From positions 2,372 to 66,371 of the forward strand of contig VMGD01000005.1 in the NCBI GenBank assembly GCA_007376405.1: a DNA stretch of 64,000 bases, in the 5' to 3' direction. A program made the translations under genes and the position numbers. Source of the stretch: Microgenomates group bacterium Gr01-1014_7 (GTDB lineage Bacteria > Patescibacteriota > Microgenomatia > Daviesbacterales > UBA10151). Shown here one piece after another: positions 1 to 64,000 of the stretch (position 1 is its first letter; the number at the start of each line of letters is the position of its first letter). The notes below the pieces were generated by a model. That model did not search any database. It saw only the letters and a list, made by a program, of their open reading frames with translations, and was not told the DNA's origin.

Positions 1-490
1 AGGCTCTGGCATGACCCTCGGTTGTAGCCCCGGACATTAAGGCATCTTTTAGCGCATCCGGCAAGGTCAAAAGTCTAATGGTATTGGAAATATATGAAGG
101 ACTCTTCCCCACTCTGGTGGAAATTTCTGCATTAGTTAAACCAAACTCCTCCATTAATCTTTTATAAGCTTGAGCCCGCTCCAGAGGATTAAGATCAATT
201 CTCTGGACATTTTCCACAATGGCCATCTCCAGCATTCCTTGAGGAGAAGTTTCACGGATTATGACCGGGACTTTGGGCAAACCAACCACTTTAGAAGCTC
301 TCCAACGCCGCTCCCCGGCAATAATTTGATATCCGGCCGGAGTTTTGGCTACTACCAAGGGCTCCAATACTCCATGAGTTCTAATTGAATCCGCCAGTTC
401 GGCTAATGACTCAGGAGTGATCAATCCTCTGGGTTGAAGGGGATTCGGTTGCAAGAAATCTATTTCCAACTCGTAAATTTTCTCATCCAT
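1..490 (-). CDS. parB: ParB/Spo0J-like partition protein, N-terminal part (C-terminus lies beyond the window start)
   Basis: Manual minus-strand translation from the ATG at 490..488 gives MDEKIYELEIDFLQPNPLQPRGLITPESLAELADSIRTHGVLEPLVVAKT...IIAGERRWRASK...LNPLERAQAY. The ParB-box-like GERRWRA and NPLERA motifs are present. The frame stays open to position 1, so the ORF track did not list it. Confidence 0.7.
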   Translation of the reverse strand, partial: MDEKIYELEIDFLQPNPLQPRGLITPESLAELADSIRTHGVLEPLVVAKTPAGYQIIAGERRWRASKVVGLPKVPVIIRETSPQGMLEMAIVENVQRIDLNPLERAQAYKRLMEEFGLTNAEISTRVGKSPSYISNTIRLLTLPDALKDALMSGATTEGHARA

Positions 491-493
491 AGG

Positions 494-739
494 CTAAATA
501 ATATTTATTAAAGTTTTACCTAATCTCTTTTGAGATTGAACTTTTCCGGATGTAATTGCAAAAATTGTATAATCATTTCCCTGCTTTACTCCCAAACCCG
601 GGTAAACTTTGTTTCCTCTTTGCCTAACTATGATATTTCCGGCTACCACTTTTTCTCCGCCATATTTTTTGACTCCCAGTCTCTTGGAAATAGAATCACG
701 ATTCTTTTTAACTGTACCGCCGCCTTTTTTATGAGCCAT
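494..739 (-). CDS. rpmA: 50S ribosomal protein L27
   Basis: 81 aa beginning [16 protein letters not shown]...; the N-terminus is typical of L27 and the gene lies directly downstream of L21. Confidence 0.9.
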
Positions 740-779
740 GAGTTGGAGTATATATTCTGTGAAAACCTAAGTCAAGAGT

Positions 780-1085
780 TTAATTTTTCACATCCGCAAT
801 AACTTTTGTTAACTTACGCCTAAATCCTATTGCTTTTCTGAAGTTTGCTTTGGCATGAAATTTTCTGACAGTTATCTTCGTACCCTTTTTATTCTCCAAG
901 CGTTTTAGGATTATTTTATCTTTAAGAAAAGATTTTCCGATTTGAACTTTTCCATCCTTGACCAAAAGCAGCACCGCAACCTCTATTTTATTATCTTCCT
1001 CACCCATACAATCAACTTCCATGGATTTTTCCGGTAAAACTTTATATTGCTTACCCGCAATTTCACAAATAGCATAATCAAACAT
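780..1085 (-). CDS. rplU: 50S ribosomal protein L21
   Basis: 101 aa beginning MFDYAICEIAGKQYKV, an L21 signature, in the conserved rplU-rpmA arrangement. Confidence 0.9.
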   Translation of the reverse strand: MFDYAICEIAGKQYKVLPEKSMEVDCMGEEDNKIEVAVLLLVKDGKVQIGKSFLKDKIILKRLENKKGTKITVRKFHAKANFRKAIGFRRKLTKVIADVKN

Positions 1086-1094
1086 GCGGCTATT

Positions 1095-2141
1095 TTACAC
1101 TTTCTTTGTTACCGATGCAACAAACCCCAAGCAAATATAAGTAGAAACAAGTGAACTTCCCCCATAAGAAATAAGCGGTAAAGTAATACCGGTAATCGGC
1201 AAAATCCCAACATTCATACCTATATTAACAGTTATTTGAAAGGCAAGCTGTGAGAAAACTCCGATAACCACTAGAAAATTAAAACTTCCCCCTACTCTAT
1301 CCGCCACTCTTAAACAAAAGAAAAGCAAATAAAAATAAATTATAAGTATTAGTATTGACCCTAAAAATCCCATCTCCTCCGCAATCGAGGCAAAGATAAA
1401 ATCTGTTCTATACTCAGGTAAAAATTGCAGTCTTGATTGAGTTCCTCTACCCAAACCCCGCCCAAAAAGCTGTCCTGACCCAACAGCTATAGTTGATTGA
1501 ATCTGATTATAACCTCTCCCCAAAGGATCTACCTGAGGTGCAATAAAACCCATGAATCTTTGCCTTTGATAATCTTTCAAGAATAACCAGCCTGAGGGAA
1601 ATATTAAACAAGCCACAATTGTTAAAATAACTAATTTTTTGACAGACACTCTTGATGCAAAAAGCATACCAGTCCAAATGGCTATTAGAGTAAGTGTTGT
1701 GCCTAAATCGGGCTGTCTGAATACAAGTAGTAGAATCGGTAAACTAAACCCCAAACTTTTAAAAATATTTATCCATGAGGGAGGATTTTTCATCCAAAAT
1801 TGCGCCAGTATTAAAATTAAAACCGGTTTGGCAAATTCAGACGGCTGGATATTAAAAAAGCCCAGAGGTATCCACCTGATAGCACCTCTGGTTTCTACAC
1901 CCAAAATTGCTACAACTGCCAAAAGTAAAATTATCAGAAGATATAAAGGCTTAACAAATTTTGCCAAAGCGTGGATATCAAACTGTGATAACAATAAAAA
2001 AAATATAAATCCAACTCCCGTAAAAACGAGCTGTTGAAAGGCAAGCTCTTTTGAGGACGAATAGATAACCAGTGTCCCGATAGAGATTAAAGATAAACTC
2101 GAAAGAGTGATCGGCCAATTAAGAACCTTTAGAATCTTCAT
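1095..2141 (-). CDS. SEDS-family peptidoglycan glycosyltransferase (RodA/FtsW-like); a second SEDS copy outside the dcw cluster, so probably RodA
   Basis: 348 aa multi-TM protein with the SEDS-type motifs GSGQLFGRGLGRGTQ and ...PLISYGGSSLV. Confidence 0.7.
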   Translation of the reverse strand: MKILKVLNWPITLSSLSLISIGTLVIYSSSKELAFQQLVFTGVGFIFFLLLSQFDIHALAKFVKPLYLLIILLLAVVAILGVETRGAIRWIPLGFFNIQPSEFAKPVLILILAQFWMKNPPSWINIFKSLGFSLPILLLVFRQPDLGTTLTLIAIWTGMLFASRVSVKKLVILTIVACLIFPSGWLFLKDYQRQRFMGFIAPQVDPLGRGYNQIQSTIAVGSGQLFGRGLGRGTQSRLQFLPEYRTDFIFASIAEEMGFLGSILILIIYFYLLFFCLRVADRVGGSFNFLVVIGVFSQLAFQITVNIGMNVGILPITGITLPLISYGGSSLVSTYICLGFVASVTKKV

Positions 2142-4956
2142 CTTCTTTTATAATTTGTAAAATTTCGCTTTGCGAAATAGAAACAGAAGCGGTATTTTTT
2201 AAAATTAATTCTTCAAAATCTTTTGGCCAAACTGGTGCCAGAATTTTTGTTTTATCTGCCAAAGTCAAACCTTTCTCTTTGCGCAACTGTTGTATCTGTC
2301 TTATCAAATCCCGTGCCTTCCCCTCTTCTGCAAGTTTGGGGGTAATTTTTGTATCCAATTCGATTGCAGGCTCAATATTAGAGGACTTTTGATACCCAAT
2401 TAGCTTAACGTTAACTTCATCCGCCAGAATTTTTTCCAACTCATCCGGCAATTTCTCTTTAATTTTATATTTTAGTAAGGGAAGTGGCTGTCTTAGCTTA
2501 ATACCGTCTTCTTTTCTTTTAGCATGAGCCTTTTCCGCTATTTCCCTGACTATCCCCATCTCTCCTATTAACTCTTCATCTAGCATATTTTTATTACCAG
2601 TTGGGTAATCTTGTAGATGTACCGATTCTCTATCGGTTAAACTGCGGTAAATTTCTTCAGCTAAAAATGGGGTGAAAGGGGCCAGAAGTTTGGATAAAGT
2701 CAGCAAAACCTCATACATTACCGATAAACAGGTATTTCTGTCTTCACTGTCTGCTTCCGGGCCAACCCGATCCCTTGATCTTCTTATATACCAGGTAGAA
2801 AAATCCGAAACTACAAAATCCTCAATCGCACGGGAAGAATTGTAAGCATCATATTTTTCTAAACCATCATTTACCTTTAATACAACTTCACTAAGTCTTG
2901 CCAAAATCCATTTATCTAAAATGCTTAAAGTCCGTTTTTCTTCATCTTTCCAATTTGAGATCATTGCATAGTCAACAAAAAATTTATAACAATTCCAAAA
3001 AATCAAGTTAAATCTTCTGTGTTTTTCTAAGAGATGTTCTTTTGAAAAAAGATAATTCCCCCCTGCCGGAGCTTGTGTATACATATACCATCTCATTGTA
3101 TCTGCTCCGCTGATTGAAAACATTTCCATCGGGTCCACAATGTTACCTTTTGATTTGCTCATTTTCTGTCCTTTATCATCCAAAATTAGCCCAGTGGAGA
3201 TAACATTTTTGAAAGGGGATGGGGGAGTATCACCCAAAAGCATAGCTTCTGCCATCAAGGTAAAAAACCAACCTCGAGTTTGGTCAATACCCTCAACTAT
3301 ATAATCTGCAGGATACCACTGCTTGTAAATATCCTCATTCTCAAAAGGGAAGTGCCATTGGGCAAATGGCATGGCCCCGGAATCCATCCAAACGTCAGCA
3401 ACATCCTCAATTCTTTTCATTTCTTCTTCACAATCCGGGCATTTAAAAATAACCTGATCTATAAACGGCCTATGTAAATCTTCAAGTACCTCTCCCCCAA
3501 ATTCCCTAATTTCCCCAACCCCCCCTATTACCCTAATATGCCCTTTTGAGCATTGCCAAATAGGAAGCGGTGTCCCCCAAAACCTATTTCTTGAAATATT
3601 CCAATCAATTAAAGTTTCCAGCCAATTTTTCATTCTTCCGTTTTTGACTACTTTAGGAACCCAGTTAATTTTTTGGTTATCTTCCAAAAGTTTCTCTTTA
3701 ACAGCAGTAGTTTTTATAAACCAGGAATCAAGAGCATAGTAAAGAATCGGTGTGTCACATCTCCAACAAAAAGGGTAAGTATGTTTTATTGTTTCTGCAT
3801 TATTATAGAGTAATTTTCTTTTTCTTAGATTATCTATTATTTTGGGATCTGCTTCTTTCACGAACAAACCAGCAAAATCAGTTACTTCCTCAACAAACTC
3901 GCCTTTTGTATTTACTAAATGTTTCATTGGAAGGTCTAGTGTCTTGCCCAGCTTAAAGTCATCTTCTCCATACATAACAGCCGTATGGACAATACCGGTT
4001 CCTTCTTCCAGTGACACAAAGTCAGCAGGATAAACTTGATAAGCTCTTTCATTATCTGAAAAGAAATCGAATAGAGGTTTATATTTTTTCCCAATAAGAT
4101 CACTACCTTTAAATTCAACATTATCTTTTGTACTTTCAGGTACACCCAAAGTGTGACCCTTGGAATAAATTAATGTTTCACCTTTCACATGTCCTTTAAC
4201 ATAGTAAGCGTCCGGGTTTACCACTAATGCTACGTTACCTGGTAGTGTCCATGGAGTTGTTGTCCAAGCTAAAAGGTAGGTACCTGGCTCATCTTCCAAT
4301 TCAAACTTTACATAAACAGAAGGGTCTTCAACATCATCCTTGTAACCTAGCGCCAGTTCATGTGAGGATAAAGAAGTGCCGCAACGAGGACAATATGGCA
4401 CAACTTTATAATCTTTATAAAGCAATCCCTTTTTGTAAACCTCGCTTAAAAACCACCAGACGCTTTCAATATAATTATTGTCATAAGTAACATAAGCGCT
4501 GTCAAAATCTATCCAGAAACCAATCCTTTTTGTTAAATTAATCCAATCATCAACATATTTGAAAACAGATTCCTTACATTTCTGGTTAAAAAATTTTATA
4601 GACTCAAACTCCGTATCTTTCAAAACCAGAATGTCTTGTTTTCCTTTTAACCCCAACTCTTTTTCAACTTCTATCTCTACAGGTAAGCCATGTGTATCCC
4701 AGCCAGCCCGGCGCTCTACCAAAAAACCTTTCATTGATCTAAATCGCAAAATTAAATCTTTAAGGGAACGTTGCAAAACATGACCCATGTGGGGTTTACC
4801 ATTTGCAGTAGGTGGTCCTTCATACCAGACAAATCTAACTTTACCCTTGCGGTTTTCTATAGATTTTTCAAAAATTTTATTTTCTTCCCAAAACTTTAAT
4901 ATTTCCTCCTCTAAAGAGGGAAGATTAACTTGTGCCGAGACCGGTTTGAAACTCAT
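2119..4956 (-). CDS. ileS: Isoleucyl-tRNA synthetase (Thermus-like / type 2 form)
   Basis: 945 aa with the class I HIGH region YEGPPTANGKPHMGH, the KMSKS motif (KMSKSKGN) and the editing-domain motif WTTTPWTLPGNVALVVNPD characteristic of IleRS. Confidence 0.8.
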   Translation of the reverse strand: MSFKPVSAQVNLPSLEEEILKFWEENKIFEKSIENRKGKVRFVWYEGPPTANGKPHMGHVLQRSLKDLILRFRSMKGFLVERRAGWDTHGLPVEIEVEKELGLKGKQDILVLKDTEFESIKFFNQKCKESVFKYVDDWINLTKRIGFWIDFDSAYVTYDNNYIESVWWFLSEVYKKGLLYKDYKVVPYCPRCGTSLSSHELALGYKDDVEDPSVYVKFELEDEPGTYLLAWTTTPWTLPGNVALVVNPDAYYVKGHVKGETLIYSKGHTLGVPESTKDNVEFKGSDLIGKKYKPLFDFFSDNERAYQVYPADFVSLEEGTGIVHTAVMYGEDDFKLGKTLDLPMKHLVNTKGEFVEEVTDFAGLFVKEADPKIIDNLRKRKLLYNNAETIKHTYPFCWRCDTPILYYALDSWFIKTTAVKEKLLEDNQKINWVPKVVKNGRMKNWLETLIDWNISRNRFWGTPLPIWQCSKGHIRVIGGVGEIREFGGEVLEDLHRPFIDQVIFKCPDCEEEMKRIEDVADVWMDSGAMPFAQWHFPFENEDIYKQWYPADYIVEGIDQTRGWFFTLMAEAMLLGDTPPSPFKNVISTGLILDDKGQKMSKSKGNIVDPMEMFSISGADTMRWYMYTQAPAGGNYLFSKEHLLEKHRRFNLIFWNCYKFFVDYAMISNWKDEEKRTLSILDKWILARLSEVVLKVNDGLEKYDAYNSSRAIEDFVVSDFSTWYIRRSRDRVGPEADSEDRNTCLSVMYEVLLTLSKLLAPFTPFLAEEIYRSLTDRESVHLQDYPTGNKNMLDEELIGEMGIVREIAEKAHAKRKEDGIKLRQPLPLLKYKIKEKLPDELEKILADEVNVKLIGYQKSSNIEPAIELDTKITPKLAEEGKARDLIRQIQQLRKEKGLTLADKTKILAPVWPKDFEELILKNTASVSISQSEILQIIKEDEDSKGS

Positions 4957-4988
4957 GGAATTATTCTATCAGAATATATAGTTTGTAG

Positions 4989-6140
4989 CTAGCGGTTGGA
5001 ACGTAAAAATGCCGGGATTTCCAGATCATCTTCTTCCTCTTCAATTTTCTCTTGCGGTTGTTCTTCCGGAGTTTCCTCGGAAGATTCTGTGGTTTGGGTT
5101 ATTTCATCAGTCGGAGTTGCGCTCCATCCGGGTTGCAAAGAAGCAGAGCCTATTCCAGCCCCTACAAATTCTCGGAGTCTTCTGCGAGTCTCATCAAACC
5201 CGGTAGCAATAACCGAAATTTTAACCTGATCCAATTGGTCTTCTTTAATTGTTGCTCCAAAAATAATATTGGCATCAGGATCGGCAGCCTGGGCAATAAT
5301 TTGAGCTGCCTCATTAACCTCGGTCATTGATAGATCTGATCCGCCTACAATATTAAATAACACTCCTTTAGCTCCCTCAATTGAAACTTCAAGTAGAGGA
5401 GAGGCAATTGCCATTCTGGCGGCGGCGGCGGCTCTGTTTTCCCCACCTGCCACTCCAATTCCCATCAAAGCCGATCCGGCATTGCTCATGATGGTTTTAA
5501 CATCGGCAAAATCAACATTAATCAGTCCTGGCATGGTGATTAAATCGGAAATTCCCTGAACCCCCTGGCCCAAAACCGAATCTGCCAGCTTAAATGCTTC
5601 CTGCAAAGTCATATTTTTCTCAACAGTTTCCAAAAGCCTCTGATTGGGGATAATAATTAAAGCATCAACTTTATCCTTTAGTTTCTCCATACCCTCTTCT
5701 GCCACTACCATTCTCCTTGTTCCTTCAAAGCTGAAGGGTTTGGTCACAACCGCCACAGTCAGCGCCCCGATATTCTTGGCAATTTGAGCAACAATTGGGA
5801 TACCTCCTGTTCCTGTACCTCCACCCATTCCTGCTGTCAAAAAAACCATATCCGCATCCTGCAAGACATCTTCCAGTTTTTGGGTTGATTCCTCTGATGC
5901 TTGTCTTCCAACCTCCGGATCCCCTCCTGATCCCAAACCCCGGGTTAAGCTTTCTCCAATTTGAACCTTGGTGGGGGATTGATTGTTCATCAAAGCTTGA
6001 GCATCGGTATTAACAGCCACAAACTCTACCCCTTGAATTTGTTGCAGGGAAATCATGGAGTTTAAGGAGTTTGAACCGCCACCACCCAGTCCCATGACCT
6101 TAATCTTAGCAAATCTTTGTACATCAGGTTTGATTAACAT
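4989..6140 (-). CDS. ftsZ: Cell division GTPase FtsZ
   Basis: Tubulin signature GGGTGTGGIPIVAQIAK and an acidic C-terminal tail. Confidence 0.95.
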   Translation of the reverse strand: MLIKPDVQRFAKIKVMGLGGGGSNSLNSMISLQQIQGVEFVAVNTDAQALMNNQSPTKVQIGESLTRGLGSGGDPEVGRQASEESTQKLEDVLQDADMVFLTAGMGGGTGTGGIPIVAQIAKNIGALTVAVVTKPFSFEGTRRMVVAEEGMEKLKDKVDALIIIPNQRLLETVEKNMTLQEAFKLADSVLGQGVQGISDLITMPGLINVDFADVKTIMSNAGSALMGIGVAGGENRAAAAARMAIASPLLEVSIEGAKGVLFNIVGGSDLSMTEVNEAAQIIAQAADPDANIIFGATIKEDQLDQVKISVIATGFDETRRRLREFVGAGIGSASLQPGWSATPTDEITQTTESSEETPEEQPQEKIEEEEDDLEIPAFLRSNR

Positions 6141-6206
6141 AAAAATTATCCTGGCAGCATATTAACAAAAAAAACTCAAAAATAGCAAGACCTTAATTTA
6201 AGTCTG

Positions 6207-7496
6207 CTATGGCAGAAGTGACTTAACTAAAGAAATTCCTTTTTGTATCATTCCCTTAATTGGAAGGTTACCGGACAAAACAGGGATATGCAGCTGACCG
6301 CCGGTCCTTTGTGTTGCTCCGTACATAATTAAACCTGCTCCACTGGCAAATGAGGGAGAATCAATTTCATCCACCATTCCGGAAAAACCTTCAATTTGTC
6401 CGATTCTTGCGGGAAACCCTAAAACGTATTTTGCCTGCTCCGGTACCCCCACAGTTTGTGCCCCACCTCCGCAAATTACCAGTCCTGATGGAATTTGTGC
6501 CCCAAAGCCACTCTTTTTAATCTCTCTTCCAACATACTTAAATATCTCTTGAAGCCTTGGCCGAATAATCCCGTCCACCACAGATTTGGTGGAAATCTTT
6601 TGAATATCCTCCTCAAGCCCCAAACTCTTAATATCCAAAAACCCTTCTTCTTTTTTCTTAATTTCCACCACCTCTGCCAAAGCTGGAGTTTTCTCTTTCT
6701 TACCCAAAGATAATTTGATCTTTTCTGCAGATTCTAAAGATACACGGAGTCCAACTGCCATATCAGAGGTGATATGGCGCGCGCCAATCGGTACAACCGA
6801 GGAGAAAGCAACGGAACCATCAATAAAGATCACCACATCTGTTGTTTCCCCACCAATATCAACCAAAACCACGCCCAGTTCTTTTTCCGTATCGGAAAGC
6901 GTAGCAACAGATGAAGCAATTCCGGAAAAAACCAATTCCAATACATCAATTCCCACCTCGGAAACACATTTGACCAGATTTTTCATTGACGTTGTAGAAC
7001 CGGTAATAATATGAGTCTCCGTTTCCAGCCTGACACCTGTCATGCCGATCGGGTCTTTAATCCCCTCTTGGCCGTCAACAGTAAAAGTGCGCGGAATAAC
7101 ATGAAGAATCTCCCGGGAAGTTGATAAGGGTAGGGCTCTTGCCGCATCATTAACCCTTTGAATGTCACTTTCTTTAATTTCTCCTTCCGGCTCGGAAACA
7201 GCCACCACCGCATGTTGATTAACACTTTCAATTTGCGGCCCGCCCAAAGAAACAAAGGCAGAGGAAATGGAATAACCGGCCATCCTTTCTGAGGCTTCAA
7301 CCGACTCGGTTATCGCTTTGACTGCTTCTTCAATATCAACCACCTGATTTTTTCTCACTCCACGAGAGGGAGTACTGGAAACTCCAATAAGATTTATTTT
7401 TGTTCCGGCAGAACCAGATTCATCAATAGATGCAATCAGGGTGGCGATTTTTGATGAACCAACATCTATTCCGCAAATAACTCGATCTTTAGCCAT
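6207..7496 (-). CDS. ftsA: Cell division protein FtsA (start probably at MAKDRVICGIDVGSS rather than the upstream ATG at 7532)
   Basis: Actin-like ATPase N-terminus ICGIDVGSSKIATLIA, located between ftsQ and ftsZ. Confidence 0.88.
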   Translation of the reverse strand: MAKDRVICGIDVGSSKIATLIASIDESGSAGTKINLIGVSSTPSRGVRKNQVVDIEEAVKAITESVEASERMAGYSISSAFVSLGGPQIESVNQHAVVAVSEPEGEIKESDIQRVNDAARALPLSTSREILHVIPRTFTVDGQEGIKDPIGMTGVRLETETHIITGSTTSMKNLVKCVSEVGIDVLELVFSGIASSVATLSDTEKELGVVLVDIGGETTDVVIFIDGSVAFSSVVPIGARHITSDMAVGLRVSLESAEKIKLSLGKKEKTPALAEVVEIKKKEEGFLDIKSLGLEEDIQKISTKSVVDGIIRPRLQEIFKYVGREIKKSGFGAQIPSGLVICGGGAQTVGVPEQAKYVLGFPARIGQIEGFSGMVDEIDSPSFASGAGLIMYGATQRTGGQLHIPVLSGNLPIKGMIQKGISLVKSLLP

Positions 7497-8256
7497 GTTT
7501 TTTGGGGGCAAATTTAACCACGGGTTTATCAAATCGTAAATCGATAAACTCCAATATCTCTCCGTCTATTTTAGCTTTATTCAGAATGAGTTGTAAAGAT
7601 GCAATTTGAGTATCAATATTATCTGACAATTTAAAAATTATTCGGGGCATGGCACCAGTTAAAAGTAAGCTATTCGAGTATATTTTTGTTTCTTTAACAT
7701 CCACTCCAAAACTCTTAAGTTTCTCCAGTATCTTTAGAATCTTGCCAATGAAATCGTCTTTTATTTTTTGACCCACCGTTAAATTTAGTCCACCGGCATA
7801 AATATACGGGGCATTAATTTGTTCAATACTATTGGAATATACTACTCCCTCATTATCAACTACAAAACCTTCTGCAGAGGATGAGGCTTCGGCGCTTGGA
7901 GTAGCTTCAGCAGATTCCGTAGCTTCCCCGTCTTTTAACACTATCAGAATAGCAGCCGGTTCTCTGCCAAAAATAAAAAGCTTAACTTTGTTTGGAAAAT
8001 ATCTCGATAGATTCACTTTGTGAATACAAACATACTTATTTTTTAAATCATTTTCCAGCTTAGAAGAATTTAAAAGGAAAAAATTTTGTCCCAAAAGATT
8101 GGATGCATCCCTGATTTTATCTGATTCTACACAGCCAACTTTTTCAATTTCCACTTCAATCGAGGTTATAGTAAATATATTAGAGCGAAAAAGAAATACT
8201 CCCATTGAAATAATTAGCAAAATGGAAAGAAACAAAATTAATTTGAATGGATTCAT
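7489..8256 (-). CDS. ftsQ: FtsQ/DivIB-like cell division protein
   Basis: Single N-terminal TM helix followed by a POTRA-like region. It sits between murG and ftsA, and its start overlaps the murG stop (ATGA). Confidence 0.6.
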   Translation of the reverse strand: MNPFKLILFLSILLIISMGVFLFRSNIFTITSIEVEIEKVGCVESDKIRDASNLLGQNFFLLNSSKLENDLKNKYVCIHKVNLSRYFPNKVKLFIFGREPAAILIVLKDGEATESAEATPSAEASSSAEGFVVDNEGVVYSNSIEQINAPYIYAGGLNLTVGQKIKDDFIGKILKILEKLKSFGVDVKETKIYSNSLLLTGAMPRIIFKLSDNIDTQIASLQLILNKAKIDGEILEFIDLRFDKPVVKFAPKKHG

Positions 8257-9341
8257 ACCATAAGTATAGTTTCCAAGGCCAATCTTTTGGCAGCATCAGG
8301 GATGACAATTTTTTTAGCATTCTCTGCCTTCTTTTTTAACATATCCAAATTATCAACCATTAGTCTAATATTTTCCAACAGACTTTTTCCGGATAATTTT
8401 GATTGGGGTAAAATTTTAGCTAGTCCCAAACCTTCAAAATATTTGGCATTTTTATTTTGCTCGTTTTCAAAAAGATAAGGGATAGGAATAACTAAAGCAG
8501 GTATTCCCAAATAAGCAAGTTCATTTAAAGTGTTTATTCCTGCTCTTGAAACAACCAAATCTACTTTTTTAAGTATTTGTCCCCACTCTTCTCCGATCCA
8601 TTTTTTGACTATATATTTTTCGCTCCGGCGCTTCTCTAACCTTTCAAAATCACCAAATTTATTGTCTCCAGTTACATGAATAATAGATGCTATTTTAATT
8701 AATTTATCTAAGGACTCCTCAACTGCTAGATTAATAACATGCGATCCCTGATTCCCGCCTGTAACTAAAATATTCACACCCCGCTCCGCCGGCATAGCCT
8801 CTGGCGACGCATGGCTGGGGTGGGGTAGCTTCACACCGTCTAGCATTTTCCTCCTGAGAGGGTTCCCAGTCAAAATAGCTTTTGGGTTTTGAGTTGGAAA
8901 GGATACTGCAATTTTATCTGCAAATACAGAACTAATTCTGTTGGCCAAACCGGAAACTATACCTTGCTCATGAATTATTATAGGAATTGAAAAAAGCCAG
9001 CCTGCCAATAATGTCGGCACTGCCACATATCCTCCGAAAGATAAAATCACGTCAGGTTTTTCAGAGAGGATTATATATAAAGCCTGCAGTAATCCAATAG
9101 GAATTTTTAAAAGTGAAGGGATAGTATAGATTGTAAAAGATCTCTGCAGTCTCCCGGTAATTATTGGAATAAATTTTACTCCCAGACCGGGCAAGATTTG
9201 CGACTCCGCAGATTGCGCCTTATCCCCTTCCAAAGTAGTTTTTCTTCCAACGTACACAACTTCCGTATCTTTATATTTTTTTAGCTCATTTATAACAGCC
9301 ACAGCCGGCGTAAAATGCGCCCCAGTAATGAGAACCTTCAT
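8253..9341 (-). CDS. murG: UDP-GlcNAc:undecaprenyl-PP-MurNAc-pentapeptide GlcNAc transferase MurG
   Basis: 362 aa GT28-like protein (MKVLITGAHFTPAVAV..., C-terminal ...SRAGINTLNELAYLGIPALVIP) in the conserved position after ftsW. Confidence 0.85.
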   Translation of the reverse strand: MKVLITGAHFTPAVAVINELKKYKDTEVVYVGRKTTLEGDKAQSAESQILPGLGVKFIPIITGRLQRSFTIYTIPSLLKIPIGLLQALYIILSEKPDVILSFGGYVAVPTLLAGWLFSIPIIIHEQGIVSGLANRISSVFADKIAVSFPTQNPKAILTGNPLRRKMLDGVKLPHPSHASPEAMPAERGVNILVTGGNQGSHVINLAVEESLDKLIKIASIIHVTGDNKFGDFERLEKRRSEKYIVKKWIGEEWGQILKKVDLVVSRAGINTLNELAYLGIPALVIPIPYLFENEQNKNAKYFEGLGLAKILPQSKLSGKSLLENIRLMVDNLDMLKKKAENAKKIVIPDAAKRLALETILMV

Positions 9342-9362
9342 GTTTTTAATTATATATCAGGG

Positions 9363-10457
9363 CTATGTAGTTTGCTTGGAAATGTTAAGAAGTATACCCA
9401 CTGCAGTTAAGTTGGCAACCAGAGCTGAGCCGCCGTAAGAAATAAATGGCAAGGGGACACCGGTTAAGGGCAAAAGTGCTGTCATGGAAGATAAATTAAT
9501 AATAACTTGTATCCCCAACCAACAGGTTAATCCCAGAGCTAAAATCTTACCAAAAGGATCAGTGCAATTTTGGGCAATTTTGAAACCTCTTATGATAAGA
9601 ATTACAAATAAACTTATTAAAAATGTGGATCCCACAAATCCCAGTTCCTCCCCCACAATGCCAAAAATAGAATCTGTTGTAACCTCCGGTATGTATTCAA
9701 ATTTTTGTCTTGAATGACCCAGTCCTAAGCCAAACAGTCCTCCCGACCCCAAGGCTATTAAAACTTGCGAAATATGATAAGTAAATCCCTGCGTGTCGGA
9801 AAAGGGGTCTAAAAAAGCCAAAATTCTTTTGCTTCTGTAATCAGATGTGAAAATTAACAGGGCCAGTGAAGCTGCTGCAAAAGGGATACTAACAAGGATC
9901 TGCCAAATCGGCCCCCCGCTCGCAAAATAAATAAGCGCTGATGTAGCCACAAATACAATTGTTGATCCCAAATCTTTTTGCAAAACCGCTGTCACTACTG
10001 TTACTACCCCAACAAGGATCAAAAACGGGATTAGCCTGACACCTTTTTCAAAAATAGCAGCCAAAAATATTACTCCTGTTAGTTTGATAATTTCTGCAGG
10101 CTGAATAGTGACAGGTCCAAACTTTAACCATCTATGAGCTCCTCCTCCCGATACTCCTAAACCCGGAATAAAAACAGCCAGAAGAATAATAAATGACATT
10201 AAAATAAGCGGCAAAGCCAGAAGTTTAAATCTCCTGTAATCAAATCTGTTAAAAAAAACCAAAGATAGTAACCCCACTCCTACCCAGATCCCCTGCTGCC
10301 TGATGTAATAATAGCTATCCTTAAAATCCTTTAACCCTTGAACAACCGATGCATCATAAACCATGATCAAACCAAAAATCACCAAGCCCAAAACCGTCAG
10401 CAGTAGGCCTAAATCTAACCCGCTTTTTTGTGACTGAAGGCGAGCTTTTTTAATCAT
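9363..10457 (-). CDS. ftsW: SEDS-family lipid II flippase/polymerase FtsW (start moved to the internal ATG at 10457, which overlaps the mraY stop as ATGA)
   Basis: Multi-TM protein with SEDS motifs (..GSGGLFGLGLGHSRQK.., ..PFISYGGSALV..) in the dcw position between mraY and murG. Confidence 0.85.
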   Translation of the reverse strand: MIKKARLQSQKSGLDLGLLLTVLGLVIFGLIMVYDASVVQGLKDFKDSYYYIRQQGIWVGVGLLSLVFFNRFDYRRFKLLALPLILMSFIILLAVFIPGLGVSGGGAHRWLKFGPVTIQPAEIIKLTGVIFLAAIFEKGVRLIPFLILVGVVTVVTAVLQKDLGSTIVFVATSALIYFASGGPIWQILVSIPFAAASLALLIFTSDYRSKRILAFLDPFSDTQGFTYHISQVLIALGSGGLFGLGLGHSRQKFEYIPEVTTDSIFGIVGEELGFVGSTFLISLFVILIIRGFKIAQNCTDPFGKILALGLTCWLGIQVIINLSSMTALLPLTGVPLPFISYGGSALVANLTAVGILLNISKQTT

Positions 10458-11461
10458 CGTGAAAGAAGAGCTATCCAAAGACCAAAGATGGCAAAAAGTC
10501 CTTGGGCCAACCAAAACCTGGTGACTATTTTGGACTCCTCCCATCCAATATATTTAAAGTACATATGGACAGGGGTAATCGGCAAAATTTTCCTATGTAA
10601 AAATTTTTTGGACAGAATCTGAAAAAGTGATGAGGCAGCAATAATTACAAACATACCTCCAATAATTGCCAACGCCAAAATTTTACCTGTTAGGAGTCCC
10701 GCCACAGCCAGAGTTGCCCCAAAAGCCAAACTTCCCGCATCCCCCAAAAAGATCCTGGCCGGCCAGATATTGAAATAAAGAAATGCAAAAAGGGCACCAA
10801 TCCAAATTCCAATAAATGAGGCAAGAGTTAAGTCTAGCGACCTGGAAGAAAGCGCCAAAAAGGCAAATAAGCAAATAAGCAAAAGTCCCGCTGCTAAACC
10901 ATCCAGCCCGTCTGAAATATTATAAGCATTGGCAAAAGAAATAATAATGAAAGCAGCCAGTGGGATATACCACCCGCCAATTATAAAATTTCCCAAACCT
11001 GAAATGTAAATATTGTTTAGTCCACCCCACAGGTATAACATCCCCCCAATTGACAGCGCCAAAAGTGATTGTATAAAAAGCATCCTCCTTCTACTTAAAC
11101 CGAAAAATTTTCCTGTCCTTTTGGTAATAATAGATTTAATATCATCAGTAAGCCCCAGGAGTCCGAATGAAGCCAAGCTGAGTAGCAGTATTTTTAAGCT
11201 AATTTTATCGGGAGTCCCACTAAATATTCCGTATCCTGCACTTAAAATAATCAGTATCAAGATAATTAAAATACCTCCGCCAGATGGGGTTTTTAAATCT
11301 CCTTTCATTAACTGATCATGTATTGGTGTTTCTGATTTTTTAAAATCTTGCAATTTTTTTTGAAATCTTCTTTTCAGAAAATAGAGCAGTTCAATAAAAG
11401 GGACCATAAAAACGCAAGTCACTGCAAATGATAATAGAACCAGACCCAGCAGTTGTGACAT
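10454..11461 (-). CDS. mraY: Phospho-N-acetylmuramoyl-pentapeptide transferase MraY
   Basis: 335 aa polytopic membrane protein with the conserved MraY motifs NAYNISDGLDGLAAG and LGDAGSLAFGATLAVAGLLTGK. Confidence 0.9.
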   Translation of the reverse strand: MSQLLGLVLLSFAVTCVFMVPFIELLYFLKRRFQKKLQDFKKSETPIHDQLMKGDLKTPSGGGILIILILIILSAGYGIFSGTPDKISLKILLLSLASFGLLGLTDDIKSIITKRTGKFFGLSRRRMLFIQSLLALSIGGMLYLWGGLNNIYISGLGNFIIGGWYIPLAAFIIISFANAYNISDGLDGLAAGLLLICLFAFLALSSRSLDLTLASFIGIWIGALFAFLYFNIWPARIFLGDAGSLAFGATLAVAGLLTGKILALAIIGGMFVIIAASSLFQILSKKFLHRKILPITPVHMYFKYIGWEESKIVTRFWLAQGLFAIFGLWIALLSR

Positions 11462-11462
11462 A

Positions 11463-12662
11463 CTAGCCTTTCTTAGCTATTCTCCTTACAACTTCATCCA
11501 ATCTTAGTGCACGGGAACCCTTAATTAAAACCACATCTCCTTTTCCCAAATTTTTTAATAATTTGCCTACAATTTGGGAATTTTGCAAATTAGACTCAAC
11601 TCTTTCTTCCCAAAAACCTAAACGATTTAGTTCATCAGCAATAATTTGGGCATCTCCCTGACCCAAAAAACATAAATCAATTTTTTCCTTAAATATTTTC
11701 CGGGCAACTTGCCGATGCAACTCGTCCGAATATTTACCAAGCTCCCTCATCTCGCCCAAAACCAAAACCCTTCTTCTGGCGCTTATTTGCAAAAGAGTAT
11801 CTATTGCCGCCTCAACCGCATCAGGGGATGAATTGTAAGTATCATCCAAAATTATAGAGCCGTTAGGCCCGCTAACAGCCTGCATGCGGTGTTGGGATGG
11901 CTCCATCTTCTCAAGTGCCAGCTTTATTTTGGTCAAAGGTATATCATTAACTACTCCCAAAGCCGCAGCAGCCAAAGCCGGATAGATAAAATGTAAACCT
12001 AACAGTTTAAAATTTACCTTAACTCTTTCAACTCCGAAATTTAACTCAAAACTGGTTTTAAAATCCTCAATTTTAATATTACCCGCCCAAACTGTGCAGT
12101 TCTCCTGATCTGTTCCAAAATAAAAAATTGCCCCCTTACATTTTTTTGCCAACTTCCTGCAAGAGGGATCATCCCAGTTTAAAATAGCCACTCCATCCTG
12201 GTCTAACTGTTCGATAAGTTTCCCCTTTTCTTCAATTATTTCATCCAAATTACCTAGATATTCACTGTGAGCAAGGGAGATTTTGGTAAAAAGTACGGTT
12301 TTGGGTCTTACCAGAGAAAGATAAAAATCCATTTCTCCCGGATACTCAATTCCCATTTCAAGCAAAACTTTTTTTACTGTCGGTTTTACTTTCAAAATAG
12401 TTGAGGGGATATTTAAAATCGGGTCCAAATTAGGCAGGGTAGCCAGAGTCTTATATTTTTGTGATAACACAATACCTGCTGCCTCAGTACAAGTAGTTTT
12501 CCCCACAGATCCGGTTACCCCAATAAATATTTCCCTGGATAAGAGTTTGGCATATTGCCTGGCCAGATAAATTCTAAGTAGGTGCAGGGGTTTTTTAAGG
12601 GCGGGAATTTTAGTTTTGTAGGGAGTAAGCTGCTCCCAAATCGGATGAGAAACAATATCCAT
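11463..12662 (-). CDS. murF: UDP-MurNAc-tripeptide--D-alanyl-D-alanine ligase MurF
   Basis: Mur ligase P-loop GVTGSVGKTT and the MurF-type motifs DDTYNSSPDAVEAAI and VLGEMRELGKYS..H. Confidence 0.75.
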   Translation of the reverse strand: MDIVSHPIWEQLTPYKTKIPALKKPLHLLRIYLARQYAKLLSREIFIGVTGSVGKTTCTEAAGIVLSQKYKTLATLPNLDPILNIPSTILKVKPTVKKVLLEMGIEYPGEMDFYLSLVRPKTVLFTKISLAHSEYLGNLDEIIEEKGKLIEQLDQDGVAILNWDDPSCRKLAKKCKGAIFYFGTDQENCTVWAGNIKIEDFKTSFELNFGVERVKVNFKLLGLHFIYPALAAAALGVVNDIPLTKIKLALEKMEPSQHRMQAVSGPNGSIILDDTYNSSPDAVEAAIDTLLQISARRRVLVLGEMRELGKYSDELHRQVARKIFKEKIDLCFLGQGDAQIIADELNRLGFWEERVESNLQNSQIVGKLLKNLGKGDVVLIKGSRALRLDEVVRRIAKKG

Positions 12663-12670
12663 AATGCCCC

Positions 12671-13936
12671 TTATTTTAACACTTCAATCTTTTTTATGTC
12701 TGCTCCCAGACTCAATAATTTCCCAACCACATCCTCATAACCTCTTTCAATCAGTTCTGCCTGATTGATCACGCTTTCCCCTTTGGCCACAAGAGAGGCC
12801 AAAACCAAAGCCATGCCGGCTCTTATATCCGGTGTTGCCAATTCCCGCCCTTTCAACCTGTCAGGACCATACACCAATACCCTGTGTGGATCTGCAATGG
12901 TAATCTTTGCTCCCATTGATATAAGCTTGTCAACAAAAAACATTCTTGATTCATACATCCAGTCGTGGCAAATCGTTACACCCCTGGACTGGGTTGCCAG
13001 CACAATTATTACACTCATCAAATCTGTCGGTAAACCGGGCCAAATATTGGTGGTAATCTTTGATGGAGATTTAAGTTTTTCGGCTGTTGCGAAAATAGCT
13101 TTGGCGCCGTGTTCTATCTTAATACCGAATCTTTTAAGAGGTTCCAAAACCGGATCCAAATCTGTTGAATCAATTCCGGAAACAATAATTTTCCCCCCGG
13201 TTATGGCAGCTGCCACCGCATAGGTTGCTACTTCTATATAGTCAATTCCAATTGTAAATTTCGTCCCTTTTAATTTTTTTACACCCGTAACTTTTAATGT
13301 ATCCGTACCTATCCCTTCTATTTCTGCTCCCATTTGCAAAAGCATTCTGCACAGATCAACCACGTGCGGTTCTTTAGGACAATTTTTTAAAATTAAACTT
13401 TTATCCCCCAAAACTGTTGCTAAAATTAGATTTTCACAGGCTGTAACAGATGATTCAGAAAGAAAAATATTGTACTCCCCTTCCTTTCCGCCATTAAAGT
13501 TTAGAGTAAATTTTACATCCTCCCTTTTCAAACTTGCCCCCAGAGCTTTAAACCCGTCCAGATGCGCTTCGATACTTCTTTGTCCTATTACATCGCCGCC
13601 CGGATGATAAAAATGAACTTTTCCTGCTCTTCCCAAAATAGCGCCTACCAAAACCATTGAACCACGCAGCTTAGTCATTAACTCTTTGGGTAAGGTGGCA
13701 GATTTCAACTCTTGAGCCTGCAGTTTCAGAGTTGATCCCGTCTTTACAACCTTTACTCCCAGTTTTTTCAAAATTTGTATTAAAACTTCTGTATCTCTAA
13801 GATCGGAAATATTTTCCAGTATGACTTCTTGGTCAGTTAAAAGAGCAGCAGCCACGCAAGGAAAAACCGAGTTTTTGTTCCCGGATATACTAATTTTTCC
13901 TTCCAGTTTCTTTCCACCAGTAATAATATATTTCAT
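12671..13936 (-). CDS. murA: UDP-N-acetylglucosamine 1-carboxyvinyltransferase MurA
   Basis: 421 aa with the EPT-fold N-terminus MKYIITGGKKLEGKISISGNKNSVFPCVAAALLTD... and ...PGLPTDLMS. Confidence 0.9.
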   Translation of the reverse strand: MKYIITGGKKLEGKISISGNKNSVFPCVAAALLTDQEVILENISDLRDTEVLIQILKKLGVKVVKTGSTLKLQAQELKSATLPKELMTKLRGSMVLVGAILGRAGKVHFYHPGGDVIGQRSIEAHLDGFKALGASLKREDVKFTLNFNGGKEGEYNIFLSESSVTACENLILATVLGDKSLILKNCPKEPHVVDLCRMLLQMGAEIEGIGTDTLKVTGVKKLKGTKFTIGIDYIEVATYAVAAAITGGKIIVSGIDSTDLDPVLEPLKRFGIKIEHGAKAIFATAEKLKSPSKITTNIWPGLPTDLMSVIIVLATQSRGVTICHDWMYESRMFFVDKLISMGAKITIADPHRVLVYGPDRLKGRELATPDIRAGMALVLASLVAKGESVINQAELIERGYEDVVGKLLSLGADIKKIEVLK

Positions 13937-13938
13937 AG

Positions 13939-14523
13939 TTACACTTTTGCCTTTATCCTAAAAACAGCTGATAGAATTATATGCTTTTTGGGACTTAAGG
14001 CTTCAGATGAAACTTCTTCAATTTCAGATACAAGATCTAATACTTTAATACTTTTAACCCTTGATTGCAAAAATCTGCTCAAAAAAAGATTGCCTCCAAT
14101 ACTTCCGGGCATCCCCTTAAACTCAGTTGCTGCCAGACCTTGAGAATCCAAATACTCACAAAATTTGTTTATACTCACTCCGGAATCTACCTCAATTAAA
14201 GCCTCTTCCACGCCAATTCCAAATTTGGAAACTTTTCCTTTCACGGAGACAGTCTTGATATTTTTGGTCCTGTTTTTAATAACCAGTCCGGCAAATCCAT
14301 GATCGGAAATCAAAATTTTGCTGCCGGTGCCAAAAATAAAAAAGAGTAGTTTAAGTTGTCTGCACATCTCAATAATTTTGATAAGTTCCGGGACGGTGAA
14401 AGCTATAAAAAATAAAGAGACAGGCCCTCCCGCGTTTAAAGCGGTATAATCTCTTAAAGGCTCGTTAAATTTAAACCTGTCCTTGCCGAAAGAATCAATG
14501 ATTAGTTTGTACTTGCTATCCAT
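13939..14523 (-). CDS. murB: UDP-N-acetylenolpyruvoylglucosamine reductase MurB-like; unusually short (194 aa, essentially the FAD-binding part)
   Basis: The motifs YTALNAGGPV...FIFGTGSKILISDHGFAG...GMPGSIGGNL resemble the MurB PCMH/FAD domain, and the gene sits between murA and murE. Its length is about two thirds of a typical MurB. Confidence 0.5.
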   Translation of the reverse strand: MDSKYKLIIDSFGKDRFKFNEPLRDYTALNAGGPVSLFFIAFTVPELIKIIEMCRQLKLLFFIFGTGSKILISDHGFAGLVIKNRTKNIKTVSVKGKVSKFGIGVEEALIEVDSGVSINKFCEYLDSQGLAATEFKGMPGSIGGNLFLSRFLQSRVKSIKVLDLVSEIEEVSSEALSPKKHIILSAVFRIKAKV

Positions 14524-15748
14524 TCAATACCTTTTCTACAGCTTTTCTATCTGACCAGGGGATCTCTTGTTTCCCGTCTAAATTCATAGAATTCTCATGC
14601 CCTTTACCAAAAATCCCAATAACATCGCCCTTTTTTGCCAGCTTATTTATGGCAAAATTTATAGCTTCCTGCCGATTTTCAATGATGAAACATAGCTCCT
14701 TTAAAACTCCTCCAGCTTTTTTAATACCTGTTAATATTTGTTTATTAATTTCTTTTATTTGTCCCCGCGGGTCAACAGAGGTCACAATAACAATATCGGA
14801 AAGTTTTTGGGCAATCTCCCCCATCATTGCTCTTTTCCCAACATCTCTAAAACCTTCACAACCAATTAGTGAGATCAGTCTCCCCCGATGACTATCGGGG
14901 GAGCGTAAAGTCTTCAAAGCTTGTTCCAACCCATTAGGAGTATGGGCAAAATCAATAAAAATTTTAATGCCACGATTGTTTTTAACCTCCTCCATTCTTC
15001 CTGTTATGCCTTCAAAATTCTCAAGTGCTTTTCGGGCAACTGTTTTATCAATTCCCAACACAAAGGCAACAGCCATTGCCGCCAAAGCATTTTCAACATT
15101 GTATTCTCCCGGAATCTTAAGTTTTAATCTGGCCTCTTTTTGATTTAAATCTCCCTCTATCAAACCAAAAGTGACAACTTTGTTGTCATCCTGAGCGAGC
15201 GTAGCGAGTCGAAGGATCTCTTGATTTAGTACAGCATGCTTTACACCTTTAATAAGTTTTATCTTAGTATTAAAATAGTTCTCAAAAGTTTTGTGATAAT
15301 CCAGATGCTCATGGGTAATATTGGTAATAACCCCGACATCAAATTTTATACCCCAGAATCTGTATTGATCCAGAGCATGCGATGTTACTTCAAGAATTAA
15401 ATACTCGTCCCCGTTATCTGCTGCCTGCCTGGCAAATTTTTGGATCATAAATGGATCAGGGGAGGTAACATGAAATCCTGTGTCATAAGATTTACCTCCG
15501 ACAACAACATTTATAGTTGAAACCATGGAAACTTTTTTACTTGCCTCGCCGCTAGGCGGGCCGGCAGCTTTTAGAACCTGATAAATCATATTAACTGTGG
15601 TGGTTTTTCCGTCAGTCCCGGTCACCCCGATCACCTTCAATCCCCTGGTGGGGGAGCCATAAAAAACATTGGCCAAAATAGCCCGCGGCAAATGATAAAA
15701 ATTATTAATTGCGCTCTGTGGAAAAAGTGAACGTAATAGATTTTTCAT
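14516..15748 (-). CDS. murE: UDP-MurNAc-L-Ala-D-Glu--2,6-diaminopimelate (or L-Lys) ligase MurE; no long N-terminal domain
   Basis: Contains VIGVTGTDGKTTT, EVTSHAL, TNITHEHLDYH, GEYNVENALAA, DFAHTPNGL and GKGHE, which are Mur ligase and MurE-type motifs. Confidence 0.75.
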   Translation of the reverse strand: MKNLLRSLFPQSAINNFYHLPRAILANVFYGSPTRGLKVIGVTGTDGKTTTVNMIYQVLKAAGPPSGEASKKVSMVSTINVVVGGKSYDTGFHVTSPDPFMIQKFARQAADNGDEYLILEVTSHALDQYRFWGIKFDVGVITNITHEHLDYHKTFENYFNTKIKLIKGVKHAVLNQEILRLATLAQDDNKVVTFGLIEGDLNQKEARLKLKIPGEYNVENALAAMAVAFVLGIDKTVARKALENFEGITGRMEEVKNNRGIKIFIDFAHTPNGLEQALKTLRSPDSHRGRLISLIGCEGFRDVGKRAMMGEIAQKLSDIVIVTSVDPRGQIKEINKQILTGIKKAGGVLKELCFIIENRQEAINFAINKLAKKGDVIGIFGKGHENSMNLDGKQEIPWSDRKAVEKVLNG

Positions 15749-15796
15749 TTGAAGCTAATTATAGCAGAAGTCTATCCAACCTCAATCAGGCAACCT

Positions 15797-15834
15797 GGGG
15801 TGTTGTACACCCTTAGGGTGGGTTAGCTCGACAC
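15797..15834. promoter_or_regulatory. Two perfect 13-bp palindromes (ACACCCTtAGGGTG twice, centres 24 bp apart) in the murE upstream region
   Basis: Read directly: acacccttagggtg at 15797-15810 and acacccttagggta at 15821-15834. CACCCT-T-AGGGTG is self-complementary. Confidence 0.3.
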
Positions 15835-15854
15835 CCTTAGGGTATTCACTCACT

Positions 15855-15895
15855 TGGTGCTATTTTGTAGTAGGTAAAAAGTTCTTTGGCTATTT
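15855..15895 (-). other. Degenerate, frame-broken copy of the last ~15 codons of ftsI (3'-end remnant)
   Basis: gctattttgtagtaggtaaaaagttctttggctatttca is ~85% identical to ftsI 16768-16805 (gctattttgtagtaagaaaaaagctccctggctatttca), with a 1-bp indel that breaks the frame. Confidence 0.5.
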
Positions 15896-15985
15896 CAGTA
15901 AAGAAATGAATGTATAACCTGGGAAGTTCTTGTTTCATTTAACACCTGACAGTTTACTGTTAAGTATTTTATGTAACTATACAAA

Positions 15986-16019
15986 TGACAAGATAGCGCT
16001 ATGGCGTAATAATGTCCAA
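15986..16019 (-). promoter_or_regulatory. 34-bp partially dyad-symmetric direct repeat R1, promoter/operator-like, pointing into murE
   Basis: TGACAAGATAGCGCTATGGCGTAATAATGTCCAA. On the minus strand it reads TTGGACA-N17-TATCTT. It is a direct repeat of 16721-16754. Confidence 0.4.
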
Positions 16020-16022
16020 GAC

Positions 16023-16718
16023 TTAAACTCCGAAAAACTCCTTGAATAGTTTATCATTCTCAATTTTAGAAATGCTAAAAATTCTCACATATTCAACAAC
16101 GCCTAAATATGCTCTTAAAAATTCGACCTGTTTTTCACAGGGATAAGCATGTAAGTAAACACTTTCATGCAAAGGATAAAATCCCCAAGCTTTTAAATAT
16201 TCCTGTAAAATCCTCCTTATAGTTTTGAAGTTAGTAGGTATATCATAACTTACCAGCGTCCATTTACCATCCCAAAATTTTGGTTTCTCAACTGCCAGCT
16301 CATCAATAGCAAATTTCAAGATCTTTCGTTGTCCAGCTCCTGTAATCTTTATAGTCTGTATTCCGCTCTCTTCAGAAATTTCTACAAGCTTTTGACTCTC
16401 AAGTCTCCTTAAGGTTCGTTTTAAATTAGGTATATTAAATCTTTTCCATATTTCATATTCCTTCTTCCTTTGATTATTCAAAAAAGGTTTTAACGCCAAG
16501 GGTAAATTTGGCATAATTACCGATGCAGCAACAAAAACACCCATTCCTACAAGCTTTAACACATCTGCTGTACGGGCATACTTATCAGTAAAATTTTCCC
16601 AATCTATTTGTTTCGTTAGGGTTTTAGAAATATCTCTAAAAAGGGCTTCCGGTATATTTGTCACCAAATCTTCTATACACACCTTTTGCTTTCTAGTTTT
16701 TAATTTCTCAAAAGGCAT
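16023..16718 (-). CDS. PaaX-family-like transcriptional regulator (winged-helix N-terminus plus PaaX-type C-terminal domain), inserted between ftsI and murE
   Basis: The C-terminal KPKFWDGKWTLVSYDIPTNFKTIRRILQEYLKAWGFYPLHESVYLHAYP fits the PaaX pattern W-G-W-LV...R..LR..L...GF..L..SV...P, and the upstream KRTLRRLESQKLVEISE looks wHTH-like. The assignment rests on pattern recognition only. Confidence 0.55.
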   Translation of the reverse strand: MPFEKLKTRKQKVCIEDLVTNIPEALFRDISKTLTKQIDWENFTDKYARTADVLKLVGMGVFVAASVIMPNLPLALKPFLNNQRKKEYEIWKRFNIPNLKRTLRRLESQKLVEISEESGIQTIKITGAGQRKILKFAIDELAVEKPKFWDGKWTLVSYDIPTNFKTIRRILQEYLKAWGFYPLHESVYLHAYPCEKQVEFLRAYLGVVEYVRIFSISKIENDKLFKEFFGV

Positions 16719-16720
16719 AC

Positions 16721-16754
16721 TGACAAAATAACGCTATGGCGTAAGTTTGTCAAC
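16721..16754 (-). promoter_or_regulatory. 34-bp dyad-symmetric direct repeat R2 (14-4-14 inverted repeat), promoter/operator-like, 2 nt upstream of the regulator ATG and abutting the ftsI stop codon
   Basis: TGACAAAATAACGC-tatg-GCGTAAGTTTGTCA(AC), arms 12/14 complementary. On the minus strand it reads gTTGACA-N17-TATTTT-N6-ATG, which implies a leaderless or near-leaderless transcript. Confidence 0.45.
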
Positions 16755-18451
16755 TATTCTGTTGGAGCTATTTTGTAGTAAGAAAAAAGCTCCCTGGCTA
16801 TTTCAAAAAAGGTGGGAGCGGCGGTTTCGGCGCCGAAAATTGAGGCAGATGGCTGGTCAAAACGAACCAGCATAACAAATTTCGGATCATCAGCCGGTGC
16901 AAACCCGACAAAGCTGGCAATGGTTTTATTGGGATCATAATGTCCGGCCACCGGGATTTGGGCAGTGCCGGTTTTCCCTGCTACCTTAAATCCTTTTAGT
17001 TTTGTCCATTTTGCCTCTCCTTCCTCAATTGCCGCCACCATCATCTCGGTCATAATTTTGGCAGTTCCCTCTTTTACTACTTGCCTTATTATTTTGGGTT
17101 TTATTTCAAAGCTTTGCTTTTCATCTCTGATTTCTTTAACTATATGCGGTTCCATTAAATAGCCCCCATTGGCAATGGCTGAAACTGCCCTGACCATTTG
17201 GATGGCAGTCACGGCAATCCCCTGCCCAAATGAAGCGGTAGCCAGATCAATTTCTCTCCAACTGCCTTTGGCTCTCAAATCCGGAGATGACTCATCCTGC
17301 AAATCAATCCCGGTTTGACTCCCAAGGCCAAAATTCTCAAGATATTCATAAAATTTATCAAGGCCCAGTTTTTGTCCGGTAAATACCATACCGGTATTAT
17401 CCGAATGAATAATTACATCCTTCATTGTAGTATCAGGATAATATTTATTATTCCAGGTCCGGATTGAAAATCCTCCCAGCTGTATTGGACCACCGCATAT
17501 ATCACACTTCGTATCCGGCGCTACCTTATCCTCATTTAGCGCAGCAGACATAACCAACACTTTAAAAGTTGATCCCGGCTCAAATTGATCCGCCACGATT
17601 GGGTTTTTATAATATTCTTTTGGGAAATTAAAAAACTGAAGCGGATCATAGTTCGGGTATGAAGCCAGGGCTAAAATAGCTCCCGACTTAGGATCCATCA
17701 CCACGGCCGATGCAGCTTTTGCCCCGTATTTTTCCAAACCCTCCTTTAATTTCTGTTCAACAATAAACTGAATTGACCTGTCTAAATTTAGCGTTAAATC
17801 TTTGCCGTTTTTAGCCTCGGAATTCAGAAAATTCCCGATCAAAATAGGCAGACCCAAAGCATCCTTTTCGTGCCGTAGTAACCCTGAAACCCCTCTCAGT
17901 TCCCCATCAAAATAGCCTTCAACCCCGAAATACCCTTTGCTGTCACCCTTAGTGTCAGATCCGACAAACCCTAAGATGTGAGCCGAAGATGAACCCTCAG
18001 GATAAAATCTGCTACTGGATGTTTCAAACCCGATTCCGGTCAAACTTAAATCCTCAATCTCTTTCTTTGTTTCAAAAGAAATCTGCTTTTTCAAAGGAAT
18101 CCAGAATAAATCCGAGGAAAGTTTATTTATGAAATCTTTAGCTAAATCACCAACGCTCTCATCTTCTTCCGCCAAAATTTTAGCCAACATATAACCGGTA
18201 TTGGTCTTCTGTTCTTTTGTCAGGATTTTAGGTTGTCCAAAAAGTAAAAAAGAAGGGTTGGAAGATGCAAGGATAGAACCGTCGCTAAAATAAATATTGC
18301 CTCTTTTTGCCTGCACTTTAATATCGGTAAAGTGCTGTCCCTCGGCCTGAGCCTGCAAATAATCAGCCTTAATGATCTGCCAGAAATATAGTCTGGCTAA
18401 AATGGCTGCAAAAAAAATCAGAAAAAAAACTTTTATCCAGAAAATCCGCAT
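16754..18451 (-). CDS. ftsI: Peptidoglycan D,D-transpeptidase FtsI (class B PBP)
   Basis: N-terminal TM helix, PBP dimerisation region and transpeptidase motifs (STFK in ...FEPGSTFKVLVMSAAL, SDN in HSDNTGMV, KTGT in ..VAGKTGTAQI). Confidence 0.9.
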   Translation of the reverse strand: MRIFWIKVFFLIFFAAILARLYFWQIIKADYLQAQAEGQHFTDIKVQAKRGNIYFSDGSILASSNPSFLLFGQPKILTKEQKTNTGYMLAKILAEEDESVGDLAKDFINKLSSDLFWIPLKKQISFETKKEIEDLSLTGIGFETSSSRFYPEGSSSAHILGFVGSDTKGDSKGYFGVEGYFDGELRGVSGLLRHEKDALGLPILIGNFLNSEAKNGKDLTLNLDRSIQFIVEQKLKEGLEKYGAKAASAVVMDPKSGAILALASYPNYDPLQFFNFPKEYYKNPIVADQFEPGSTFKVLVMSAALNEDKVAPDTKCDICGGPIQLGGFSIRTWNNKYYPDTTMKDVIIHSDNTGMVFTGQKLGLDKFYEYLENFGLGSQTGIDLQDESSPDLRAKGSWREIDLATASFGQGIAVTAIQMVRAVSAIANGGYLMEPHIVKEIRDEKQSFEIKPKIIRQVVKEGTAKIMTEMMVAAIEEGEAKWTKLKGFKVAGKTGTAQIPVAGHYDPNKTIASFVGFAPADDPKFVMLVRFDQPSASIFGAETAAPTFFEIARELFSYYKIAPTE

Positions 18452-18458
18452 AGGAACC

Positions 18459-18755
18459 CTAGCGAATATATTTTATACTCTGTTGGGATGAAAAACCAAG
18501 TTGGGCGGATTTTGAAGATATATTAAAAAGTGAAGAATCTTTGGCAATCTCATTTTCCAGAATCTGGTTTTCCATCACCAGATTGGTCTGCAGAGCTGCC
18601 AGTTCTTCAAACTTTTCACCATAAACTACTACGGTATTACTAACCCAAATCTCAACTAAAGTTAAGACAAACAAAATTCCCAAAGTTAGTCCGATTATTT
18701 TTTTGGGAAATTTTCTTTTTGGTTCTTCCGGCTCAAACTTTTTAATTATAGTCAT
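18459..18755 (-). CDS. ftsL: FtsL/DivIC-like small bitopic division protein
   Basis: 98 aa with one TM helix (IIGLTLGILFVLTLVEIWV) followed by a coiled-coil-like segment, between rsmH and ftsI. Confidence 0.5.
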   Translation of the reverse strand: MTIIKKFEPEEPKRKFPKKIIGLTLGILFVLTLVEIWVSNTVVVYGEKFEELAALQTNLVMENQILENEIAKDSSLFNISSKSAQLGFSSQQSIKYIR

Positions 18756-19654
18756 AGTCTAAATACTCTCATCTTTGCTGATCTCGCTCTCGGATTCTCA
18801 TTTATCTCCTGTGCATTAGGTAAAATCGGCTTCTTGGTTAAAACCTGACCCCATCCTTGATCTTGCCACCTTGCAAAAGTATCCTTAACGATCCGGTCCT
18901 CAAGTGAGTGAAAACTAATAATCACAATGTGACCATTTTTTTCTATTAAATCTTTTACTTCCTCCAAACCTGTCTCTAAAGCACCCAGTTCATCATTGAC
19001 TGCAATCCGCAAAGCCTGAAATACTCTGGTAGCCGGATGTATTTCCCAGTTCCTTGTCCCAACCCTCCGATAAACTCCTTCCACCAAACCAGCCAGTTCT
19101 TTTGTGGTCCTTACTCCACGGGAGCTGACCAAAGCAGAAGCCACCTGCCAAGAATACTTTTCTTCACCAAAATTAGAAAATAATTCATACAACTCCTTTC
19201 TTGTTAAAATTTTAATCAGATCCAGTGCCCTAACTCCTAAACCCGGATCCATTCTCATATCCAAAGGGCCATTCTTAGCAAAAGAAAAACCCCTTTCGGG
19301 GCTCATCAGTTGCAAACTGGATACCCCTAAATCAAAAATTGCACCTGCAAACTTCTGATCCGCCCTGAGCGAAATCGAAGGGTCCGTCTGCTTATTTAAT
19401 AAATCTTTTAATTCTCTAAAATTACCCTGAATAAGCTTGTACTTACTCTCATCTATCCCTAAATCTTTAAATCTTTTTTGCACTCTTTTAAGGGCTTGCG
19501 GGTCAATGTCTAAACCAACGACCCTCCCACCCCGCGCGATTAGTTCTATACAGTGCCCTCCGTCGCCTAAAGTACAATCTATATACCAGGCATCTCGGAC
19601 CGAGAGTGCATCTATCGCTTCCCTAAGAAGAACGGGCTTGTGATATCCTTCCAT
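18752..19654 (-). CDS. rsmH: 16S rRNA (cytosine1402-N4)-methyltransferase RsmH (MraW)
   Basis: MEGYHKPVLLREAIDAL...YIDCTLGDGGHC...FDLGVSSLQLMSPERGFSF are the typical MraW motifs, and the gene follows mraZ. Confidence 0.9.
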   Translation of the reverse strand: MEGYHKPVLLREAIDALSVRDAWYIDCTLGDGGHCIELIARGGRVVGLDIDPQALKRVQKRFKDLGIDESKYKLIQGNFRELKDLLNKQTDPSISLRADQKFAGAIFDLGVSSLQLMSPERGFSFAKNGPLDMRMDPGLGVRALDLIKILTRKELYELFSNFGEEKYSWQVASALVSSRGVRTTKELAGLVEGVYRRVGTRNWEIHPATRVFQALRIAVNDELGALETGLEEVKDLIEKNGHIVIISFHSLEDRIVKDTFARWQDQGWGQVLTKKPILPNAQEINENPRARSAKMRVFRL

Positions 19655-20048
19655 AGTCTCTTTCTATGTTCGCTAAATGCTTTTTCCAAATCTTATTATT
19701 CCAAACCTCAAAATGATCACCCGCGCCAATTATCGCCACATCCTCTTTTACGCTAGCGAAATCAAGCAGGGCCGACGGTATAATTATCCGACCTTGGCTA
19801 TCAAGCTCCACCGATTCGCTGCCGGAAAACAGGTATCTGCGCAAATACCTGGCCCGTTCTTCCGTTGCTGAAATTTCAAGTTGCTTTTTCGCTTCTACCT
19901 CGAAATCTAATATGTCAAATCCCCAAATGCATCCTTCAAATCCCCTGCTTAAAATAACTTCCTTGCTTTTTAACTCTTGCCTGAATTTTCGAGGTAAAAT
20001 TATTCTTCCTTTTCCGCTAAACTTTGTTTGATATTCGCCCAAAAACAT
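19623..20048 (-). CDS. mraZ: Division/cell wall cluster transcriptional regulator MraZ
   Basis: 141 aa beginning MFLGEYQTKFSGKGRIILPRKFRQEL with a second DXXXR-type repeat (SQGRIIIPSALLDFA); it is the first gene of the dcw cluster. Confidence 0.9.
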   Translation of the reverse strand: MFLGEYQTKFSGKGRIILPRKFRQELKSKEVILSRGFEGCIWGFDILDFEVEAKKQLEISATEERARYLRRYLFSGSESVELDSQGRIIIPSALLDFASVKEDVAIIGAGDHFEVWNNKIWKKHLANIERDYGRISQARSS

Positions 20049-20074
20049 GAGGTCATCCTCTTTTATCTCGTCGA

Positions 20075-20233
20075 AGTCCCGATCATTCGGGACAAAGGCG
20101 GACTTTCTGGGCAGAATATTGTGTCCCTCGAAGTCCCGATCATTCGGGACGTAGTGGGATCACCTTAAATCACCATCTATCTCCATTTTGAACCATTATA
20201 AACCCACTTGTCAAGTCCCAATTTTATTGGGAC
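20075..20233 (-). promoter_or_regulatory. mraZ upstream region holding three related palindromes: GTCCCGAtcatTCGGGAC twice (20075-20092 and 20132-20149, inside 23-bp direct repeats tcgaagtcccgatcattcgggac) and GTCCCAATtttATTGGGAC (20215-20233)
   Basis: Read directly from the sequence. All three share GTCCC..GGGAC half-sites. The first lies about 20 nt upstream of the mraZ RBS (AAGAGGA). Confidence 0.4.
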
Positions 20234-20375
20234 GCAGACCCTGAGTTGATCGAAGGGTCAAGGGGTATTTTTTACAAAAATATCCCGCAGACCCCGTAAA
20301 ATCGCAGCACGAACCGTGAACGAATAGTTCTGAAAAGGTGAGTGCTGAGATTAGATGGGGTCAAGAACAGATTTA

Positions 20376-21266
20376 TTATTTCTTGGGGATTAAAACAGCA
20401 AATATGCCGGCACCGGAGGCTTTCCCGGTAAACTTACTTCCATCAAGCGCTGCCTCCGGCTCCACCCATTTATTTTGCGAATCATCATATCTTGCCAGTT
20501 TTGCGCCAAGTGGCGGATTTTCAGCCAGCTCCAAGCTAACATTTCCTCCGGGCAAACTCTTGGCAATTGGCACATTCAAAGCGTAAACCTTTCCCAAAAC
20601 TATCTTACCTTCCGGCAGTTTTGGCACTCCTGTTAAATCATTAATTATAGAAAAACCTATATTGGATAAGGCTTGCCTGTCTGCATTTATTTTATAAACA
20701 AAATGTCCATCTCCGGAGGTTAAATTCCCCAAAGCCACATCAGGTTTTTGCAAATGCCACTGTGTTACCATTCTGTATGCCTTACTACCCTTTCTAATGT
20801 GCAGAGTTAAGGTGCCATTCTCAACTCCTTTATCATATTTACAAACATTTTGACTGCAGGTCCCGAATAAAATCTCCTGTTCATATTCTCCTTTTTTATC
20901 TTTGGTATCAATTGTTCCCTGCACTCCCCTGTCAATACTACCGGAGCCCGTAGCGGATTCTTCTTCCCGGTTTCCGGCAACCCTAATCTCCATTACTTTT
21001 GAGGTATAGGCCAGCTCATATGTTATGGCATCATAACTGGCAGTTCTTTTAAGGTTTAAAACTAAAGCATTGCCGTCGCGGCGGGGGTAAAGTAGCGCAT
21101 ATGGTCCTTCCGCATCAAAAGTTAAATCAACTCCTTCCACCGGCCCGGAATCTTTATTAATGAAGTTTTGAAAACCTAATATCCCTAATACCCCCACTAT
21201 CCCTAATACCCCAATCAGAGTAGCTGTAACCTTATGCGCAGCAAACCAGACTTTCAGTTTATCCAT
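20376..21266 (-). CDS. Hypothetical membrane-anchored extracytoplasmic protein
   Basis: 296 aa with an N-terminal signal-anchor (VTATLIGVLGIVGVLGILGF); the rest is hydrophilic with no recognisable motif. Confidence 0.5.
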   Translation of the reverse strand: MDKLKVWFAAHKVTATLIGVLGIVGVLGILGFQNFINKDSGPVEGVDLTFDAEGPYALLYPRRDGNALVLNLKRTASYDAITYELAYTSKVMEIRVAGNREEESATGSGSIDRGVQGTIDTKDKKGEYEQEILFGTCSQNVCKYDKGVENGTLTLHIRKGSKAYRMVTQWHLQKPDVALGNLTSGDGHFVYKINADRQALSNIGFSIINDLTGVPKLPEGKIVLGKVYALNVPIAKSLPGGNVSLELAENPPLGAKLARYDDSQNKWVEPEAALDGSKFTGKASGAGIFAVLIPKK

Positions 21267-21267
21267 C

Positions 21268-22572
21268 TCACGTTATCTTATCATCCAGGTACTTCCTTAA
21301 GTCAACTATTTTTACCCTGTCCTGTTTGGCGCTGTCCCTATCTCTTACTGTCACCATCTCATCCTCCAGACTCTGAAAATCTACGGTAATACAAAATGGG
21401 GTCCCTATCTCATCCTGAGAAGCATACCTTCCCCCAATATTCCCCCTGTCATCCCAAACTACCATGAAATCTTTCTTTAAATCAAGGTAGATTTCTTTTG
21501 CTTTTTTCACCAGCTCGGGCTTATTAGCTAGAAGCGGAAAAACAGCTGCTTTAAATGGAGCAAGTTTTGGATGAAGTTTCAAAATTACTTTACCGTCTTT
21601 TTCACTATAAGCATCAATCAGGAAAAACAATGCAGCTCTGTCAACTCCGCCCGAGGTTTCTATAACCCATGGCAGATATTCATCACCCGAATCAGGATCG
21701 CGGTATTTCATACTCTGTCCGCTATACTGCTCATGGCGGGACAAGTCCCAATCACCTCTGTTGTGTATCCCTTCAAATTCAGACCACCCGAATGGAGAAT
21801 TATATTCTATATCACATGCTGCTCGGGCATAATGAGCTCTCTCGTGTTCCTCATGATCTCTAAAGCGCAAATTTTCTTTTTTTATTCCCAGCTTCAAATA
21901 CCAGTCCATTCGCATTTTTTTCCAGTATTCAAACCACTTCTCTCCTTCTTTCTCTTTTGGCTCAATATAAAATTGATTTTCCATCTGCTCAAATTCTCTT
22001 GACCTGAAAGTAAAATTTCCCGGGGTAATCTCATTTCTGAATGCTTTTCCAATTTGGGCAATGCCAAAAGGAATCCGGACTCTGGTTGAATCCAATACGT
22101 TTTTAAAATTAACATGCACCCCCTGGGTAATTTCTCCCCTTAAGTATATTTCTGATTGTTTCTCTTCTAAAACACCTAAATAGGCTTTCACCAAAAGATT
22201 AAATTTCCGGGCCTCTGTAAACTCATGTTGGGAATTACCCTCAATACATTTCTCTGCAACATCGAGCTTATCGGCCCGGAATCTTTTGTGGCATTTTTTG
22301 CATTCCACCAGAGGATCTGTAAAAGCTTCGACATGGCCGGATGCTTCCCAGGTTTTGGGATTCATCATAATGGCCGCGTCCAATCCCACAATATCTTCGC
22401 GAAGCTGCACCATATCTTTCCACCACTGATTCTTTATATTTCTTTTTAGTTCTGTTCCAAGTGGTCCATAGTCCCAGGTTCCAGCCAGCCCCCCATAAAT
22501 TTCCGAGCCGGGGTAGATAAATCCCCGCCTTTTACATAAAGCCACAATTTTTTGCATTAAATCATTATCCAT
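21268..22572 (-). CDS. glyQS: Glycyl-tRNA synthetase, dimeric (alpha2) class II type
   Basis: MDNDLMQKIVALCKRRGFIYPGSEIYGGLAGTWDYGPLGTELKRNIK is a typical GlyRS N-terminus. The C-terminal anticodon-binding region is present and T-box leaders lie upstream. Confidence 0.9.
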   Translation of the reverse strand: MDNDLMQKIVALCKRRGFIYPGSEIYGGLAGTWDYGPLGTELKRNIKNQWWKDMVQLREDIVGLDAAIMMNPKTWEASGHVEAFTDPLVECKKCHKRFRADKLDVAEKCIEGNSQHEFTEARKFNLLVKAYLGVLEEKQSEIYLRGEITQGVHVNFKNVLDSTRVRIPFGIAQIGKAFRNEITPGNFTFRSREFEQMENQFYIEPKEKEGEKWFEYWKKMRMDWYLKLGIKKENLRFRDHEEHERAHYARAACDIEYNSPFGWSEFEGIHNRGDWDLSRHEQYSGQSMKYRDPDSGDEYLPWVIETSGGVDRAALFFLIDAYSEKDGKVILKLHPKLAPFKAAVFPLLANKPELVKKAKEIYLDLKKDFMVVWDDRGNIGGRYASQDEIGTPFCITVDFQSLEDEMVTVRDRDSAKQDRVKIVDLRKYLDDKIT

Positions 22573-22640
22573 ATTATTAATTTCATTCTACCATAATTGG
22601 TGCGTCTCCTAGAAAGACGCAATAATCTTTCACTATTATC

Positions 22641-22970
22641 TTAGTTGTTTTCGTTATTTTCAGGTTTTGCACCCTCATAAGGTTTAGTCATATCCAAGTT
22701 TAACTTTTCTACCGATTGATCTCTTGACTTATTTTTTTCATCAGAGAAAAGTCTTTGTCTAATTACTTCTTCTGATATACCATCATCCTCTAAAAGTTTA
22801 ACTTCTATTAGAGTCAACATTGATGTCATACATCTAAAAGCATTAGAACATCTTATATCTGGACAGGTTGGTTGACGAACATTATCATCCCAACAAGGAA
22901 AATTCAGTTGGTACTTTCTTATAGTTGCTCTCGTTTCCTCTTCTGTCCTAGGTTTTGGCATTCTTTCCAT
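22641..22970 (-). CDS. Small hypothetical Cys-containing protein (109 aa) downstream of the T-box leaders and upstream of glyQS
   Basis: Strong RBS gcagaAAGGAGGTGtttaggATG. The protein begins MERMPKPRTEEETRATIRKYQLNFPCWDDNVRQPTCPDIRCSNAFRCMTSML and then turns acidic. The ORF track's 134-aa version extends into the T-box. Confidence 0.4.
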   Translation of the reverse strand: MERMPKPRTEEETRATIRKYQLNFPCWDDNVRQPTCPDIRCSNAFRCMTSMLTLIEVKLLEDDGISEEVIRQRLFSDEKNKSRDQSVEKLNLDMTKPYEGAKPENNENN

Positions 22971-22974
22971 CCTA

Positions 22975-23149
22975 AACACCTCCTTTCTGCACATAAAAAT
23001 ATGCAAAAGGGACGGAGAATATCTAGGATATCTGCGCGGTTCCACCCAACTTTAGTCTTAAATGATTTCCATTAATAAGACTACACTCTTTTTGCTAAAA
23101 ATTACTCCATCATTGCCAGTGACTTCACAGCAATTTTCAGCAAAGTAAA
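22975..23149 (-). promoter_or_regulatory. T-box leader element 2 (proximal): GGGUGGAACCGCG, an antiterminator-like helix and a U-rich tract; its 3' strand can alternatively pair with the downstream SD
   Basis: Minus-strand RNA reads AAGUUGGGUGGAACCGCGCAGAUAUCCUAGAUAUUCUCCGUCCCUUUUGCAUAUUUUUAUGUGCAGAAAGGAGGUG. The T-box 13-mer sits at 23037-23049 and GGCA occurs upstream at 23125-23128. Confidence 0.55.
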
Positions 23150-23285
23150 TATTTAATTGTAAAAATGAAAATAGGGACGAGGTAACTCGCGGTTCCACCC
23201 TAATTGTTTAACTGGTCAAATTGCTTAAGTTAAACCCCTTAATGTAGTATAGCTCAGGGGTGCCAATATCCCCATCAACGCTAAC
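23150..23285 (-). promoter_or_regulatory. T-box leader element 1 (distal): AAUUAGGGUGGAACCGCG, a compact antiterminator, a U-rich tract, and GGC in an upstream hairpin loop
   Basis: Minus-strand RNA reads AAUUAGGGUGGAACCGCGAGUUACCUCGUCCCUAUUUUCAUUUUU (T-box at 23188-23201). A1 helix AGGG/CCCU, bulge UGGAACC, A2 helix GCGAG-UUAC-CUCGU. The upstream hairpin GGGGAUAUUGGCACCCC (23258-23274) carries GGC followed by A. Confidence 0.6.
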
Positions 23286-23290
23286 TATCT

Positions 23291-23320
23291 ATTTATATCA
23301 TATCTTTAAATTTTTTTCAA
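23291..23320 (-). promoter_or_regulatory. Near-consensus sigma-70-type promoter for the T-box leader, overlapping the recO stop codon
   Basis: On the minus strand: TTGAAA (23320-23315), a 17-nt spacer, then TATAAAT (23297-23291). Confidence 0.35.
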
Positions 23321-23923
23321 GAATTTTCTACTTTTTAATTGTCCTTCTATTACTCTTTCTACATGATATCTCAATACTCTTTCTAGTTCCAGAGCCTGTT
23401 TTTGATTTATTTCCATTTTCTCAATCTCATTCCAGGATTTTGTTTCCAATTCCTCCAGCAATTTTGTATTGGACGCCTGAAAACTAACAAAGCCCAAGTT
23501 GGATAAAATTTTAACTTCAAATGCCCGGATCAGAATTTGGCGGGGGTTGATAGATAATCTATTTAATACTTCCACCAGATGTTGATATAAAATCCTGTTT
23601 TCCTGATTTTCCGCAGTCATCTTACAAGTAAGTTCAATAATATGAAATGCATAAGTTGAAAGAGTCAAATTTGCCTTTAGTTTTGGATAAGTATCTAAGC
23701 TTTCCGCCTCTGTTAAAACCGGCATGCCTTTTCCCTGATGTAAATACAGCGAAACCCGGTTTAGAAGTTCAACATTGCCGGCCCTTCTGGAAGTAATCCT
23801 TCTTACTCCCTTACCAACCACAGAGATTTTACCCCGCTGGAGACTAAAAACAGTTAAAATCCGATCCGCCTCCCCAAAATTTTTCCTCTTTAAAATAATT
23901 CCTTCAACTTTAAACCCCGGCAT
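23306..23923 (-). CDS. recO: DNA repair protein RecO
   Basis: 205 aa beginning MPGFKVEGIILKRKNFGEADRILTVFSLQRGKISVVGKGVRR, a RecO N-terminal OB-fold signature. Confidence 0.8.
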   Translation of the reverse strand: MPGFKVEGIILKRKNFGEADRILTVFSLQRGKISVVGKGVRRITSRRAGNVELLNRVSLYLHQGKGMPVLTEAESLDTYPKLKANLTLSTYAFHIIELTCKMTAENQENRILYQHLVEVLNRLSINPRQILIRAFEVKILSNLGFVSFQASNTKLLEELETKSWNEIEKMEINQKQALELERVLRYHVERVIEGQLKSRKFLKKI

Positions 23924-23931
23924 GGAGAGAA

Positions 23932-25788
23932 TTATATCCCAAACTTGAACTCTTTATCCTGATCTAATTTAAAATCAGCTTTTTGGGAACCGTTGATTTT
24001 AATTTTATACTGAAAATCTTTGGCTCCGGGTTGTTTTTGAATTAACAGCTTATATTGATCCTGTGGAGAATATGGAATTTCATATTCTATTTCCAGCTTT
24101 CTGCTATTTTGCGGCCTGACCTGGATAAATGCTTCAAAAACGGTTTTTCCCAGATCTGCTATGGTATTAACAGTATCCTCCGACCCTTTGGAAGAAATAA
24201 GCTTACTGCCAGCCGGCACATAAAATCTGACATAATCCCGGTTAATCCCGTTTAGCCAGATATTAAAAGCCTGGGGATTTTTATATTCAACCGTAATTTT
24301 TTTGGTAACTTTCCCCCCGCTTATTTTAATTTCCTGAGTAACTGCCTGCTCAACATATAAATTTGATTTCCCCCCGGCAAAATTGGAATCATTAATATGC
24401 AAATAGTCTCCGTCAAACTCTTTTATCTGCCCTGTCCAGTTTAACTTGGCCAAACCACTCTGCAAAGCTTTATCATGCATATAAAACATGATGTGCTTGT
24501 GGTTTGCCAGCCTTGCCACAGTTTCAATAAGGGCGGGAAGTTTTTCAACATCCGCTCCCAAAGCTTTGGCCAGAATTTGCTGCATCAAAACTCCCAACAC
24601 TGCCTTTCTGTCCTTTTCTCCTTTGGCAGCAATTTCCGCATAAGATTCCAGTTCATAAATAACGTTCGGACAATTGCATCTTTTATCTATTTCTGCTGAG
24701 TATTTGGTTCCAAAAACATCAATAGGACCAGTTACTTCAATTAATTCTTCTACTACTTGCGAGTCTATATAAATAATCCCGTCAAAAGGTAAACCTTCTC
24801 CCAAAAGCTGATACATTCTTTCAAACTCTTTGGCCGAGGTTGGCACATCAGGAGAAATATTAGAATCCCTCATACTCCAGGCAGACCGGGGCTTACCGGA
24901 GACTTCAGGCAAATATTTAACAATAGGGGACGGGGGAGTCAGAGGACAAATTTTCGTCAGACAAACATTCAATAATTTTTCATCCAGCCTGTAAATATCA
25001 TCGGAGGTGGTAGCACTAACTTGCCCGTTTTTAAGCTGCAGCGTGGCAAAAGCGGTCATAAATCCCCCTGTTGCCCGGATTTCTTTGTCATTTTGAAAAA
25101 GCAGCAGATAGTTTTTCTGGGAGGGAATTCCCAAAGCAGAAGGAGCCAGAGTTAAGGCTACTTTGCCCTCTTCCACTGCCACTGCCGCACCGGCTATAAA
25201 ATTTTTAGCCAATTCTATGTTCTTTCTGATCTTTTTATTGCCAAAGCTCTCCGGGTATTTACCGGTATTGATATTTTTAACTGCCTGCGCGCCTCTTTTT
25301 AAATTATTTTCCACTTTATCCAAAAGAGTTACGGATTTATCCAGAATTTTAAGCGCTTGCGAAACCCGGTCCGGTCCGCTTTTTGGATGACCATCAAATC
25401 CCAACTCTACTTTACTTGATTCTAAATTAGTAAGGATTGTACTGAGCGCAGTTAAATCCTCAACCCCTCCTGACACTAAACCCTTAACATCTGAATAATA
25501 ACCACCCACCAAAGGAACAGCCTTCAACCAGATTAAAAAGGTCAAGGCAAAATTCATTTTCTGCAAACCATTTTTTGTGGCTGTAGTTTCGTTTTTTAAC
25601 TGGTCATAATTTTGGGCTTTGTATGCGGATATCAAACTTTTACTGTGAGATGAAACTTCTTTAAAACCAAGATAGATAAATATTGAGGGAATAATTAACA
25701 GTATTGCCAAAACAACCGGAATTCTAATCAGATTTTTCTTAAATCCGGACATCCGTTTCTTTTTAAAACTGTAATTTTGTCTATCCAT
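23932..25788 (-). CDS. DUF4012-like membrane-anchored protein (start taken at the internal ATG at 25788, abutting the sugar-transferase stop)
   Basis: N-terminal TM helix. The motif LLLFQNDKEIRATGGFMTAFATLQLKNGQV resembles the DUF4012 NNAE(L)R-TGG signature, and the gene lies next to an initiating sugar transferase. Confidence 0.55.
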   Translation of the reverse strand: MDRQNYSFKKKRMSGFKKNLIRIPVVLAILLIIPSIFIYLGFKEVSSHSKSLISAYKAQNYDQLKNETTATKNGLQKMNFALTFLIWLKAVPLVGGYYSDVKGLVSGGVEDLTALSTILTNLESSKVELGFDGHPKSGPDRVSQALKILDKSVTLLDKVENNLKRGAQAVKNINTGKYPESFGNKKIRKNIELAKNFIAGAAVAVEEGKVALTLAPSALGIPSQKNYLLLFQNDKEIRATGGFMTAFATLQLKNGQVSATTSDDIYRLDEKLLNVCLTKICPLTPPSPIVKYLPEVSGKPRSAWSMRDSNISPDVPTSAKEFERMYQLLGEGLPFDGIIYIDSQVVEELIEVTGPIDVFGTKYSAEIDKRCNCPNVIYELESYAEIAAKGEKDRKAVLGVLMQQILAKALGADVEKLPALIETVARLANHKHIMFYMHDKALQSGLAKLNWTGQIKEFDGDYLHINDSNFAGGKSNLYVEQAVTQEIKISGGKVTKKITVEYKNPQAFNIWLNGINRDYVRFYVPAGSKLISSKGSEDTVNTIADLGKTVFEAFIQVRPQNSRKLEIEYEIPYSPQDQYKLLIQKQPGAKDFQYKIKINGSQKADFKLDQDKEFKFGI

Positions 25789-26423
25789 TACACTGCTCCT
25801 TTGCCGGATAAAACAGCCGGAATAGTTTTTAGAAGAAGCCAAAGGTCATAAATGATTGAGCGTTTCTCTACATATGAAGCATCCATTTGTACTCTTTTAT
25901 CAAAATTAATCTCCGATCTTCCGGAAACCTGCCAAATACCGGTAATTCCCGGTTTGCCGGATAAAATAATCTTAACATATTTTCTGGATGAGGGATATTT
26001 TACCTGTTGATGTTCCAGCTCATCCGGATAATACGCACGCGGTCCAACCATACTCATCTCCCCTCTGAGCACATTCAAAAGCTGAGGTAGCTCATCCAGC
26101 GAATGCTTGCGGATAAACTTACCAACCGGTGTAATTCTGGGATCATTATAAAGTTTATAACTTCCCTTTTTATATTCTTCATAAAGAGCTTGAAATTTTG
26201 GATCTTTGCGCAAAAGATCATGCGCATTGGCAATCATTGAACGGAATTTATACATTTTGAAAAGCTTGCCTCCTTTTCCCACTCTCATTGGGGTATCTGC
26301 AAAAATAGGGCCTGTCGAGTCAACTTTTATGGCCAGTGCAACTAGTAAAAGTATCGGCAATAAGAAGATTAAACCTAGAACTGAACCAATGACATCTATA
26401 AATCTTTTTACAAATTGATACAT
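25788..26423 (-). CDS. Polyprenyl-phosphate phosphoglycosyl transferase (initiating sugar transferase, small PglC/WbaP C-terminal-domain type)
   Basis: KRFIDVIGSVLGLIFLLPILLLVALAIKVDSTGPIFADTPMRVGKGGKLFKMYKFRSM...ELPQLLNVLRGEMSMVGPR are the bacterial sugar transferase motifs. Confidence 0.85.
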   Translation of the reverse strand: MYQFVKRFIDVIGSVLGLIFLLPILLLVALAIKVDSTGPIFADTPMRVGKGGKLFKMYKFRSMIANAHDLLRKDPKFQALYEEYKKGSYKLYNDPRITPVGKFIRKHSLDELPQLLNVLRGEMSMVGPRAYYPDELEHQQVKYPSSRKYVKIILSGKPGITGIWQVSGRSEINFDKRVQMDASYVEKRSIIYDLWLLLKTIPAVLSGKGAV

Positions 26424-26448
26424 ATGCAGAATAAAGACATTCTATATA

Positions 26449-27486
26449 CTACACCAAAGATACAACTGCCTGCTTAAAATTTTTAACAAAGTTTTCTTTA
26501 CTAAAACGGTCCGCATTTTCTTTGCAGTCAGCAGGGTTAATTTTCTTTGAATCTAATTTTTTAATTGCGCCTGCTAATGATTCTACCGATTGAGTATCAA
26601 AAAAAAGTCCCGTTTTATTATCAATAACGGTTTCCACAACTCCTCCATCACGAAAAGCGATCACCGGTTTACCTAAAGCCTGTGCTTCCAGCACGACTAA
26701 CCCAAAATCTTCAATTCCAGGAGTAATTAATGCTCTGGCACCGGCCAAAATATTAACAACCATTTCATCGCTTAAATTTCCCTGTATAATTTTTAATTCT
26801 ACTCCTAAATTTTTGCACGCTGCCTCTGCCAGATCAAATCTTTTATAAATATTGGGCCTTCCTACTACTACAAAATATCCTCCGTCCCAGCCAGGGGCTG
26901 GTCCGCCTCTGGTGGAAAAAGTTTCTATATTTTTAAATCTTGCTAGATCTATAAAAGGATAAACTACTTTTGAATCTAACCTGTAAATTTTTTTTATTCT
27001 TTTTCTGGCATTTTCCGACCCGGCTAAAAAGAAATCCACACGGCGTGCAGCCACCTGATCGTAAATCCGCAGCTTAGTCATTAACAATTCTCCAATTCCA
27101 TAATTCCCTTCGCCTGAAAAATGCCATAAAAACCGTGGGGGGGTATGACAGTAACTTATATGTATTGTTCCGGGCTTTGTAATTACTGATTTGGCAAATC
27201 TGGTGGTGTGAGAAATTACCAGATCATATCCGGAAAAATCAAACTGTTCAAAAGCAATCGGATAAAAGGGGAGTAATGCCTTATAAAGACTCCTCCACCC
27301 GGGAATTTTCTGTAAAAAAGACGTGATAATTTTTTTTGATCCAAATCTTTTTACTAACTCCTGATTAGAAGCATCATAAACCGAAGTAAAAATTGGTGCA
27401 TCAGGATATATTTCACAAATCCCCTCCAAAATCCTCTCCGCCCCACCCCACTGCACCAGATCATCATGGACTATTGCAACCCGCAT
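26449..27486 (-). CDS. Glycosyltransferase family 4
   Basis: N-terminal RVAIVHDDLVQWGGAERIL and C-terminal ...EDFGLVVLEAQALGKPVIAF (EX7E-type). Confidence 0.8.
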   Translation of the reverse strand: MRVAIVHDDLVQWGGAERILEGICEIYPDAPIFTSVYDASNQELVKRFGSKKIITSFLQKIPGWRSLYKALLPFYPIAFEQFDFSGYDLVISHTTRFAKSVITKPGTIHISYCHTPPRFLWHFSGEGNYGIGELLMTKLRIYDQVAARRVDFFLAGSENARKRIKKIYRLDSKVVYPFIDLARFKNIETFSTRGGPAPGWDGGYFVVVGRPNIYKRFDLAEAACKNLGVELKIIQGNLSDEMVVNILAGARALITPGIEDFGLVVLEAQALGKPVIAFRDGGVVETVIDNKTGLFFDTQSVESLAGAIKKLDSKKINPADCKENADRFSKENFVKNFKQAVVSLV

Positions 27487-28586
27487 TTTGTGTATACCTC
27501 CAAAGTCTGTCCTGCCATCTTTTTCCAGCTAAAAAGCTTCACTCTGTTTTTGCCTTTTTCTATTAACTTTTTTCTTAAATTAACATTTTTCAGAACCTGA
27601 GAAATTTTGTTGACCATATCGTCTATCTTATTAGGGTCAAAATAAATCGCCGCTTTCCCTGCCACCTCCGGCAACGAGGCTGTATTGGAAGTTACAACGG
27701 GACAACCAAGCGCCATTGCCTCTAAAACAGGTAATCCAAATCCTTCTTCAAAAGAGGGGATTATCAAACACTCTGCATTTTTATACAAAGCAACAAGTTC
27801 TTCATCCGTCACAAATCCTGCATAAATTATCCCTTTCTCCTGCTGATCTTTTTTTATTCTTTGCCAAAAATAACTATCCCCTCCTGCCAAAATAAGTTTC
27901 AAATCCGGATTTGTCTCTCTTAATTTCAAAAACGCGGTAATCAACCCCTCCACATTTTTATGCGGATGGGCATTACCAACATAAAATGTATATGGAGGTT
28001 TTATATCAAATTTATCCAAAACTTTTTTACTTTTTACTTTTGACTTTAAACTTATTATTCTTTCATCAACCGCTTCCGGTGTAACGACTATTTTTTCAGA
28101 ATCCACCCGCCATTCATTAATTAGAAGCTCTCTCACGGAGTTTGATGGAACTAGAATTTTGCAGGATTTGGTTACAGCATTCTTAAAAACTCTTTTATAT
28201 CCAAATTGCTTTATTTTAAAAGTAAAAGGATTAAGGGTGGTTGCTCTTTTCATCTGATGATGCTGGTGAATAAGATCATGAATTGTTACCACAAATTTTC
28301 CGCTGTAAAAAATAGGGACATTAAAATGGGGAAAATGTACCAGATCAAACCGGTGTTTTTTTAACAGTTTAGGCAATTGAAACTGTTCGGCAAACCCATA
28401 CCATTTAAAATTAGCCTCTGACTTATTAAAGTTTCCTGCTTGTTTAAAATTATCCAGGTCTTTTGGCAAAAGAAATATAAAATACTCATTCTCTTTATCC
28501 AGCACCTGAAGATTACTAATAAGATTGCGCAAATACCTGCCTACTCCGGACTCATTTAAAAACCTGGCATCAATACCAATTTTCAT
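27471..28586 (-). CDS. Glycosyltransferase family 4
   Basis: C-terminal EEGFGLPVLEAMALGCPVVTSNTASLPEVAG. Confidence 0.8.
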   Translation of the reverse strand: MKIGIDARFLNESGVGRYLRNLISNLQVLDKENEYFIFLLPKDLDNFKQAGNFNKSEANFKWYGFAEQFQLPKLLKKHRFDLVHFPHFNVPIFYSGKFVVTIHDLIHQHHQMKRATTLNPFTFKIKQFGYKRVFKNAVTKSCKILVPSNSVRELLINEWRVDSEKIVVTPEAVDERIISLKSKVKSKKVLDKFDIKPPYTFYVGNAHPHKNVEGLITAFLKLRETNPDLKLILAGGDSYFWQRIKKDQQEKGIIYAGFVTDEELVALYKNAECLIIPSFEEGFGLPVLEAMALGCPVVTSNTASLPEVAGKAAIYFDPNKIDDMVNKISQVLKNVNLRKKLIEKGKNRVKLFSWKKMAGQTLEVYTKCGLQ

Positions 28587-29774
28587 TTATTTTTTGCCCA
28601 ATTCTTCATAAATCTGAGAGAGTTTTCCGGCTATTTGATCCCAGTTGTATTTCTGTTTTACTAATTTTCTTGCATTGTCTGCAATTTTTTTGGCAAAAGA
28701 TGGATTTTTAATTAGCTCAATTGCCGCCCTGGCAATATCTTCCGGGGTATCCCTGATAATTACTTCAACCCCATCTCTGGCATTTGTTCCCCCAATCCCA
28801 ATCGATGTTGTTACAACCGGCAAACCGGAAGCAAATGCCTCAAAGTTTTTATATCTGGTACCACCTCCCCCGTAAATTGGTGCAACCAAAACCCTAGCAG
28901 CTTGATAAACTTCTCTTACATCTACTACTTCATCAACCCTAATATCTGACGACTTCAAACTATTAAAGAAATTTTTGGCATCTTTGCCAATGATCCATAG
29001 TTTTGCATTGGGCATTTCTGCAGAAATAACAGGCCAAATCTTACTTACCAGAACCTTAACTGCTTCTCTATTTTGCAGCCAGGTGAAATTTCCCAGATAT
29101 AAAATAATTGGATTTTTTGATCTGTTTGCAACAGCAGTATTAAAATAATCTATATCCACCCCGTTCGGGACAATATCCGCATCCAGGCCGGGTAACTGAA
29201 ATTTCATAGTTTTTTTGTCCTCCTCGGACATAGCCACAACTTTTGCCGATTTATCCCAGAATTTCTTCTCCCAGAATTTAAGCTTTGCCACATCCACATA
29301 TAAAAAAGGTTTTAATGGAAAAACAGGAAACTCATCAACAAAATGTTTATAAACTAAATATTCAATAGTTTGCTCAACCAGCAGAATTGGAATTTGTGTC
29401 TTTGGAATATGCGGCATAACATAAAAAGTTTCCGCGTGAATTAAGTCAAAATCTTCTTTTTTTAATCTTTCCTCAATTGCTCCCCTTTCTCCCCTGGCCC
29501 AATTTCTGATAACTAAAAACGGGTAAACCGAGAAAGCAGTTCTTAAAATATTGTTTAATGTCCAGGGTCTTTCCGGTCTATTAAAAACTCTAACCTCTTT
29601 ACAGAATTTCTCCAGTTCCGATACATACTCTTTTTCATTTTCATTTTTTACCAGACAAAAAAGGGTAATCTCATGACCCAAAGCAGATAATCTTTTAATC
29701 AGGTTATATGACCTGGTCTGTCCACCGGTCAAAAGAGGGTAAGGTAAGTATGGAGTTAACATTAACACCTTCAT
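28587..29774 (-). CDS. Glycosyltransferase family 4
   Basis: N-terminal MKVLMLTPYLPYPLLTGGQTRSYNL and C-terminal GGGGTRYKNFEAFASGLPVVTT. Confidence 0.8.
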   Translation of the reverse strand: MKVLMLTPYLPYPLLTGGQTRSYNLIKRLSALGHEITLFCLVKNENEKEYVSELEKFCKEVRVFNRPERPWTLNNILRTAFSVYPFLVIRNWARGERGAIEERLKKEDFDLIHAETFYVMPHIPKTQIPILLVEQTIEYLVYKHFVDEFPVFPLKPFLYVDVAKLKFWEKKFWDKSAKVVAMSEEDKKTMKFQLPGLDADIVPNGVDIDYFNTAVANRSKNPIILYLGNFTWLQNREAVKVLVSKIWPVISAEMPNAKLWIIGKDAKNFFNSLKSSDIRVDEVVDVREVYQAARVLVAPIYGGGGTRYKNFEAFASGLPVVTTSIGIGGTNARDGVEVIIRDTPEDIARAAIELIKNPSFAKKIADNARKLVKQKYNWDQIAGKLSQIYEELGKK

Positions 29775-31267
29775 GGTTCTGAATCCTCTGGTGTCAGTGG
29801 ATTAGTTATTACTCTTAAATCGGCTATGACAAAACGTGGATTATCTTCCAGTATTTTAAAATGCCTTAGTACCCAGTTTGTTTTATTATCTCTATTTACA
29901 GAAATATAGTGAGTAACTCCGTAATCCGTAACAAGTTCCATTAAGGGTAGTGCCTCTACAGCCCATCCGGGCCTATTAATCTGATATAAAAAAGCTGTGT
30001 CACCGTTATATGGAGCAACCACCATTGCTTCTTTTGGCAAAATTTGGTCGGCAAATTTTCCCGCCTCTATTATGGGCGGATTATTAATTTTATAAAGCTC
30101 TTTTACTTGAGTCCATGTAAAATAAAATGTAAGAATTAAAAATAAGGTGGCAAGTAGTATTGTCCAAATCCGGGGAAGAAAAGTATTTGCTCCTTTAATT
30201 AAACTGACAAATCCCAAACTAACAAAAACGGAAGCAATCGGAGTAAAGATAAATTGGTAATAATCATGACGGACATTGCCGGTTGCAAAAATTACAAAAT
30301 ATAAAAACATAGCTAGTGCCCAAACATGTAGAAAGAAACTGCCGTTTCTGGGACGCATAATAAGACCCAAAAAGAATAAAAATGCTCCGGTTACCCCCAA
30401 GATTTCCCTGCCTATCCTTTCCGATACAATCCACCACCAGAAAGCAGGACGGAAACGAATCCCGTCGCCATTCATAAGCCAACTTGAAGCCGGAATTCCC
30501 TCAGGAAAATTTAGTATCCAAAATCTCCATAATATAAACGGCATTAGAGAAAGTACTGCAAAAAGAATAAAACTCTTCGGAATTTTTTTAATAGAACCAT
30601 ATTTAACAAATAAAGAATAGATAAGCGGAGGTACAAAAAAGATCGCCCATGGTTTAATTAAGAAGGCAATTGCCGTAAAGATAAATCCCCAAAACCCCCA
30701 TTTTCCCCCTCCTTCCCATATCCATCTATCCACAAAGCAAACCATCCCTAAAGCAAAGAATAAAAAAGTTGGCTCAGGAAGGGTTGTCCTTGAAAAAAAT
30801 ACATTAAATGGCAACAATGCATAAATTGCCGCCGTCAGTAAAGATACTGCAACTCCCAAATATCTTTTACAAATTAAATATAGAAAAACTATACTGCCCA
30901 GAGAAAACAGAATAGAAACCAGCCGGTCATATTTAATATCTATTCCATAAATCAAATACAGAGGATAAACTGCAATATTATAAACAGGAAATTCAACAAA
31001 ACGGAAACGGTTTAAATTGGCAATAGGATTTTCGGAAACCCCTGACATATCATCATACTTTGGAAAAAAAGGATTAAATCCTTCCTTGATAAAGTTTCTG
31101 GTAACCGAGGCTGTATCCACCTGTCTCCATGAATGCCAATCTGCCACAGGTGAATCAATCTTATAAATCCTTACAATGAAAGCTAAAATTAATATTAATG
31201 CTAACCAAAAAAATTGATTCTTAAAAAGATTTAACATATTTTTCAAATCTGGATGCAGCCAGTGCAA
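29771..31267 (-). CDS. GT-C-type integral-membrane glycosyltransferase (ArnT/PMT-like)
   Basis: 498 aa with about 11 TM helices, a first loop containing ADWHSWRQVDTASVTRNF, and a soluble C-terminal domain. Confidence 0.5.
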   Translation of the reverse strand: MHWLHPDLKNMLNLFKNQFFWLALILILAFIVRIYKIDSPVADWHSWRQVDTASVTRNFIKEGFNPFFPKYDDMSGVSENPIANLNRFRFVEFPVYNIAVYPLYLIYGIDIKYDRLVSILFSLGSIVFLYLICKRYLGVAVSLLTAAIYALLPFNVFFSRTTLPEPTFLFFALGMVCFVDRWIWEGGGKWGFWGFIFTAIAFLIKPWAIFFVPPLIYSLFVKYGSIKKIPKSFILFAVLSLMPFILWRFWILNFPEGIPASSWLMNGDGIRFRPAFWWWIVSERIGREILGVTGAFLFFLGLIMRPRNGSFFLHVWALAMFLYFVIFATGNVRHDYYQFIFTPIASVFVSLGFVSLIKGANTFLPRIWTILLATLFLILTFYFTWTQVKELYKINNPPIIEAGKFADQILPKEAMVVAPYNGDTAFLYQINRPGWAVEALPLMELVTDYGVTHYISVNRDNKTNWVLRHFKILEDNPRFVIADLRVITNPLTPEDSEP

Positions 31268-32657
31268 GACCTAAAATCATCCAGAAAAGCGATGCCACCT
31301 TTGATGCCTCAAAAACATCAATGAATAACCCATTTACCAAAAATGCTATCAACATAGACAGTACGCCTGCAGAAAAAAATTTAATTAATTTATTTTCATT
31401 TTTAAGACTTTGAAAAATCCTCTTTGCTATTTCAGTTAAAATTAATATAAAAGCCAGAGTTCCCAAAATGCCAACTTCTCCCAAAGACCTCAAAATATCA
31501 TTATCGGTTGCTATATCAATTGAGGAATATCCGCTGCCAAGTAGCGGATTTTTTGTAAAAGCTGCAATGGCCCTGGGCCATTCTATGTTAAGTCTTATCT
31601 GAAAGGATCTATAAACACCCAATTGTGTTGTATCTATAGGTTCTCCCGGAGTAATATCTGTAGCAATACCGGAAGATGTAGCAAATGTTGAAGTTTGGGC
31701 TGAAGTACTCGATGTTTTTACTGCCAAAGTGGGAATGTTTAGTTTACTTCTAATTTGTTGGTCTTCTGTTTTACCTTCATATCTTTGGCCCTGATGAAAT
31801 AAATTAACAGTCACAGTAGAAACAAGTCTGTCCCGGAGCTGTGAAGGATAAATTAAAAGGGCTAGGGCAACAATAGCTATAACCAAAATATATTTTTTCT
31901 TTTTTGAAAATAAAAGGGCTGCAGCAATCCCTACAAAAGCAGCCACAAACGAGATCCTTGCCGCAGTCATTATCAAAACCAGGAGGGAAAATAAGCCTAA
32001 TATTAAAATCCAAAATTTAATGGCATAATTTTTAAAAGCAAAAAACAAAGCTGTGACACAAGTTAAAACCATGGCCAGAAAAACTGCCAGATCATAATGT
32101 CCGGCAAAGGTTGAGTTAACTCTTGCATCAGGAGTAAGGCGCAAAATTAAACCCTTTGAAAACTCGGAATTGGTGGTAGAAATAACAGGCCAGTCAAGAT
32201 ATTGCTGACCCAGCGCGTATAAATTAACTGCCAAAACAGTTAGAAATAAAAATACCAGTATCCAATTAAATTTCTTTTTGCTTTTTATTACTGAGACCAC
32301 AACAGGCAAAAGCATCATAAACTCCACTCTTCTTAAAAAGTGAAATATTGTCAGATTAAAACTAACAGTATGTGTTAGAAATACTGCGGAAAATGAGGAA
32401 ACTGCGCCTATGAAAAAAAATACCAGTATCGCCTGATTTAGTTTATCCCTTAAAAAAACTCTTAGCTGATTTGATAACACTAAATAAATTCCCCAAAGCG
32501 AAACTGTTAAACCGATAATTAAATCCTCTAATCTTATGGCTACAAATGTGCCTTGGATATTTAATAGAGGAAATTTCGGATAAAGCGGAATAAAAACAAA
32601 CAGGAATAAAACAAGATAAAATAATACATTTTCGAGAATTAACAGACGTTTTCCCAT
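31221..32657 (-). CDS. O-antigen ligase / Wzy-like polymerase family membrane protein
   Basis: N-terminal ...PLYPKFPLLNIQGTFVAIRLEDLIIGL is typical of O-antigen-ligase-family proteins; the protein is polytopic with a large periplasmic loop. Confidence 0.55.
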   Translation of the reverse strand: MGKRLLILENVLFYLVLFLFVFIPLYPKFPLLNIQGTFVAIRLEDLIIGLTVSLWGIYLVLSNQLRVFLRDKLNQAILVFFFIGAVSSFSAVFLTHTVSFNLTIFHFLRRVEFMMLLPVVVSVIKSKKKFNWILVFLFLTVLAVNLYALGQQYLDWPVISTTNSEFSKGLILRLTPDARVNSTFAGHYDLAVFLAMVLTCVTALFFAFKNYAIKFWILILGLFSLLVLIMTAARISFVAAFVGIAAALLFSKKKKYILVIAIVALALLIYPSQLRDRLVSTVTVNLFHQGQRYEGKTEDQQIRSKLNIPTLAVKTSSTSAQTSTFATSSGIATDITPGEPIDTTQLGVYRSFQIRLNIEWPRAIAAFTKNPLLGSGYSSIDIATDNDILRSLGEVGILGTLAFILILTEIAKRIFQSLKNENKLIKFFSAGVLSMLIAFLVNGLFIDVFEASKVASLFWMILGLALAASRFEKYVKSF

Positions 32658-32659
32658 AT

Positions 32660-33205
32660 TTAAATTAAAATTTTCCTTCCCAGTTTATAAAGAAAATAAA
32701 TCGAAGCAATGATTCCCATCCAAACTATAATTCTGACAAAATAATTTGATGGATAAAATCTCAAGGTTGTCTTGGTAAACCAGCCATGTCCGTTAACCTC
32801 AAATTTAGTGGATCCCCAAAATTTTGGAGTTCCATCAGAGTAAAACGGTTCAAAACCATTGACATAGAAAGAATTTCTTAGGGGATACACTAATTCTTCA
32901 AGAAAAGTTGAGTCTGTATGTTTTTTTATGGCAATCCATGAATATTCAGGCGGACGGTTTATTCTAATGGGCGGGAAAGGTAGTCTTGATTTTTCCTGAT
33001 AATTTGAAACATAAAAAGGTACTATAAATTCCCGGAAATTATTGGAAAAATATCCTGCAACATTTGGAATTTGCCAAGTATCTCCTGCTAAATCTGATTT
33101 ATCAGAGCTGGGTAATGATTTGAAATCGGAAATTTTGGAGGGTCCCGGCCAAAGCATATAGACAAGAAGAAACGCTGAAAAGATTATATATAGCTTTTTT
33201 GTCAT
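32660..33205 (-). CDS. Hypothetical bitopic membrane protein
   Basis: 181 aa with TM helices at both ends and no recognisable motif. Confidence 0.4.
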   Translation of the reverse strand: MTKKLYIIFSAFLLVYMLWPGPSKISDFKSLPSSDKSDLAGDTWQIPNVAGYFSNNFREFIVPFYVSNYQEKSRLPFPPIRINRPPEYSWIAIKKHTDSTFLEELVYPLRNSFYVNGFEPFYSDGTPKFWGSTKFEVNGHGWFTKTTLRFYPSNYFVRIIVWMGIIASIYFLYKLGRKILI

Positions 33206-33822
33206 TGAAACAACCTTGCTCTCCCAACTCTATATTTGGGATCTTTTAACTTTCTTTCGCCTATTATCTCTGCCGGTATTCCTCCAACAATTACAAACTC
33301 CGATACATCTTTTGTCACTACTGCTCCGGCTGCTACAACTGCTCCTTTACCAATCCTGACACCAGGAAGGATAATTGCTCTTGGTCCGATAAAGACGTAA
33401 TCCCCTATTTCTACAGAGCCGGTTATAGCACGAAAATCTTCCGAGTTTATATCATGTTCGGAAGTATAAATCATCACCTCGGATGCAATATCAACATGGC
33501 TACCAATCGTAATCTTATCTCGCCCATCCAAAAATACGCCATATCCAATAACTGAATCTTCTTCTATTTTAAGTTTTTTTAAAGAAAAAAAACGGCAATC
33601 CATGTGGATGCTTGAATATTTACCGATTTTTGCGCCGGCAATCCTCATTAAAAATCGGCGTAGGTGATGAGAAGGAATATTTACCAATAAGTGAAGCACG
33701 AACAGACTGAAATCAGCCATATAATTATACAATCTGTTGCCCACCTTTCCCTGAGCTTCTTCGAGAGTTAATTCTCTGCCCATCCGATCATGAAATATAG
33801 CCATAGGTAAATTATATCGCAA
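33202..33822 (-). CDS. Hexapeptide-repeat (left-handed beta-helix) acetyltransferase, WcaF/WbbJ-like sugar O-acetyltransferase
   Basis: IGYGVFLDGRDKITIGSHVDIASEVMIYTSEHD...IGDYVFIGPRAIILPGVRIGKGAVVAAGAVV contains hexapeptide repeats. Confidence 0.8.
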   Translation of the reverse strand: MRYNLPMAIFHDRMGRELTLEEAQGKVGNRLYNYMADFSLFVLHLLVNIPSHHLRRFLMRIAGAKIGKYSSIHMDCRFFSLKKLKIEEDSVIGYGVFLDGRDKITIGSHVDIASEVMIYTSEHDINSEDFRAITGSVEIGDYVFIGPRAIILPGVRIGKGAVVAAGAVVTKDVSEFVIVGGIPAEIIGERKLKDPKYRVGRARLFQ

Positions 33823-33844
33823 AGCGATACAAGAAGTGAAACGA

Positions 33845-34966
33845 TTATATCAGTTCGAAGACTTTCAAAACAGTTTTCGTTGTTTTTTCCCAGGAAAATT
33901 TTTTGGCTTGCTCAATTCCTGCTTTCGAATATTTTTGTTGCAGCTTTTTATCGCTGATTATTGTTCTTACTGCCTGCTCTATTTGATCAACAGAATATGG
34001 ATCAACTAAAAATCCGGCATTGCCCACCAGCTCAGGTAGTGAGGAAACATTAGAAACAATAACCGGGGTTCCACAAGCCATGGCTTCCAAAACAGGTATA
34101 CCAAATCCCTCCCAAAGAGAGGGTAAACAAAAAGCTGTTGCACCCGATATTAGATATGGCAATTCCTTTATCGGTACAAAACCCGTAAAGATTACTTTAT
34201 CCTCTATTCCTAATCTTTTGGGAGTCTGCAAAATATCCTCATACATCCAACCCTCTCTACCCTCTCCTTTTGTTTTTCCCACCACCACCAGATTTAGTCC
34301 CTCAATCCTTGAAACCGCCTCTATCAATCTTATTAAATTTTTTCTTGGCTGAATAGTCCCTATATATATTATGTAGCTATCTTTTATCTTATATTTCTTT
34401 TTTATTTGCTTAATTCTTAATTCTGAATTCTTAATTCTAAATTCTTCTCTATCATATCCCGGATAAGCCACAGTTATTTTATCTTTGCTTATTCCATATT
34501 GCTTCATAATATCCTGCTTTGAGAAATTGGAAATAGTAACAATATGATCGGCGTTTTCAATAGAAAATTTAGTCCAGTTTTTAAGCTGCCACAAATCTTT
34601 TTTTGTAAACATTTCGGGAAAATGCAGGAAAGATAAGTCAAAAATAGTACATATCCGTTTTATTCCTGATGGGCAAAATCCGGGAATATAATGAGTAGGA
34701 GAAAAAAGTATATCCGGTCTTTTGCGATTTAAATACAATGCTGCAGGCAAAGCAATTCTTGTCCAAAGTCTTAAAGGCTTAAGAATTTTATACTTCCATC
34801 CCGGCCGCTCTGGTGGCAGGTCCCCAAGCGGGGGAGAGGGAAGTAAAATTGTATAGTCATTTTTACTGTCAATACGCTCAAGTGTGCGAATTAACTCAAA
34901 CGCAACCTGCGATGATCCAAGTCGCTGCCCCACATTAGCCTCATATCCATCAATCCAAATTTTCAT
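33845..34966 (-). CDS. Glycosyltransferase family 4
   Basis: C-terminal WEGFGIPVLEAMACGTPVIVSNVSSLPELVG. Confidence 0.8.
   Translation of the reverse strand: MKIWIDGYEANVGQRLGSSQVAFELIRTLERIDSKNDYTILLPSPPLGDLPPERPGWKYKILKPLRLWTRIALPAALYLNRKRPDILFSPTHYIPGFCPSGIKRICTIFDLSFLHFPEMFTKKDLWQLKNWTKFSIENADHIVTISNFSKQDIMKQYGISKDKITVAYPGYDREEFRIKNSELRIKQIKKKYKIKDSYIIYIGTIQPRKNLIRLIEAVSRIEGLNLVVVGKTKGEGREGWMYEDILQTPKRLGIEDKVIFTGFVPIKELPYLISGATAFCLPSLWEGFGIPVLEAMACGTPVIVSNVSSLPELVGNAGFLVDPYSVDQIEQAVRTIISDKKLQQKYSKAGIEQAKKFSWEKTTKTVLKVFELI
34405..34439. repeat. Imperfect heptanucleotide tandem repeat ([T/G/A]AATTCT x5) inside the GT4 coding sequence
   Basis: taattct taattct gaattct taattct aaattct; encodes ...EFRIKNSELRIKQIK... 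on the minus strand. Confidence 0.6.
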
Positions 34967-35979
34967 CCTACAAGCCTCCTGTAAACTTCTGCTGTTTGCT
35001 GGGCTGTTTTTTCCCAGGAAAATTTCTTAACTTGCTCAAAGCCTTTTTTAACAAATTCTTTTCTCAAATCTTTATCCTCCATCAGTATCTCCAACTTCCT
35101 TTTCATTTCAGTGGTATTTAGTGGATCAACATAGATAGCAGCTGCTCCGCCTACTTCAGGCATTGAGGAAACATTGGAAGTTATAACAGGAATGCCACAA
35201 GCAAATGCATCAACTATTGGCAGTCCAAATCCCTCATAAAGGGAGGGGTAAAGCAGCACTGTTGCACCACTGTACAAAAGTTCCAGCTCATCAATACTTA
35301 ACCAGGGGATAGTTTGCCCGGAAATTACCAGATTATAATCTTTAGCAGCTTCTTTAACTGCTTTTAAATTTCTCCTCTCCCCTATCCCTCCAATTGCCAA
35401 AATATAGGCTTCAGGCAATCCGTATTTTTTTCTAAATTTTTCTATTTTTACTTTAGCTTGAGGTTTAAAATCGGAAGTTGGCGCCTCATAAATAACAATA
35501 ATTTTTTCTTCCGGAATATTGGAAACTTCCATCAGGTCTCTTTTTGTAGACTGCGAAACGGCAATTACAATATCTATTTCTTTTTCTACAATCTTCAGTC
35601 TTCTTTTATGAACAGCCACAATTTTGGGGTGTGACCACCGGGGGTATTTTAAGGCTACAACATCATGATAAGTAGTAACTTTCTTAGCTTTGGCAGGAGG
35701 CTGTGTCCAATCGGATGAATGAAAAATATCAAGTGGACCTAAAAACTTCTCAATAGGAACATTTCTCCATCTGTTAAAAAGCATTTCAAAAAATGTTGGA
35801 GGCAATCTATATCTCTTAACATTTTTAAGTTTTCCCGAGTATGGCTTTCTTAAAGAAGAATAAAAATAAACCATTTCCAGCTCTTTAATTTTAGAAAGCT
35901 CGCGGGTTAAATTTTGAGTATAGGTAACTACTCCACCCAAATGAGCAATTTGTGAAATGTCCATACCAACCCGTAACAT
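34963..35979 (-). CDS. Glycosyltransferase family 4
   Basis: C-terminal [31 protein letters not shown]. Confidence 0.8.
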
Positions 35980-35996
35980 CAGTCAATTGTATCAGA

Positions 35997-37397
35997 TTAC
36001 TGTGGTTTTCGGCGCAAAATATCCGTTGTTCCAACTTGGTCTATTGGCTCGTAATTTTGCTGAATATATTGATCAATTTCCTTTGCAAATTCGGTAATCG
36101 GCTGATCTTCTATCTTAACAGTTCTATCAGAAACTATAATTTCCGGCTGATCCTTCTTAATACCCTCTAAAATTCTTTTCTCCGCCACTTTATAAAACCA
36201 TGGGAATTGAAATACAAAAACATCTCCTGCGGGTAAAACTTGAGACATCTGATAAAGATGAGGCGCTGCTCCAAAAACAAATATCTTATCATTCGGTTTT
36301 GTATGCTGCATGACTTTATTTGCTATTGCATAAGTTGATTGATCAAAAAAGAAAACTTTATCGCCTAAATGTCCTTTATAAGCGGAGCTTGCAACATCTT
36401 TGATGTTATAAAAAATATTTAACCACCATATTGCAATCAGCATATAGCCAATTATCAAAATTTTCCCTAATTTACCCAATCCCCCTAATTTCCCTAATCC
36501 ATACACCGTTGCCAAAACAGCAAAAGGTAATGCCGGCTGAAAATGGACAAAATCAAATCTTGTTGAGAGTCCCATCAAACTACCAACCAAAAAAATCAAA
36601 AGTATCGTAACTGATCTCTCTTTGATTCTAAGTAGTGCAATAAAAGCGCTACCAAAAACCAAAGCTACCCTTGAAAGATGGGCAAACGAAGGCATTTCCC
36701 CTCTGCCATATTGGGCAAAAACTGTTAAGTTAAAAATTACTGTCCAATAAAAAAAATCACTAAACACTCCTATGCTTATTAAATAAATTATCATTAGAAA
36801 AATAGGTATCACTAAACCAATAAAAAAGTCTCTCATTTTTTTAAACTCTCTACTCTCCCACCAAACATAAAATGCTAATAAAGCAGCGAGGGGAATCATC
36901 ACTTGCTTAAAAACAACTACTAAACCTATTAGTATCCCGCTAATGAAAAACTTTCTGTTATATAGAGAATAAAAGGCCGGTAATAAAATAAGTGGTAAAA
37001 AAGAGTCTATCCACAAAACCCATCCTTCAAAGAAAGGCTGCCACAAAAAGTATAAAAGATTTACTAATAGAGCTTTATAACCATTTTTTAAAATAGATCT
37101 TGATATAAAAAATAAAAATAGATGAGTAATTAATACAATACTTATTAACCAAATTCTTGCACTAATTTCATTTGTCATTCCCAGGTTATCAAAATTAATT
37201 GGCAAGAACATTAAACCCGGGAAATGCTGATCCAAAATTTGAAAGTAGGGCAGAAGTCCATGGTTTGTTAAATACGGATAAATAAAAAGTTCAGGATAGG
37301 GGAAAAATATTAGTTTAGTAAGTAAAAAGCCGTGAACCAGTAAGATTAAACCAAGTAAAAAATATTGTAAATTATTCTTTGACATAGTGATATACAA
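35997..37397 (-). CDS. Polytopic membrane protein with a C-terminal soluble domain (possibly a GT-C-like glycosyltransferase)
   Basis: 466 aa with about 9 TM helices and an internal GLGKLGGLGKLG tandem duplication. Confidence 0.4.
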   Translation of the reverse strand: MYITMSKNNLQYFLLGLILLVHGFLLTKLIFFPYPELFIYPYLTNHGLLPYFQILDQHFPGLMFLPINFDNLGMTNEISARIWLISIVLITHLFLFFISRSILKNGYKALLVNLLYFLWQPFFEGWVLWIDSFLPLILLPAFYSLYNRKFFISGILIGLVVVFKQVMIPLAALLAFYVWWESREFKKMRDFFIGLVIPIFLMIIYLISIGVFSDFFYWTVIFNLTVFAQYGRGEMPSFAHLSRVALVFGSAFIALLRIKERSVTILLIFLVGSLMGLSTRFDFVHFQPALPFAVLATVYGLGKLGGLGKLGKILIIGYMLIAIWWLNIFYNIKDVASSAYKGHLGDKVFFFDQSTYAIANKVMQHTKPNDKIFVFGAAPHLYQMSQVLPAGDVFVFQFPWFYKVAEKRILEGIKKDQPEIIVSDRTVKIEDQPITEFAKEIDQYIQQNYEPIDQVGTTDILRRKPQ

Positions 37398-38811
37398 ATC
37401 CTACTCCATGAAAATCTTTTGTCTCAGAAATCTTATAACCCAAACTCTTAAGTTTCCCATCAACCAATCTATCAGGATCACTAATTTCAACTAAATAATC
37501 AACTAAAAATATATCTTTTGAACTCTGAGAAATATCTTCCAGATTAATTAAATCCTTGTTACTTCCAGCAGGGAATTCTTTCAATGCCCCCAAAGCATTA
37601 ATACTATTTTTGGCATAATAATCAAAAGGAGGTAAGGTACCTGAACTTTCAAATAAGACCTGGGAATTTTTCATAGATTTTAGGTAATTCACAACTCCTC
37701 TCCAATCTTCTCTTTGATATGAGCTATTAAACAAATAAACCGAGGCTGAGAATAATTGAACTGACAAAACTGCCCCTAAAAATAAATACCTTAGTTTAGA
37801 TTGAAATGAAATAATACCCAAGGAAGTTAAAATAATAAAGGCCGGAAGAGTAAAGAGCATCCTAAAGTAACTGTATATAGGCACTGCAATTGAAATAACA
37901 GTTGCTAAAATTATGGGGATAGATATCCAGAATATAAGTAATTTTCTTTCAAAATTTTTGATAGATTTTATTCCTCCTAAGATAAGGTATGAAAATAAAA
38001 CACTAACCGGTAATAAGACTATTGCATAAATTAGTTTATCAGGATAACTTATCCTTCCAATTACAAATTTGATAAAAGTTAGCGGTACGGCTTTAAAATC
38101 AAATCCTCCTACAATAAACTTCCATACTGGTAAATGAGCTGATGCTACTGATCCAACATTTAATTGATCCAAAAAAACTGGTACCCACCAAACCCCTAGT
38201 AAAATTGCCAGACTTAATCCTGTCAGCCATCTTTTAATAATTTTCTTTTGTTTAAGAAGTAACAAAAAAATCAGTTGGGCGGGGAAAATAAGATAGGCAA
38301 CATAATCTGAGGATAATATAAGTAGATTACCAATTATTAAAATAAATAAATTTAATTTTTCTTCTTTGACTAATTTGATTAAAAGAAAAAAGTTTAAGGC
38401 AACAGCTAGAGTAGCCAGGGCATACATTCTGGCTTCTTGGCTATAATATATATGCAGAGGATTAACGGATAAAAGTAATGCAGCTATTATCCCAAGTTCT
38501 TTGGAGATTAATTTCTTGCCTATCAAGTAAATTATCCATATAGTTAAAACTCCAAAAATTACAGAGGGCATTCTGACTGCGATTTCAGAGTAACCAAAAA
38601 GTTTCCCCCAAAACCATAAAATTATAAACCAACCAGGTGGATGAAAATCGGCCCTGGCATATTGGGTTACTAAATCTACTAAAGAATAACTTTTAACAGC
38701 CAAGGTATTAATTGCTTCATCCAACCAAAGACTTTGATTTAAACTAAAAGATCGGAGTATTAATCCTAAAATTAAAATAATCCATATCATTTGTTTTGCT
38801 CCAATTCCCAA
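37372..38811 (-). CDS. GT-C glycosyltransferase family 39/83-like (ArnT/PMT-type)
   Basis: First periplasmic loop SLWLDEAINT (DE motif), ...NPLHIYYSQEARMYAL, 479 aa, polytopic. Confidence 0.65.
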   Translation of the reverse strand: MGIGAKQMIWIILILGLILRSFSLNQSLWLDEAINTLAVKSYSLVDLVTQYARADFHPPGWFIILWFWGKLFGYSEIAVRMPSVIFGVLTIWIIYLIGKKLISKELGIIAALLLSVNPLHIYYSQEARMYALATLAVALNFFLLIKLVKEEKLNLFILIIGNLLILSSDYVAYLIFPAQLIFLLLLKQKKIIKRWLTGLSLAILLGVWWVPVFLDQLNVGSVASAHLPVWKFIVGGFDFKAVPLTFIKFVIGRISYPDKLIYAIVLLPVSVLFSYLILGGIKSIKNFERKLLIFWISIPIILATVISIAVPIYSYFRMLFTLPAFIILTSLGIISFQSKLRYLFLGAVLSVQLFSASVYLFNSSYQREDWRGVVNYLKSMKNSQVLFESSGTLPPFDYYAKNSINALGALKEFPAGSNKDLINLEDISQSSKDIFLVDYLVEISDPDRLVDGKLKSLGYKISETKDFHGVGFVYHYVKE

Positions 38812-39542
38812 AGTTTAATCAAAACTTGCAATTGATAAACCATCATTAAAAAAGTTAGGGACAAACCTAAAAAACCATCTAAAAATCCTGCATGTCTTAT
38901 GTATCTAACTATAAATTCCCTGAAGGGGTTCCAGAAAAAACTAAACCATGAAAATCTGACGCCCGACTCATATAAATTTTGAGCTTTAATGGTTGAGTAT
39001 CTACTCTGCCTATCAATAAATTGTTCTATGCTCTGATAACCAAAGTGTATAATTGCCAAATCCTCTCTTGCAGGTAAATCTAAAACTTTTCCATCAACCC
39101 TGGGATAAAAATGAATTCTGTCTTCCCATTTAACTTTTCCTTTTTTAAAAAATCTAACATGTCTATCCGGCCACCAATTAGTATGAGCAATCCATTTACC
39201 AAAGAAAATATTTTTCCTGGGGATATTAACTGCTGCATATTTATCTTCTAAGGTTACATCTTTTAACTTTTTTGCTAAATCATCTGTAATTTGTTCATCA
39301 GGATCCAATACTAAAATCCAATCTCCATTTGCCTTGGATACGGCAAAATTTCTGATGATCTCAACATATGGCACAAATTTGTGTTGTATAAAAATTGCAT
39401 TAAATTTTTTTGCCACTTGTTGAGATTGATCTGTAGACCCCAAATCCACTACCAATATTTCATCTGCAAAATTCTGTACACTTTTTAAACAGTCCTCCAG
39501 TTTATTACTCTGATTATAATTAATTACTACTGTTGAAATCAT
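38787..39542 (-). CDS. Glycosyltransferase family 2
   Basis: MISTVVINYNQSNKLEDCLKSV...VVDLGSTDQS...DWILVLDPDEQ (GT-A fold, DXD). Confidence 0.75.
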   Translation of the reverse strand: MISTVVINYNQSNKLEDCLKSVQNFADEILVVDLGSTDQSQQVAKKFNAIFIQHKFVPYVEIIRNFAVSKANGDWILVLDPDEQITDDLAKKLKDVTLEDKYAAVNIPRKNIFFGKWIAHTNWWPDRHVRFFKKGKVKWEDRIHFYPRVDGKVLDLPAREDLAIIHFGYQSIEQFIDRQSRYSTIKAQNLYESGVRFSWFSFFWNPFREFIVRYIRHAGFLDGFLGLSLTFLMMVYQLQVLIKLWELEQNK

Positions 39543-40477
39543 AATAAACCCTCAAAGGCCTCCTCATATTGTTTAGCAATTTTTTCCCAGGAAAACTTTT
39601 TTGCCTGGTTTAAAGCTTTTTCCCCCCAATTCATATTCAGTGCTTTGTCAATCGCCTGAGCGTATTTTTGCGGATTTGATACATCAGTTAATATTCCTGC
39701 TTCTCCTATTATCTCACTTCTGTCTGAATCATCAGGGGCAACAATCCCTAAACCTGATGCCATTGCCTCAAGATAAACTATCCCAAATGCTTCCCTATCC
39801 CAAGAGGGGAGTGTGAAAAGATCGCATGACCTGTAAACCTTTGGCATTTCTTCATATGAATAGGAAGAGATTTTAAATCTATCTGGTAGTAACTTCTCTC
39901 CCTTTTTTTGTAAATCTTCTTTTAAGGGTCCCTCCCCGATTATTAAAACCGATCCTTTATTTAGTCTTGATACGGCTTCTATGACTCTTTCATGATGTTT
40001 ATACCAAACTAGAGCTCCTACAGATAAAATAATCGGCTTAGGCAGAGAAATTTTTATTGCCTCCCCAAATGGTGTAAACTTTTCTAAATCTATACCATTG
40101 GGAATTTTTACCACCCTTGATCCCCAGGCATATTTTTTTGCCCATTTTGTTAAATCATCAGTCAAAGCCACAAAAACATCAGGCTTAACCAAGATATTTA
40201 AAATATCATCCCAACCTCTTCCGCTATGACCTGTAATCAACATTTTACAACCGCCCAATAATCTTCCCACCGATATCTTTAAACTCTGCATTCTGCCATT
40301 AATTGGAATAACTACCTGTGGTTTAAAACTTAAAACCTTAGATAAAGAATCCGCATCACTGCCAGAAAATACTTTTACTTCGTGATTGTTGGATAATCTT
40401 TCCGATATTTCAAAGACAAAGGTTTCAGCACCTCTATCCATAATATTTTGATATCTGCTTAGAAAAGCTATTTTCAT
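39539..40477 (-). CDS. Glycosyltransferase family 4
   Basis: C-terminal REAFGIVYLEAMASGLGIVAPDDSDRSEIIGEAG. Confidence 0.75.
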   Translation of the reverse strand: MKIAFLSRYQNIMDRGAETFVFEISERLSNNHEVKVFSGSDADSLSKVLSFKPQVVIPINGRMQSLKISVGRLLGGCKMLITGHSGRGWDDILNILVKPDVFVALTDDLTKWAKKYAWGSRVVKIPNGIDLEKFTPFGEAIKISLPKPIILSVGALVWYKHHERVIEAVSRLNKGSVLIIGEGPLKEDLQKKGEKLLPDRFKISSYSYEEMPKVYRSCDLFTLPSWDREAFGIVYLEAMASGLGIVAPDDSDRSEIIGEAGILTDVSNPQKYAQAIDKALNMNWGEKALNQAKKFSWEKIAKQYEEAFEGLL

Positions 40478-41187
40478 TAGTCTGTGAATCTATATTTTAT
40501 TAAAGCCCATACTGCAAAAATTCCATCCAGCCAGCCAATTTTTTTACCTTCTTTATAAGTTCTGGGTTTTACTTTAATTGGAACCTCAACAATATCATAA
40601 CCTAACTTTAGAACTTTAGCAGTTATCTCAGGTTCGAATTCAAAACGGTTAGACTTAAGATTAATTTCCTTTAAAACATCACTACTTATAAGTTTGTAGC
40701 ATGTCTCCATATCAGTAAGGGACGATCCATACAATAAATTTACGAGTCCTGTTAGGCATTTGTTAGCTATCAAATGCATCGGGAGAACAGTTTTATCTAT
40801 ACCCCACAGTTTTAATGGGTAATCAATTAATCTTGTCCCATAAACCACTTTAGCTTTACTTTCTAATACTGGTTTTAATAATTTCGGATAATCATTTGGA
40901 TCATACTCCAAATCAGCATCCTGAATAATAATTAAATCTCCAAGTGCTCTACTGATACCAACTCTTACAGCAACTCCTTTACCCAAATTTCTATCTTGAT
41001 AAATATATTCAAATTTAATATTTTTTATAGATTTAAGGATTTTAGATGTCCCGTCATTAGAACAGTCATCAACAACAATTATTTCTTTCACCACACCATT
41101 TGGCAGTTTTACTCTATATACCCTTTCCAAAAGTTGCTTTATAGTTTTTTCCTCATTAAAAACTGGGATTATAACTGATAGAATCAT
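40477..41187 (-). CDS. GT2 polyprenyl-phosphate glycosyltransferase (DPM1/ArnC/GtrB-like lipid-linked sugar donor synthase)
   Basis: MILSVIIPVFNEEKTI...VVDDCSNDGT...GKGVAVRVG...IQDADLEYDP; a short soluble GT2 of about 236 aa. Confidence 0.7.
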   Translation of the reverse strand: MILSVIIPVFNEEKTIKQLLERVYRVKLPNGVVKEIIVVDDCSNDGTSKILKSIKNIKFEYIYQDRNLGKGVAVRVGISRALGDLIIIQDADLEYDPNDYPKLLKPVLESKAKVVYGTRLIDYPLKLWGIDKTVLPMHLIANKCLTGLVNLLYGSSLTDMETCYKLISSDVLKEINLKSNRFEFEPEITAKVLKLGYDIVEVPIKVKPRTYKEGKKIGWLDGIFAVWALIKYRFTD

Positions 41188-41876
41188 GGCTTTTGAGCTA
41201 TTACTAAAATTGATGTACCAAGTGGTGGTTCAAAAAGATTTTCCAAAGGTAGATAAAAGGGTGCTATTAGATTAAATAATGCGATATTTCCTTTTTTAAC
41301 TTTATTATCTTTTAAAACATTCGAGAAAAACCACCAGCCTAATGCTCCAAGTAAATTTATTTTTCTATTTTTGATTATTTTAAAACCTGCAGCTATAAGT
41401 TTATTAATAATCTCTTCGGCCTCATAGCGTCTGTAGTGTCCAATTGATTCATCGATTTTCCCGTATAAAAATTTATGAGCCGGAACAAGTAAAATTAAAT
41501 GTCCTCCTCTTTTTAAGAATTGGCATAGATTCTTAAGCGATTTTCTATCATTTTCTATATGCTCCAATACATTGATACAAACAATGCTATCGAAATCGAA
41601 ATCTTTAAAAAAATATTTTCCCTTTTCAATATCTCCAAAACCTACATTTGCAATATTACCGACTAATTTTTTTGTTTCCTTCAGATAATCATCTCTTATG
41701 TCGATTGCCACAACTTCCCCGTACTTCGTAAGAGTCTTTGTAAAATTACCTATACCGCAACCAACTTCCAAAATTTTTCCAAAAAGATAATTATCAAACA
41801 AATCCAAAGTCCATTGGTTATACCAAGCCGCTTGACTCATGGATTCTAAAGTTGCTGCACCTGCAATATTTTTCAT
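41184..41876 (-). CDS. Class I SAM-dependent methyltransferase
   Basis: Motif I ILEVGCGIGNF and motif II-like ...DSIVCINVLEHI. Confidence 0.75.
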   Translation of the reverse strand: MKNIAGAATLESMSQAAWYNQWTLDLFDNYLFGKILEVGCGIGNFTKTLTKYGEVVAIDIRDDYLKETKKLVGNIANVGFGDIEKGKYFFKDFDFDSIVCINVLEHIENDRKSLKNLCQFLKRGGHLILLVPAHKFLYGKIDESIGHYRRYEAEEIINKLIAAGFKIIKNRKINLLGALGWWFFSNVLKDNKVKKGNIALFNLIAPFYLPLENLFEPPLGTSILVIAQKP

Positions 41877-42670
41877 TTTAATTTCCTTTTAATTTTCCTT
41901 AGAGACGATAATAATTTTGCCTTTATTAGGTCAATGCCGGATATTTTATTAAAAGGAGCTGGAACTATTTCTGGATGAGGTTTATAAAAAATTTCAGGTA
42001 ACTTATCATTTGGAAAATCTTGACCTAATTCAGATTTATATTTATCATATTTTCTTTTTACGCTGGAGCGTTTTAGGTGCGTAACATGTAAATAAGGCGC
42101 ATCTAAAAAAATAATTTTTTCTCTTTCCTGTACAGGTAAATTATTTTCGTCAAGATAACTTTCTTTGCCATATGGCCAATCAACATGCAAACCGGTTATT
42201 TTTTTATTTATTGCCCTTAGGCTGTAATGTCCAACTCTCCCTAAAAGATTATATTTACCAGCCTTTTCCTCTTGAGAGTGATAAATATCGCCAATAGATA
42301 CAACCATTGGTACAACTATCCCATCAATTTTTTCTCCCTTTTTTTTAATCTCATCTTTTAATAATGTTATAGATTTTTCCCACCATATTTCATCGCCATC
42401 TAAGACTAGTATCCAATCAGCCTGTGAAACATCTAGCATTTCCTGTCTAACCTTAGGAAATTCATTTGTATCAACTTCTCCAACTTGCTTAAGAATTATT
42501 TTATTTACCTTAAGAGCGATTATCTTTTTAATTATTTCAACTGTTTTATCTGTAGATCCAGTGTCATAAATTAAAACTTTATCTACATGATCAATAACGC
42601 TCATTACTGAAAACCAGATAAAATTTTCTTCATTATTAACAATCGTATTTACCCAAATTGTTTTCTTCAT
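41873..42670 (-). CDS. Glycosyltransferase family 2-like
   Basis: ...VLIYDTGSTDKT...WILVLDGDEIW (GT-A DXD). Confidence 0.6.
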   Translation of the reverse strand: MKKTIWVNTIVNNEENFIWFSVMSVIDHVDKVLIYDTGSTDKTVEIIKKIIALKVNKIILKQVGEVDTNEFPKVRQEMLDVSQADWILVLDGDEIWWEKSITLLKDEIKKKGEKIDGIVVPMVVSIGDIYHSQEEKAGKYNLLGRVGHYSLRAINKKITGLHVDWPYGKESYLDENNLPVQEREKIIFLDAPYLHVTHLKRSSVKRKYDKYKSELGQDFPNDKLPEIFYKPHPEIVPAPFNKISGIDLIKAKLLSSLRKIKRKLK

Positions 42671-42682
42671 CTTAAAAACCTT

Positions 42683-44197
42683 TCATTCTTTTTCTAGAAT
42701 ATAAGCTGTAAACCCTCTATTAACTATCTTATAAGCTTTTTGGATATCATAACCATAATCAAGAGGTGCATTAGTTTCAGAAACAATAACAGTATATTGG
42801 GCCTTTTTATCCGTAATTTCCTCAGGATACAGCCAACCTAGAACCGGATCAGTAGAACTCCTCTCGGGTCTTTTGCCATAAATGGAAAAGAGATAACGCC
42901 AACCCTCGTATTTATGACAAATACCATTTTCATAAAGCTCAAACGGTTGATCAACAATTACTCCCATTACTTTAGAAATTAATTCTTTCTTAGTCTTAAA
43001 ACTAAAATCCATGTTAGTATCCATAATAGTGTATATTCCTAGTACTGGAAATGATAGCACTATCCCTACCATTATAATCGCACCCCAGTGTTTAACGTTT
43101 TGTAACAGAATACCTGGTAAGAATAGAAATAATGGAAAAAATCCTAATAAATAATATTCAAAAGCTCCTCCGGGAAAAAGCAAAAATGGGATTATTATTA
43201 CTAAAATCGAAAGTGCCAAAAGTCTATGTAGCCTCTCCTTCCATGTCACTCTTTTTGTTAGAAACCAACCAAGAAGTACCAAAGATGCAGTTGATAATAA
43301 AACACTTGGTTTGGTTCTGGTAGATGTAGTATTATCACATGCGAAAGGTATTTCATCAGAAATTACTGAACCAGGATTTAAGTACCATAATCTGCCAAGG
43401 CTTTCGAATAAAGATTTTGAGTGTACCTGTAAGTTTATATAAAAAGGCTTTGTATTAATTATCTTGAGTAATCTGAAAGGTACGGTAATATTACTCCATT
43501 TATGGAAATAGTCAAAGGCAATTAATGGGGAAACTATCATAAGAAATACAATGAAACTGATAACAACAACTTTCTTCGACAAGGTTTTTCTATCTCTAAT
43601 CAAAAAGTAAAATCCAATCAGTCCAAAAAAAATTAATGATAGGTGTGTATGAAATACTAATCCATATGCTGCTGCAAAGAAAATCCACCATTTGTCAGAA
43701 TATCTAGTTTGATATAAGGAAAATAGCATAATTAAAGAGAGTGATGGCACTAAGGTAGGTGTTAGATATTTCCTGTCAAAGAAGACCATCAGAGGTAGCG
43801 ATGCATACAGAAGACTGGCTATTAACCCTACTTTTACACCGAATAACTTTTTACCAACAAAAAATATGAGTAGTGTAGTTAAAACGCCAATTGTGGATGC
43901 TACAAAACCAGTGATTAGAGGGTCGCCTTTTGATAAAAATAACCAAAAGGCAGTAAAGTAAACCCAGAAAGGCCCAAGATAAAAATCCAAATTAGCTGCA
44001 CTTACACCTATCCAAATTATATGAAAATCCTTCACTATCGTCATTGCCAAAGCTGTTTGGTGCTCTTCATCAGCCCCAAAAATAAATAAATCTTGTAAAT
44101 TATAAAATCTTAAAAATATTGATAGAGCTAAGATTAAAATAATAAGGATAACTAGATATTTAGAACTCATTGTTTGCATATTCTTTTTGCAACTCAT
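42683..44197 (-). CDS. GT-C-type integral-membrane glycosyltransferase (ArnT-like)
   Basis: 504 aa, polytopic, first loop FGADEEHQTALAM (D/E-E motif), with a C-terminal soluble domain. Confidence 0.55.
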   Translation of the reverse strand: MSCKKNMQTMSSKYLVILIILILALSIFLRFYNLQDLFIFGADEEHQTALAMTIVKDFHIIWIGVSAANLDFYLGPFWVYFTAFWLFLSKGDPLITGFVASTIGVLTTLLIFFVGKKLFGVKVGLIASLLYASLPLMVFFDRKYLTPTLVPSLSLIMLFSLYQTRYSDKWWIFFAAAYGLVFHTHLSLIFFGLIGFYFLIRDRKTLSKKVVVISFIVFLMIVSPLIAFDYFHKWSNITVPFRLLKIINTKPFYINLQVHSKSLFESLGRLWYLNPGSVISDEIPFACDNTTSTRTKPSVLLSTASLVLLGWFLTKRVTWKERLHRLLALSILVIIIPFLLFPGGAFEYYLLGFFPLFLFLPGILLQNVKHWGAIIMVGIVLSFPVLGIYTIMDTNMDFSFKTKKELISKVMGVIVDQPFELYENGICHKYEGWRYLFSIYGKRPERSSTDPVLGWLYPEEITDKKAQYTVIVSETNAPLDYGYDIQKAYKIVNRGFTAYILEKE

Positions 44198-45785
44198 CTA
44201 AAATTTCCTGTTCGAAAGTTAACGAGGTATTATTCAATATTGTTGCTTGAATATTTCCTATTCTTTCTCGACCATAAATCTGATCTTTAAATTTGGTACT
44301 ACTAAACGGATCTTCAGAGGTATCGTGAAAGATAACTATTCTTTTCCCTTCTCCTTGATCGGGGTTAGTGGTGTATAGACTATGAGTTCTATATATCCAA
44401 TCCCATCCTCCATTTAGATGACTTCTGCTTGGATGATGATCTTTCCTAATAAAAAAGGTTGTCCATCCTCCATCAGTCATCCTTTTACCTCCATAGCCAT
44501 AAACAGAAAAAGAGGAATTTTCTATGTAGGGAATTATTCTATAAATCAATTCCATCTTCTGGGAAACTGGATATTTAAAAGTAGAATTAAAAAGGGAAAA
44601 AAGGTTAACAAAAATAAAACCCAAAAGAAAAACCCAACTAAATATTGCAGCCCTTGTCCTTAGTACTCTATCAAGTGTAAATGCAGCAAGCAGAATAAAT
44701 GTTGGAAAAATCGTTACAAAATAATGTTGATAAACTAAATACCCAGAAGTTACGCTGTATAAAATAATTCCTAAGAGGAATGCAAATAAAAAAATAAACA
44801 ATACTTTGATGCTATCTCTTAATTGCCTCTGATCATTGGCACGAATAAGCCAAAAAAGTGCATACAAAATAAAAGCAGTTGTTAAAACTTGCGGAAGAGG
44901 TGAAAAAGGTGGATTTGGATAAAATTTACAATAACAAAAATATTGGTCAATAGAATTAGATGCTGCTATAGCTATACTTCGACTGGTATTTTCTACAATG
45001 GCAAGTGGGTGTATTGATAATAGATTCATTACATTACTTAAAGATGATTCTGATCTAGACAGTAGGTGTAATATCAATGGACGAAAAATTGTTCCAGGGT
45101 GCCTTAGTTCAAAGATTAGTAATGGAAGAATAGCAAAAGTTAAGTATATCAAAGCAGGTATGTATTCTCTTCTTAAGATAGGTAAACGTAAAAAAATAAA
45201 GGATAAAAAAATTGCAACCAGTATTACAGCATTAGTAGGATCTGCTTGCCAAGCAAAACTTGCAGGTATAGCTAACATAAGTGCGTATTTATATTTCTTT
45301 CTTGTTAACTGAATAAGAGCTGCTATCGCCAAGATTGATAGTAGAGGATCCGGTGTTAAAGGCCAAAAACGTCTGTCAAAAAGCGATATCAGAAAAGATC
45401 CTCCGTAAAGAATCCCTGCAAAAAAACCCATTAAATGTCCAAGAATCATTCGACCCACAAAATATATTGCAACTGTAGTCACTATCCCTAAAGCAGAACC
45501 AAACAGTTGTACTAAAGAAGGGTTACTATTGGTCAAATAAAAGATAGGAACAGACAGCACATGAAAAAGGGATCCAATACTGCCGCCTATTTGAGCATTA
45601 GGAATTACCAAAGCGGGTTTTCCTTCAACTACCATTCTTCTTAAAATGGCATGCAATATTTCCTCATCCCCTGAAAAATATTGCAGATTATTAAAATTGT
45701 AAAACCGCATCAAACTTGAAAGAATAACCACTAATACAAAAAGAAAAATAGTTATATATTTGTTACCTAAAGATTGCATTTTCAT
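44160..45785 (-). CDS. GT-C-type integral-membrane glycosyltransferase (ArnT-like)
   Basis: 541 aa, polytopic, first loop FFSGDEEILHAIL, paralogous in architecture to 42683..44197. Confidence 0.5.
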   Translation of the reverse strand: MKMQSLGNKYITIFLFVLVVILSSLMRFYNFNNLQYFSGDEEILHAILRRMVVEGKPALVIPNAQIGGSIGSLFHVLSVPIFYLTNSNPSLVQLFGSALGIVTTVAIYFVGRMILGHLMGFFAGILYGGSFLISLFDRRFWPLTPDPLLSILAIAALIQLTRKKYKYALMLAIPASFAWQADPTNAVILVAIFLSFIFLRLPILRREYIPALIYLTFAILPLLIFELRHPGTIFRPLILHLLSRSESSLSNVMNLLSIHPLAIVENTSRSIAIAASNSIDQYFCYCKFYPNPPFSPLPQVLTTAFILYALFWLIRANDQRQLRDSIKVLFIFLFAFLLGIILYSVTSGYLVYQHYFVTIFPTFILLAAFTLDRVLRTRAAIFSWVFLLGFIFVNLFSLFNSTFKYPVSQKMELIYRIIPYIENSSFSVYGYGGKRMTDGGWTTFFIRKDHHPSRSHLNGGWDWIYRTHSLYTTNPDQGEGKRIVIFHDTSEDPFSSTKFKDQIYGRERIGNIQATILNNTSLTFEQEILDELQKEYANNEF

Positions 45786-45786
45786 C

Positions 45787-46485
45787 TTATGGTGATCCCT
45801 TTTTTAAAATAAAAATAACCTCCATACCAAAATGAGAGAAAATTTTTTTATCAAGTTTAAAGCCAGATAAGCTTAGTAATCTCTCAAGCTTATCGTGGTG
45901 AAAAGGATGTAAGTGTGCCCCTTGCCAAACCGTCCCTTTGGTATGTTCCCATATAAACCAAATAATCCTAAATAAAAAACTTCCTGAATCCATTGCTAAA
46001 ATTAATATCCCATCCTTATTTAGAACCCTTCTTAATTCTTGAAATACTGTAAGTGGGTTCTCTACATGCTCAATGGTCTCATAACAGATAATTAAATCAA
46101 AATTATTGGATGGAAATGGCAATTTATCTGCAGGTGCAACAAAAAATTTTATATCAGGATACATACTTTTAGCATATTCTATGGCCTTATCATAAACATC
46201 AACTCCAAAATACTTTCGATGAGGATAAGCTTTAGCAATTTCAGAAATCATATATCCACTAGCACAACCAACATCTAAACAATTTCTAAAATTTAAGTCT
46301 TTGAGTAATTTTTTAGCAATGTTAATTTTGTGTGTATGCCAAATCCATTGAAAAATATTATCTTTAACACCTCTCTGATAATATATTACCGGCACCTGAC
46401 TCCAGGTATTATAAAGTCTATGATTTTTCATATATTTTTTTAAGAAACCAAATAAACGGATACAGAAAATTAAAAATTGTACCAA
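45787..46485 (-). CDS. Class I SAM-dependent methyltransferase
   Basis: Motif I LDVGCASGYM and ...LIICYETIEHV. Confidence 0.7.
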   Translation of the reverse strand: MVQFLIFCIRLFGFLKKYMKNHRLYNTWSQVPVIYYQRGVKDNIFQWIWHTHKINIAKKLLKDLNFRNCLDVGCASGYMISEIAKAYPHRKYFGVDVYDKAIEYAKSMYPDIKFFVAPADKLPFPSNNFDLIICYETIEHVENPLTVFQELRRVLNKDGILILAMDSGSFLFRIIWFIWEHTKGTVWQGAHLHPFHHDKLERLLSLSGFKLDKKIFSHFGMEVIFILKKGSP

Positions 46486-47683
46486 TAAGTACTGTTATAG
46501 AAGCACCAACTATTCCATAATTTGAAATCAGCAAATATCCTAAACCCCCTATTATCAACAAATGCCCAATTGAAATCCAAATAAAAATATCCGGTCTGGC
46601 AAAATAAAAAATAACGCTAATATGTACCGGGACAGAGAATAAAAATACCAGCATGGCGAGAAATAAAAATATAAAAGGTATGACAGCTCCTTGATACCCT
46701 TGCCCGTAAATTATAGGAATGAGATATACCAAAAGAGGAATTGATAAAATCCCCAGTAAACATAAACCCGAAATTAACAACTGAAACTTTTTAAAATATG
46801 TCAGCATCTGATTTAAACTTTGAAAGCCGGCGAACTTTGGCGCAGCCACCAGTCCCAAAGCCGCAACCAGCTGAGGTACAACTTGCGCCAGTTGACTGGC
46901 AGCTCCATAAATGCCCACCTCTCTTGAAGAAAGCAAAGCAGCATTCAAAAAAGTATCCAGTCTGGCCGAGAAAGCGGAAATTATAGTGAATATAGCAACC
47001 GGAATATTATATTGTAAAAGAACTTTCGATAAACTAAATTCATTTCTGCTGGCAAATATTTTTCTGGCCGGAACAATTAACAAAGTTATTGCGAATCCGA
47101 ATAAGGGCAGTATTATATAAACAGCCAGGCTGCTTTCAACATTAAGCGCCAGGAAGTATCCTAAGACCAATATTAAAACCAGTCTTAAGAGGTTGGTTAA
47201 AACATTTACCACACTCCAGAGAAAATATTTTTGATATGCTTGAAGCATTGAGGTAGCAAAGGTAAAAAGAAGTGCCGCTCCTGCTCCAAATGCCACCAGG
47301 CGCAAAGGTAAAATAAGCTCCTCCTTATGAAAAACCTGGGTTGCCAGGAGAGGTGAAAGATAGAAAATTACAAAAAAAGATATCAGCCATGCTATCAATT
47401 TAATTTCCAAACTCAACTTCAAAAATCTGTAAGCTTTTTCGCTGTCTACTGCCAAATTGAGAGAAACAAAACGGACTAAACCCGTATTGGTTCCAATATC
47501 CGCTATATCCGCAATCAGCACAAGGCTAGCAAGGGAAACAGTCAATAACCCAAAATCCGAAGGACCCAAAAACCTTGCCAATACTATATAAAATAAAAAC
47601 CCCAATGCGCCATTTATAACTGTTCCCAAAATGGTAATTTGTGACTGCCTGAATGTGGCTGTTTTTAGTATAGATTTCCACAT
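46418..47683 (-). CDS. Wzx-like oligosaccharide flippase (MOP/polysaccharide biosynthesis protein family)
   Basis: 421 aa with about 12 TM helices; the N-terminus ...ILGTVINGALGFLFYIVLARFLGPSDFGLLTVSLA is typical of the PST family. Confidence 0.7.
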   Translation of the reverse strand: MWKSILKTATFRQSQITILGTVINGALGFLFYIVLARFLGPSDFGLLTVSLASLVLIADIADIGTNTGLVRFVSLNLAVDSEKAYRFLKLSLEIKLIAWLISFFVIFYLSPLLATQVFHKEELILPLRLVAFGAGAALLFTFATSMLQAYQKYFLWSVVNVLTNLLRLVLILVLGYFLALNVESSLAVYIILPLFGFAITLLIVPARKIFASRNEFSLSKVLLQYNIPVAIFTIISAFSARLDTFLNAALLSSREVGIYGAASQLAQVVPQLVAALGLVAAPKFAGFQSLNQMLTYFKKFQLLISGLCLLGILSIPLLVYLIPIIYGQGYQGAVIPFIFLFLAMLVFLFSVPVHISVIFYFARPDIFIWISIGHLLIIGGLGYLLISNYGIVGASITVLIGTIFNFLYPFIWFLKKIYEKS

Positions 47684-47702
47684 ATAGCCATTATAGAAGA
47701 AA

Positions 47703-50360
47703 TTATGGATGTTTGCTGGATCTTATTAGAAGTAAAATCAAACCAACTGCGGTTATCGTAGAAATTAGGAGGCCGGGAAAAACATATTTTTGAGGTTCAA
47801 ATTCAACCGTATACTGCCCATTTTTTTCTATTTTAAATCCATTTAACAGACTATACACTGGTAGGAAAGTTTGACCATTCATTTTCCACAAACCATCATA
47901 ACTTTGGGAAAATACCAAAAATGCAGGTTTTGTTAAACCGCTAATATCAACTATATACTTGGTAGGATTTATTTTGTTATAAGAGACTTTAGGATTATTA
48001 TCGCTTTGGATATTCTTCTCATCAAAATTTACGATCCTTCCCTGCAACTTCTGAGTTTTATCCTGATAACTTACCCATTCAACTTTATCCAAAACCGAAA
48101 GTGCATTAACAACGTTAATATCACCGGAAGATTTAATTTCCAGTTCTCCTCCATCTTTTTGCAACTGTCCAACCTCAAACCACCTAATATTATTTCCAGG
48201 TTTCTTCGTATCAATTTGACCAATCAATTTGCCATCCTGAGAAAAACTTAAATTGCCACTTCTCGTACTTTCCAAAACTCTTGCCAGCAGGACTTTCCCT
48301 TTTGTAAATTGTAAATTGTAAATTGTAAATTCTCTCTCCCCTTCTCCCACTGCCCATCCTCCTCCTAGATCAAAGTCCTGATTATCTATACCGTATTTGA
48401 TTTGTAGAAACTCTCTCCACCTAATCAAATCCGCAGCTTCTCTTTTCCACCAACCGGATTGATCTGGATCCTGTTTTAATTTTTTTGCAGGAAAAATTAA
48501 ATCATTGCTGTCTATAAAACTGGCTGAGAAATCTATAAATGTTTTATTGTTAAGAACAATATTTGCATTTGGTAATTCATCTATTCTTTTCCCAAGTCCG
48601 GAAAACTCTTCAACAAATATTAAAGAATTTTTAGATAAAGCTAATTCACTACTTTTTGTGGCCTCCTTATAGATATCATCTGAACCAATCACCCACCAAA
48701 TATTCTGTGTGATAAAAAATTTGTCCTGATGTTGTTTTACTTTCCATAAAGGAATCAATGAATTTTCAACTTTAGATAGCCAGGATAGTTTAGATAATTG
48801 ATCTGAAAATATAGATTGGTATTTAACATTATCTGGATGTAGATTATCTCTTCTTGGATCAAGATAAGGATAAGCTATATATTCTATTCCAGCCACATCG
48901 AATATTTCACCCATATACTGTGCCTCCCTAAGGAAATTAAATATTTCATATGTACCTAGGGTACCTATTGCAAAAGTTCTTCTTTGAACCAAACGGGCAG
49001 CTTCTATCCTGGGATGCGTCAGGCTCGAATAACCTAAAGAGGGAAAAGACGGAATCCAAAATACTCTACTAAAACTTTTATCTTTTTCTATAAATTGACT
49101 AAGTCCTGCAAACTCTTGTTGAAATAAAGGCTGAGAAAATGTACCAGTCATTTGTCCAAACCAAACTGGCCTTATCAAAAATATAAAATAGCTAGATAGT
49201 ATTATTAAAAAAAATATTTTTAGCTTTGGAAATTTTATTGCCTTCTTAAGAATCTCGTCTGTAGTTATCCCTAATAAAACACTGTACGAAAAGGCTTCTA
49301 GAAAGAAAAATTTTGATGAATCGCGGAATAATGAAAAACCTGGTATGTGCGAAAAAAGCCAAGGATAGATTTGTGGCAAAGGCTCTGAGGCGCCTTTAGT
49401 TAAGAAAATGGAAAATATAGAGACTAATAACCAGAATCCAACAACACGGTCTTTAGGTCGCAGGATGGGTGCAAGAAATACAAGTATAGGAATAAAAACA
49501 AATTCAGGACGAAGAGTTGTGATATTACCAAAGACATTTTTAAACCAGTGGGGGGCAAGTAGCAATATGCTATGACCTAAATCTATAAGGCTTAAAAAAG
49601 AGGCTTGAGTAAAAAAAGCATAAGTACCAGAGGAAATGGGGGCTTTAAATAAAGGTAATAACCAATAAATATTTAATCCTAGCACTACTGTACCGATAAT
49701 TACTCCGCTACTTATCCAGTCCAAAAACAAAGAGACCCTTTTTTTAGGATCCAATAATAATTGGTAAAAAAACAGTACTAAGCTAAGGAGAAATAAAACA
49801 TAAATAAATCTAAAATCAAAAAAACCTAAAATTGAGACTGATAAACCTGCAAAGACTTTTTTATTAAATCCTCCCTTAATAGATTTTTCTACTGCCAGGA
49901 AGGCTATTGGAAACCAGGCATAGGTAAGTGCTATTGATAATTGTCCACCATCAATAACTAAGAGAATATAGGTCGTCGTTAAATAAAATAAAGATGCAAT
50001 AAATTTAGCATCATCAGTTAGCTTAACACTTCCACAAAATTTCCAAATACCTATCCCTCCCAAAAGTAAAAACGGTATAAAAAGAAGCACTCTTTCTATA
50101 ATAGAAAAACCTAAACCAATATTTGCGAGAATACCTGCTATAAATGACAATGGCCAAGACCAAAGAAAGAATGTCGAATACTCCCCCAGTCCCTCAGCCC
50201 CACTCTCTGACCAAACGAAAGGCAAATTCATAGAAGATTTAAGTAAAGATTCTGAAATTATTGGAAAATCATTAGCAACCCTTGCCCCTGGTAAAAACCA
50301 CTGCCAATAAACTGTAACCAGTAAAAGCAGTAGAATTATTACCAGAAATTTATTTTTCAT
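47703..50360 (-). CDS. Large polytopic membrane protein (885 aa): N-terminal multi-TM GT-C-like domain, large extracytoplasmic domain, C-terminal TM anchor
   Basis: Its architecture parallels the two giant paralogs downstream, and it contains the heptanucleotide repeat at 48312-48339. Confidence 0.5.
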   Translation of the reverse strand: MKNKFLVIILLLLLVTVYWQWFLPGARVANDFPIISESLLKSSMNLPFVWSESGAEGLGEYSTFFLWSWPLSFIAGILANIGLGFSIIERVLLFIPFLLLGGIGIWKFCGSVKLTDDAKFIASLFYLTTTYILLVIDGGQLSIALTYAWFPIAFLAVEKSIKGGFNKKVFAGLSVSILGFFDFRFIYVLFLLSLVLFFYQLLLDPKKRVSLFLDWISSGVIIGTVVLGLNIYWLLPLFKAPISSGTYAFFTQASFLSLIDLGHSILLLAPHWFKNVFGNITTLRPEFVFIPILVFLAPILRPKDRVVGFWLLVSIFSIFLTKGASEPLPQIYPWLFSHIPGFSLFRDSSKFFFLEAFSYSVLLGITTDEILKKAIKFPKLKIFFLIILSSYFIFLIRPVWFGQMTGTFSQPLFQQEFAGLSQFIEKDKSFSRVFWIPSFPSLGYSSLTHPRIEAARLVQRRTFAIGTLGTYEIFNFLREAQYMGEIFDVAGIEYIAYPYLDPRRDNLHPDNVKYQSIFSDQLSKLSWLSKVENSLIPLWKVKQHQDKFFITQNIWWVIGSDDIYKEATKSSELALSKNSLIFVEEFSGLGKRIDELPNANIVLNNKTFIDFSASFIDSNDLIFPAKKLKQDPDQSGWWKREAADLIRWREFLQIKYGIDNQDFDLGGGWAVGEGEREFTIYNLQFTKGKVLLARVLESTRSGNLSFSQDGKLIGQIDTKKPGNNIRWFEVGQLQKDGGELEIKSSGDINVVNALSVLDKVEWVSYQDKTQKLQGRIVNFDEKNIQSDNNPKVSYNKINPTKYIVDISGLTKPAFLVFSQSYDGLWKMNGQTFLPVYSLLNGFKIEKNGQYTVEFEPQKYVFPGLLISTITAVGLILLLIRSSKHP
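48312..48339. repeat. Perfect heptanucleotide tandem repeat (TTGTAAA)x4 inside the 885-aa coding sequence
   Basis: ttgtaaattgtaaattgtaaattgtaaa, read directly; encodes EFTIYNLQFTK on the minus strand. The 7-bp unit is not a multiple of 3. Confidence 0.85.
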
Positions 50361-50523
50361 TTTTTAGCTCAAATATATAGAGTAACGATCCTCCTACTAT
50401 AATCCAAAATGATAAAACAATAAGTCTTAATGCAAAACCTGAATGGTTTAAAAAAGCAGCTAAGCCGCTTAACAAAATAAAAAACAATCCTACTAAAAAT
50501 GTATGTTTACTCAAAATTCTCAT
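50350..50523 (-). CDS. Unannotated small two-TM ORF (57 aa) whose stop overlaps the start of the 885-aa gene
   Basis: Manual translation gives MRILSKHTFLVGLFFILLSGLAAFLNHSGFALRLIVLSFWIIVGGSLLYIFELKNEK. No clear SD is present. It resembles the small partners of the giant genes only weakly. Confidence 0.3.
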   Translation of the reverse strand: MRILSKHTFLVGLFFILLSGLAAFLNHSGFALRLIVLSFWIIVGGSLLYIFELKNEK

Positions 50524-50562
50524 TTAAAAGATTATATTACATTTTGATATATAATTTAGTGT

Positions 50563-52047
50563 ATGCTAAAGAAAATATTTCCATTCCTCATTATATTTAC
50601 AGTTATCCTTTTTCTATATTACCCAGCTCTATTTACTTATTTTTCTCAGGATGATTTTTTTCACTTTAAAGTAAGTTTAACTGACGGAAGCATCAGGAAA
50701 TTTGTTAATCTATTTGGTTTCTACTCTTTTTCCGACAGAGGAATTGCTTTTTATAGACCAATTTTCAGGGAGGCTCTTTTTAATACTTTTTATTCGCTAT
50801 TTGGATTAAATGCTTACCCTTTTAGAATTTTTCAATTTCTAATTCTATTCTTAAATTCAATTCTTGCTTATCATTTAATTCAGAAAATTTTTAAAAATAA
50901 ATTTCTTTCTTTTTTTGTGGCTTTCTTTTATGCTATTTGTTCTGCCCAAGTTTCCCCTCTTTATTATCTGGCAGGGGGAATACAAGTATTAGGCGCAACT
51001 ACTTTTTTGCTTCTCACTTTAATCTTTATCCTTAAGAATTCAATTCTTTCCTATATTACATTTCTTTTGGCTCTAGGTTCTCATGAACTAGCTTCTATAA
51101 TACCCTTTCTAATTTCAGCATTACTTTTTATTCAATATCCTTTTAAAAAATTCCTAAGAAAAATTTGGATAGCTTGCCCTTTCTTTTTTATCTTACTGGT
51201 TTATTTATATTTAGAAATTACTAAGATAGGTTTTTCTGCAACAGAAAAAGAATACCAGGCAATATTTAGCCTAAAAACTATTCTTAATTCCTATATGTGG
51301 TATGCAGGCTGGGCTCTAGGATTACCCGAAATGTTAATAGATTTTGTGTTACCTGGATTTAAACTTAATCCAACGCTTCTTAGATATTGGGGGAATTATT
51401 ACATGATTATTTTCTCAACTTTTTTGACAATTTTTTTTCTACTAACAGCAGCTATTATCTACTTATCAATCAAAAAAAGAAATTTCTTTACAAAGCAGCT
51501 TTTGTTTTTCATTTCCTGGTTCCTATTAAGCCTACTTCCCATTATCTTACTTCCACTTCATAAATCAACTCAGTACCTGGAAACAGGCCTAGTCGCCTTC
51601 TGGACTATAATAGGACTAATTATTTTAAATGTACACCAGGCATCCAAACTACAGCTCGTCAGGTGGGAACGTAAAGTTGTTAGCATTTTCTTGTTTATTT
51701 TAATATCATCCCTTTTTATCCTATCTGCAACATCAGCAATCTTACAAAGAACTACTTATTGGGCAGCTGAAAGAGGAAGATATGCAGAAAAGCTGATAAA
51801 ACAAGTTACTACCACTTATCCTATTTTGCCAAAAGGATCTGTAATATACATTGAAAATGACCCGAACTATCCATTTGTTGCAACTGAGTGGGGATCCAGT
51901 TCCAAACAAGCAGCTTTTATTTTAAATAATGCGGATGCATTAAGACTTGTTTATAAAGATTCGACAATAACAGTTTATTACGAAGATCTGGAAAAACCTG
52001 ACCTTTCGGAAAACAACATTTATTTTGTGGTGGCTAGAATCTATTAA
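50563..52047 (+). CDS. GT-C-type integral-membrane glycosyltransferase-like protein; one of the few plus-strand genes
   Basis: 494 aa, polytopic, first loop ...FTYFSQDDFFHFKV (DD motif), with a C-terminal soluble domain. Confidence 0.5.
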   Translation: MLKKIFPFLIIFTVILFLYYPALFTYFSQDDFFHFKVSLTDGSIRKFVNLFGFYSFSDRGIAFYRPIFREALFNTFYSLFGLNAYPFRIFQFLILFLNSILAYHLIQKIFKNKFLSFFVAFFYAICSAQVSPLYYLAGGIQVLGATTFLLLTLIFILKNSILSYITFLLALGSHELASIIPFLISALLFIQYPFKKFLRKIWIACPFFFILLVYLYLEITKIGFSATEKEYQAIFSLKTILNSYMWYAGWALGLPEMLIDFVLPGFKLNPTLLRYWGNYYMIIFSTFLTIFFLLTAAIIYLSIKKRNFFTKQLLFFISWFLLSLLPIILLPLHKSTQYLETGLVAFWTIIGLIILNVHQASKLQLVRWERKVVSIFLFILISSLFILSATSAILQRTTYWAAERGRYAEKLIKQVTTTYPILPKGSVIYIENDPNYPFVATEWGSSSKQAAFILNNADALRLVYKDSTITVYYEDLEKPDLSENNIYFVVARIY

Positions 52048-52385
52048 AATTTTTCTACAAAACCTTCTTTAATAATCTGTGGAATATATGAGGATATAAC
52101 AATCAGTAATAAAGCAAATCCAAAGCTTCCAATGATATTTGCCAGATTTAATTCATTGAGTAAATATAGAAATATCATAAGGAAAAGTATAGATAAAGAC
52201 AGAGATAAAAATAATTTTCTTAGTTTGGAAACGAAAAAAATAATTAAAGTTACAAGCGTTAATACTATTGGATAGATAAATTGATCAGGTCTATTCCATT
52301 CAAAACCATATTCTAAAAAATTAAAAAAACTCATTAAGATAAGCGGTAGTATTAAAAATTTAATCAATAATCTCATGACTTTCAT
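52044..52385 (-). CDS. Small polytopic membrane protein (113 aa), partner of the 1137-aa protein and paralog of 55782..56105
   Basis: The C-terminus LNELNLANIIGSFGFALLLIVISSYIPQIIKEG aligns with LDFIDIANFFGSLGFGILIISSLFYLPKLLKYG of the other small protein. Confidence 0.5.
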   Translation of the reverse strand: MKVMRLLIKFLILPLILMSFFNFLEYGFEWNRPDQFIYPIVLTLVTLIIFFVSKLRKLFLSLSLSILFLMIFLYLLNELNLANIIGSFGFALLLIVISSYIPQIIKEGFVEKF

Positions 52386-55300
52386 AAGTTTTTCTTAATT
52401 TTTGATCTTACAATCAATAAAATAACTCCCAACAAACCAGCTAAGCCTAGGTAAATTCCTAAAGTCACTTTCTGTTGAGGTTTAAATTCTATTTTAAAAT
52501 TATACTCTCCCGGTTCTTCAACCCACCAGGCATTACCATAAAGATAACCTATATAATGTTGATACGGCTTAAAAACTTTATTATCTCTTCTCAATTCTAA
52601 TTCCCATCCTGGATCATAGGCTTCTTTAAAGAAGACAAATCCTGGACGTGTCAATCTCAAATTTCCTTCATATTCTACGGCATTTTTTCTTTTAAAATCT
52701 ATCGTTCCAACTATTTTTTTTTCATTATTTAATTCCACGGCTCTTAAGAGAATTTGATTATTAAGTATTCTAATTAATCGTAAATTTTTAATCTCTACCG
52801 ATGTAGTATTAAAATTGGATACCTCGGGGGGGATTAAAGCAATTAATCTAATCTTGGCTTCTCTGGTCGATATTGAAAGAGCCGGTAATTTGATGTTATA
52901 GCTTCCCTGCCAATCAAATTGATTGAGATGTTGCAAGAAACTTATTCTCGGAACCTTTTGACCATTCTGCTCATTATCAGTATCTTGAATTATCTGAATA
53001 TATAGCCCAACATTTGCTGGTATTATCGCATCAAAACTTAACTTAAAGATATCTTCGCCACTTGTTTGAAGTAGCGGACCCCCAATTGCTGAAGGGTTAT
53101 TTTTAGAAACCGACATCTCAATTGTCTCCTTGAGAATATTAATATTTCCAATTTTTGTTAAACTGTTTGGAGAAGAGATTAAATTAGCTGCGGAAGGAGT
53201 ACTCAAACTTATTTCATTTAATCCTTTTTTAAAGCCAATTTCCCCAAAAGTTAAAATATTCCCAACCTCTTTACCTGATAAGGTAACGGCTTCATTGTTA
53301 ATCTGCAAATTAAGTTTACTTAACTTGTCCAAATAAGCATCTTTTATCTTAGAATTTGTTAAAATTAATTCATACCTACCATCAGAATTTATTGAGAAAT
53401 TATAAAGTTGTCTTTCGCCTGCTTCACTAACATTACCCTTATACACGAAGAGAGGAAACGTTTTTTCTTTAATTAGGAACTCTCTTATTCTATTTAAAGT
53501 ATCGGGTCCCTTTCCTATAACCGATAAAGTAATCTCATGAAGTTTTAATATATCTCCTATGGTGGTCTTAGCTACATCAAAGTATAATGTTGAATTATCA
53601 TCCAATTCTGGAAAAATTTTATCTATCAAATTTGAGTATTCATCAATTGAGGCTTCTCTGATAGTCCCCTCTATTAACTTTTGACTGGCTAAAATGATAT
53701 TTTGCACTGTTGCTTCGGTTTTTGTATGCATTGTTCCCAGTTGTTTGACGTATTGTGCTGCTCCTAATAAAATATTCAATTGAGTAGTGAGCTGCTTTGT
53801 TGTATTTTCTAAACTGCTTGATGAAGCTTGCGGATAGGAAAAAGCATTTTCAGGAAAAATTAGAGTTTCAGAAGCTTTAGATTTTAAAGTTTCATCCACT
53901 CTATCATTAACTGGTGAAAGAAAATTAGCATCTTTCTCACTTGCTAGCCATGGCCAAAGTTGCATACTACTTTTTTGAGGATAGACCAAAGAAATATTAT
54001 TTGGAATCTCGATTTTAGATCCAAAAAATTCCTCAGCTACTTTATACACCACTAAATTACCAAATTCAGCTTCTTTTTTTATAAAACTCAAATTGTTCAG
54101 GACTTTTTCAGCCTCAAACGGATTATATGTATCACCCCCCAACCAATCCATATCTTTATGAAGAATTATAAACCTAACATTAAAATCCTGGAGTAATTTT
54201 AGGATTTTACTGGTGTCTTCATAATATGGTTTATGAAAAATTAGTGATAAAGCTGTTAAAGGATCATCTATCCTCTTAAGATTAACTCCGTGAGAAATTG
54301 AAGGTAAGGCGGTAAAGAGGGAAGCAGATGACTCAATACCATGATAACCATTTTTCCATCTATATGTTGCTACATCACTTCTTGTTAGTGGTAAATGAAG
54401 AATCTTACCATCAGTTATAGAGTCTTGATTGACTTTTTGGTTTAACCATAAATTTGCATCTAAATAAGTTTGGGGGATCTCAACATAATTTGGTTTCCCT
54501 ACAATTCCAAAAATTGTCCCCTTGTACATGGGCCAATAATAGACTCCCATAACTGTAATTAGCATCAATAAAACCATCTTTTTGCCTAAATTACCTAAAT
54601 ATTTACCGAACCAGCTAAAAAGTCCTTCTATTCCCAAGACAAATAATATGCTACTTACAAGGGGTAAAAGAATACCTAATTTTTCAAATGGATTTCGGAG
54701 TAACCCCAAGGCAAAAAATTTACTAAAAAGCAATAAAAAAGGCTGACCAAAAGGGGTTGACGTACCTTTTGCTAACATAATTATGACCAAATAAATCAAT
54801 ACCAGCGAAGCAAGATACTTTCTTTTAAGTGCACAAATTATGCCATAAAATATTATGCTTACCCCTAACCAAGGAATCAGGCGGAAGAAAAAACTCTTAT
54901 ATATTTCTCCTAGTTCTGCTTGATCAAAGACATAATAAGAATTAACCATCTGCAGGCTATAAGGGAGGATTGCCTGTTTGCTGATAGCTACCAGTGTAAA
55001 TATACTCCCCCTGATATCGTGTTGCTGTGAAGCTACACCTGAGCCAATTGTAGCAACTGGCATTAGCCACCAGCTATTAACTAGAATCCAAATAACTAAC
55101 CCAAATAAAGATCTCCAAAGTACTTTTAAAGAGCGGGATTTATTTTCCCAGGGTAGGAATATTTCAGAAACGGTAAAAAGAGACATTATTAACCAAAATG
55201 GAAATACAAAAGCAATTGTTCCAAACATATAGCTTGCTAAAAGGTTTACAAGTAGAAAATATAGCAAGTATAAGTAATTACCACTTTTTATCCAAAGCCT

Positions 55301-55795
55301 CCAAAAAAGAATTAAAAATGGTAAAGCTGCTACAAAAAACATTGATGTATGAGTGAAACGGTGCCAGATTTGAGTCATCATATATGGGTTAAACATATAA
55401 AATAATCCTGCTAAAGTGGCGTATATTTTTTTATCTCTACCTATAATTGAAAGGGTTAACAAATACATTCCAAATCCCATAAAGAAAAGTAGGGTACAGA
55501 ATAAAATCGCTTGAATACCTAGAGGCCCTAGACCAAGGAGTTGAAAGAAGGAAAGGAAGAAGTATAAGGTAATTGATGTAATTGCCTGAGGAATTAGGAA
55601 TCCGGGTGCTACAGCTTCCCACCAGATATATCTGGCTATTTGAAATATCCTGATGGGGTTATATGTTGGTAAGCCTACATCTCCCCCACCATAGAGGTGG
55701 CCATCTTTAAACCATGCAAATATTAATAATAAAGATAAGATCAGAAAAAATAAGGCTGGAAGATAGTATTTATTAACCTTTTTATATATAACCAT
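52382..55795 (-). CDS. Giant polytopic membrane protein (1137 aa): N-terminal GT-C-like multi-TM domain of about 430 aa, an extracytoplasmic domain of about 650 aa, and a C-terminal TM anchor. Possibly AftD/DUF3367-like arabinofuranosyltransferase family
   Basis: N-terminus ...AWFKDGHLYGGGDVGLPTYNPIRIFQIARYIWWEAVAPGF...; clear paralog of 56089..59583. The family assignment is tentative. Confidence 0.55.
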   Translation of the reverse strand: MVIYKKVNKYYLPALFFLILSLLLIFAWFKDGHLYGGGDVGLPTYNPIRIFQIARYIWWEAVAPGFLIPQAITSITLYFFLSFFQLLGLGPLGIQAILFCTLLFFMGFGMYLLTLSIIGRDKKIYATLAGLFYMFNPYMMTQIWHRFTHTSMFFVAALPFLILFWRLWIKSGNYLYLLYFLLVNLLASYMFGTIAFVFPFWLIMSLFTVSEIFLPWENKSRSLKVLWRSLFGLVIWILVNSWWLMPVATIGSGVASQQHDIRGSIFTLVAISKQAILPYSLQMVNSYYVFDQAELGEIYKSFFFRLIPWLGVSIIFYGIICALKRKYLASLVLIYLVIIMLAKGTSTPFGQPFLLLFSKFFALGLLRNPFEKLGILLPLVSSILFVLGIEGLFSWFGKYLGNLGKKMVLLMLITVMGVYYWPMYKGTIFGIVGKPNYVEIPQTYLDANLWLNQKVNQDSITDGKILHLPLTRSDVATYRWKNGYHGIESSASLFTALPSISHGVNLKRIDDPLTALSLIFHKPYYEDTSKILKLLQDFNVRFIILHKDMDWLGGDTYNPFEAEKVLNNLSFIKKEAEFGNLVVYKVAEEFFGSKIEIPNNISLVYPQKSSMQLWPWLASEKDANFLSPVNDRVDETLKSKASETLIFPENAFSYPQASSSSLENTTKQLTTQLNILLGAAQYVKQLGTMHTKTEATVQNIILASQKLIEGTIREASIDEYSNLIDKIFPELDDNSTLYFDVAKTTIGDILKLHEITLSVIGKGPDTLNRIREFLIKEKTFPLFVYKGNVSEAGERQLYNFSINSDGRYELILTNSKIKDAYLDKLSKLNLQINNEAVTLSGKEVGNILTFGEIGFKKGLNEISLSTPSAANLISSPNSLTKIGNINILKETIEMSVSKNNPSAIGGPLLQTSGEDIFKLSFDAIIPANVGLYIQIIQDTDNEQNGQKVPRISFLQHLNQFDWQGSYNIKLPALSISTREAKIRLIALIPPEVSNFNTTSVEIKNLRLIRILNNQILLRAVELNNEKKIVGTIDFKRKNAVEYEGNLRLTRPGFVFFKEAYDPGWELELRRDNKVFKPYQHYIGYLYGNAWWVEEPGEYNFKIEFKPQQKVTLGIYLGLAGLLGVILLIVRSKIKKNL

Positions 55796-56105
55796 ATTTT
55801 AAAAGTTTTGGCAGATAAAATAAACTTGAGATGATTAATATGCCAAATCCCAAACTACCAAAAAAATTTGCAATATCAATAAAGTCTAAAATGAAAAAAA
55901 CAACCATAATAAAAAATAATATCATTGACAAGACAACGAAAGCTTTTTTTAACCATGGTTGGGATATTAAAAGCAGTGTCATCAATGTAAAAAATAAAGT
56001 TTGAAATAGAGAAACCCACGAATCAAATTTAAAACCGGAGTTTATTATCAAGAAAAATCCAAAGACAAACAAATATAAAGTTATTTTCTTAATTGCTTTT
56101 TTCAT
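55782..56105 (-). CDS. Small polytopic membrane protein (107 aa), partner of the 1164-aa protein
   Basis: Four hydrophobic segments; paralogous to 52044..52385. Confidence 0.5.
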   Translation of the reverse strand: MKKAIKKITLYLFVFGFFLIINSGFKFDSWVSLFQTLFFTLMTLLLISQPWLKKAFVVLSMILFFIMVVFFILDFIDIANFFGSLGFGILIISSLFYLPKLLKYGYI

Positions 56106-59100
56106 GGCTCCATTTTAAATATTTGCCAACTAAATGAACTATTGTAAAAATTAATAAACTGAATACGCTAATGTATATACCTAAATATAAATACTTATCC
56201 CCTGAAAATCTAATTCTAAATTTATAGTTTCCTTTTTTATCTATAAACCATCCATTACCATACATATTAGCAAAGAAGTGTTTTGGTACCATATACTCTT
56301 TTTCACCGTCAAACAAGGTTAACTTCCAGTTATCGTTAAACGTTTCGCTGAAAATCATGTAGCTTGGCTTATCCAAAACTATATTCCCTTCATATTCCAA
56401 TGGAGCCTTTTTAGTGTAATTCAAACTTACAATTTGAGATGTCTGATTTGCAGAAATGCTCCTAAGGAATAACAGGTTATCTAAAATTCTAAATACCCGA
56501 ATATTACGGATAGATATGCTCGAAGTCTTTTGAAAATTAAATTTCACTTCCTGTTTATCACATAGCCATTTCTCTGCTATGATAGATTTACAATCATCCC
56601 AAGGGATTGATACAACTTGGAATGAAAAATTGGCGGAATTTTTTCTGGGAGATATATAAAGGTTATAAGTTTTCCAATATTTATTGTAAGGATCGAACTC
56701 TACTGGTTTTATAAATTGATAAGATCTCTGCTTAATTAATGCATCAGCCACTAAATAATCATCTGGATCACTATCTTGCAGTATCCTTACAATTGGGTCA
56801 CTTCCTTTCTGTGTCCAATATTCAAAAGATAGTAAGTAGGTGCTGTTGGGATGGAAAGGCTCTACCTTTATCTCGTACGAATTTGGATTGTGTTGTCCAG
56901 AGACTATCCGTATCTCTCCTTGCTTATCTTTGATTAAATTTACAGAATTTTGCATATTAAAACTAATCTCATGCAGACCTTCATTTAAAGGTATTGTCCC
57001 ATAAGATATTAGATCATCCTTTATTTGACCAGTTCTTGACTGAACTGTTTTGTCTACTTGTAAATCTAATTGACTTAAATTTTTTTGATAAATTGGAGAT
57101 ACCTTTGAATCTGCCATCAATATCTCATATTCTCCGTCGACTGGTATAAAAAACCTATGTACTTGCCTATTGTATCTGGCCAGTTCTCTTTCACTTATCA
57201 ATTCGTAAATTGGTTGCATTTTCATATCGATCATTCTCATTCTTAAAGTTTCTATTGCTTGACTTAATACCGCTTTATCTTGATCTTTTGCTCTTTGATA
57301 AATTTGTCTCAAAACTACTTCATGACGGGAAAATAATATTTTAAATTCAGTAGGTGCTTCAACACTAATTAATCCATCTTTAAAGATTTTATCGACCGCT
57401 TTATTTAGATGTTGTATATATCTTTGAATTATTGGAGATACTGATTTATTTGGATCTTTATCCTGCATCCTATATATCTCTACTAACCTCTTTCCTGCAA
57501 ATGTGAGATGAATATTTTCTTTTGTTTTTTGATACCCACTAGCCTGAATAAACTCCTTTAAAATTATCATTGGATATAGTGGTAAATCAGGCAAAAATCT
57601 AGCTGGTGGTAACTCCTTTAAGGAATTCTCTTCTGATGCTAATTGTGTTGAAGAGATTTTCACAATAGTGGTGGGGATCAAAATTGTTTGTTTATAACCA
57701 GATAAATTTGTAAGCTCGTTACTATCTGATTTATCAGACAGTAGTATTCTAGTTGGATCGCTTCTTAAAAACCAGAACCAAGTGTCATAATTTGAACCAA
57801 GTTTTAGATAATTAAAGTAAGAAGCGGTGTAGATTTTACTTAAAAAGCTTTTTTCATCCATTTCATATACAGTTACTTCCTCAATCTCTTTTTGTTTTTT
57901 TAAAAAAGGCAGCGAGTCTAAAATTTTCCCTATTTCTTCAGGCGATTGAACCCCTGAAGCTTGCCAGTTAATATCGTAATGAAGAACGATAAATCGGACA
58001 TTAAAAGCTCTGAATAGTTCCTTCAAATATTCAGCATATTTTATCTGATCAAAGCTAGTCATCAGATCAAACCCCTGCAATGCATCGTCCAAATAAGATA
58101 AATTAAAACCCATGGATATTGAAGGATTTGATGTAAAAAAACCAGCATTTGACTCTGCTCCAGAATAACCATATTGCCACCTATAGGTAGAGGCATCAGT
58201 AATAGCTAAAGGTAAATGTAAAATATTACCGTCTTTTTTTTGATTCTTAATCCAAAGATTCGCTTGCTGGTAATAGGGAGGAATCTCTACAAAATTCCTT
58301 TTCTCCAAGGTCCCAAACAGTGTCCCTGTCCAAAAAGGCCAATGATAAACTCCAAAAAATAATCCAAAACTTAAAATTAAAACTGCCTTGCCTGCTAAAT
58401 TATTCCTCTTCCAAAAATAAGTAGCAAGATTAAAAAAGCCGACTGAAAAAAGTACACTACCTGCAAAAGGAATTAATAATCCGAATTTTTCAAATGGATT
58501 TCTTAATACTCCCAAAAAAAAGAATTTTTCAAACATATAAGGATAAAAATAGCCTAACGGAGGGGCAACTCCTTTTGCTAAAAAGACTGCTAAAATAAAA
58601 AGTATGCTCCAAAAAATCAATTCTCTACTCTTTTTCGTATAATAAATACCGATTATGGTAAACGAAACCCCTATCCAGGGAATAAATAAAAAAAGCGGAT
58701 GCTTAAAAACTTCCCCTAATTCTTGTCTTTGGAATAAATAAAAGGAATTTAACCCGGGAAGTGAATATGGGATAATACTTTGCTCACCAATTGCAAACAA
58801 GGTCGAAAGAGTATCACCTACTGCATGTTGAGCAGAAGCCAAAGTAGGCAAAATAAAAAACGCTGGAAGAATCCACCAGGTATTGGTTAATACCCAAAGT
58901 ATCAACCCTAAACTGAAGGATGCCGAAATTTGAGAAGCTTTTTTCCATCCAATCCATGGAATGAATATTTCAAAGAGGGTGTACATACCAAGAAGAAACC
59001 ATAAGGTAATAGCGTAAGCCAATGTGCCGAACATATAGGAAAAAATTAAATTGACTGCTATAAATATGATTAAACTTGTAAATTCTTTCTCTCTCATCCA

Positions 59101-59583
59101 TTTTCTCCAAAAGAGTAAAAGTAATGGCAAAGAAGCTACAAAGAAAAATGTGGTGTGGGTGAATCTATGCCAGACCAAAACCATCATATAGGGATTGACC
59201 ATATAAAAAAGGCCTGCAAGTATTGCCATCCCCCTATTTTCATTCTTCATAATATTTTTAGCCAGCAAATACATTCCAAAACCCATTAGAAATAGCAAAA
59301 TACCAAAGATTACTGCTTGGATCATAAAAGCAGGAAGACCCAAGTTTTGAAGAAATGCAAAAAAAACATAAGCAGGCAGAGCAGTCAAATTTTGAGGTCT
59401 AGGAAAACCCGGCGCGGTTTCAGTCCACCATGGCTGCGATGCCATCTGAAGTACTCTTTGGGGATTATGTGTCGGTAAACCTACATCTCCTCCGCCATAC
59501 ATCAACCCATAATGAAACCATGAAAACATCACGACTAGAGTGATAAACAGGTAAAGAGAACCAGCTAGTATATTTCTCTTCAT
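56089..59583 (-). CDS. Giant polytopic membrane protein (1164 aa), tandem paralog of 52382..55795
   Basis: N-terminus ...SWFHYGLMYGGGDVGLPTHNPQRVLQMASQPWWTETAPGF... is colinear with the 1137-aa protein and has the same domain architecture. Confidence 0.55.
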   Translation of the reverse strand: MKRNILAGSLYLFITLVVMFSWFHYGLMYGGGDVGLPTHNPQRVLQMASQPWWTETAPGFPRPQNLTALPAYVFFAFLQNLGLPAFMIQAVIFGILLFLMGFGMYLLAKNIMKNENRGMAILAGLFYMVNPYMMVLVWHRFTHTTFFFVASLPLLLLFWRKWMREKEFTSLIIFIAVNLIFSYMFGTLAYAITLWFLLGMYTLFEIFIPWIGWKKASQISASFSLGLILWVLTNTWWILPAFFILPTLASAQHAVGDTLSTLFAIGEQSIIPYSLPGLNSFYLFQRQELGEVFKHPLFLFIPWIGVSFTIIGIYYTKKSRELIFWSILFILAVFLAKGVAPPLGYFYPYMFEKFFFLGVLRNPFEKFGLLIPFAGSVLFSVGFFNLATYFWKRNNLAGKAVLILSFGLFFGVYHWPFWTGTLFGTLEKRNFVEIPPYYQQANLWIKNQKKDGNILHLPLAITDASTYRWQYGYSGAESNAGFFTSNPSISMGFNLSYLDDALQGFDLMTSFDQIKYAEYLKELFRAFNVRFIVLHYDINWQASGVQSPEEIGKILDSLPFLKKQKEIEEVTVYEMDEKSFLSKIYTASYFNYLKLGSNYDTWFWFLRSDPTRILLSDKSDSNELTNLSGYKQTILIPTTIVKISSTQLASEENSLKELPPARFLPDLPLYPMIILKEFIQASGYQKTKENIHLTFAGKRLVEIYRMQDKDPNKSVSPIIQRYIQHLNKAVDKIFKDGLISVEAPTEFKILFSRHEVVLRQIYQRAKDQDKAVLSQAIETLRMRMIDMKMQPIYELISERELARYNRQVHRFFIPVDGEYEILMADSKVSPIYQKNLSQLDLQVDKTVQSRTGQIKDDLISYGTIPLNEGLHEISFNMQNSVNLIKDKQGEIRIVSGQHNPNSYEIKVEPFHPNSTYLLSFEYWTQKGSDPIVRILQDSDPDDYLVADALIKQRSYQFIKPVEFDPYNKYWKTYNLYISPRKNSANFSFQVVSIPWDDCKSIIAEKWLCDKQEVKFNFQKTSSISIRNIRVFRILDNLLFLRSISANQTSQIVSLNYTKKAPLEYEGNIVLDKPSYMIFSETFNDNWKLTLFDGEKEYMVPKHFFANMYGNGWFIDKKGNYKFRIRFSGDKYLYLGIYISVFSLLIFTIVHLVGKYLKWSHEKSN

Positions 59584-60620
59584 TTTGCCCTCACAAAGGA
59601 CAGGAAACTTTTAAACAAAGGCGTATTTGACAGCAAGTTTAACATACTTTCTTCTCCCTTTTGATTTATATCCCCTCTTATAGTAAATCTTTTCCTAAGT
59701 AAACTGGGAAGATTCCTTAATATCCAAATTATAGCTGTGAATCTTGTAAACCCCAGACTAAATTTCCTCTTTATAAGAATTTCCCATAGGCCGGCTGCAA
59801 TATACAATAGGATTGTTATAGGTAAAGCTTTAAGCAAAAGAAAAACTGGATAATTTTTAATCATAGTTGCAAGTCTATTCTTGTTAAAATGCCATCTCAC
59901 CTTAACTCTGACTATGTTAGACAAATCTGTTTTTCCCCTCTTGTGATAAATTACTGCATCTGGCTGATATAAAACCTTTAAACCTTTTAGTCTTATCCTT
60001 AAAGCAAAATCCATATCTTCATACCCAATACCGAAATCTGGATCAAAGTCTCCCACAATATTTACAACACTTCGGCGTATGGCTGATGCAGATCCGCTAG
60101 CAGAAAGAATCTTTGTTTGTCGGTCATACTGACCCAAATCTTTCTCCCCTGCCCCAATTGTTATTGGATTACCATATATATCCATGGTTTCTCCAGCGCT
60201 ATCTATCATTTTATGATCATAAAAATATAATAATTTTCCTTGTATCAAAGCTGCTTTTGGCTCCTTTTGAAAAAGATTAATAATCTTTTGTAAATATCCG
60301 GACTTAAATTCAATATCATTATTAAAAAAAGCTATATATTCTCCAGTGGCATTTTCCAAACCAAGATTAAGACCCTGGCTGTACATATTGATAGGATTGC
60401 GAATTATTTTAAGCCTTCGATTCTTACCAAACTTTCGCTTTATAATTTGTACACTTCTGTCCATCGAAGCGTTATCCACCAAAAAAACCTCATAATTTGG
60501 GTAGTCACAATTTAAAACTGAAGTTAATGAGTCAATCACCAAATTAAGCTGCAAACCATTGTAGTTAGAGATAATGATAGACACTTTAGGCCACTTCCCA
60601 ACCCATAAACTTTTTCTCAT
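59580..60620 (-). CDS. Glycosyltransferase family 2 with C-terminal TM segments
   Basis: VSIIISNYNGLQLNLVIDSL...VFLVDNASMDRS...FFNNDIEF (GT-A) plus C-terminal hydrophobic helices. Confidence 0.75.
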   Translation of the reverse strand: MRKSLWVGKWPKVSIIISNYNGLQLNLVIDSLTSVLNCDYPNYEVFLVDNASMDRSVQIIKRKFGKNRRLKIIRNPINMYSQGLNLGLENATGEYIAFFNNDIEFKSGYLQKIINLFQKEPKAALIQGKLLYFYDHKMIDSAGETMDIYGNPITIGAGEKDLGQYDRQTKILSASGSASAIRRSVVNIVGDFDPDFGIGYEDMDFALRIRLKGLKVLYQPDAVIYHKRGKTDLSNIVRVKVRWHFNKNRLATMIKNYPVFLLLKALPITILLYIAAGLWEILIKRKFSLGFTRFTAIIWILRNLPSLLRKRFTIRGDINQKGEESMLNLLSNTPLFKSFLSFVRAK

Positions 60621-61276
60621 TTTATATTTTTAATACACAAAATTCCAGCTGCAATCTTGGGAATGAAGTAGACAATTGGCGACAATAAAAAGGATACTGC
60701 AAAATAGAATGAAATTAATACTCTGTTGTGATTAATACGAATTAAACCTGCTTCCGACCAAAGTGGAGAAAATCCTATCCCAAACACTTTATAACCCCTT
60801 TTCCTAAAATCTTCTTCTGACCATCCTGATTTATGAACCTGATGAGGATTGTCTCCAAGATAACCATGGGGCTGCTTCATAAATTCTCGTGGTGTACCTA
60901 TTATAACTCTTTGCCTGGCTATTGACTCTATTAAAGACAGTAACTCTTCTCCCCTCTTATAATCTAAATGCTCGATTACTTGTGAGCAGAAAACTACATC
61001 ATATTTCTTTCTTTTTATAATTTCTTGCTTGACAAATTTTACTATATCCGCTTTATAAACTTTTGTAAAAGTACTTCTTTTTGATGCAATTTTGACATTT
61101 TTTGCATATAGATCTACTCCTGTAACCTGCCATTCTTTCCCATCCGCCAAAAGTTCCATTAGATTGCCGTCACCACACCCGAGATCTAAAATAGTCTTTG
61201 GGTTACCTAAACTCTGCCTTAGTAACCACATATATGAGAATGGTATGGTAACTATTAATCTATTGATGAATTTCAT
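60617..61276 (-). CDS. Class I SAM-dependent methyltransferase
   Basis: Motif I ILDLGCGDGNLMELL and ...VVFCSQVIEHL. Confidence 0.7.
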   Translation of the reverse strand: MKFINRLIVTIPFSYMWLLRQSLGNPKTILDLGCGDGNLMELLADGKEWQVTGVDLYAKNVKIASKRSTFTKVYKADIVKFVKQEIIKRKKYDVVFCSQVIEHLDYKRGEELLSLIESIARQRVIIGTPREFMKQPHGYLGDNPHQVHKSGWSEEDFRKRGYKVFGIGFSPLWSEAGLIRINHNRVLISFYFAVSFLLSPIVYFIPKIAAGILCIKNIK

Positions 61277-62468
61277 TGAAAATTTCTTCTGCTCGTTTAT
61301 CCCAAGACCAATTCTTTTTTAGCATGTCCAATCCTTCTGCACCTATCCTATCTCTCATTAATTGGTCATTTAATAAACTTATAACCACATTGGCAAATTT
61401 TTCTAAATTACCAATATCTACTTTAATCATTCCTTTAGGATAATACGATTTGTAAGAATCTAGGTCAAATCCGATGCAAGGTAATCCAAAAGCCATAGCT
61501 TCGCCAGCTGCCATACCCCCTGAATCATAAAATGAAGGGTGTAGTACAATTTTACTTTGGGAAAAAATCTTATACTTATCTCCCCCATCAAATAGATAAC
61601 CCTTAACAATAATGTTCTTTTCTAATTTTAAATTTTTAATTTTTATTTTTAGATTTTTCATTAACGGACCGTCTCCTATCATAATCAATCTGGCATCGCT
61701 CTTTTGATCTACCACATATCTCCATATATCAATGAGCTCTATAACACCTTTCTGTGGGTGAAAGCGGCCTTGAAAAACAGCATCATAAATTTTAGGCAAT
61801 TTTTTAAATTTAACTTTCCATTTTCTAATTTGTTCTAAATCTACAGCACCATAGACAATGATTACTCGTCCCATTTTATTTAGTCTTGGAAAATTTAGCC
61901 TCTCATTTTCATTATTAACTAAAACAAAATCTGCAAATTTGTTAATCAAGTTTCTAGTAGGCAATTGGATAAACCAGTAAACAAGGGCGCTTAATTTATA
62001 AGTATTATCTCTTTTCCCCTCGGTAAAACCTACCCAAGGTTTGGGAGCTGTTTGATACCATGCTGCTACCCACTTTATTTTGGGAAATCGTAACTTTAAA
62101 ATCCATGCCGGAATTGAATCCATCCAAAATTCTGATGCTGAGTAAACTATCGTTTTGGGTTGATTGTCCAAACTCACAGTCAACCCAACTCTAATTCCTT
62201 CAAGAATCCTTGCTAAGTAATTTATCAAAAAACCAAAATTTCTCCATGGTTTCATACTTGATACAAGATAGTTGACACCTGATAGACTTAACTGCTGTCT
62301 TTTACATAATTCGTATCCTTCTTGAGAAACCCAAATACTAACCTTAGCACGTTTATTCCAACGTCGGGCAAATTCTATAAAGATTCGGTCACTTCCTGAC
62401 AACCCCTGACCATAAGCAGCTAAGGCAAAGATGTGTATTTTTTTAATTCCCATACTTTTATATGACAA
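61260..62468 (-). CDS. Glycosyltransferase family 4
   Basis: C-terminal ...HPSFYDSGGMAAGEAMAFGLPCIGFD. Confidence 0.75.
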   Translation of the reverse strand: MSYKSMGIKKIHIFALAAYGQGLSGSDRIFIEFARRWNKRAKVSIWVSQEGYELCKRQQLSLSGVNYLVSSMKPWRNFGFLINYLARILEGIRVGLTVSLDNQPKTIVYSASEFWMDSIPAWILKLRFPKIKWVAAWYQTAPKPWVGFTEGKRDNTYKLSALVYWFIQLPTRNLINKFADFVLVNNENERLNFPRLNKMGRVIIVYGAVDLEQIRKWKVKFKKLPKIYDAVFQGRFHPQKGVIELIDIWRYVVDQKSDARLIMIGDGPLMKNLKIKIKNLKLEKNIIVKGYLFDGGDKYKIFSQSKIVLHPSFYDSGGMAAGEAMAFGLPCIGFDLDSYKSYYPKGMIKVDIGNLEKFANVVISLLNDQLMRDRIGAEGLDMLKKNWSWDKRAEEIFNEIHQ

Positions 62469-62558
62469 ACCTCAGCTGTGAAGTATAACATTATTTTTGC
62501 CTAAATGTAATTTCTATATTGGATATAACAATTCAAAGTCCTTGACACAAAATCGTCA

Positions 62559-63038
62559 TTGGACCTTTTTGAGAAGTCTTATCCAGATTACATGAGGGAA
62601 TCCGAACTTAGGGTTAATAGAACATATAATTGGCTAATGCATAAGGCAGGAATATTGCCCAAAGATCAAAACTTTGATTGGTTTTTTGGTCCGCTAGTTT
62701 TCAAAAACGATCCAGAGATTGTCTCATACTTCTTAAAAGAATATAGCCTTAAGTCTCCAATTAGAAGTCGTGTAGGAGCTCAACCAAATCCAGAACAACA
62801 TTCTGACGGCCATTATTTTCCCATTATTGAGGCTCTTTTTAATGGAAAGAGAGTAGTTAGTGTAGAAATACCCTTTGTTTATCCTAAAACTCAAAGAGAC
62901 AACGAAATGTCACCTGAAAGATTGGCACAATTTCAACAAAGAAGAAAATTGGACGCTTCTGCGTACCGCTTGGAAGCACTCCATTTCTTAGAATACCTAA
63001 GAGGTAATCCCAATAGCAAAATTCAACAAATTAGCTGA
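62559..63038 (+). CDS. Hypothetical protein (159 aa as tracked, TTG start; the true start may be the internal ATG of ...DYMRESEL...)
   Basis: Open frame only; no recognisable motif. The tracked start codon at 62559-62561 is TTG. Confidence 0.3.
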   Translation: MDLFEKSYPDYMRESELRVNRTYNWLMHKAGILPKDQNFDWFFGPLVFKNDPEIVSYFLKEYSLKSPIRSRVGAQPNPEQHSDGHYFPIIEALFNGKRVVSVEIPFVYPKTQRDNEMSPERLAQFQQRRKLDASAYRLEALHFLEYLRGNPNSKIQQIS

Positions 63039-63082
63039 AGAAATAACTCTTTTTTGTGAGGTATAATGCTAAAGGAGTTAAT

Positions 63083-64000
63083 ATGATAAAAAAAATTAGG
63101 CCTCTTGTAATAGGAATAGGTGTTGCCGGAAGAAGACATTTGGAAGCTCAACTTAATTTAGGGATAAAAACTGGTATATACACTACCAATCCTCAAACTG
63201 CCAAATCCTTAAGAGCACAAAATAATATAATTGTTTTTGATAATTTTGAAGACGGTTTAGATTGGTCTAATCTTGTCCATGTTTGTACACCTGATGATAA
63301 ACATACCGAATTTGTGGCTAAGGCTTTAAAAAAAAGAAAAGTTGTCCTTTGTGAAAAATCTTTTACTACCAACCTTTCAGATGCTCTATATTTGCAAAAG
63401 TTAGCTCATCAATATGACGTCGTGATAATAGTAGGCCAAAATTACCGTCTTACCCCCACATTTGCAGAAACTAGAAAACGAGTTTTAGAAGGACAACTTG
63501 GTACTATTACTCAAATTGAAACAACCTACTTTCATGATAGAAATGACTACCAACGAAGATATTCGGATAGAAATTTTCTTTATATTGGAGGCTCTCATGC
63601 TCTTGATTTAGCTTGTTGGATAGCAGGAGAACAAGTAGTCAGCATTAAAGCGTCCTCAGAAAATAAATTAAATTATCAAATAATAGTCAAATTTTCTTCA
63701 GGACTTAAAGGTGATATTAAATTAGACGCAAGTTCACCCAGATCTATTAGTGGAACAGATTTAATAGTTTATGGAGAAAAGGGGAAATTAGTCAGTCATA
63801 ATAAATTAGATAAACTCCTATTTTATAAAAAAGGGGCTAAATTACCTCAATCAATACTTTTACCAAATACCAAAACTTTTACTATTCCACAGGAGGTAAA
63901 AATTGTGGATGACTATCTTTTGGGTAAAGTAACTTCTCATTGGCCCTTACCTGCAGTGGATGAGGCTGTAAATCTTATAAAAGTATTGGACGCTATAAAA
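63083..64000 (+). CDS. Gfo/Idh/MocA-family NAD(P)-dependent oxidoreductase (sugar dehydrogenase-like); 3' end beyond the window
   Basis: RBS aAAGGAGtta is followed by ATG at 63083. The protein begins MIKKIRPLVIGIGVAGRRHLEA (Rossmann GxGxxG) and contains ...VLCEKSF (the EKP-like motif). The frame stays open to position 64000. Confidence 0.7.
   Translation, partial: MIKKIRPLVIGIGVAGRRHLEAQLNLGIKTGIYTTNPQTAKSLRAQNNIIVFDNFEDGLDWSNLVHVCTPDDKHTEFVAKALKKRKVVLCEKSFTTNLSDALYLQKLAHQYDVVIIVGQNYRLTPTFAETRKRVLEGQLGTITQIETTYFHDRNDYQRRYSDRNFLYIGGSHALDLACWIAGEQVVSIKASSENKLNYQIIVKFSSGLKGDIKLDASSPRSISGTDLIVYGEKGKLVSHNKLDKLLFYKKGAKLPQSILLPNTKTFTIPQEVKIVDDYLLGKVTSHWPLPAVDEAVNLIKVLDAIK

What the first reader, a model, noticed from the sequence alone, without database searches (positions are those of the whole stretch)
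15855..16805. PaaX-like regulator gene wedged between ftsI and murE, bracketed by 34-bp dyad-symmetric promoter-like direct repeats and a duplicated ftsI 3' end
In canonical dcw clusters murE directly follows ftsI. Here a 231-aa ORF (16023..16718) with a PaaX-type C-terminal signature sits between them. It is bracketed within 2-3 nt by direct repeats R1 (15986-16019) and R2 (16721-16754). R2 is a 14-4-14 inverted repeat (TGACAAAATAACGC/tatg/GCGTAAGTTTGTCA). On the coding (minus) strand both repeats read as promoters (TTGACA or TTGGACA, N17, TATTTT or TATCTT). R2 would drive a leaderless transcript of the regulator, R1 points into murE, and R2 abuts the ftsI stop codon. About 45 bp at 15855-15895 is a degenerate copy, with a 1-bp indel, of the last ~15 codons of ftsI. 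The layout is therefore X'...R1-gene-R2-X, and this nested duplication looks like the scar of an insertion or a local rearrangement. Functionally it suggests a dyad-binding wHTH regulator that autoregulates and also gates transcription of murE and the downstream cell-wall genes through a shared operator.
Basis: partly seen in the sequence, partly recalled or inferred. Interest (0 to 1): 0.7.

Follow-up and report, generated by a model that had tools for sequence, protein, structure and literature searches.

The report
Repressor gene cassette inserted between ftsI and murE
A small self-regulating DNA-binding protein gene, always carried between two copies of its own palindromic binding site, has been inserted between two cell-wall genes of a Daviesbacteria-like (candidate phyla radiation) bacterium, leaving a duplicated end of ftsI as the scar; this gene-plus-two-sites module is common, does not appear in the literature searches I ran, and may occasionally move.

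Summary
R1 and R2 are real (chance expectation 0.00). The ftsI 3' end is duplicated over 50 nt at 84% identity without gaps, in frame and with its stop codon.

Ten of 12 related Daviesbacteria-like genomes have murE 22-120 nt after ftsI, so the 231-aa gene is an insertion. Two close relatives, L150 and L151, share it.

The protein has a hydrophobic segment, a winged helix and a Cas2-like PaaX_M domain, but no PaaX C-terminal ligand domain. It belongs to a family of about 2,400 clusters. In at least 45 of 55 homologous loci, in unrelated contexts, the gene lies between two copies of a 30-34-bp palindrome. The upstream copy doubles as a TTGACA-N17-TATTTT promoter ending 6 nt before the ATG.

Dyad symmetry covaries through the exact centre. 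Recognition-helix residue 101 tracks the half-site base: Arg with G, Gln with A or C, Ser with T. I read this as an autorepressor with twin operators, like E. coli PaaX.

"Gating murE" is not supported. murE keeps its own conserved promoter, and downstream neighbours of the second palindrome are randomly oriented.

Two other loci also carry duplicated 3' ends of neighbouring genes around the cassette. Occasional mobility is therefore possible, by an unknown mechanism.

The parts
16754..18451 (-). ftsI (PBP dimerisation and transpeptidase domains), 565 aa
   Evidence: Pfam Transpeptidase 1.5e-76 and PBP_dimer 8e-22. Orthologues at 68-74% identity in Daviesbacteria MAGs.
16754..16811 (-). X: the functional 3' end of ftsI (last about 18 codons plus TAG). 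One copy of the flanking duplication.
   Evidence: Direct repeat D1. Translation ...TFFEIARELFSYYKIAPTE* fits the clade consensus.
16719..16754 (-). R2: upstream palindrome, read as operator overlapping the gene's own promoter. -35 TTGACA at 16753-16748, -10 TATTTT at 16730-16725. The ATG at 16718 is about 7 nt after the -10, so a leaderless start is predicted.
   Evidence: The same arrangement is seen in homologous loci, with the dyad centre 16-23 nt before the ATG in about 20 loci.
16023..16718 (-). PaaX-like regulator gene, 231 aa. N-terminal region, hydrophobic segment at residues ~51-72, winged helix at ~84-140 (recognition helix 96-108, NLKRTLRR), Cas2-like PaaX_M domain at 148-219.
   Evidence: Pfam PaaX_M 5.2e-17. 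AlphaFold2 model. Foldseek top hit is E. coli PaaX 8a39, followed by Cas2 proteins. Kyte-Doolittle maximum 1.9. 476 close homologues and 2,405 clusters at 50% identity.
15986..16019 (-). R1: downstream palindrome, read as a second operator. Weak promoter-like reading TGGACA-17-TATCTT (16018..15990). As RNA it is only a weak hairpin.
   Evidence: RNA fold -8 kcal/mol, z -0.58. A downstream copy is present in at least 45 of 55 loci.
15904..15985 (-). 82-nt spacer that came in with the cassette, lying between R1 and X'.
   Evidence: Homologous in L150 (about 90% over 58 nt) and recognisable in L151. No match in any other locus.
15846..15903 (-). X': displaced ancestral ftsI 3' end (FTEIAKELFTYYKIAPSE plus TGA). 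The other copy of the flanking duplication.
   Evidence: It is closer to the ftsI ends of L150 (91%), L011 (90%) and L014 (89%) than to the window's own X (86%).
15749..15845 (-). Native ftsI-murE spacer. Two copies of a small hairpin ACACCCTTAGGGT (15807-15819 and 15831-15843), and the murE promoter TTGAGG-16-TG-n-TATAAT (15785..15758), whose -10 ends 9 nt before the murE ATG.
   Evidence: (D13). Homologous hairpin and TATAAT-AGCTTCA-ATG in L010, L012, L014, L020 and L150.
14516..15748 (-). murE (short form, 410 aa)
   Evidence: NCBIfam murE 1.3e-105. Directly follows ftsI in relatives.

Best explanation
The window comes from a Daviesbacteria-like (Microgenomates, candidate phyla radiation) genome. 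In it, a self-contained regulatory cassette has been inserted about 54 nt before the end of ftsI.

What the cassette is. It is one gene for a PaaX-type repressor, built from a hydrophobic segment, a winged helix and a Cas2-like dimerisation domain. It has no ligand-binding C-terminal domain. The gene is flanked by two copies of its own 30-34-bp operator.

How it most likely works (inferred). The protein binds as a symmetric dimer to double-stranded DNA. The recognition helix, with Arg101, reads the outer GACA half-sites, and a further contact is made near the conserved C/G at +/-3 from the dyad. The upstream operator (R2) coincides with the -35 and -10 of the gene's own leaderless promoter, so binding shuts off its own transcription, as E. 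coli PaaX does at Px. The downstream operator (R1) is a second site for the same protein. It most likely acts by looping with R2, or as a roadblock that insulates the cassette from its neighbours.

How the locus tolerates the insertion (inferred). The segment was inserted together with a second copy of the last ~18 codons of ftsI, or it created that copy. ftsI therefore stays intact (X). The original end (X'), the native spacer and murE's own promoter remain in place downstream.

Status of each step. Shown: the insertion, the repeats, the family-wide layout, the dyad covariation and the residue-base covariation. Inferred: DNA binding itself, repression, the role of R1, and the signal sensed.
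For: Insertion:
- Empty ftsI-murE junctions in 10 of 12 relatives.
- The same filled junction in L150 (protein 94% identical) and L151 (87%).
- The native spacer and murE promoter are retained after X'.

The operators belong to the gene:
- In at least 45 of 55 loci, from at least 15 unrelated contexts, the gene has the palindrome on both sides.
- 32 of 55 upstream flanks reach at least 12 of 16 dyad matches, against 5.5% of random 250-nt segments.
- The motif occurs nowhere else in the 64-kb window.

Double-stranded dimer site rather than a hairpin:
- 80.4% of dyad positions are complementary, against 63.3% in shuffles (0 of 500 reach the observed value). The covariation score is 0.425 against 0.147, and slid controls give 37-44%.
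- The two innermost pairs, which could not pair in a hairpin, are complementary in 54 and 57 of 65 sites.

Protein-DNA co-evolution:
- Arg101 goes with G of GACA in 35 of 35 loci.
- Gln101 goes with A or C in 5 loci, and Ser101 with T in 3 loci.

Promoter overlap:
- R2 scores 10 of 12.
- Upstream copies systematically carry TTGACA and a TAT(T/C)(C/T)T right arm. Downstream copies are more perfectly symmetric and often lose the -35.

Fold and precedent:
- PaaX_M at 5e-17, and E. coli PaaX is the best structural match.
- E. coli PaaX binds TGATTC-N27-GAATCA and represses its own promoter (PMC9493321).
Against: - There is no experimental binding or transcription data for any member of the family.
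- The winged-helix part of the model has only moderate confidence (pLDDT about 60), and the N-terminal 95 residues have low confidence.
- The Pfam model of the PaaX N-terminal domain does not match.
- The sites in alignment A3 were picked partly because they were palindromic, which inflates the percentage paired.
- The residue-base covariation rests on perhaps 3-4 independent lineages.
- The innermost 4 bases sometimes differ between the two sites of one locus (L001, L092, L141), so the reason for symmetry at the centre is not settled.
- The function of the downstream site is not shown.
- The hydrophobic segment could mean membrane tethering, which sits awkwardly with a DNA-binding role unless it is a monotopic or dimerisation helix.
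Confidence: 0.7

Rival explanations
1. Mobile cassette. The gene with its two palindromes is, or recently was, a small mobile element. It inserts at or near the 3' ends of genes and is flanked afterwards by a 36-61-bp duplication of the target. The palindromes act as element ends or recombination sites, and the encoded winged-helix/Cas2-like protein takes part in excision or integration. Alternatively, the element spreads passively: it excises by recombination between the flanking repeats, is taken up by a relative, and re-integrates Campbell-style through the carried copy of the gene end.
For: - Three independent loci have direct repeats outside both palindromes, each including a neighbouring gene's 3' end and stop codon. 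They are ftsI in the window, L150 and L151; gatB in L141, 61 nt at 50/61; and a PIN/VapC-like gene in L115, 36 nt at 35/36.
- Relatives have empty sites.
- The genomic context differs between clades.
- Differences between the two copies fall at third codon positions in 13 of 19 cases (p = 0.002). This is expected if the copies are two alleles that diverged as coding sequence in different genomes.
- In L151 the two copies appear identical over about 39 nt.
- Because each end is itself a palindrome, the two ends are also inverted repeats, as in an insertion sequence, and the promoter lies in the left end.
Against: - The duplications are not adjacent to the palindromes (1-125 nt away) and vary in length. 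No conserved element termini are seen.
- Only 3 of about 55 loci show them.
- The window has no second copy of the gene or the motif.
- Members of 90%-identity clusters all sit in the same context, and synteny is kept within subclades. Moves are therefore rare.
- No transposase, integrase or other recombinase domain is present.
- None was found on viral contigs.
Confidence: 0.15
2. R1 is the operator and promoter that puts murE and the downstream cell-wall genes under control of the inserted regulator.
For: - R1 keeps a promoter-like TGGACA-17-TATCTT pointing at murE (9/12), and this is conserved in L150 and L151.
- A repressor bound at R1 or R2 would also block read-through from ftsI into murE.
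- Family members lie next to penicillin-binding-protein genes in two other lineages (L147; and L106, L108, L114, L131).
Against: - The downstream palindrome is present whatever follows it. The neighbour is convergent in about half of the loci.
- In many loci it has no usable -35 or -10.
- murE has its own stronger promoter, 10/12 with an extended -10. It is conserved in genomes without the insertion, and its -10 hexamer ends 9 nt before the ATG in this window (8 nt in L014).
- R1 is 238 nt from the murE start.
- Other contexts include pentose-phosphate genes, RecO and GlyRS, so there is no consistent cell-wall link.
Confidence: 0.15
3. The palindromes act as nucleic-acid hairpins (intrinsic terminators, RNA stabilisers or REP-like elements), not as protein binding sites.
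For: Several downstream copies would form very stable RNA hairpins, for example L097 at -20.4 kcal/mol with z -6.9. Dyad covariation would also fit a stem.
Against: - Symmetry extends through the two central base pairs, which cannot pair in a hairpin.
- The upstream copy lies in the promoter and is not transcribed if the predicted promoter is used.
- R1 in this window is a poor hairpin, at -8 kcal/mol with z -0.6.
- No U-tract follows directly.
- The half-site base covaries with a protein residue.
- The motif is found only next to this gene.
Confidence: 0.05

Closest known systems
E. coli / Pseudomonas PaaX (phenylacetyl-CoA-responsive repressor; PDB 8a39, 3l09)
   Same: Both have a winged helix followed by the Cas2-like PaaX_M dimerisation domain. 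Both have an operator made of two widely spaced inverted hexamers (TGATTC-N27-GAATCA in PaaX, GACAAA-N18-TTTGTC here). PaaX represses its own promoter by occupying it (PMC9493321), and the promoter overlap here suggests the same.
   Different: This family has no PaaX_C ligand-binding domain (the protein ends after PaaX_M). It has an extra N-terminal region with a conserved hydrophobic PNLPLALKPF segment. It has no paa genes nearby. It scores 17 bits against a 265-bit cut-off for TIGR02277. The half-site spacing is about 9 bp shorter. A second operator downstream of the gene is the rule.
Cas2 (CRISPR adaptation protein) and VapD
   Same: The C-terminal 80 residues adopt the Cas2 ferredoxin-like fold, with the LVSYDI and ESVF motifs.
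   Different: No cas1 or other cas gene family appears among the called neighbours of the loci inspected, and repeat arrays were not searched for. The domain is fused to a DNA-binding domain. Scores are below the Cas2 cut-offs.
Integrative elements that target the 3' end of a gene and carry a replacement end (tRNA/tmRNA-type att sites)
   Same: The insert is flanked by direct repeats of 36-61 bp containing the 3' end and stop codon of the target gene. The gene stays intact and the displaced end remains downstream. Relatives have empty sites.
   Different: No integrase is encoded. The insert is only about 0.9 kb. The repeats differ in length, and nothing marks a crossover core.
Integron attC cassettes / Xer-dependent dif modules
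   Same: A single gene bracketed by imperfect palindromes, with conserved outer arms and a variable centre, found in varied genomic contexts.
   Different: Here the cargo is always the same protein family, and that protein co-varies with the palindrome. The upstream palindrome is the gene's promoter. There are no arrays, and no integrase or Xer link was seen.
MraZ, the known regulator of the dcw cluster
   Same: A DNA-binding regulator encoded inside the dcw cluster. mraZ is present in this window at 19623-20048.
   Different: It has an unrelated fold and sits at the head of the operon as a conserved member. The gene studied here is a lineage-specific insertion.

Membership tests
PaaX family repressors | Central Cas2-like dimerisation domain (Pfam PF20803, PaaX_M) | tested here: met
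   5.2e-17 and 62 bits against a cut-off of 24. All 24 aligned homologues match.
PaaX family repressors | N-terminal winged-helix DNA-binding domain of PaaX type | tested here: inconclusive
   No Pfam PaaX N-domain hit. The model shows helix-helix-beta-beta-helix at residues 84-140. Foldseek aligns 136 columns to E. coli PaaX 8a39 at E = 1.5e-3.
PaaX family repressors | C-terminal helical domain that binds phenylacetyl-CoA (PaaX_C) | tested here: not met
   The protein ends 12 residues after PaaX_M, and there is no hit.
PaaX family repressors | Equivalog score (TIGR02277) and linkage to paa catabolic genes | tested here: not met
   17.1 bits against a cut-off of 264.55. No paa genes in any context examined.
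PaaX family repressors | Binds widely spaced inverted half-sites overlapping its own promoter | not testable with these tools
   The sequence evidence is consistent. Binding itself needs EMSA or footprinting.
CRISPR Cas2 | Cas2 fold with the conserved beta1 Asp motif | tested here: inconclusive
   Foldseek matches to many Cas2 structures with probability 0.9-1.0 but E of 0.007-0.3. PF09827 at 0.0043, below its cut-off. The SYD motif is invariant.
CRISPR Cas2 | Encoded next to cas1 or a CRISPR array | tested here: not met
   The neighbours are ftsI and murE here. The Pfam families on record for the called neighbours in 6 other contexts include no Cas family. Repeat arrays were not searched for.
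Insertion sequence / transposon | Terminal inverted repeats bracketing a transposase gene | tested here: inconclusive
   The palindromic ends are formally inverted repeats. No transposase domain was found.
Insertion sequence / transposon | Short target duplication of fixed length directly abutting the ends | tested here: not met
   The duplications are 36-61 nt and lie 1-125 nt from the palindromes.
Insertion sequence / transposon | Several near-identical copies in different places | tested here: not met
   One copy in the 64-kb window. Members of 90%-identity clusters share one context. Whole genomes could not be scanned.
Site-specific integrative element at a gene 3' end | Direct repeats containing the target gene's 3' end on both sides, with empty sites in relatives | tested here: met
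   Further cases in L141 and L115.
Site-specific integrative element at a gene 3' end | Encodes a tyrosine or serine recombinase | tested here: not met
   The insert has a single ORF, with no recombinase domain.

The most novel reading that the evidence does not exclude
The gene with its twin palindromes is a minimal mobile element of a new kind. The winged-helix/Cas2-like protein, bound as a dimer at both palindromes, brings the ends together and promotes, or recruits host factors for, excision and integration at the 3' ends of genes. This produces unusually long target duplications of 36-61 bp that keep the target gene intact.
Probability: 0.1. Interest if true: 0.85.

Novelty: new variant of a known kind. 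Interest (0 to 1): 0.55.

Why it matters
Candidate phyla radiation bacteria have few recognisable transcription factors, and almost none has a known binding site. This work gives an abundant family (about 2,400 clusters at 50% identity) a predicted operator, a promoter architecture and a residue-to-base recognition rule (Arg101-G, Gln-A/C, Ser-T). All of these can be tested directly in vitro.

The work also shows that the conserved ftsI-murE junction of the dcw cluster tolerates insertions in this clade, because murE has its own leaderless-type promoter.

If the flanking duplications of gene 3' ends reflect a real insertion mechanism, the cassette would be a very small mobile unit without a known recombinase.

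Tried and rejected
- Second copy or extra operator sites in the window: none found.
- Family members on viral contigs: none found.
- Sequence search of the PDB with the family profile: only noise, E of 0.24 or worse.
- PADLOC and PHROGs: only weak Cas2-like hits.
- Literature searches for PaaX with Cas2-like or with Patescibacteria: no paper on this family.
- RNA-hairpin or terminator reading of R1: weak fold, z -0.6.
- A 30-aa ORF covering X' (15846-15938): not conserved in L150 or L151, so treated as fortuitous.
- Tandem paralogues in L141: this was my first reading of the repeat there, and it was wrong. The repeat is the 3' end of gatB.
- A consistent link to cell-envelope genes: some contexts fit (penicillin-binding proteins, glycosyltransferases), but others do not (pentose-phosphate genes, RecO, GlyRS). 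I left this as a hint only.
- Shared sequence at the outer borders of the three duplications: none seen by eye.
- Similarity of the 82-nt spacer to flanks of other cassettes: none outside the L150/L151 group.


Full report
**1. What is in the window**

The minus strand carries a dcw cluster:
- mraZ, 19623-20048
- rsmH, 18752-19654
- a small ftsL-sized ORF, 18459-18755
- ftsI, 16754-18451
- a 231-aa ORF, 16023-16718
- murE, 14516-15748
- a short murB-like ORF, then murA and murF

The best FtsI relatives are MAGs labelled Candidatus Daviesbacteria. The exact protein is found on ENA ERZ27284378 contig k139_32958 and in SRR8863434.

**2.

R1 (15986-16016) and R2 (16721-16751) are 84% identical. 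Their 24-nt core occurs only twice in 64 kb, against 0.00 expected. R2 is a 14-4-14 dyad.

The ftsI 3' end (X, 16762-16811) is repeated at 15854-15903 (X'), 50 nt at 84% identity with no gap. Read in frame, X' gives FTEIAKELFTYYKIAPSE-stop and ftsI gives FFEIARELFSYYKIAPTE-stop. No indel is needed.

**3. It is an insertion**

In 10 of 12 genomes with FtsI 68-74% identical, murE starts 22-120 nt after the ftsI stop and no such gene is present. Two closer relatives share the insertion:
- L150 (protein 94% identical) has ftsI, R2, the gene, R1, the spacer, then a remnant of X' that is partly overwritten by a ~105-nt GC-rich insert, then murE.
- L151 (87% identical) is a 1,004-nt contig that starts inside the ftsI end and finishes inside X'. 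The 21-nt terminal overlap implies that X and X' are identical over about 39 nt there. It also has 75 nt between the ftsI stop and R2.

The sequence after X' in the window is the native ftsI-murE spacer. The CCACCCnAAGGGTG hairpin and TATAAT-AGCTTCA-ATG are shared with L012, L014 and L020. X' is therefore the original ftsI end, still in place. The inserted segment runs from X to the end of the 82-nt spacer, 908 nt in all.

**4. The protein**

Pfam finds only PaaX_M, the central Cas2-like domain of PaaX, at residues 148-219 (5e-17). The PaaX C-terminal domain is absent, and the PaaX equivalog model scores 17 bits against a 265-bit cut-off.

The AlphaFold2 model is confident for the Cas2-like part (pLDDT about 85), moderate for a helix-helix-beta-beta-helix winged helix at residues 84-140, and poor for the N-terminus. 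Foldseek puts E. coli PaaX (8a39) first, followed by many Cas2 structures.

Residues ~51-72, within the family's conserved LKLVGxGxF...PNLPLALKPF stretch, form a hydrophobic segment with a Kyte-Doolittle score of 1.9.

The family is large: 476 close homologues at 60-94% identity, those carrying an organism name being Microgenomates or Patescibacteria, and 2,405 clusters at 50% identity with E of 1e-3 or better. None was found on viral contigs. I found no paper on it.

**5. The palindromes belong to the gene, family-wide**

I collected 55 homologous loci. Their contexts are unrelated:
- glycosyltransferases and an amino-acid kinase
- YebC and a TPR protein
- a carbonic-anhydrase-like gene and FolC
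- a ClpB-like gene and PBP2
- RecO and GlyRS
- pentose-phosphate genes

. In at least 45 of the 55 loci, a 30-34-bp palindrome sits both upstream and downstream of the gene. Of the upstream flanks, 32 of 55 reach at least 12 of 16 dyad matches, against 5.5% of random 250-nt segments.

The consensus is TTGACAAA-N-GC-NNNN-GC-N-TTTGTCAA. The two copies differ in a systematic way:
- Upstream copies keep TTGACA and have TAT(T/C)(C/T)T in the right arm, which makes a sigma-70-type promoter. The dyad centre is 16-23 nt before the ATG in about 20 loci, which predicts leaderless transcripts.
- Downstream copies are more perfectly symmetric and often have TGGACA, AGACA or CGGACA, so the -35 is lost but GACA is kept.

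In the window, R2 scores 10/12 and its -10 ends 6 nt before the ATG. R1 scores 9/12.

**6. Evidence for a protein site on double-stranded DNA**

I tested 65 sites aligned in register:
- 80.4% of dyad positions are complementary, against 63.3% in shuffles. None of 500 shuffles reaches the observed value.
- The covariation score is 0.425 against 0.147.
- Sliding the partner columns by 1-3 positions gives only 37-44% complementary.
- All 17 pairs show changes on both sides.
- The two innermost pairs are complementary in 54 and 57 of 65 sites. Adjacent bases cannot pair in a hairpin, so the symmetry is that of a dimer site on duplex DNA.

One caveat applies: the sites were partly chosen for being palindromic.

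The recognition helix (NLKRTLRR, residues 98-105) is nearly invariant where the half-site is GACA. Where residue 101 changes, the base changes with it:

| Residue 101 | Half-site base | Loci |
|---|---|---|
| Arg | G | 35 of 35 |
| Gln | A or C | L111, L125, L139, L140, L141 |
| Ser | T | L136, L138, L142 |

E. coli PaaX likewise binds two hexamers far apart (TGATTC-N27-GAATCA) and represses its own promoter (PMC9493321).

**7. Role of the downstream site and of R1**

The gene that follows the downstream palindrome is on the same strand in about half of the loci and convergent in the rest. That site is therefore not primarily the operator of the next gene.

In the window, murE keeps its own promoter, TTGAGG-16-TATAAT with an extended -10 at 15785..15758. 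It is conserved in genomes without the insertion.

R1 is a weak RNA hairpin (-8 kcal/mol, z -0.6), although other downstream copies are strong ones, such as L097 at -20.4 kcal/mol.

I infer that the second site is a second operator, for looping or as a roadblock or insulator. The idea that R1 gates murE is untested and not favoured.

**8. The duplication, and signs of mobility**

After masking the palindromes, I searched all loci for other repeats that span the gene. Besides the window group, two loci stand out.
- L141: the cassette lies after gatB. The last 20 codons of gatB (MKKTSGKANAQKVKEILEKLLK-stop) recur downstream of the cassette as MKKTQGKANAQKAKEILEKL-stop, 61 nt at 50/61 identity.
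- L115: a 36-nt repeat (35/36) brackets the cassette. It contains the last four codons and the stop of a PIN/VapC-like gene on the other strand.

Three independent insertions therefore carry a duplicated gene 3' end. The repeats lie 1-125 nt outside the palindromes and differ in length.

The differences between copies fall on third codon positions in 13 of 19 cases (p = 0.002). The window's X' is also nearer to the ftsI ends of other genomes (89-91%) than to its own X (86%). This pattern fits two alleles that diverged as coding sequence. That could mean DNA from a relative was integrated through the short homology, or that X was later replaced by allelic recombination. It does not fit a decaying copy.

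Several facts argue against an active transposon:
- there is one copy per window
- the context is the same within 90%-identity clusters
- synteny is kept within subclades
- there is no recombinase domain

. I cannot name the insertion mechanism.

**9. Verdict**

The finding is real. The murE-gating idea and the "C-terminal PaaX signature" are not.

The locus is one instance of a widespread module that my literature searches did not find described: a truncated PaaX-type repressor gene between twin operators. I rate it a new variant of a known kind, of moderate interest. There is a small chance that it is a new kind of mobile unit.

Noticed in passing
L141:750-817 and 1527-1589: A distant family member (41% identical) sits after gatB, and the last ~20 codons of gatB are repeated downstream of the cassette (61 nt, 50/61). 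This is the same kind of scar as in the window.
   Followed up: partly
L115:1939-1974 and 3086-3121: A 36-nt direct repeat (35/36) brackets the cassette. The downstream copy contains the last four codons and stop of a PIN/VapC-like gene on the opposite strand.
   Followed up: partly
L013:5710-8176; L022:4225-4692; L023:5697-6464; L027:2140-2837; L021:1257-1616: The ftsI-murE junction holds other, unrelated inserts in other Microgenomates. These are an IS200-like Y1 transposase with two ORFs (2.4 kb), a NUDIX hydrolase, a Cu-oxidase_4 (laccase-type) protein, two small membrane ORFs, and 358 nt of non-coding DNA. The junction looks insertion-tolerant.
   Followed up: partly
window 15758-15763 and relatives (L010, L012, L014, L020, L150): The -10 hexamer TATAAT ends 9 nt before the murE ATG in this window, and 8 nt before it in relatives such as L014, with no Shine-Dalgarno sequence. 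It is conserved even where the ftsI-murE spacer is only 22-30 nt. murE therefore seems to be transcribed as a leaderless mRNA, and in short-spacer genomes its -35 must lie inside the ftsI coding end.
   Followed up: partly
window 13939-14523: The murB-like ORF is only 194 aa. It has the FAD_binding_4 domain but no C-terminal MurB domain, and it overlaps murE by 8 nt. The spacing in L014 suggests the same short form in relatives. murE (410 aa) and murF (399 aa) also lack the usual N-terminal domain.
   Followed up: no
L150:2621-2730: A ~105-nt GC-rich, self-complementary segment (CCCCCTTCGCGGAAAACCGCGAG...CCCGACGAAGCGCGGGG) has replaced most of X' in this relative. It may be a small repeat element.
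   Followed up: no
window 15807-15819 and 15831-15843: An exact 13-nt tandem pair, ACACCCTTAGGGT, each a small hairpin, lies in the native spacer. Relatives L012 and L020 have a single similar hairpin, CCACC(C/T)nnAGGTGG.
   Followed up: partly
L107:1250-1400 and 2165-2230: There are three palindromes (two upstream, one downstream). A 26-nt repeat precedes both the distal upstream copy and the downstream copy. This may be the remnant of a second, decayed cassette.
   Followed up: no
window 15846-15938 (minus strand): X' lies inside a 30-codon ORF with its own ATG (MKQELPRLYIHFFTEIAKELFTYYKIAPSE). A 27-aa gene is called in the corresponding stretch of L154. The ORF is not conserved in L150 or L151.
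   Followed up: yes
window 15985-16013 (plus strand): R1 also reads as a promoter on the opposite strand (ATGACA-17-AATAAT, 10/12), pointing antisense into the regulator gene. The -10 is not kept in L151.
   Followed up: partly

Follow-up and report, generated by a model that had tools for sequence, protein, structure and literature searches.

The recO-glyS interval and its insertion

The window, by which we mean the whole 64-kb stretch of DNA that was analysed, carries on its minus strand recO (23306..23923), whose homology with relatives extends up to the stop codon, followed by two T-box-like elements (element 1, 23168..23283; element 2, 23003..23133), a 109-aa ORF (22641..22970), a short spacer (22573..22640) and glyS (21268..22572). 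The latter encodes a dimeric-type glycine--tRNA ligase (NF003211, 599 bits), and translation may in fact begin at its second ATG (22557), which is the start in the closest relative. All features described below lie on this strand. A putative promoter, P1 (23291..23320), was read from the sequence 5' of element 1: TTGAAA (23320-23315) and TATAAA(T) (23297-23291) are separated by 17 nt, and a TG lies two bases 5' of the -10 box. P1 shares sequence with the stop codon of recO (23308-23306) and would place the transcription start at ~23285. This near-consensus TTGAAA-N17-TATAAAT motif is present as the initial annotation had described it, and was not listed by a consensus scan because position 6 of its -10 box is A, not T. 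In relatives, a TATAAT or TGTAAAAT box is found at the same distance (7-13 nt) from the start of Stem I.

The 109-aa ORF is preceded by a strong Shine-Dalgarno (SD) sequence, AAGGAGGUG, at 22985-22977, and its codon score (0.246) is within the range of genes, with strongly negative off-frames. The protein contains four conserved cysteines (C26, C36, C41 and C47) and only 2 glycines in 109 residues (P = 0.017). Sequence searches against Pfam, NCBIfam, PHROGs and PDB gave no matches, and a word-indexed protein search returned only the ORF itself; an exhaustive protein search recovered the homologue P0242, located on a 612-nt contig, with 64% identity over 74 aa and all four cysteines kept. A further protein from the exhaustive search, P0243, was discarded as repetitive and artefact-like. 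An AlphaFold single-sequence model of the ORF product was helical with a pLDDT of 62, and hence too weak for a fold search.

The spacer between the ORF and glyS displays a hairpin (22621-22601) with no U following on the minus strand, as well as two candidate internal promoters, namely CTGAAA-N17-GATAAT (22663-22635), lying partly within the 3' end of the ORF, and an extended -10-like box, TGGTAGAAT (22596-22588), 12 nt before the first glyS ATG; a -10 box directly 5' of the ATG is common to many genes in the window. glyS probably keeps its own promoter, and the synthetase would therefore be at best indirectly controlled by the elements. These had originally been regarded as a simple glyQS leader that also governed a small ORF of unassigned function. 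Such an ORF does lie between the elements and the synthetase gene, but the synthetase is of the dimeric glyS type instead, the ORF is directly downstream of the elements, and glyS has promoter-like boxes of its own.

P1, both elements and the ORF constitute a module of ~740 nt, which is a lineage-specific insertion. Among all loci searched it was found in this genome only, and it is absent from the three closest relatives, L001, L002 and L213 (GlyRS identity of 83, 80 and 86%, respectively). In these closest relatives recO abuts glyS without any leader; in relatives, the recO stop codon is located 11-17 nt before the glyS start or overlaps it. Neither tblastx nor blastn, run against 80 loci plus the window, detected homology to the insert, and no tandem arrangement was found elsewhere in 80 + 8 + 1 GlyRS loci, so that the tandem and its link to the ORF stand without comparative support. 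The insert DNA was also found in a separately generated Logan assembly, which makes a mis-join by a single assembler unlikely. A repeat resembling a target-site duplication, with one indel, is visible by eye at the insert ends; it was not recovered by an ungapped repeat search among many chance AT-rich repeats.

Compact glycine T-box-like units in the window and in relatives

Two minus-strand copies of GGGUGGAACCGCG were located at 23200-23188 and 23047-23035, each inside one of the T-box-like elements, and the 13-mer GGGTGGAACCGCG has no third copy in the 64-kb window, the two being on the minus strand; dinucleotide shuffles yielded a mean of 0.23 matches even with two mismatches tolerated. 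The T-box sequences themselves, AAUUAGGGUGGAACCGCG (23205-23188) and GUUGGGUGGAACCGCG (23050-23035), form an 18-nt direct repeat with 89% identity and a start-to-start spacing of 153 nt, and both match the conserved T-box sequence AAnnAGGGUGGNACCGCG. Each has a complementary 3' strand, CUCGUCCCU (23181-23173) in element 1 and CUCCGUCCC (23017-23009) in element 2, which a U-rich stretch follows. Scored with the Rfam model RF00230, element 1 reached 53.6 bits (E = 1e-10) and element 2 reached 37.8 bits (E = 1e-6); the E-values in a search of the whole window were 6.8e-9 and 7.9e-5, respectively, and no other match was obtained in the 64 kb at E <= 0.1. Both scores fall below the curated gathering threshold of 93 bits because the distal half of Stem I is absent, this stem being reduced in the RF00230 alignment from 80 to 3 nt in element 1 and from 76 to 7 nt in element 2.

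Further, a covariance model (R1) was built from four relatives only, with the elements of the window excluded. R1 matched element 1 with 40 bits (E = 3e-6) and element 2 with 28.5 bits (E = 8e-4), over model positions 1-117 of 117 in both cases, and nothing elsewhere in the window; it also gave matches upstream of glyS in 6 of 80 GlyRS loci and in 2 of 8 further contigs. The compact leader was thereby seen between recO and glyS in eight Woesebacteria/Shapirobacteria-type genomes (the MAGs L048, L057, L061, L063, L068, L075, L209 and L211), with RF00230 scores of 44.6-49.8 bits for the relatives' leaders; L048 and L061 were found by the covariance model and missed by a regular expression for the T-box core, since their A2 helix differs. 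A metagenome scan with the pattern GTGAN{5,12}GGCAN{45,75}GGGTGGAACC returned 120 stretches, almost all of them chance matches in GC-rich DNA, and no new compact leader. A stricter T-box filter left five, corresponding to four canonical long T-boxes with terminators and to L130, a GC-rich stretch that is apparently another chance match.

The compact leader extends over ~115 nt and combines a K-turn with a hairpin of 4-5 bp that has GGC-A at the end of its loop; a linker leads from there to Stem III and to a discriminator with a UGGAACC bulge. Plain MAFFT mis-registered Stem I of both window elements (six elements), and a model-guided alignment was used instead. In this alignment, which is fitted to the model and includes 10 sequences, several of them close relatives, 96.8% of the cells are paired and 22 of 26 pairs show compensatory double changes, a level reached by none of 500 shuffles, with slid controls at 38-51% paired. 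RNAalifold recovered the same five helices from the 10 sequences. All 6 pairs of Stem III covary, with 100% of the cells paired, and the A1 and A2 helices are paired in 94-98% of the cells, A2 displaying compensatory changes at 6 of its 7 pairs. Neither GGC nor UGGAACC varies among the 10 sequences, and Stem III is preceded by an AAGUGG-like stretch (AAGGGG, AGAGUG). A K-turn pattern, with a 3-nt bulge plus GA on its 5' side, a second GA on its 3' side and a covarying C-stem next to them, is recognised at the sequence level in 9 of 10, both window elements included.

Both elements align to the A1 helix, the 7-nt UGGNACC bulge and the A2 helix. In element 1, the C-stem (23283-23280/23253-23250) and the K-turn GA dinucleotides (23276-75 and 23255-54) support a specifier hairpin (23273-70/23260-57) with GGC at 23264-62 followed by A at 23261; Stem III (23235-29/23212-06), the A1 helix (23201-198/23176-173), the UGGAACC bulge (23197-191) and the A2 helix (23190-186/23181-177) come next. 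In element 2, MFE folds and the alignment to R1 place Stem I at 23091..23144, where an extended basal helix of 16 bp (23144-23129/23106-23091), which element 1 does not have, encloses the K-turn (GA at 23126-25 and 23107-06) and the specifier hairpin (23123-20/23112-09), with the 7-nt loop CUGGCAA (GGC at 23117-15, A at 23114). Its Stem III (23083-76/23060-53) is followed by an A1 helix in which GGG (23047-45) pairs with CCC (23011-09), by the bulge (23044-38) and by an A2 helix with a long hairpin insert (23037-23012). The distal AG bulge of Stem I and the distal-loop platform for the tRNA elbow are absent from both elements, the hairpin above the K-turn having only 4-5 bp, and the specifier GGC-A lies in the terminal loop of both rather than in an internal Specifier Loop with S-turn. 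The Stem II domain is also absent; only 15-25 unpaired linker nt separate Stem I from Stem III, and no helix in this linker was either predicted or found to covary in the 10-sequence alignment.

The RF00230 and R1 matches agree with the initial annotation, which had proposed two glycine-type T-box elements in tandem from a repeated 13-mer, placed 1-2 nt away from its actual positions, and from GGC-A in upstream hairpin loops, which is there at 23264-23261 and 23117-23114 (the second had been placed ~10 nt off). A covariance scan had been suggested as a check, and its E-values are significant for both elements, but neither reaches the gathering score of 93. The UGGA bulge had been said to suit a U73 discriminator base, and the tRNA-Gly(CCC) encoded on the same contig does have U73, with no encoded CCA; the 64-kb window itself contains no tRNA genes, and a tRNA-Gly(GCC) was not encountered in the DNA examined.

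Predicted outputs of the two elements

In element 2, a predicted sequestrator (22968..23030) forms in the MFE structures of the leader and of the sub-segment alone. The discriminator loop and 3' half (23030-23009) pair with the SD GGAGG (22983-22979) and the AUG (22970-22968) of the ORF, around an inner hairpin (23008-22985). This OFF fold has a predicted energy of -60.4 kcal/mol, versus -45.9 kcal/mol for the forced T-box (ON) fold, in which the SD is unpaired. Two mutually exclusive structures, the discriminator and the SD/AUG sequestrator, are thereby predicted, as had been anticipated from the possible pairing of the 3' strand of element 2 across the SD. Since a helix exclusive with the discriminator hides the SD and AUG of the ORF, element 2 is, on these models, most likely a translational switch of the 109-aa ORF. 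In relatives, the CCC strand of the discriminator is likewise able to pair with either the T-box GGG or the glyS ribosome-binding site, and SD-sequestering helices were the MFE in 7 of the 7 folded. A gap of 14.5 kcal/mol in favour of the OFF fold of element 2 weighs against this reading, as switching would have to be kinetic, or the binding of tRNA exceptionally tight for an RNA with neither an elbow platform nor Stem II.

Element 1 carries the compact antiterminator previously outlined for it, in the shape of a compact discriminator hairpin, followed by the U-rich tail AUUUUCAUUUUU (23161..23172), after which there is no terminator 3' strand. The alternation of this antiterminator with a terminator or sequestrator did not hold, as no recognisable terminator or sequestrator and no complementary downstream strand were found for element 1. 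The GGGACG(A/G)AG segments and U-rich tracts noted earlier in both elements are present, but the segments are the antiterminator's own 3' strands and not those of a terminator. As a candidate intrinsic terminator, element 1 was rejected: ~47 background sites on the same strand, mostly inside genes, are comparable to its hairpin and U-tract in the hairpin-plus-U scan, so that its signal is not above background. None of its sensor helices shows decay, which is odd for a part without output. As modelled, element 1 is an intact sensor that has no output module. The glyS leaders of L211 and L209 are the most similar to it in Stem I and the T-box flank, and we read element 1 as a retained copy of that glyS-leader type whose sequestrator was lost or displaced once element 2 and the ORF intervened before glyS; it would serve at most as a second tRNA-binding site on the same transcript. 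Separately, GCUGAAAAU lies 3' of element 1 at an offset of 35 nt, the same as in L211, and the 3' flank of element 1 was aligned locally as a decayed glyS sequestrator and start, giving p = 0.18 against shuffles, a hint only.

The reading that we favour, with a probability of about 0.7, is that this lineage-specific insertion carries two miniature glycine T-box derivatives, of which element 2 is a translational switch of the ORF and element 1 a sensor only. According to this proposal, the GGC codon and the following A, in the loop of the short hairpin above the K-turn, would read the GCC anticodon, and the UGGA-containing discriminator bulge would read the free U73-CCA end of uncharged tRNA-Gly. 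When no uncharged tRNA-Gly is available, the 3' half of the discriminator would pair with the SD and AUG, keeping translation of the ORF off; uncharged tRNA-Gly would stabilise the discriminator, free the SD and turn translation on. Element 2 would then act on a cysteine-containing, glycine-poor 109-aa ORF in the way that the relatives' leaders act on glyS.

Other arrangements can account for part of these observations. Canonical tandem T-boxes, each with its own terminator and attenuating the transcription of a glyQS operon, element 2 possibly combining this with SD sequestration, would explain why the T-box core, GGC-A and UGGA are all there, why U-rich tracts lie 3' of both discriminator hairpins, and why a scan flagged GCGAGUUACCUCGU followed by CCCUAUUUUC as terminator-like; read-through into glyS is also possible, as the ORF and glyS have no clear terminator between them. 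We consider this quite unlikely, however, given that neither discriminator 3' strand has a downstream complement and no terminator helix can therefore form, that the hairpin and U-tract of element 1 do not rise above the background level mentioned, that Stem I lacks the platform which transcriptional T-boxes generally require (PMC7583486), that SD sequestration is predicted in all relatives folded, and that glyS has its own promoter-like boxes, the relatives' promoters being of the leaderless type. An unlikely, though conceivable, variant is that element 1 works as an unconventional attenuator controlling the ORF and any read-through into glyS, with either the bulged discriminator hairpin and AUUUUCAUUUUU making a weak terminator, or a long-range helix between GAUGGGGAU (23276-23268) and GUCCCUAUU (23178-23170) terminating together with the U-tract when tRNA is absent. 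The long-range fold, in which four G/C-rich strands swap partners, is indeed the MFE structure predicted for element 1 and lies lower in energy than the T-box fold by 4 kcal/mol, with the U-tract directly 3', and the integrity of every sensor helix suggests selection. Nevertheless, the T-box fold also ends at the U-tract, and the two states are not clearly different in output; they differ little in energy, AU-rich structures are common in the background, and comparative support is lacking. We know of no precedent for a terminator whose closing helix spans ~100 nt.

The extended basal helix that only element 2 possesses invites the proposal that element 1 gates element 2. The unliganded tail CUAUUUUCA (23175-23167) would pair with UGAAAAUUG (23139-23131), which is the 5' strand of that helix, and would thereby cause Stem I in element 2 to misfold; once element 1 binds tRNA, element 2 would be released, resulting in a two-step, steeper response. 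All but one of the 9 positions of the two segments are complementary, and their helix is present in folds of transcripts truncated at 23128, but it is weak and AU-rich, is uncoupled from the A1 helix of element 1 in that same fold, and is displaced in the MFE once the 3' strand of the 16-bp helix is present (ends 23110 and 23088); comparative support is likewise absent, and we regard gating as highly improbable. Finally, both elements could be non-functional remnants on an inserted fragment, with the ORF constitutive or unexpressed, a view to which the uniqueness of the insert among all genomes searched, the low scores of element 2 (28.5 and 37.8 bits) and the missing platform of element 1 would lend themselves. 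We give it the least credence, as the 26 pairs of the model are, in essence, all preserved in both elements and no invariant position has been lost, the elaborate sequestrator of element 2 covers exactly the SD and AUG, and the ORF resembles genes in its codon usage and has a conserved homologue.

Relation to known T-box systems

The canonical glycine T-boxes of Firmicutes (glyQS/glyS; B. subtilis, G. kaustophilus, O. iheyensis and S. aureus) provide the comparison system for the translational switch and sensor favoured here. Shared features include a GGC specifier and a purine leading directly into the helix toward the K-turn, a UGGA bulge for U73, the lack of a Stem II domain, a single-stranded linker, Stem III with flanking purines, the AAnUAGGGUGGAACCGCG core and the A1/A2 discriminator. 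In contrast, the compact units of ~115 nt retain nothing on the distal side of the specifier, neither the AG bulge nor the distal-loop platform for the tRNA elbow, and thus the specifier sits in a terminal loop. The predicted output also differs, being SD sequestration and not a terminator. Characterised glycyl T-boxes are all described with a long Stem I (PMC7583486; PMC11404447, a 2024 survey).

A short, platform-less Stem I and SD sequestration opposed to an antisequestrator are known from the translational ileS T-boxes of Actinobacteria with an 'ultrashort' Stem I (Sherwood et al., 2015, via PMC7583486; 'class II' in the TBDB, PMC7778990), although element 1 shares with them only the Stem I trait. 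Those T-boxes are isoleucine-specific and precede ileS, whereas the compact units are glycine-specific, and the ileS T-boxes retain an S-turn in Stem II together with a IIA/B pseudoknot, which clamp the codon-anticodon duplex. As in described tandem T-boxes, two units of the same specificity stand in series on one leader; unlike in fully tandem ones, where each unit has its own terminator, a recognisable output is found here on the second unit only, and the units are miniature, 153 nt apart from start to start. The recO-glyS leaders of the Woesebacteria/Shapirobacteria type have the same architecture of five helices, agree at the invariant positions and follow the same logic of SD sequestration. 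They differ from the window's two units and unrelated ORF in being single and directly before glyS, and from element 2 in lacking its extended basal helix and much longer sequestrator.

Capture of tRNA is said to need a long Stem I with an elbow platform or, in short translational forms, a Stem II clamp, and the strength of the GGC-GCC duplex is thought to be the reason why glycine T-boxes dispense with Stem II (PMC7583486). A natural class without either device would therefore test the minimal RNA for reading tRNA identity and charge, and a unit of ~115 nt would serve structural and engineering work. More tentatively, and with considerable doubt on our part, the compact leader may be a natural 'two-contact' T-box that uses the GGC-GCC duplex and the NCCA end only, tandem copies of which switch on a glycine-poor four-cysteine protein. 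If so, it would be smaller than any other natural riboswitch that senses tRNA, and would represent a T-box lineage belonging to the candidate phyla radiation (CPR), with the platform-less element 1 modulating element 2 or the transcript as copies in series; the ORF would be turned on as tRNA-Gly charging falls, extending T-box targets beyond the usual synthetase, transporter and biosynthesis genes. A switch on a small conserved Cys4 protein would also make the latter a candidate glycine-starvation response factor in an organism of minimal metabolism. The literature searched gave no link of T-boxes to Patescibacteria or CPR, which is not proof of novelty. Curated Rfam thresholds miss T-boxes in CPR genomes: the short glyS leaders score 38-54 bits, and a full-length lysS T-box from a Dojkabacteria MAG scored 69.6 bits against RF00230.

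Two T-box-like elements between recO and glyS

On the minus strand of the window, approximately 740 nt separate the recO stop codon (23308-23306) from glyS (22572-21268; glycine--tRNA ligase, NF003211, 599 bits). In Gr01-1014_7, which belongs to the candidate phyla radiation (CPR), this region most likely contains two miniature glycine T-box derivatives that share one leader: element 1, an intact sensor, and element 2, predicted to switch on translation of a small Cys4 protein. On this reading, the complete module entered the recO-glyS junction as an insertion in this lineage. In 5' to 3' order, the module comprises a predicted promoter-like TTGAAA-N17-TATAAA(T) (23320-23291), element 1 (23283-23168) followed by a U-rich spacer, element 2 (23133-23003, with the Stem I base reaching 23144), a strong Shine-Dalgarno (SD) sequence AAGGAGGUG (22985-22977), and a 109-codon ORF (22970-22641) with a 68-nt spacer before glyS. 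A Logan assembly generated separately from read set SRR8863434 contains the identical DNA. The 13-mer GGGUGGAACCGCG occurs at two sites only in the whole window, even with two mismatches tolerated (23200-23188 and 23047-23035, exactly at both elements; chance expectation from shuffles, mean 0.23), and thus the sequence description in the initial annotation is correct, save for small coordinate offsets.

At curated thresholds, no Rfam family was found in the whole 64-kb window. With E-value reporting, the T-box family RF00230 matched element 1 (53.6 bits, E 6.8e-9, whole window) and element 2 (37.8 bits, E 7.9e-5, whole window), and nothing else in the window, both scores falling short of the gathering score of 93. 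In these alignments Stem III and the discriminator fit very well in both elements, and the 76-80 Stem I model positions above the K-turn are reduced to just 3 and 7 nt in the two elements; this collapse accounts for the sub-threshold scores and indicates, at the level of sequence, that both elements are T-box kin in which the distal platform of Stem I, a defining feature, is missing. The initial interpretation as tandem T-boxes is supported in part. Separately, a Dojkabacteria MAG (L040, 1315-1104, minus strand) has a full-length T-box, long Stem I included, ahead of a lysyl-tRNA-synthetase-like gene, with a classical terminator, ACCCUUCGUAAGUA...UACGAAGGGU then U6; at 69.6 bits, it likewise scores below the Rfam gathering score.

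A compact glycine leader class in relatives

Four Woesebacteria-type loci carry a T-box core approximately 60 nt ahead of the glyS ATG, in leaders scoring 44.6-49.8 bits with Rfam and also showing a collapsed Stem I. A covariance model (R1), trained on those four sequences alone with a hand-derived structure, matched element 1 (40 bits, E 3e-6) and element 2 (28.5 bits, E 8e-4) at full length, with no other match in the window. R1 also added leaders L048 and L061, which a regular expression for the T-box core had not caught, and was positive in two (L209 and L211) of eight further Shapirobacteria/Woesebacteria contigs. Every R1-type leader of a relative sits between recO and glyS; most relatives have instead a TATAAT box 7 nt ahead of the ATG, the arrangement expected of a leaderless mRNA. 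Within the window, T-box elements are restricted to the recO-glyS gap, and neither Rfam nor the compact model found a T-box-like leader at ileS (2119-4956, minus strand).

All share one architecture. A 4-bp C-stem leads into a K-turn pattern, in which one strand has a 3-nt bulge and GA and the opposite strand has GA; above it, a helix of 4-5 bp carries a terminal loop of 5-9 nt that finishes, on its 3' side, with GGC and then A (U in 2 sequences). Next come a linker of 15-25 nt that runs into AAGUGG-like purines, then Stem III, AAnUAGGGUGGAACC, and the discriminator helices A1 and A2 flanking the bulge. In a model-guided alignment of 10 sequences, a small set that is fitted to the model and includes some close relatives, standard pairs occupied 96.8% of cells, with two-sided changes at 22 of 26 pairs. 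None of 500 column shuffles matched these values, sliding the partner columns by 1-3 lowered pairing to 38-51%, and RNAalifold returned the same five helices. Despite the caveats of the alignment, the divergence of A2, wholly different between GCGGAAA/UUUUCGU, ACUCCGA/UCGGAGU and GUCCCAA/UUGGGAU, is hard to explain without a structural constraint.

Regarding specificity, GGC occupies the same loop position in 10/10 sequences, the bulge is UGGA in every one, complementary to a U73-CCA end, and 8 of the 10 elements lie directly ahead of glyS. In bacteria, tRNA-Gly has U73 as its discriminator, a base otherwise characteristic mainly of tRNA-Cys; the loops of the 10 sequences share no Cys codon. 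No tRNA gene was found in the 64-kb window; outside it, on the same contig, tRNA-Gly(CCC) has an acceptor stem followed by U73, with no encoded CCA.

According to a review (PMC7583486), T-boxes that act on transcription generally require the long platform of Stem I, those that act on translation mostly have an intermediate or 'ultrashort' Stem I, and glycine T-boxes can do without Stem II owing to the strength of the GGC-GCC duplex; how tandem T-boxes work is described there as unknown. The class II (translational) model of TBDB derives from Actinobacteria (PMC7778990), and a 2024 survey of glycyl T-boxes covers long-Stem I forms only (PMC11404447). In contrast to the T-boxes in these three reports, where such a combination is not described, the compact class unites both reductions, having neither platform nor Stem II. 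In a literature collection that is itself incomplete, we found no work linking T-boxes to Patescibacteria or the CPR. For RNA-switch specialists, these leaders, whose function is predicted, are relevant mainly for how minimal their architecture is and for their presence in CPR genomes.

Predicted output of the leader

Seven relatives were folded, and each gave a minimum-energy structure in which the A1 (U)CCC strand reaches across a small AU hairpin to pair with GGA in the ribosome-binding site of glyS; when A1 is forced, this site becomes free. This predicted exchange follows the logic of translational T-boxes. On a larger scale, the minimum-energy structure of element 2, in the whole leader and in sub-segments, pairs 23030-23009 (A2 loop, A2 3' strand and A1 3' strand) with GGAGG (22983-22979) and the AUG (22970-22968), enclosing a hairpin at 23008-22985. 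The sequestered fold reaches -60.4 kcal/mol versus -45.9 kcal/mol with Stem I, A1 and A2 forced, a state in which the SD is single-stranded, and the leader in its entirety is predicted to be more stable than shuffled sequences (z = -3.6). SD sequestration, as initially proposed for element 2, is thus favored by the folding predictions. Uncharged tRNA-Gly would turn on ORF translation through element 2; since the OFF/ON energy gap is large, switching would have to be decided during transcription and folding, or receive a large contribution from tRNA binding.

The ORF has gene-like codon usage (0.246 per codon, where window genes average 0.289 and go down to 0.180; off-frames, -1.0 and -1.3), the strongest SD observed in a genome where most genes have none, and one Cys-conserving homologue, and for these reasons we regard it, on sequence grounds, as a real, uncharacterised small protein. 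This homologue (P0242, 110 aa, 64% identity over residues 1-74) was retrieved by exhaustive search and keeps 4/4 Cys (FPCWDD..RQ.TCPDIRC.N..RC); a word-indexed protein search returned only the ORF itself, and no family, phage-family or PDB match was found. Glycine accounts for 2 of 109 residues, versus 6.9% in the window's proteins (P = 0.017), and AlphaFold, run on the single sequence, gives a low-confidence helical model. A weak match of residues 33-78 to P0243 (1146 aa, ENA contig of 32,970 nt) was rejected as a repeat artefact: this protein consists of about ten near-identical repeats (MGFEPTTSELEVQRAIRCATAA...) and looks like translated tandemly repeated DNA.

Transcript read-through from the ORF into glyS is possible, as the hairpin behind the ORF has no run of U after it on this strand. 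Direct control of glyS by the leader is unlikely, because glyS has its own promoter-like boxes (an extended -10-like TGGTAGAAT 12 nt ahead of its first ATG and a second site at 22663-22635), its relatives carry -10 boxes 7 nt ahead of the ATG, and the predicted SD sequestration is local to the ORF. The label 'glyQS leader' is consequently only loosely right: the region does lie upstream of a synthetase gene, but the enzyme is of the dimeric glyS type rather than glyQ/glyS. TATAAT-like boxes 6-9 nt before the ATG, with no SD, were also observed at many genes (for example upstream of 23923 (recO), 4956 (ileS), 9341, 15748, 47683 and 50563), and only about 16 of 48 long ORFs of the window have an SD-like word, which suggests that leaderless mRNAs are widespread in Gr01-1014_7.

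Element 1 has all sensor parts intact and outscores element 2; no output module was found for it, nor any downstream segment complementary to CUCGUCCCU, and the 'complementary segment' initially reported is the antiterminator's own 3' strand. Its discriminator hairpin (-10 kcal/mol), followed by AUUUUCAUUUUU, appears terminator-like in a simple scan; a separate scan gave approximately 47 sites of equal or better hairpin-plus-U quality on the same strand, mostly within genes. Three alternatives were noted for element 1, none of which has comparative support. In one, the minimum-energy structure, more stable than the T-box fold by 4 kcal/mol, the 5' strand of Stem I joins the 3' strand of A1, and the 3' strand of Stem I joins GGGG in the linker. 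In a second, the tail is complementary at 8 of 9 positions to the extended basal helix of element 2, on its 5' strand; the third concerns the GCUGAAAAU segment described below. Since its Stem I (GAUGGGGAUAUUGGCACCCC) and T-box flank (ACAAUUAGGG) are closest to L211 and L209, we read element 1 as a copy, probably retained, of this clade's glyS leader, its sequestrator having been lost. GCUGAAAAU (23141-23133) lies 35 nt after the element 1 CCC, the same offset as ATG-GCUGAAAAU in L211 (1505-1513), which hints at a trace of an old glyS start, and hence at a former glyS leader; the match to these first codons after the L211 glyS ATG is non-significant (local alignment, p = 0.18).

Insertion at the recO/glyS junction and genomic setting

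The comparison covered 80 fetched loci that encode related GlyRS. In the two nearest, L001 (83% identity) and L002 (80%), recO overlaps or abuts glyS and the junction holds neither leader nor ORF; homology to the window breaks off at the recO end and restarts at the glyS start. In L213, with the closest GlyRS in a large protein collection (86% identity), the recO stop lies 11 nt ahead of the glyS ATG. Since recO adjoins glyS in all three and homology is interrupted exactly there, these comparisons identify promoter, elements and ORF as a lineage-specific insertion. At its two ends (23303-23290 and 22570-22557), GATATGATATAAAT and GATAATGATTTAAT form a direct repeat, imperfect and not picked up by an ungapped repeat search; both copies resemble the uninterrupted L213 junction, GAAGATTTAATG, and the left one also provides the leader promoter with its -10 box.

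Beyond the window start on the same contig (L203), a serine recombinase gene (19119-20861) abuts tRNA-Gly(CCC) and tRNA-Thr(CGU) (19197-19365), possibly a mobile-element integration site. Right after glyS, a 296-aa gene (20376-21266, minus strand) had no Pfam, NCBIfam or PHROG match, and a similar-sized gene occupies the same slot (glyS - unknown - mraZ/rsmH) in L001, L213 and Shapirobacteria/Woesebacteria contigs. Of the window's 48 long ORFs, 46 are encoded by the minus strand; the GC skew of the window is negative throughout.

Follow-up and report, generated by a model that had tools for sequence, protein, structure and literature searches.

For the wall polymers of Gram-positive bacteria, a scheme has been described that comprises a GT-A lipid-sugar synthase, a flippase and a GT-C, with variants that have a soluble GT-A and a Wzx-type flippase (PMC8035078). 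Mycobacterial AftD has, after TM12, a bundle of TM13-16 packed against TM8/9, and the homologue search of the study that describes it reported relatives only within Actinobacteria (10.1101/2019.12.22.885152). In the EPS locus of Bifidobacterium longum, a DUF4012 gene lies beside the priming glycosyltransferase (PMC5412050), as it does in the locus described here.

This locus belongs to a MAG of a Microgenomates (Daviesbacteria-like) CPR bacterium, an ultra-small groundwater organism whose genome has about 1 Mb; the window, that is, the whole stretch of DNA analysed, measures 64,000 nucleotides. The glycan gene block (23932-62468) adjoins cell-division genes, and we consider it, with a probability of about 0.6, to be a conserved cell-envelope glycopolymer locus in which a Wzx/Wzy-type lipid-linked glycan is elaborated by GT-C enzymes outside the membrane. 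The block takes up about 4% of this small genome, apparently for a complex surface sugar polymer built largely outside the cell.

Gene content and conserved position

Every gene of the block is glycan-related, with nothing unrelated interleaved, and Pfam recovered all gene classes that an earlier note on this DNA had named: a phosphoglycosyl transferase (PGT), DUF4012, seven GT4 (26449, 27471, 28587, 33845, 34963, 39539, 61260), four GT2 (38787, 40477, 41873, 59580), three methyltransferases (MT), an acetyltransferase, Wzx and, marginally, Wzy_C. The genes for priming, cytoplasmic glycosyl transfer, modification and export, with their flank, are:

23932-25842, minus: DUF4012 protein (Pfam PF13196, 88 bits); predicted single TM at the N-terminus, large outside domain
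25788-26423, minus: small monotopic phosphoglycosyl transferase (Bac_transf, 205 bits; WbaP/EPS_sugtrans C-terminal domain, E 5e-75)
26449-27486, 27471-28586 and 28587-29774, minus: three GT4 (Glycos_transf_1, Glyco_transf_4; zero TM predicted)
31221-32657, minus: Wzy_C protein (PF04932, 33.1 bits, cut-off 31.7, marginal; 10 TM predicted)
32660-33205, minus: conserved 181-aa protein, no Pfam match, hydrophobic N- and C-termini
33202-33822, minus: hexapeptide-repeat acyltransferase (PF00132, 57.5 bits)
33845-34966 and 34963-35979, minus: two GT4 (Pfam), mutual paralogues (E 1e-44)
38787-39542, minus: GT2, 251 aa (PF00535, 70 bits)
39539-40477, minus: GT4, 312 aa (PF00534, 95 bits)
40477-41187, minus: GT2 polyprenyl-phosphate sugar synthase-like protein (ArnC/DPMS/GtrB/AglJ/PpgS-like), 236 aa, zero TM predicted
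41184-41876, minus: class I SAM methyltransferase (Methyltransf_11 and related matches)
41873-42670, minus: GT2, 265 aa (PF00535, 38.9 bits)
45787-46485, minus: class I SAM methyltransferase (Methyltransf_11, 80 bits)
46418-47683, minus: Wzx-type (MOP family) flippase (Polysacc_synt, 77.8 bits; 11 TM predicted)
59580-60620, minus: membrane-associated GT2, 346 aa, SpsA/EPS/GT21 kind (Pfam GT2 families)
60617-61276, minus: class I SAM methyltransferase (Methyltransf_12 and related matches)
61260-62468, minus: GT4, 402 aa (PF00534, 90 bits)
62559-64000, plus: 159-aa protein, then a GFO/IDH/MocA oxidoreductase cut off by the window edge (contig context, Pfam)

By its domain matches, the phosphoglycosyl transferase at 25788 is predicted to initiate on polyprenyl phosphate. 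The Wzy_C protein, which also shows a weak match to the TIGR04370 polymerase, is likely a repeat-unit polymerase, the alternatives being a ligase or an O-oligosaccharyltransferase, and the acyltransferase at 33202 probably serves sugar acetylation. For the GT2 at 40477, the best NCBIfam matches are AglJ (2.4e-27), ArnC (4e-16), PgfS, Dol-P-hexose transferase and PpgS, all under the equivalog cut-offs, and the best PDB matches are ArnC, Pyrococcus DPMS (5mlz) and GtrB (5ekp), with E from 6e-13 to 5e-12; the top of the PDB list consists of polyisoprenyl-phosphate glycosyltransferases only. These matches bear out the previous suggestion that one GT2 is DPM1/ArnC-like. The GT2 at 59580 was rejected as an ArnC-like candidate, its nearest relatives being of the SpsA/EPS/GT21 kind (NCBIfam: HpsN, MftF, PgaC; PDB: SpsA, chondroitin and cellulose synthases).

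The genes had been described as contiguous on the minus strand, but 50563-52047 lies on the plus strand, and the strand switches give at least three transcription units. The locus also extends beyond 62468 and past the window edge, where the contig carries, after the oxidoreductase, a fourth AftD-like GT-C (911 aa; hhalign 100% against 56089) and three more methyltransferases. The earlier note had overlooked the genes at 52044-52385 and 55782-56105 (4-TM) and at 32660-33205 (181 aa).

In all related loci that were checked, the genes stand in the same order, up to and across the junction to RecO and the division cluster. The junction PGT - DUF4012 - RecO - aaRS - MraZ/MraW - PBP - Mur is kept in all 23 loci with enough flank, DUF4012 adjoins the PGT in 23/23 related loci, the 181-aa gene sits between the hexapeptide and Wzy_C genes in nearly all of them, and other genomes also keep the order of the run that begins with the AftD-like genes and ends with the PGT. 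About 25 genes have retained their order among relatives with proteins only 35-88% identical. The block is vertically conserved and joined to the RecO-dcw region in Daviesbacteria-like genomes, and the term "island" does not fit it, since synteny extends over the whole clade. The block is AT-rich, its G+C being 31-39%, whereas most of the division cluster has about 38-42%. Genomes differ at the upstream end of the block and in its 42683/44160/45787 segment; the 42683/44160 pair lies outside the conserved core and is missing from this position in two related loci (L032, L033). A module GT4 - MT - GT2 - AftD-like, headed by 61260, occurs in archaea too, with neighbours 35-41% identical in loci L028, L030 and L031, and with 40477-like GT2 genes near AftD-like genes in L029-L031.

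GT-C enzymes and 4-TM mini-proteins

The GT-C genes and the small genes associated with them are:

29771-31267, minus: PMT_2-type GT-C, 498 aa (PF13231, 49 bits, cut-off 26; 9 TM by hydropathy scan)
35997-37397, minus: divergent PMT_2-type GT-C, 466 aa (no Pfam match of its own; orthologues match PMT_2)
37372-38811, minus: PMT_2-type GT-C, 479 aa (PF13231, 60.8 bits; LWLDEA motif after TM1)
42683-44197, minus: PMT_2-type GT-C (PF13231, 42.4 bits)
44160-45785, minus: PMT_2-type GT-C (PF13231, 17.9 bits), full-length paralogue of 42683
47703-50360, minus: AftD-like GT-C of the short class, 885 aa (predicted order: N-terminal TM bundle, outside domain, C-terminal TM)
50563-52047, plus: GT-C, 494 aa (QDDFFHF motif after TM1)
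52044-52385, minus: 113-aa mini-protein, 4 TM predicted, partner of the AftD-like gene at 52382
52382-55795, minus: AftD-like GT-C, long class, 1137 aa (34.5% full-length identity to 56089; weak GT-C_AftD match, 14.2 bits)
55782-56105, minus: 107-aa 4-TM mini-protein, partner of 56089, absent from public gene calls
56089-59583, minus: AftD-like GT-C, long class, 1164 aa (GT-C_AftD PF11847, 34.6 bits, cut-off 26)

About nine polytopic GT-C-like proteins had been proposed, and all nine (six PMT_2-type and three AftD-like) were upheld by Pfam, hhalign and orthologue searches, the contig adding a tenth; as for the GT4 and GT2 enzymes, the assignments are supported by profiles or folds. A hydropathy scan gives every GT-C candidate 8-11 TM helices, and each carries, just past TM1, an acidic motif that is invariant or nearly so in each of three family alignments. 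By themselves, 29771, 37372 and 42683 exceed the PMT_2 cut-off. Acidic residues follow TM1 in 29771, and the paralogues 42683 and 44160 (hhalign 99.4%) carry GADEE and SGDEE at this place. For 35997, 20 of 30 orthologues (58-76% identity) match PMT_2 (best E 3.4e-8), some are labelled GT39 by NCBI, and E36 and D56, near TM1, are invariant in the family.

The protein at 56089 comprises a GT-C domain of about 11 TM, an alpha/beta domain, a helical bundle (DUF5667), beta-sandwich domains and one C-terminal TM. Its AlphaFold model (pLDDT 85, pTM 0.78) has AftD (6w98) as best Foldseek match, over the full length (E 1.1e-19, TM 0.49/0.44, about 10% identity), followed by STT3 and PglB, and its GGGD33 motif is shared by at least 90% of 56 homologues. 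Both 52382 and 47703 are paralogous to it (hhalign above 99.8%), the latter at 99.9% over residues 17-562. An arabinan or mannan likeness had been suggested for the locus, and it gains weight from the largest proteins being full-length structural matches to AftD.

The two mini-proteins are paralogues (E 2e-9); at 55782-56105 the public gene call is a 54-aa ORF on the other strand. In other genomes, 29 of 36 long-class AftD-like genes, but 0 of 33 short-class ones, have a 4-TM gene of about 110 aa directly behind them; the short-class gene 47703 has no small partner, and none of its 19 orthologues has a small ORF behind it. In the window, the mini-protein gene overlaps the stop of the upstream long-class gene. 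The family forms 87 representative clusters, all stand-alone, with a predicted N-in/C-in topology; profile searches gave no Pfam, GtrA or SMR match, and its profile showed no sequence link to AftD.

Proposed pathway and alternatives

Our best reading is that two known logics are combined in one syntenic block. In the order of steps that we infer, the small phosphoglycosyl transferase would prime polyprenyl phosphate at the cytoplasmic face, the GT4 and GT2 enzymes would assemble a lipid-linked oligosaccharide, and the SAM methyltransferases and the hexapeptide acyltransferase would modify it. The Wzx-type flippase would export it, and the Wzy_C protein, probably with the DUF4012 protein, would polymerise or transfer it. 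A polyprenyl-phosphate monosaccharide may be made by the soluble ArnC/DPMS/GtrB-like GT2 40477 and then flipped, and the six PMT_2-type GT-Cs, together with the three AftD-like ones (four if the contig is counted), would use it to extend and branch the polymer outside the membrane. The beta-sandwich (CBM-like) domains of the long AftD-like enzymes would suit the holding of a long glycan acceptor, and each of these enzymes is probably paired in action with the mini-protein encoded directly behind. The extracytoplasmic elaboration proposed in the earlier note is supported, since every underlying family assignment holds by profile or fold. Its statement that this is not a simple Wzx/Wzy O-antigen pathway should be amended, since the locus also has a Wzx/Wzy-type module and the pathway looks hybrid.

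Some observations count against this best reading. The window contains no LCP ligase, Wzz/PCP or sugar-nucleotide pathway that would point to the acceptor or the sugar, and the product may be a lipoglycan, a wall polymer or a glycoprotein. Profile searches found no GtrA-type flippase at the locus, and the profile of the 56089 family did not retrieve AftD from PDB sequences. The Wzy_C match of 31221 is marginal, one clear lipid-sugar synthase would have to supply nine to ten GT-Cs, the strand switches split the locus into three or more transcription units, and its genes may contribute to more than one product.

It is possible, though rather unlikely, that a lipoglycan or wall heteropolysaccharide is assembled mostly outside the membrane, like mycobacterial LM/LAM or arabinogalactan, with a short primer (lipid-linked or a glycolipid) made by GT4 and GT2 enzymes, extension mainly by the GT-C series from one polyprenyl-P-sugar donor, AftD-like enzymes in late elongation or branching, and each mini-protein acting as the AftD TM13-16 bundle in trans. 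The full-length AftD fold of 56089 agrees with this, and the CPR AftD-like proteins end after one C-terminal TM, unlike AftD with its TM13-16, while the 4-TM gene behind long-class genes only (29/36 against 0/33), its overlap with the upstream stop in the window and its N-in/C-in prediction are compatible with the missing bundle. The donor synthase common to nine to ten GT-Cs also fits, since several GT-Cs share one donor synthase in PPM- and DPA-dependent pathways, and so does the module common to archaea. However, the mini-protein profile has no link to AftD, fused long-plus-mini proteins are absent among the 87 clusters, the window lacks DPA pathway genes (UbiA, DprE1/2), and the conserved, complete PGT/Wzx/Wzy_C set argues for a conventional backbone.

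Protein O-glycosylation seems improbable. Here, the PGT/GT4/Wzx/Wzy_C (PglL-like) set would transfer an oligosaccharide en bloc onto S-layer, pilin or other surface proteins, and the PMT_2-type GT-Cs would act directly, like actinobacterial Pmt. The Wzy_C family does include PglL-type O-oligosaccharyltransferases, and six GT-Cs fall in PMT_2, with the GT39 names among orthologues; but PMT_2 also includes ArnT-like lipid and glycan transferases, Pfam found no MIR or PMT_4TMC domains, the beta-sandwich domains suggest glycan acceptors, and a target protein gene is not evident within the locus. That several independent pathways, e.g., capsule/EPS and separate decoration systems, are merely adjacent without a common product is very improbable, for although the transcription units, the variable segments and the weak value of adjacency alone in gene-dense CPR genomes would allow it, about 25 genes stand in the same order in divergent relatives, nothing unrelated is interleaved, and the entire block has a single priming transferase, a single Wzx and a single clear lipid-sugar synthase.

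Comparison with known systems

The hybrid glycopolymer locus that we favour shares features with several systems. Wzx/Wzy capsule/EPS loci such as eps of Bifidobacterium longum 105-A have the priming PGT beside DUF4012, the GT4/GT2 run, an acetyltransferase, Wzx and a Wzy_C-type protein; the present window differs in having no Wzz/tyrosine kinase module or LCP gene, in its heavy GT-C and methyltransferase content, and in a fixed place beside the division cluster instead of a variable island. The ArnT/PMT enzymes (GT83/GT39) share the PMT_2 domain, the post-TM1 acidic motif and the GT-C fold, whereas here six divergent paralogues, each about 450-540 aa long and lacking MIR and PMT_4TMC domains, lie in one locus. 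GtrA/GtrB/GtrX, CsbB-GtcA-YfhO and GacI/J/K/L likewise combine a GT-A polyprenyl-P-sugar synthase with outside-acting GT-Cs on a wall polymer, and the GacI/GacK variant has a soluble GT-A and a Wzx-type flippase (PMC8035078); in contrast to their one-to-one pairs, nine to ten GT-Cs, AftD-like giants among them, accompany one clear synthase here, a GtrA-family protein was undetected and the GT2 has no adjoining GacJ-like partner.

Mycobacterial AftD (Rv0236c family; PDB 6W98) has the same succession of an approximately 11-TM GT-C domain, soluble alpha/beta domain, beta-sandwich domains and membrane re-entry; it is the best structural match, full length, with 56089 above the Pfam GT-C_AftD cut-off, and in the arabinogalactan/LAM machinery, too, GT2 and GT4 genes cluster with several GT-C paralogues. 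The proteins described here differ in identity (about 10%, the family profile missing AftD by sequence), in length (850-1180 aa against about 1400 aa), in an extra helical DUF5667-like bundle, and in having a single C-terminal TM with a separate 4-TM gene where AftD has TM12 and the ACP-binding TM13-16 bundle. Their likely donor source is a GT2 ArnC/DPMS-like synthase and not the UbiA/DprE DPA pathway, and their host is a CPR bacterium.

Gene content and extent of the locus

All open reading frames in 23932-62468 that reach 100 aa were listed and scanned with Pfam, and the gene inventory that an earlier note had proposed for this region was borne out. Genes are named here by their start coordinate.

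Families assigned by Pfam within 23932-62468
DUF4012 protein, one
Phosphoglycosyl transferase (PGT, Bac_transf), 211 aa, 205 bits
GT4 glycosyltransferases, seven; GT2 glycosyltransferases, four
Class I methyltransferases, three; hexapeptide transferase, one
Wzx (Polysacc_synt protein), 77.8 bits
Wzy_C protein, one, a marginal match (33.1 bits; cut-off 31.7)

The same note had described a contiguous minus-strand array, and this holds except for 50563-52047, a GT-C gene on the plus strand that is divergent from 47703 (the short AftD-like gene) and convergent on 52044 (a small four-TM gene); therefore, the locus must comprise at least three transcription units. Promoter and terminator scans were uninformative, with fewer matches than in shuffled sequence, and the tRNA and Rfam scans over the window returned none. 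The locus runs past 62468, through 62559-64000 and then over positions 1-6219 of L001, on the contig beyond the window, where contig reading and Pfam added the following genes.

Genes of the locus past 62468
159-aa protein with no assigned family
GFO/IDH/MocA oxidoreductase, running off the window end
Fourth AftD-like GT-C, 911 aa, on the contig beyond the window (hhalign 100% to 56089; weak PTPS_related match)
SAM methyltransferases, three more, on the contig beyond the window

This contig is the 78.7-kb metagenome contig ERZ27284378 k139_32958 (window coordinate = contig coordinate - 9402). In public records its proteins are named "uncharacterized" or "hypothetical", and the NCBI record identical to the 1164-aa AftD-like protein (56089-59583) is entitled "Uncharacterized protein G01um10147_459". 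The contigs of relatives measure 1.02-1.15 Mb, and therefore the locus, of about 44 kb, would occupy roughly 4% of a genome of about 1 Mb.

GT-C proteins, AftD-like architecture and the predicted donor synthase

The count of about nine GT-C proteins was correct, since six PMT_2-type and three AftD-like proteins were recognized. The Pfam cut-off was passed by four of the nine polytopic proteins, three of them by PMT_2 (29771, 37372 and 42683) and one by GT-C_AftD (56089). As for the others, 44160 is a paralogue of 42683, and 56089 has two paralogues, 47703 and 52382, the latter with 34.5% identity along the entire protein. Protein 35997 had no Pfam match itself, PMT_2 being matched by 20 of 30 of its orthologues at 58-76% identity, some of which NCBI labels GT39. 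A polytopic N-terminal membrane domain of 8-11 TM segments was found in all nine by hydropathy scan (criterion 8-13), in agreement with the TM helix counts in two structure models. Direct reading of the sequences revealed in every one of them an Asp/Glu motif in the first extracytoplasmic loop, just past TM1 (LDEA, GADEE, SGDEE, QDDFF, PYPELF, GGGDVG, NDFP). This motif was invariant or nearly so in all three family alignments made: D30 is invariant and D31 kept in at least 90% of sequences in the 50563 family, E36 and D56 are invariant in the 35997 family, and D33 is kept in at least 90% of sequences in the 56089 family. The sequence profiles of the AftD-like, 35997 and 50563 families gave no matches to solved structures, and hhalign of shallow family profiles did not link 35997 and 50563 to other GT-Cs; the GT-C assignment of these three families was settled by scans of orthologues and by the fold search. 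All nine proteins resemble solved GT-C enzymes in profile or in fold.

The 1164-aa protein 56089 was modelled by AlphaFold with 56 homologues (pLDDT 85, pTM 0.78).

Domains in the model of 56089
Residues 1-420: TM bundle
Residues 437-660: alpha/beta domain
Residues 670-786: helical bundle, weak DUF5667 match
Residues 806-1126: beta-sandwich domains
Residues 1129-1163: single C-terminal helix

When this model was compared with the PDB by Foldseek, the top match was mycobacterial AftD (6w98; E 1.1e-19, TM 0.49/0.44, about 1450 alignment columns), with full-length matches also to 6wbx and 6wby and with STT3 and PglB ranking after AftD. Evidence from sequence is thin, identity to AftD being about 10%. 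PF11847 gave 34.6 bits for 56089 against a cut-off of 26, 14.2 bits for 52382 and no match for 47703, and the 20-sequence profile of the AftD-like family retrieved no AftD from the PDB at E up to 1. Some homologues are already labelled AftD family or GT39 by automated annotation. In AftD, the 11 helices of the GT-C domain are joined to a soluble GT-C domain, a beta-sandwich and three CBMs; TM12 comes next, and then TM13-16, a bundle of four helices packed against TM8/9 in which the phosphopantetheine of ACP is bound; the homologue search of those authors reported relatives only in Actinobacteria (10.1101/2019.12.22.885152). The model of 56089 has in common with AftD the GT-C TM domain, the soluble GT-C domain, the beta-sandwich/CBM domains and the C-terminal return to the membrane, whereas the ACP-binding TM13-16 bundle that AftD carries on the same chain is absent from the CPR proteins, which end after one C-terminal helix.

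Two small genes were missing from the first inventory, each overlapping the stop of the preceding long AftD-like gene.

52044-52385: 113-aa protein with four TM segments
55782-56105, minus strand: 107-aa protein with four TM segments

The second is kept in other genomes and is missing from the public gene calls of the contig, which place a 54-aa ORF on the other strand there. In other genomes, 29 of 36 long-class genes (the class of 52382, 1137 aa, and 56089) have a four-TM ORF of 80-140 aa after them, and none of the 33 shorter paralogues does. Since the CPR proteins end without TM13-16 and the four-TM ORF follows the long class only, the arrangement suggests that the mini-protein may be a split-gene equivalent of that part of AftD. 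A sequence link between mini-protein and AftD was not found, nor were fusions of the Rosetta-stone type: an HMM search of 1.84 billion representatives returned 87 clusters, all stand-alone and of 59-139 aa, with a two-sequence profile that would not reach actinobacterial AftD anyway. GtrA and SMR identities for the mini-proteins were rejected at the sequence level; the two window proteins had no Pfam or NCBIfam match, GtrA (PF04138) being absent at E up to 10, 28 of their relatives matched neither GtrA nor SMR at E up to 1, and a PDB search gave no match.

The GT2 described earlier as DPM1/ArnC-like was confirmed as 40477, a protein of 236 aa with no predicted TM segment. Its top NCBIfam matches, all below the equivalog cut-offs, were AglJ, ArnC, PgfS, Dol-P-hexose transferase and PpgS, and its top solved structures were ArnC, Pyrococcus DPMS and GtrB. 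Judged only by family resemblance, 40477 is a predicted GT-A enzyme that makes a polyprenyl-P-sugar and, with this enzyme in the locus, the nine GT-Cs are putative users of a polyprenyl-phosphate-linked sugar. Another GT2, 59580, was considered as a second lipid-sugar synthase and found unsupported, its best matches being SpsA, EPS and cellulose-synthase-type GT2 enzymes, with ArnC only at E 0.0076. UbiA and DprE1/DprE2, of the decaprenyl-phospho-arabinose donor pathway, were found neither in the window nor in the part of the contig read.

Conservation of the locus and its neighbourhood

The relatives of the 1164-aa protein belong overwhelmingly to Daviesbacteria or Patescibacteria MAGs, and the same gene order surrounds its homologues in species-representative genomes, so that the locus is not the island it had been called. 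The shared order is GT4, methyltransferase, GT2, long AftD-like, mini-protein, long AftD-like, mini-protein, then (opposite-strand GT-C), short AftD-like, Wzx, GT2, two methyltransferases and ArnC-like GT2, and then GT4, GT2, PMT_2, 35997-like and two GT4. In two Daviesbacteria assemblies (L032 and L033) it continues onward with hexapeptide transferase, a 184-aa protein, Wzy_C, PMT_2, three GT4 and PGT. The upstream end and the 42683/44160/45787 segment are the variable parts of the block. Beyond it, the 23 metagenome loci whose flank around a DUF4012 homologue was long enough all present PGT, DUF4012, RecO, aminoacyl-tRNA synthetase (aaRS), a 296-aa protein, MraW, PBP and Mur genes, and in nearly every case also MraZ; protein identity is 31-88%. 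The placement next to the division cluster also proved right, FtsZ to MraZ lying at 4989-20048 and a class II aaRS, two unknown proteins and RecO separating that division and cell-wall cluster from the locus. Kept order across loci therefore indicates that a block of more than 60 kb is vertically inherited in the clade.

The G+C content is 31-35% at 36000-62000, 35-39% across the initial third of the locus and, for most of the division cluster, about 38-42%. A horizontal-transfer island was rejected in view of the kept synteny, both flanks included, despite the lower G+C at 36-62 kb, which is probably due to the codon content of membrane proteins and not to recent transfer.

Several other features were observed in and around the block.

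1095-2141, minus strand: second SEDS protein (FtsW/RodA family), 348 aa, apart from the dcw FtsW gene and adjoining ribosomal protein L21 and a class I aminoacyl-tRNA synthetase of 945 aa
13939-14523, minus strand: MurB-like protein of only 194 aa with the FAD_binding_4 domain alone
16023-16718, minus strand: 231-aa protein with a PaaX_M (Cas2-like) domain, between PBP and the first Mur ligase
20376-21266, minus strand: 296 aa, one TM segment, no family match, between aaRS and MraZ in all related loci
32660-33205, minus strand: 181 aa, no family match, between the hexapeptide and Wzy_C genes in all related loci

A protein similar to 13939 is kept at that position in relatives, and the clade may have a characteristic short form of MurB. 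The PBP/Mur ligase junction is empty in most related loci and holds other unrelated ORFs in a few, so within the dcw cluster it looks like a site of variable insertion. Daviesbacteria-type loci with identical gene order (L003, L007, L010-L012, L014, L016, L018, L019, L022-L024 and L026) come from "binchicken" MAG records titled "uncultured Gammaproteobacteria bacterium", an organism label that looks wrong.

Shorter AftD-like proteins, of about 800 aa, were found in MAGs of Bathyarchaeia, Nitrososphaerota and Methanomassiliicoccales. In three loci from Nitrososphaerota and Bathyarchaeia (L028, L030 and L031), one such protein closes a module of GT2, GT4 and two methyltransferases, the GT4 being 35-41% identical to 61260, a GT4 of the window; in L030 and L031, a 40477-like GT2 lies close by as well. 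The Methanomassiliicoccales locus (L029) has a 40477-like GT2 and an 89-aa, three-TM ORF between two AftD-like genes. These archaeal modules may reflect inter-domain transfer.

Possible pathway and relation to known systems

The PGT, Wzx and, marginally, Wzy_C components of a Wzx/Wzy pathway are all present, and all three are kept in both Daviesbacteria assemblies; no Wzz/PCP chain-length regulator, LCP or WaaL ligase domain was found among the window proteins. The DUF4012 protein occupies the slot beside the PGT. DUF4012 is a CPR-enriched family (PMC6744442), and in the EPS locus of B. longum it adjoins the priming enzyme (PMC5412050). We propose a pathway in which the PGT would prime polyprenyl-P, on which the GT4, GT2, methyltransferase and acyltransferase enzymes would build and modify a cytoplasmic lipid-linked oligosaccharide. 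Wzx would then flip it, and the Wzy_C protein would polymerise or transfer it with the assistance of DUF4012. The polyprenyl-P-monosaccharide made by 40477 would be flipped, either by Wzx, the role proposed for GacK, or by another protein, and the GT-Cs would add residues from it outside.

Alternatively, assembly may be mainly extracytoplasmic, as for LAM or arabinogalactan. Protein O-glycosylation is a further possible role, with the Wzy_C protein acting like PglL and the GT-Cs acting like Pmt. That several unrelated pathways may merely lie side by side is countered by the kept gene order and by the single PGT, Wzx and donor synthase.

Taking these observations together, we hypothesize, with a probability of only about one in five, that Daviesbacteria-type CPR make a branched polymer, either lipoglycan or wall polysaccharide, largely outside the membrane by a GT-C assembly line analogous to that of mycobacterial LAM/arabinogalactan, that the AftD-like proteins are a two-gene AftD in which the mini-protein replaces TM13-16, and that the polymer, as a core component of the wall, is the reason why the block and the genes for peptidoglycan and division are inherited together. 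If so, the GT4, methyltransferase and AftD-like modules of Bathyarchaeia, Nitrososphaerota and Methanomassiliicoccales would be signs of a family of AftD-type glycan polymerases that is shared between domains.

CPR/Patescibacteria cells have a host-attached lifestyle. To our knowledge, their surface chemistry is almost unknown. A 2024 overview of the group makes no mention of polysaccharides or glycosylation, and literature searches linking CPR with GT-C or AftD enzymes found nothing relevant. The block of about 44 kb, which is conserved and open to annotation, should specify a major envelope glycan in one large CPR lineage; it also extends the AftD-like architecture beyond Actinobacteria and offers a small candidate partner protein with a testable role. 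The locus is well defined and testable, its putative function being read from homology alone.

The kinds of parts are already known, and the combination is new: AftD-like enzymes in CPR with a separate four-TM partner, nine to ten GT-Cs within one block, and a fixed location beside the division cluster. Compared with multi-component transmembrane glycosylation systems, no GtrA-type small flippase was found and a Wzx-type protein is present instead, and the number of GT-Cs in the locus brings the system closer in spirit to the mycobacterial PPM-/DPA-dependent pathways.
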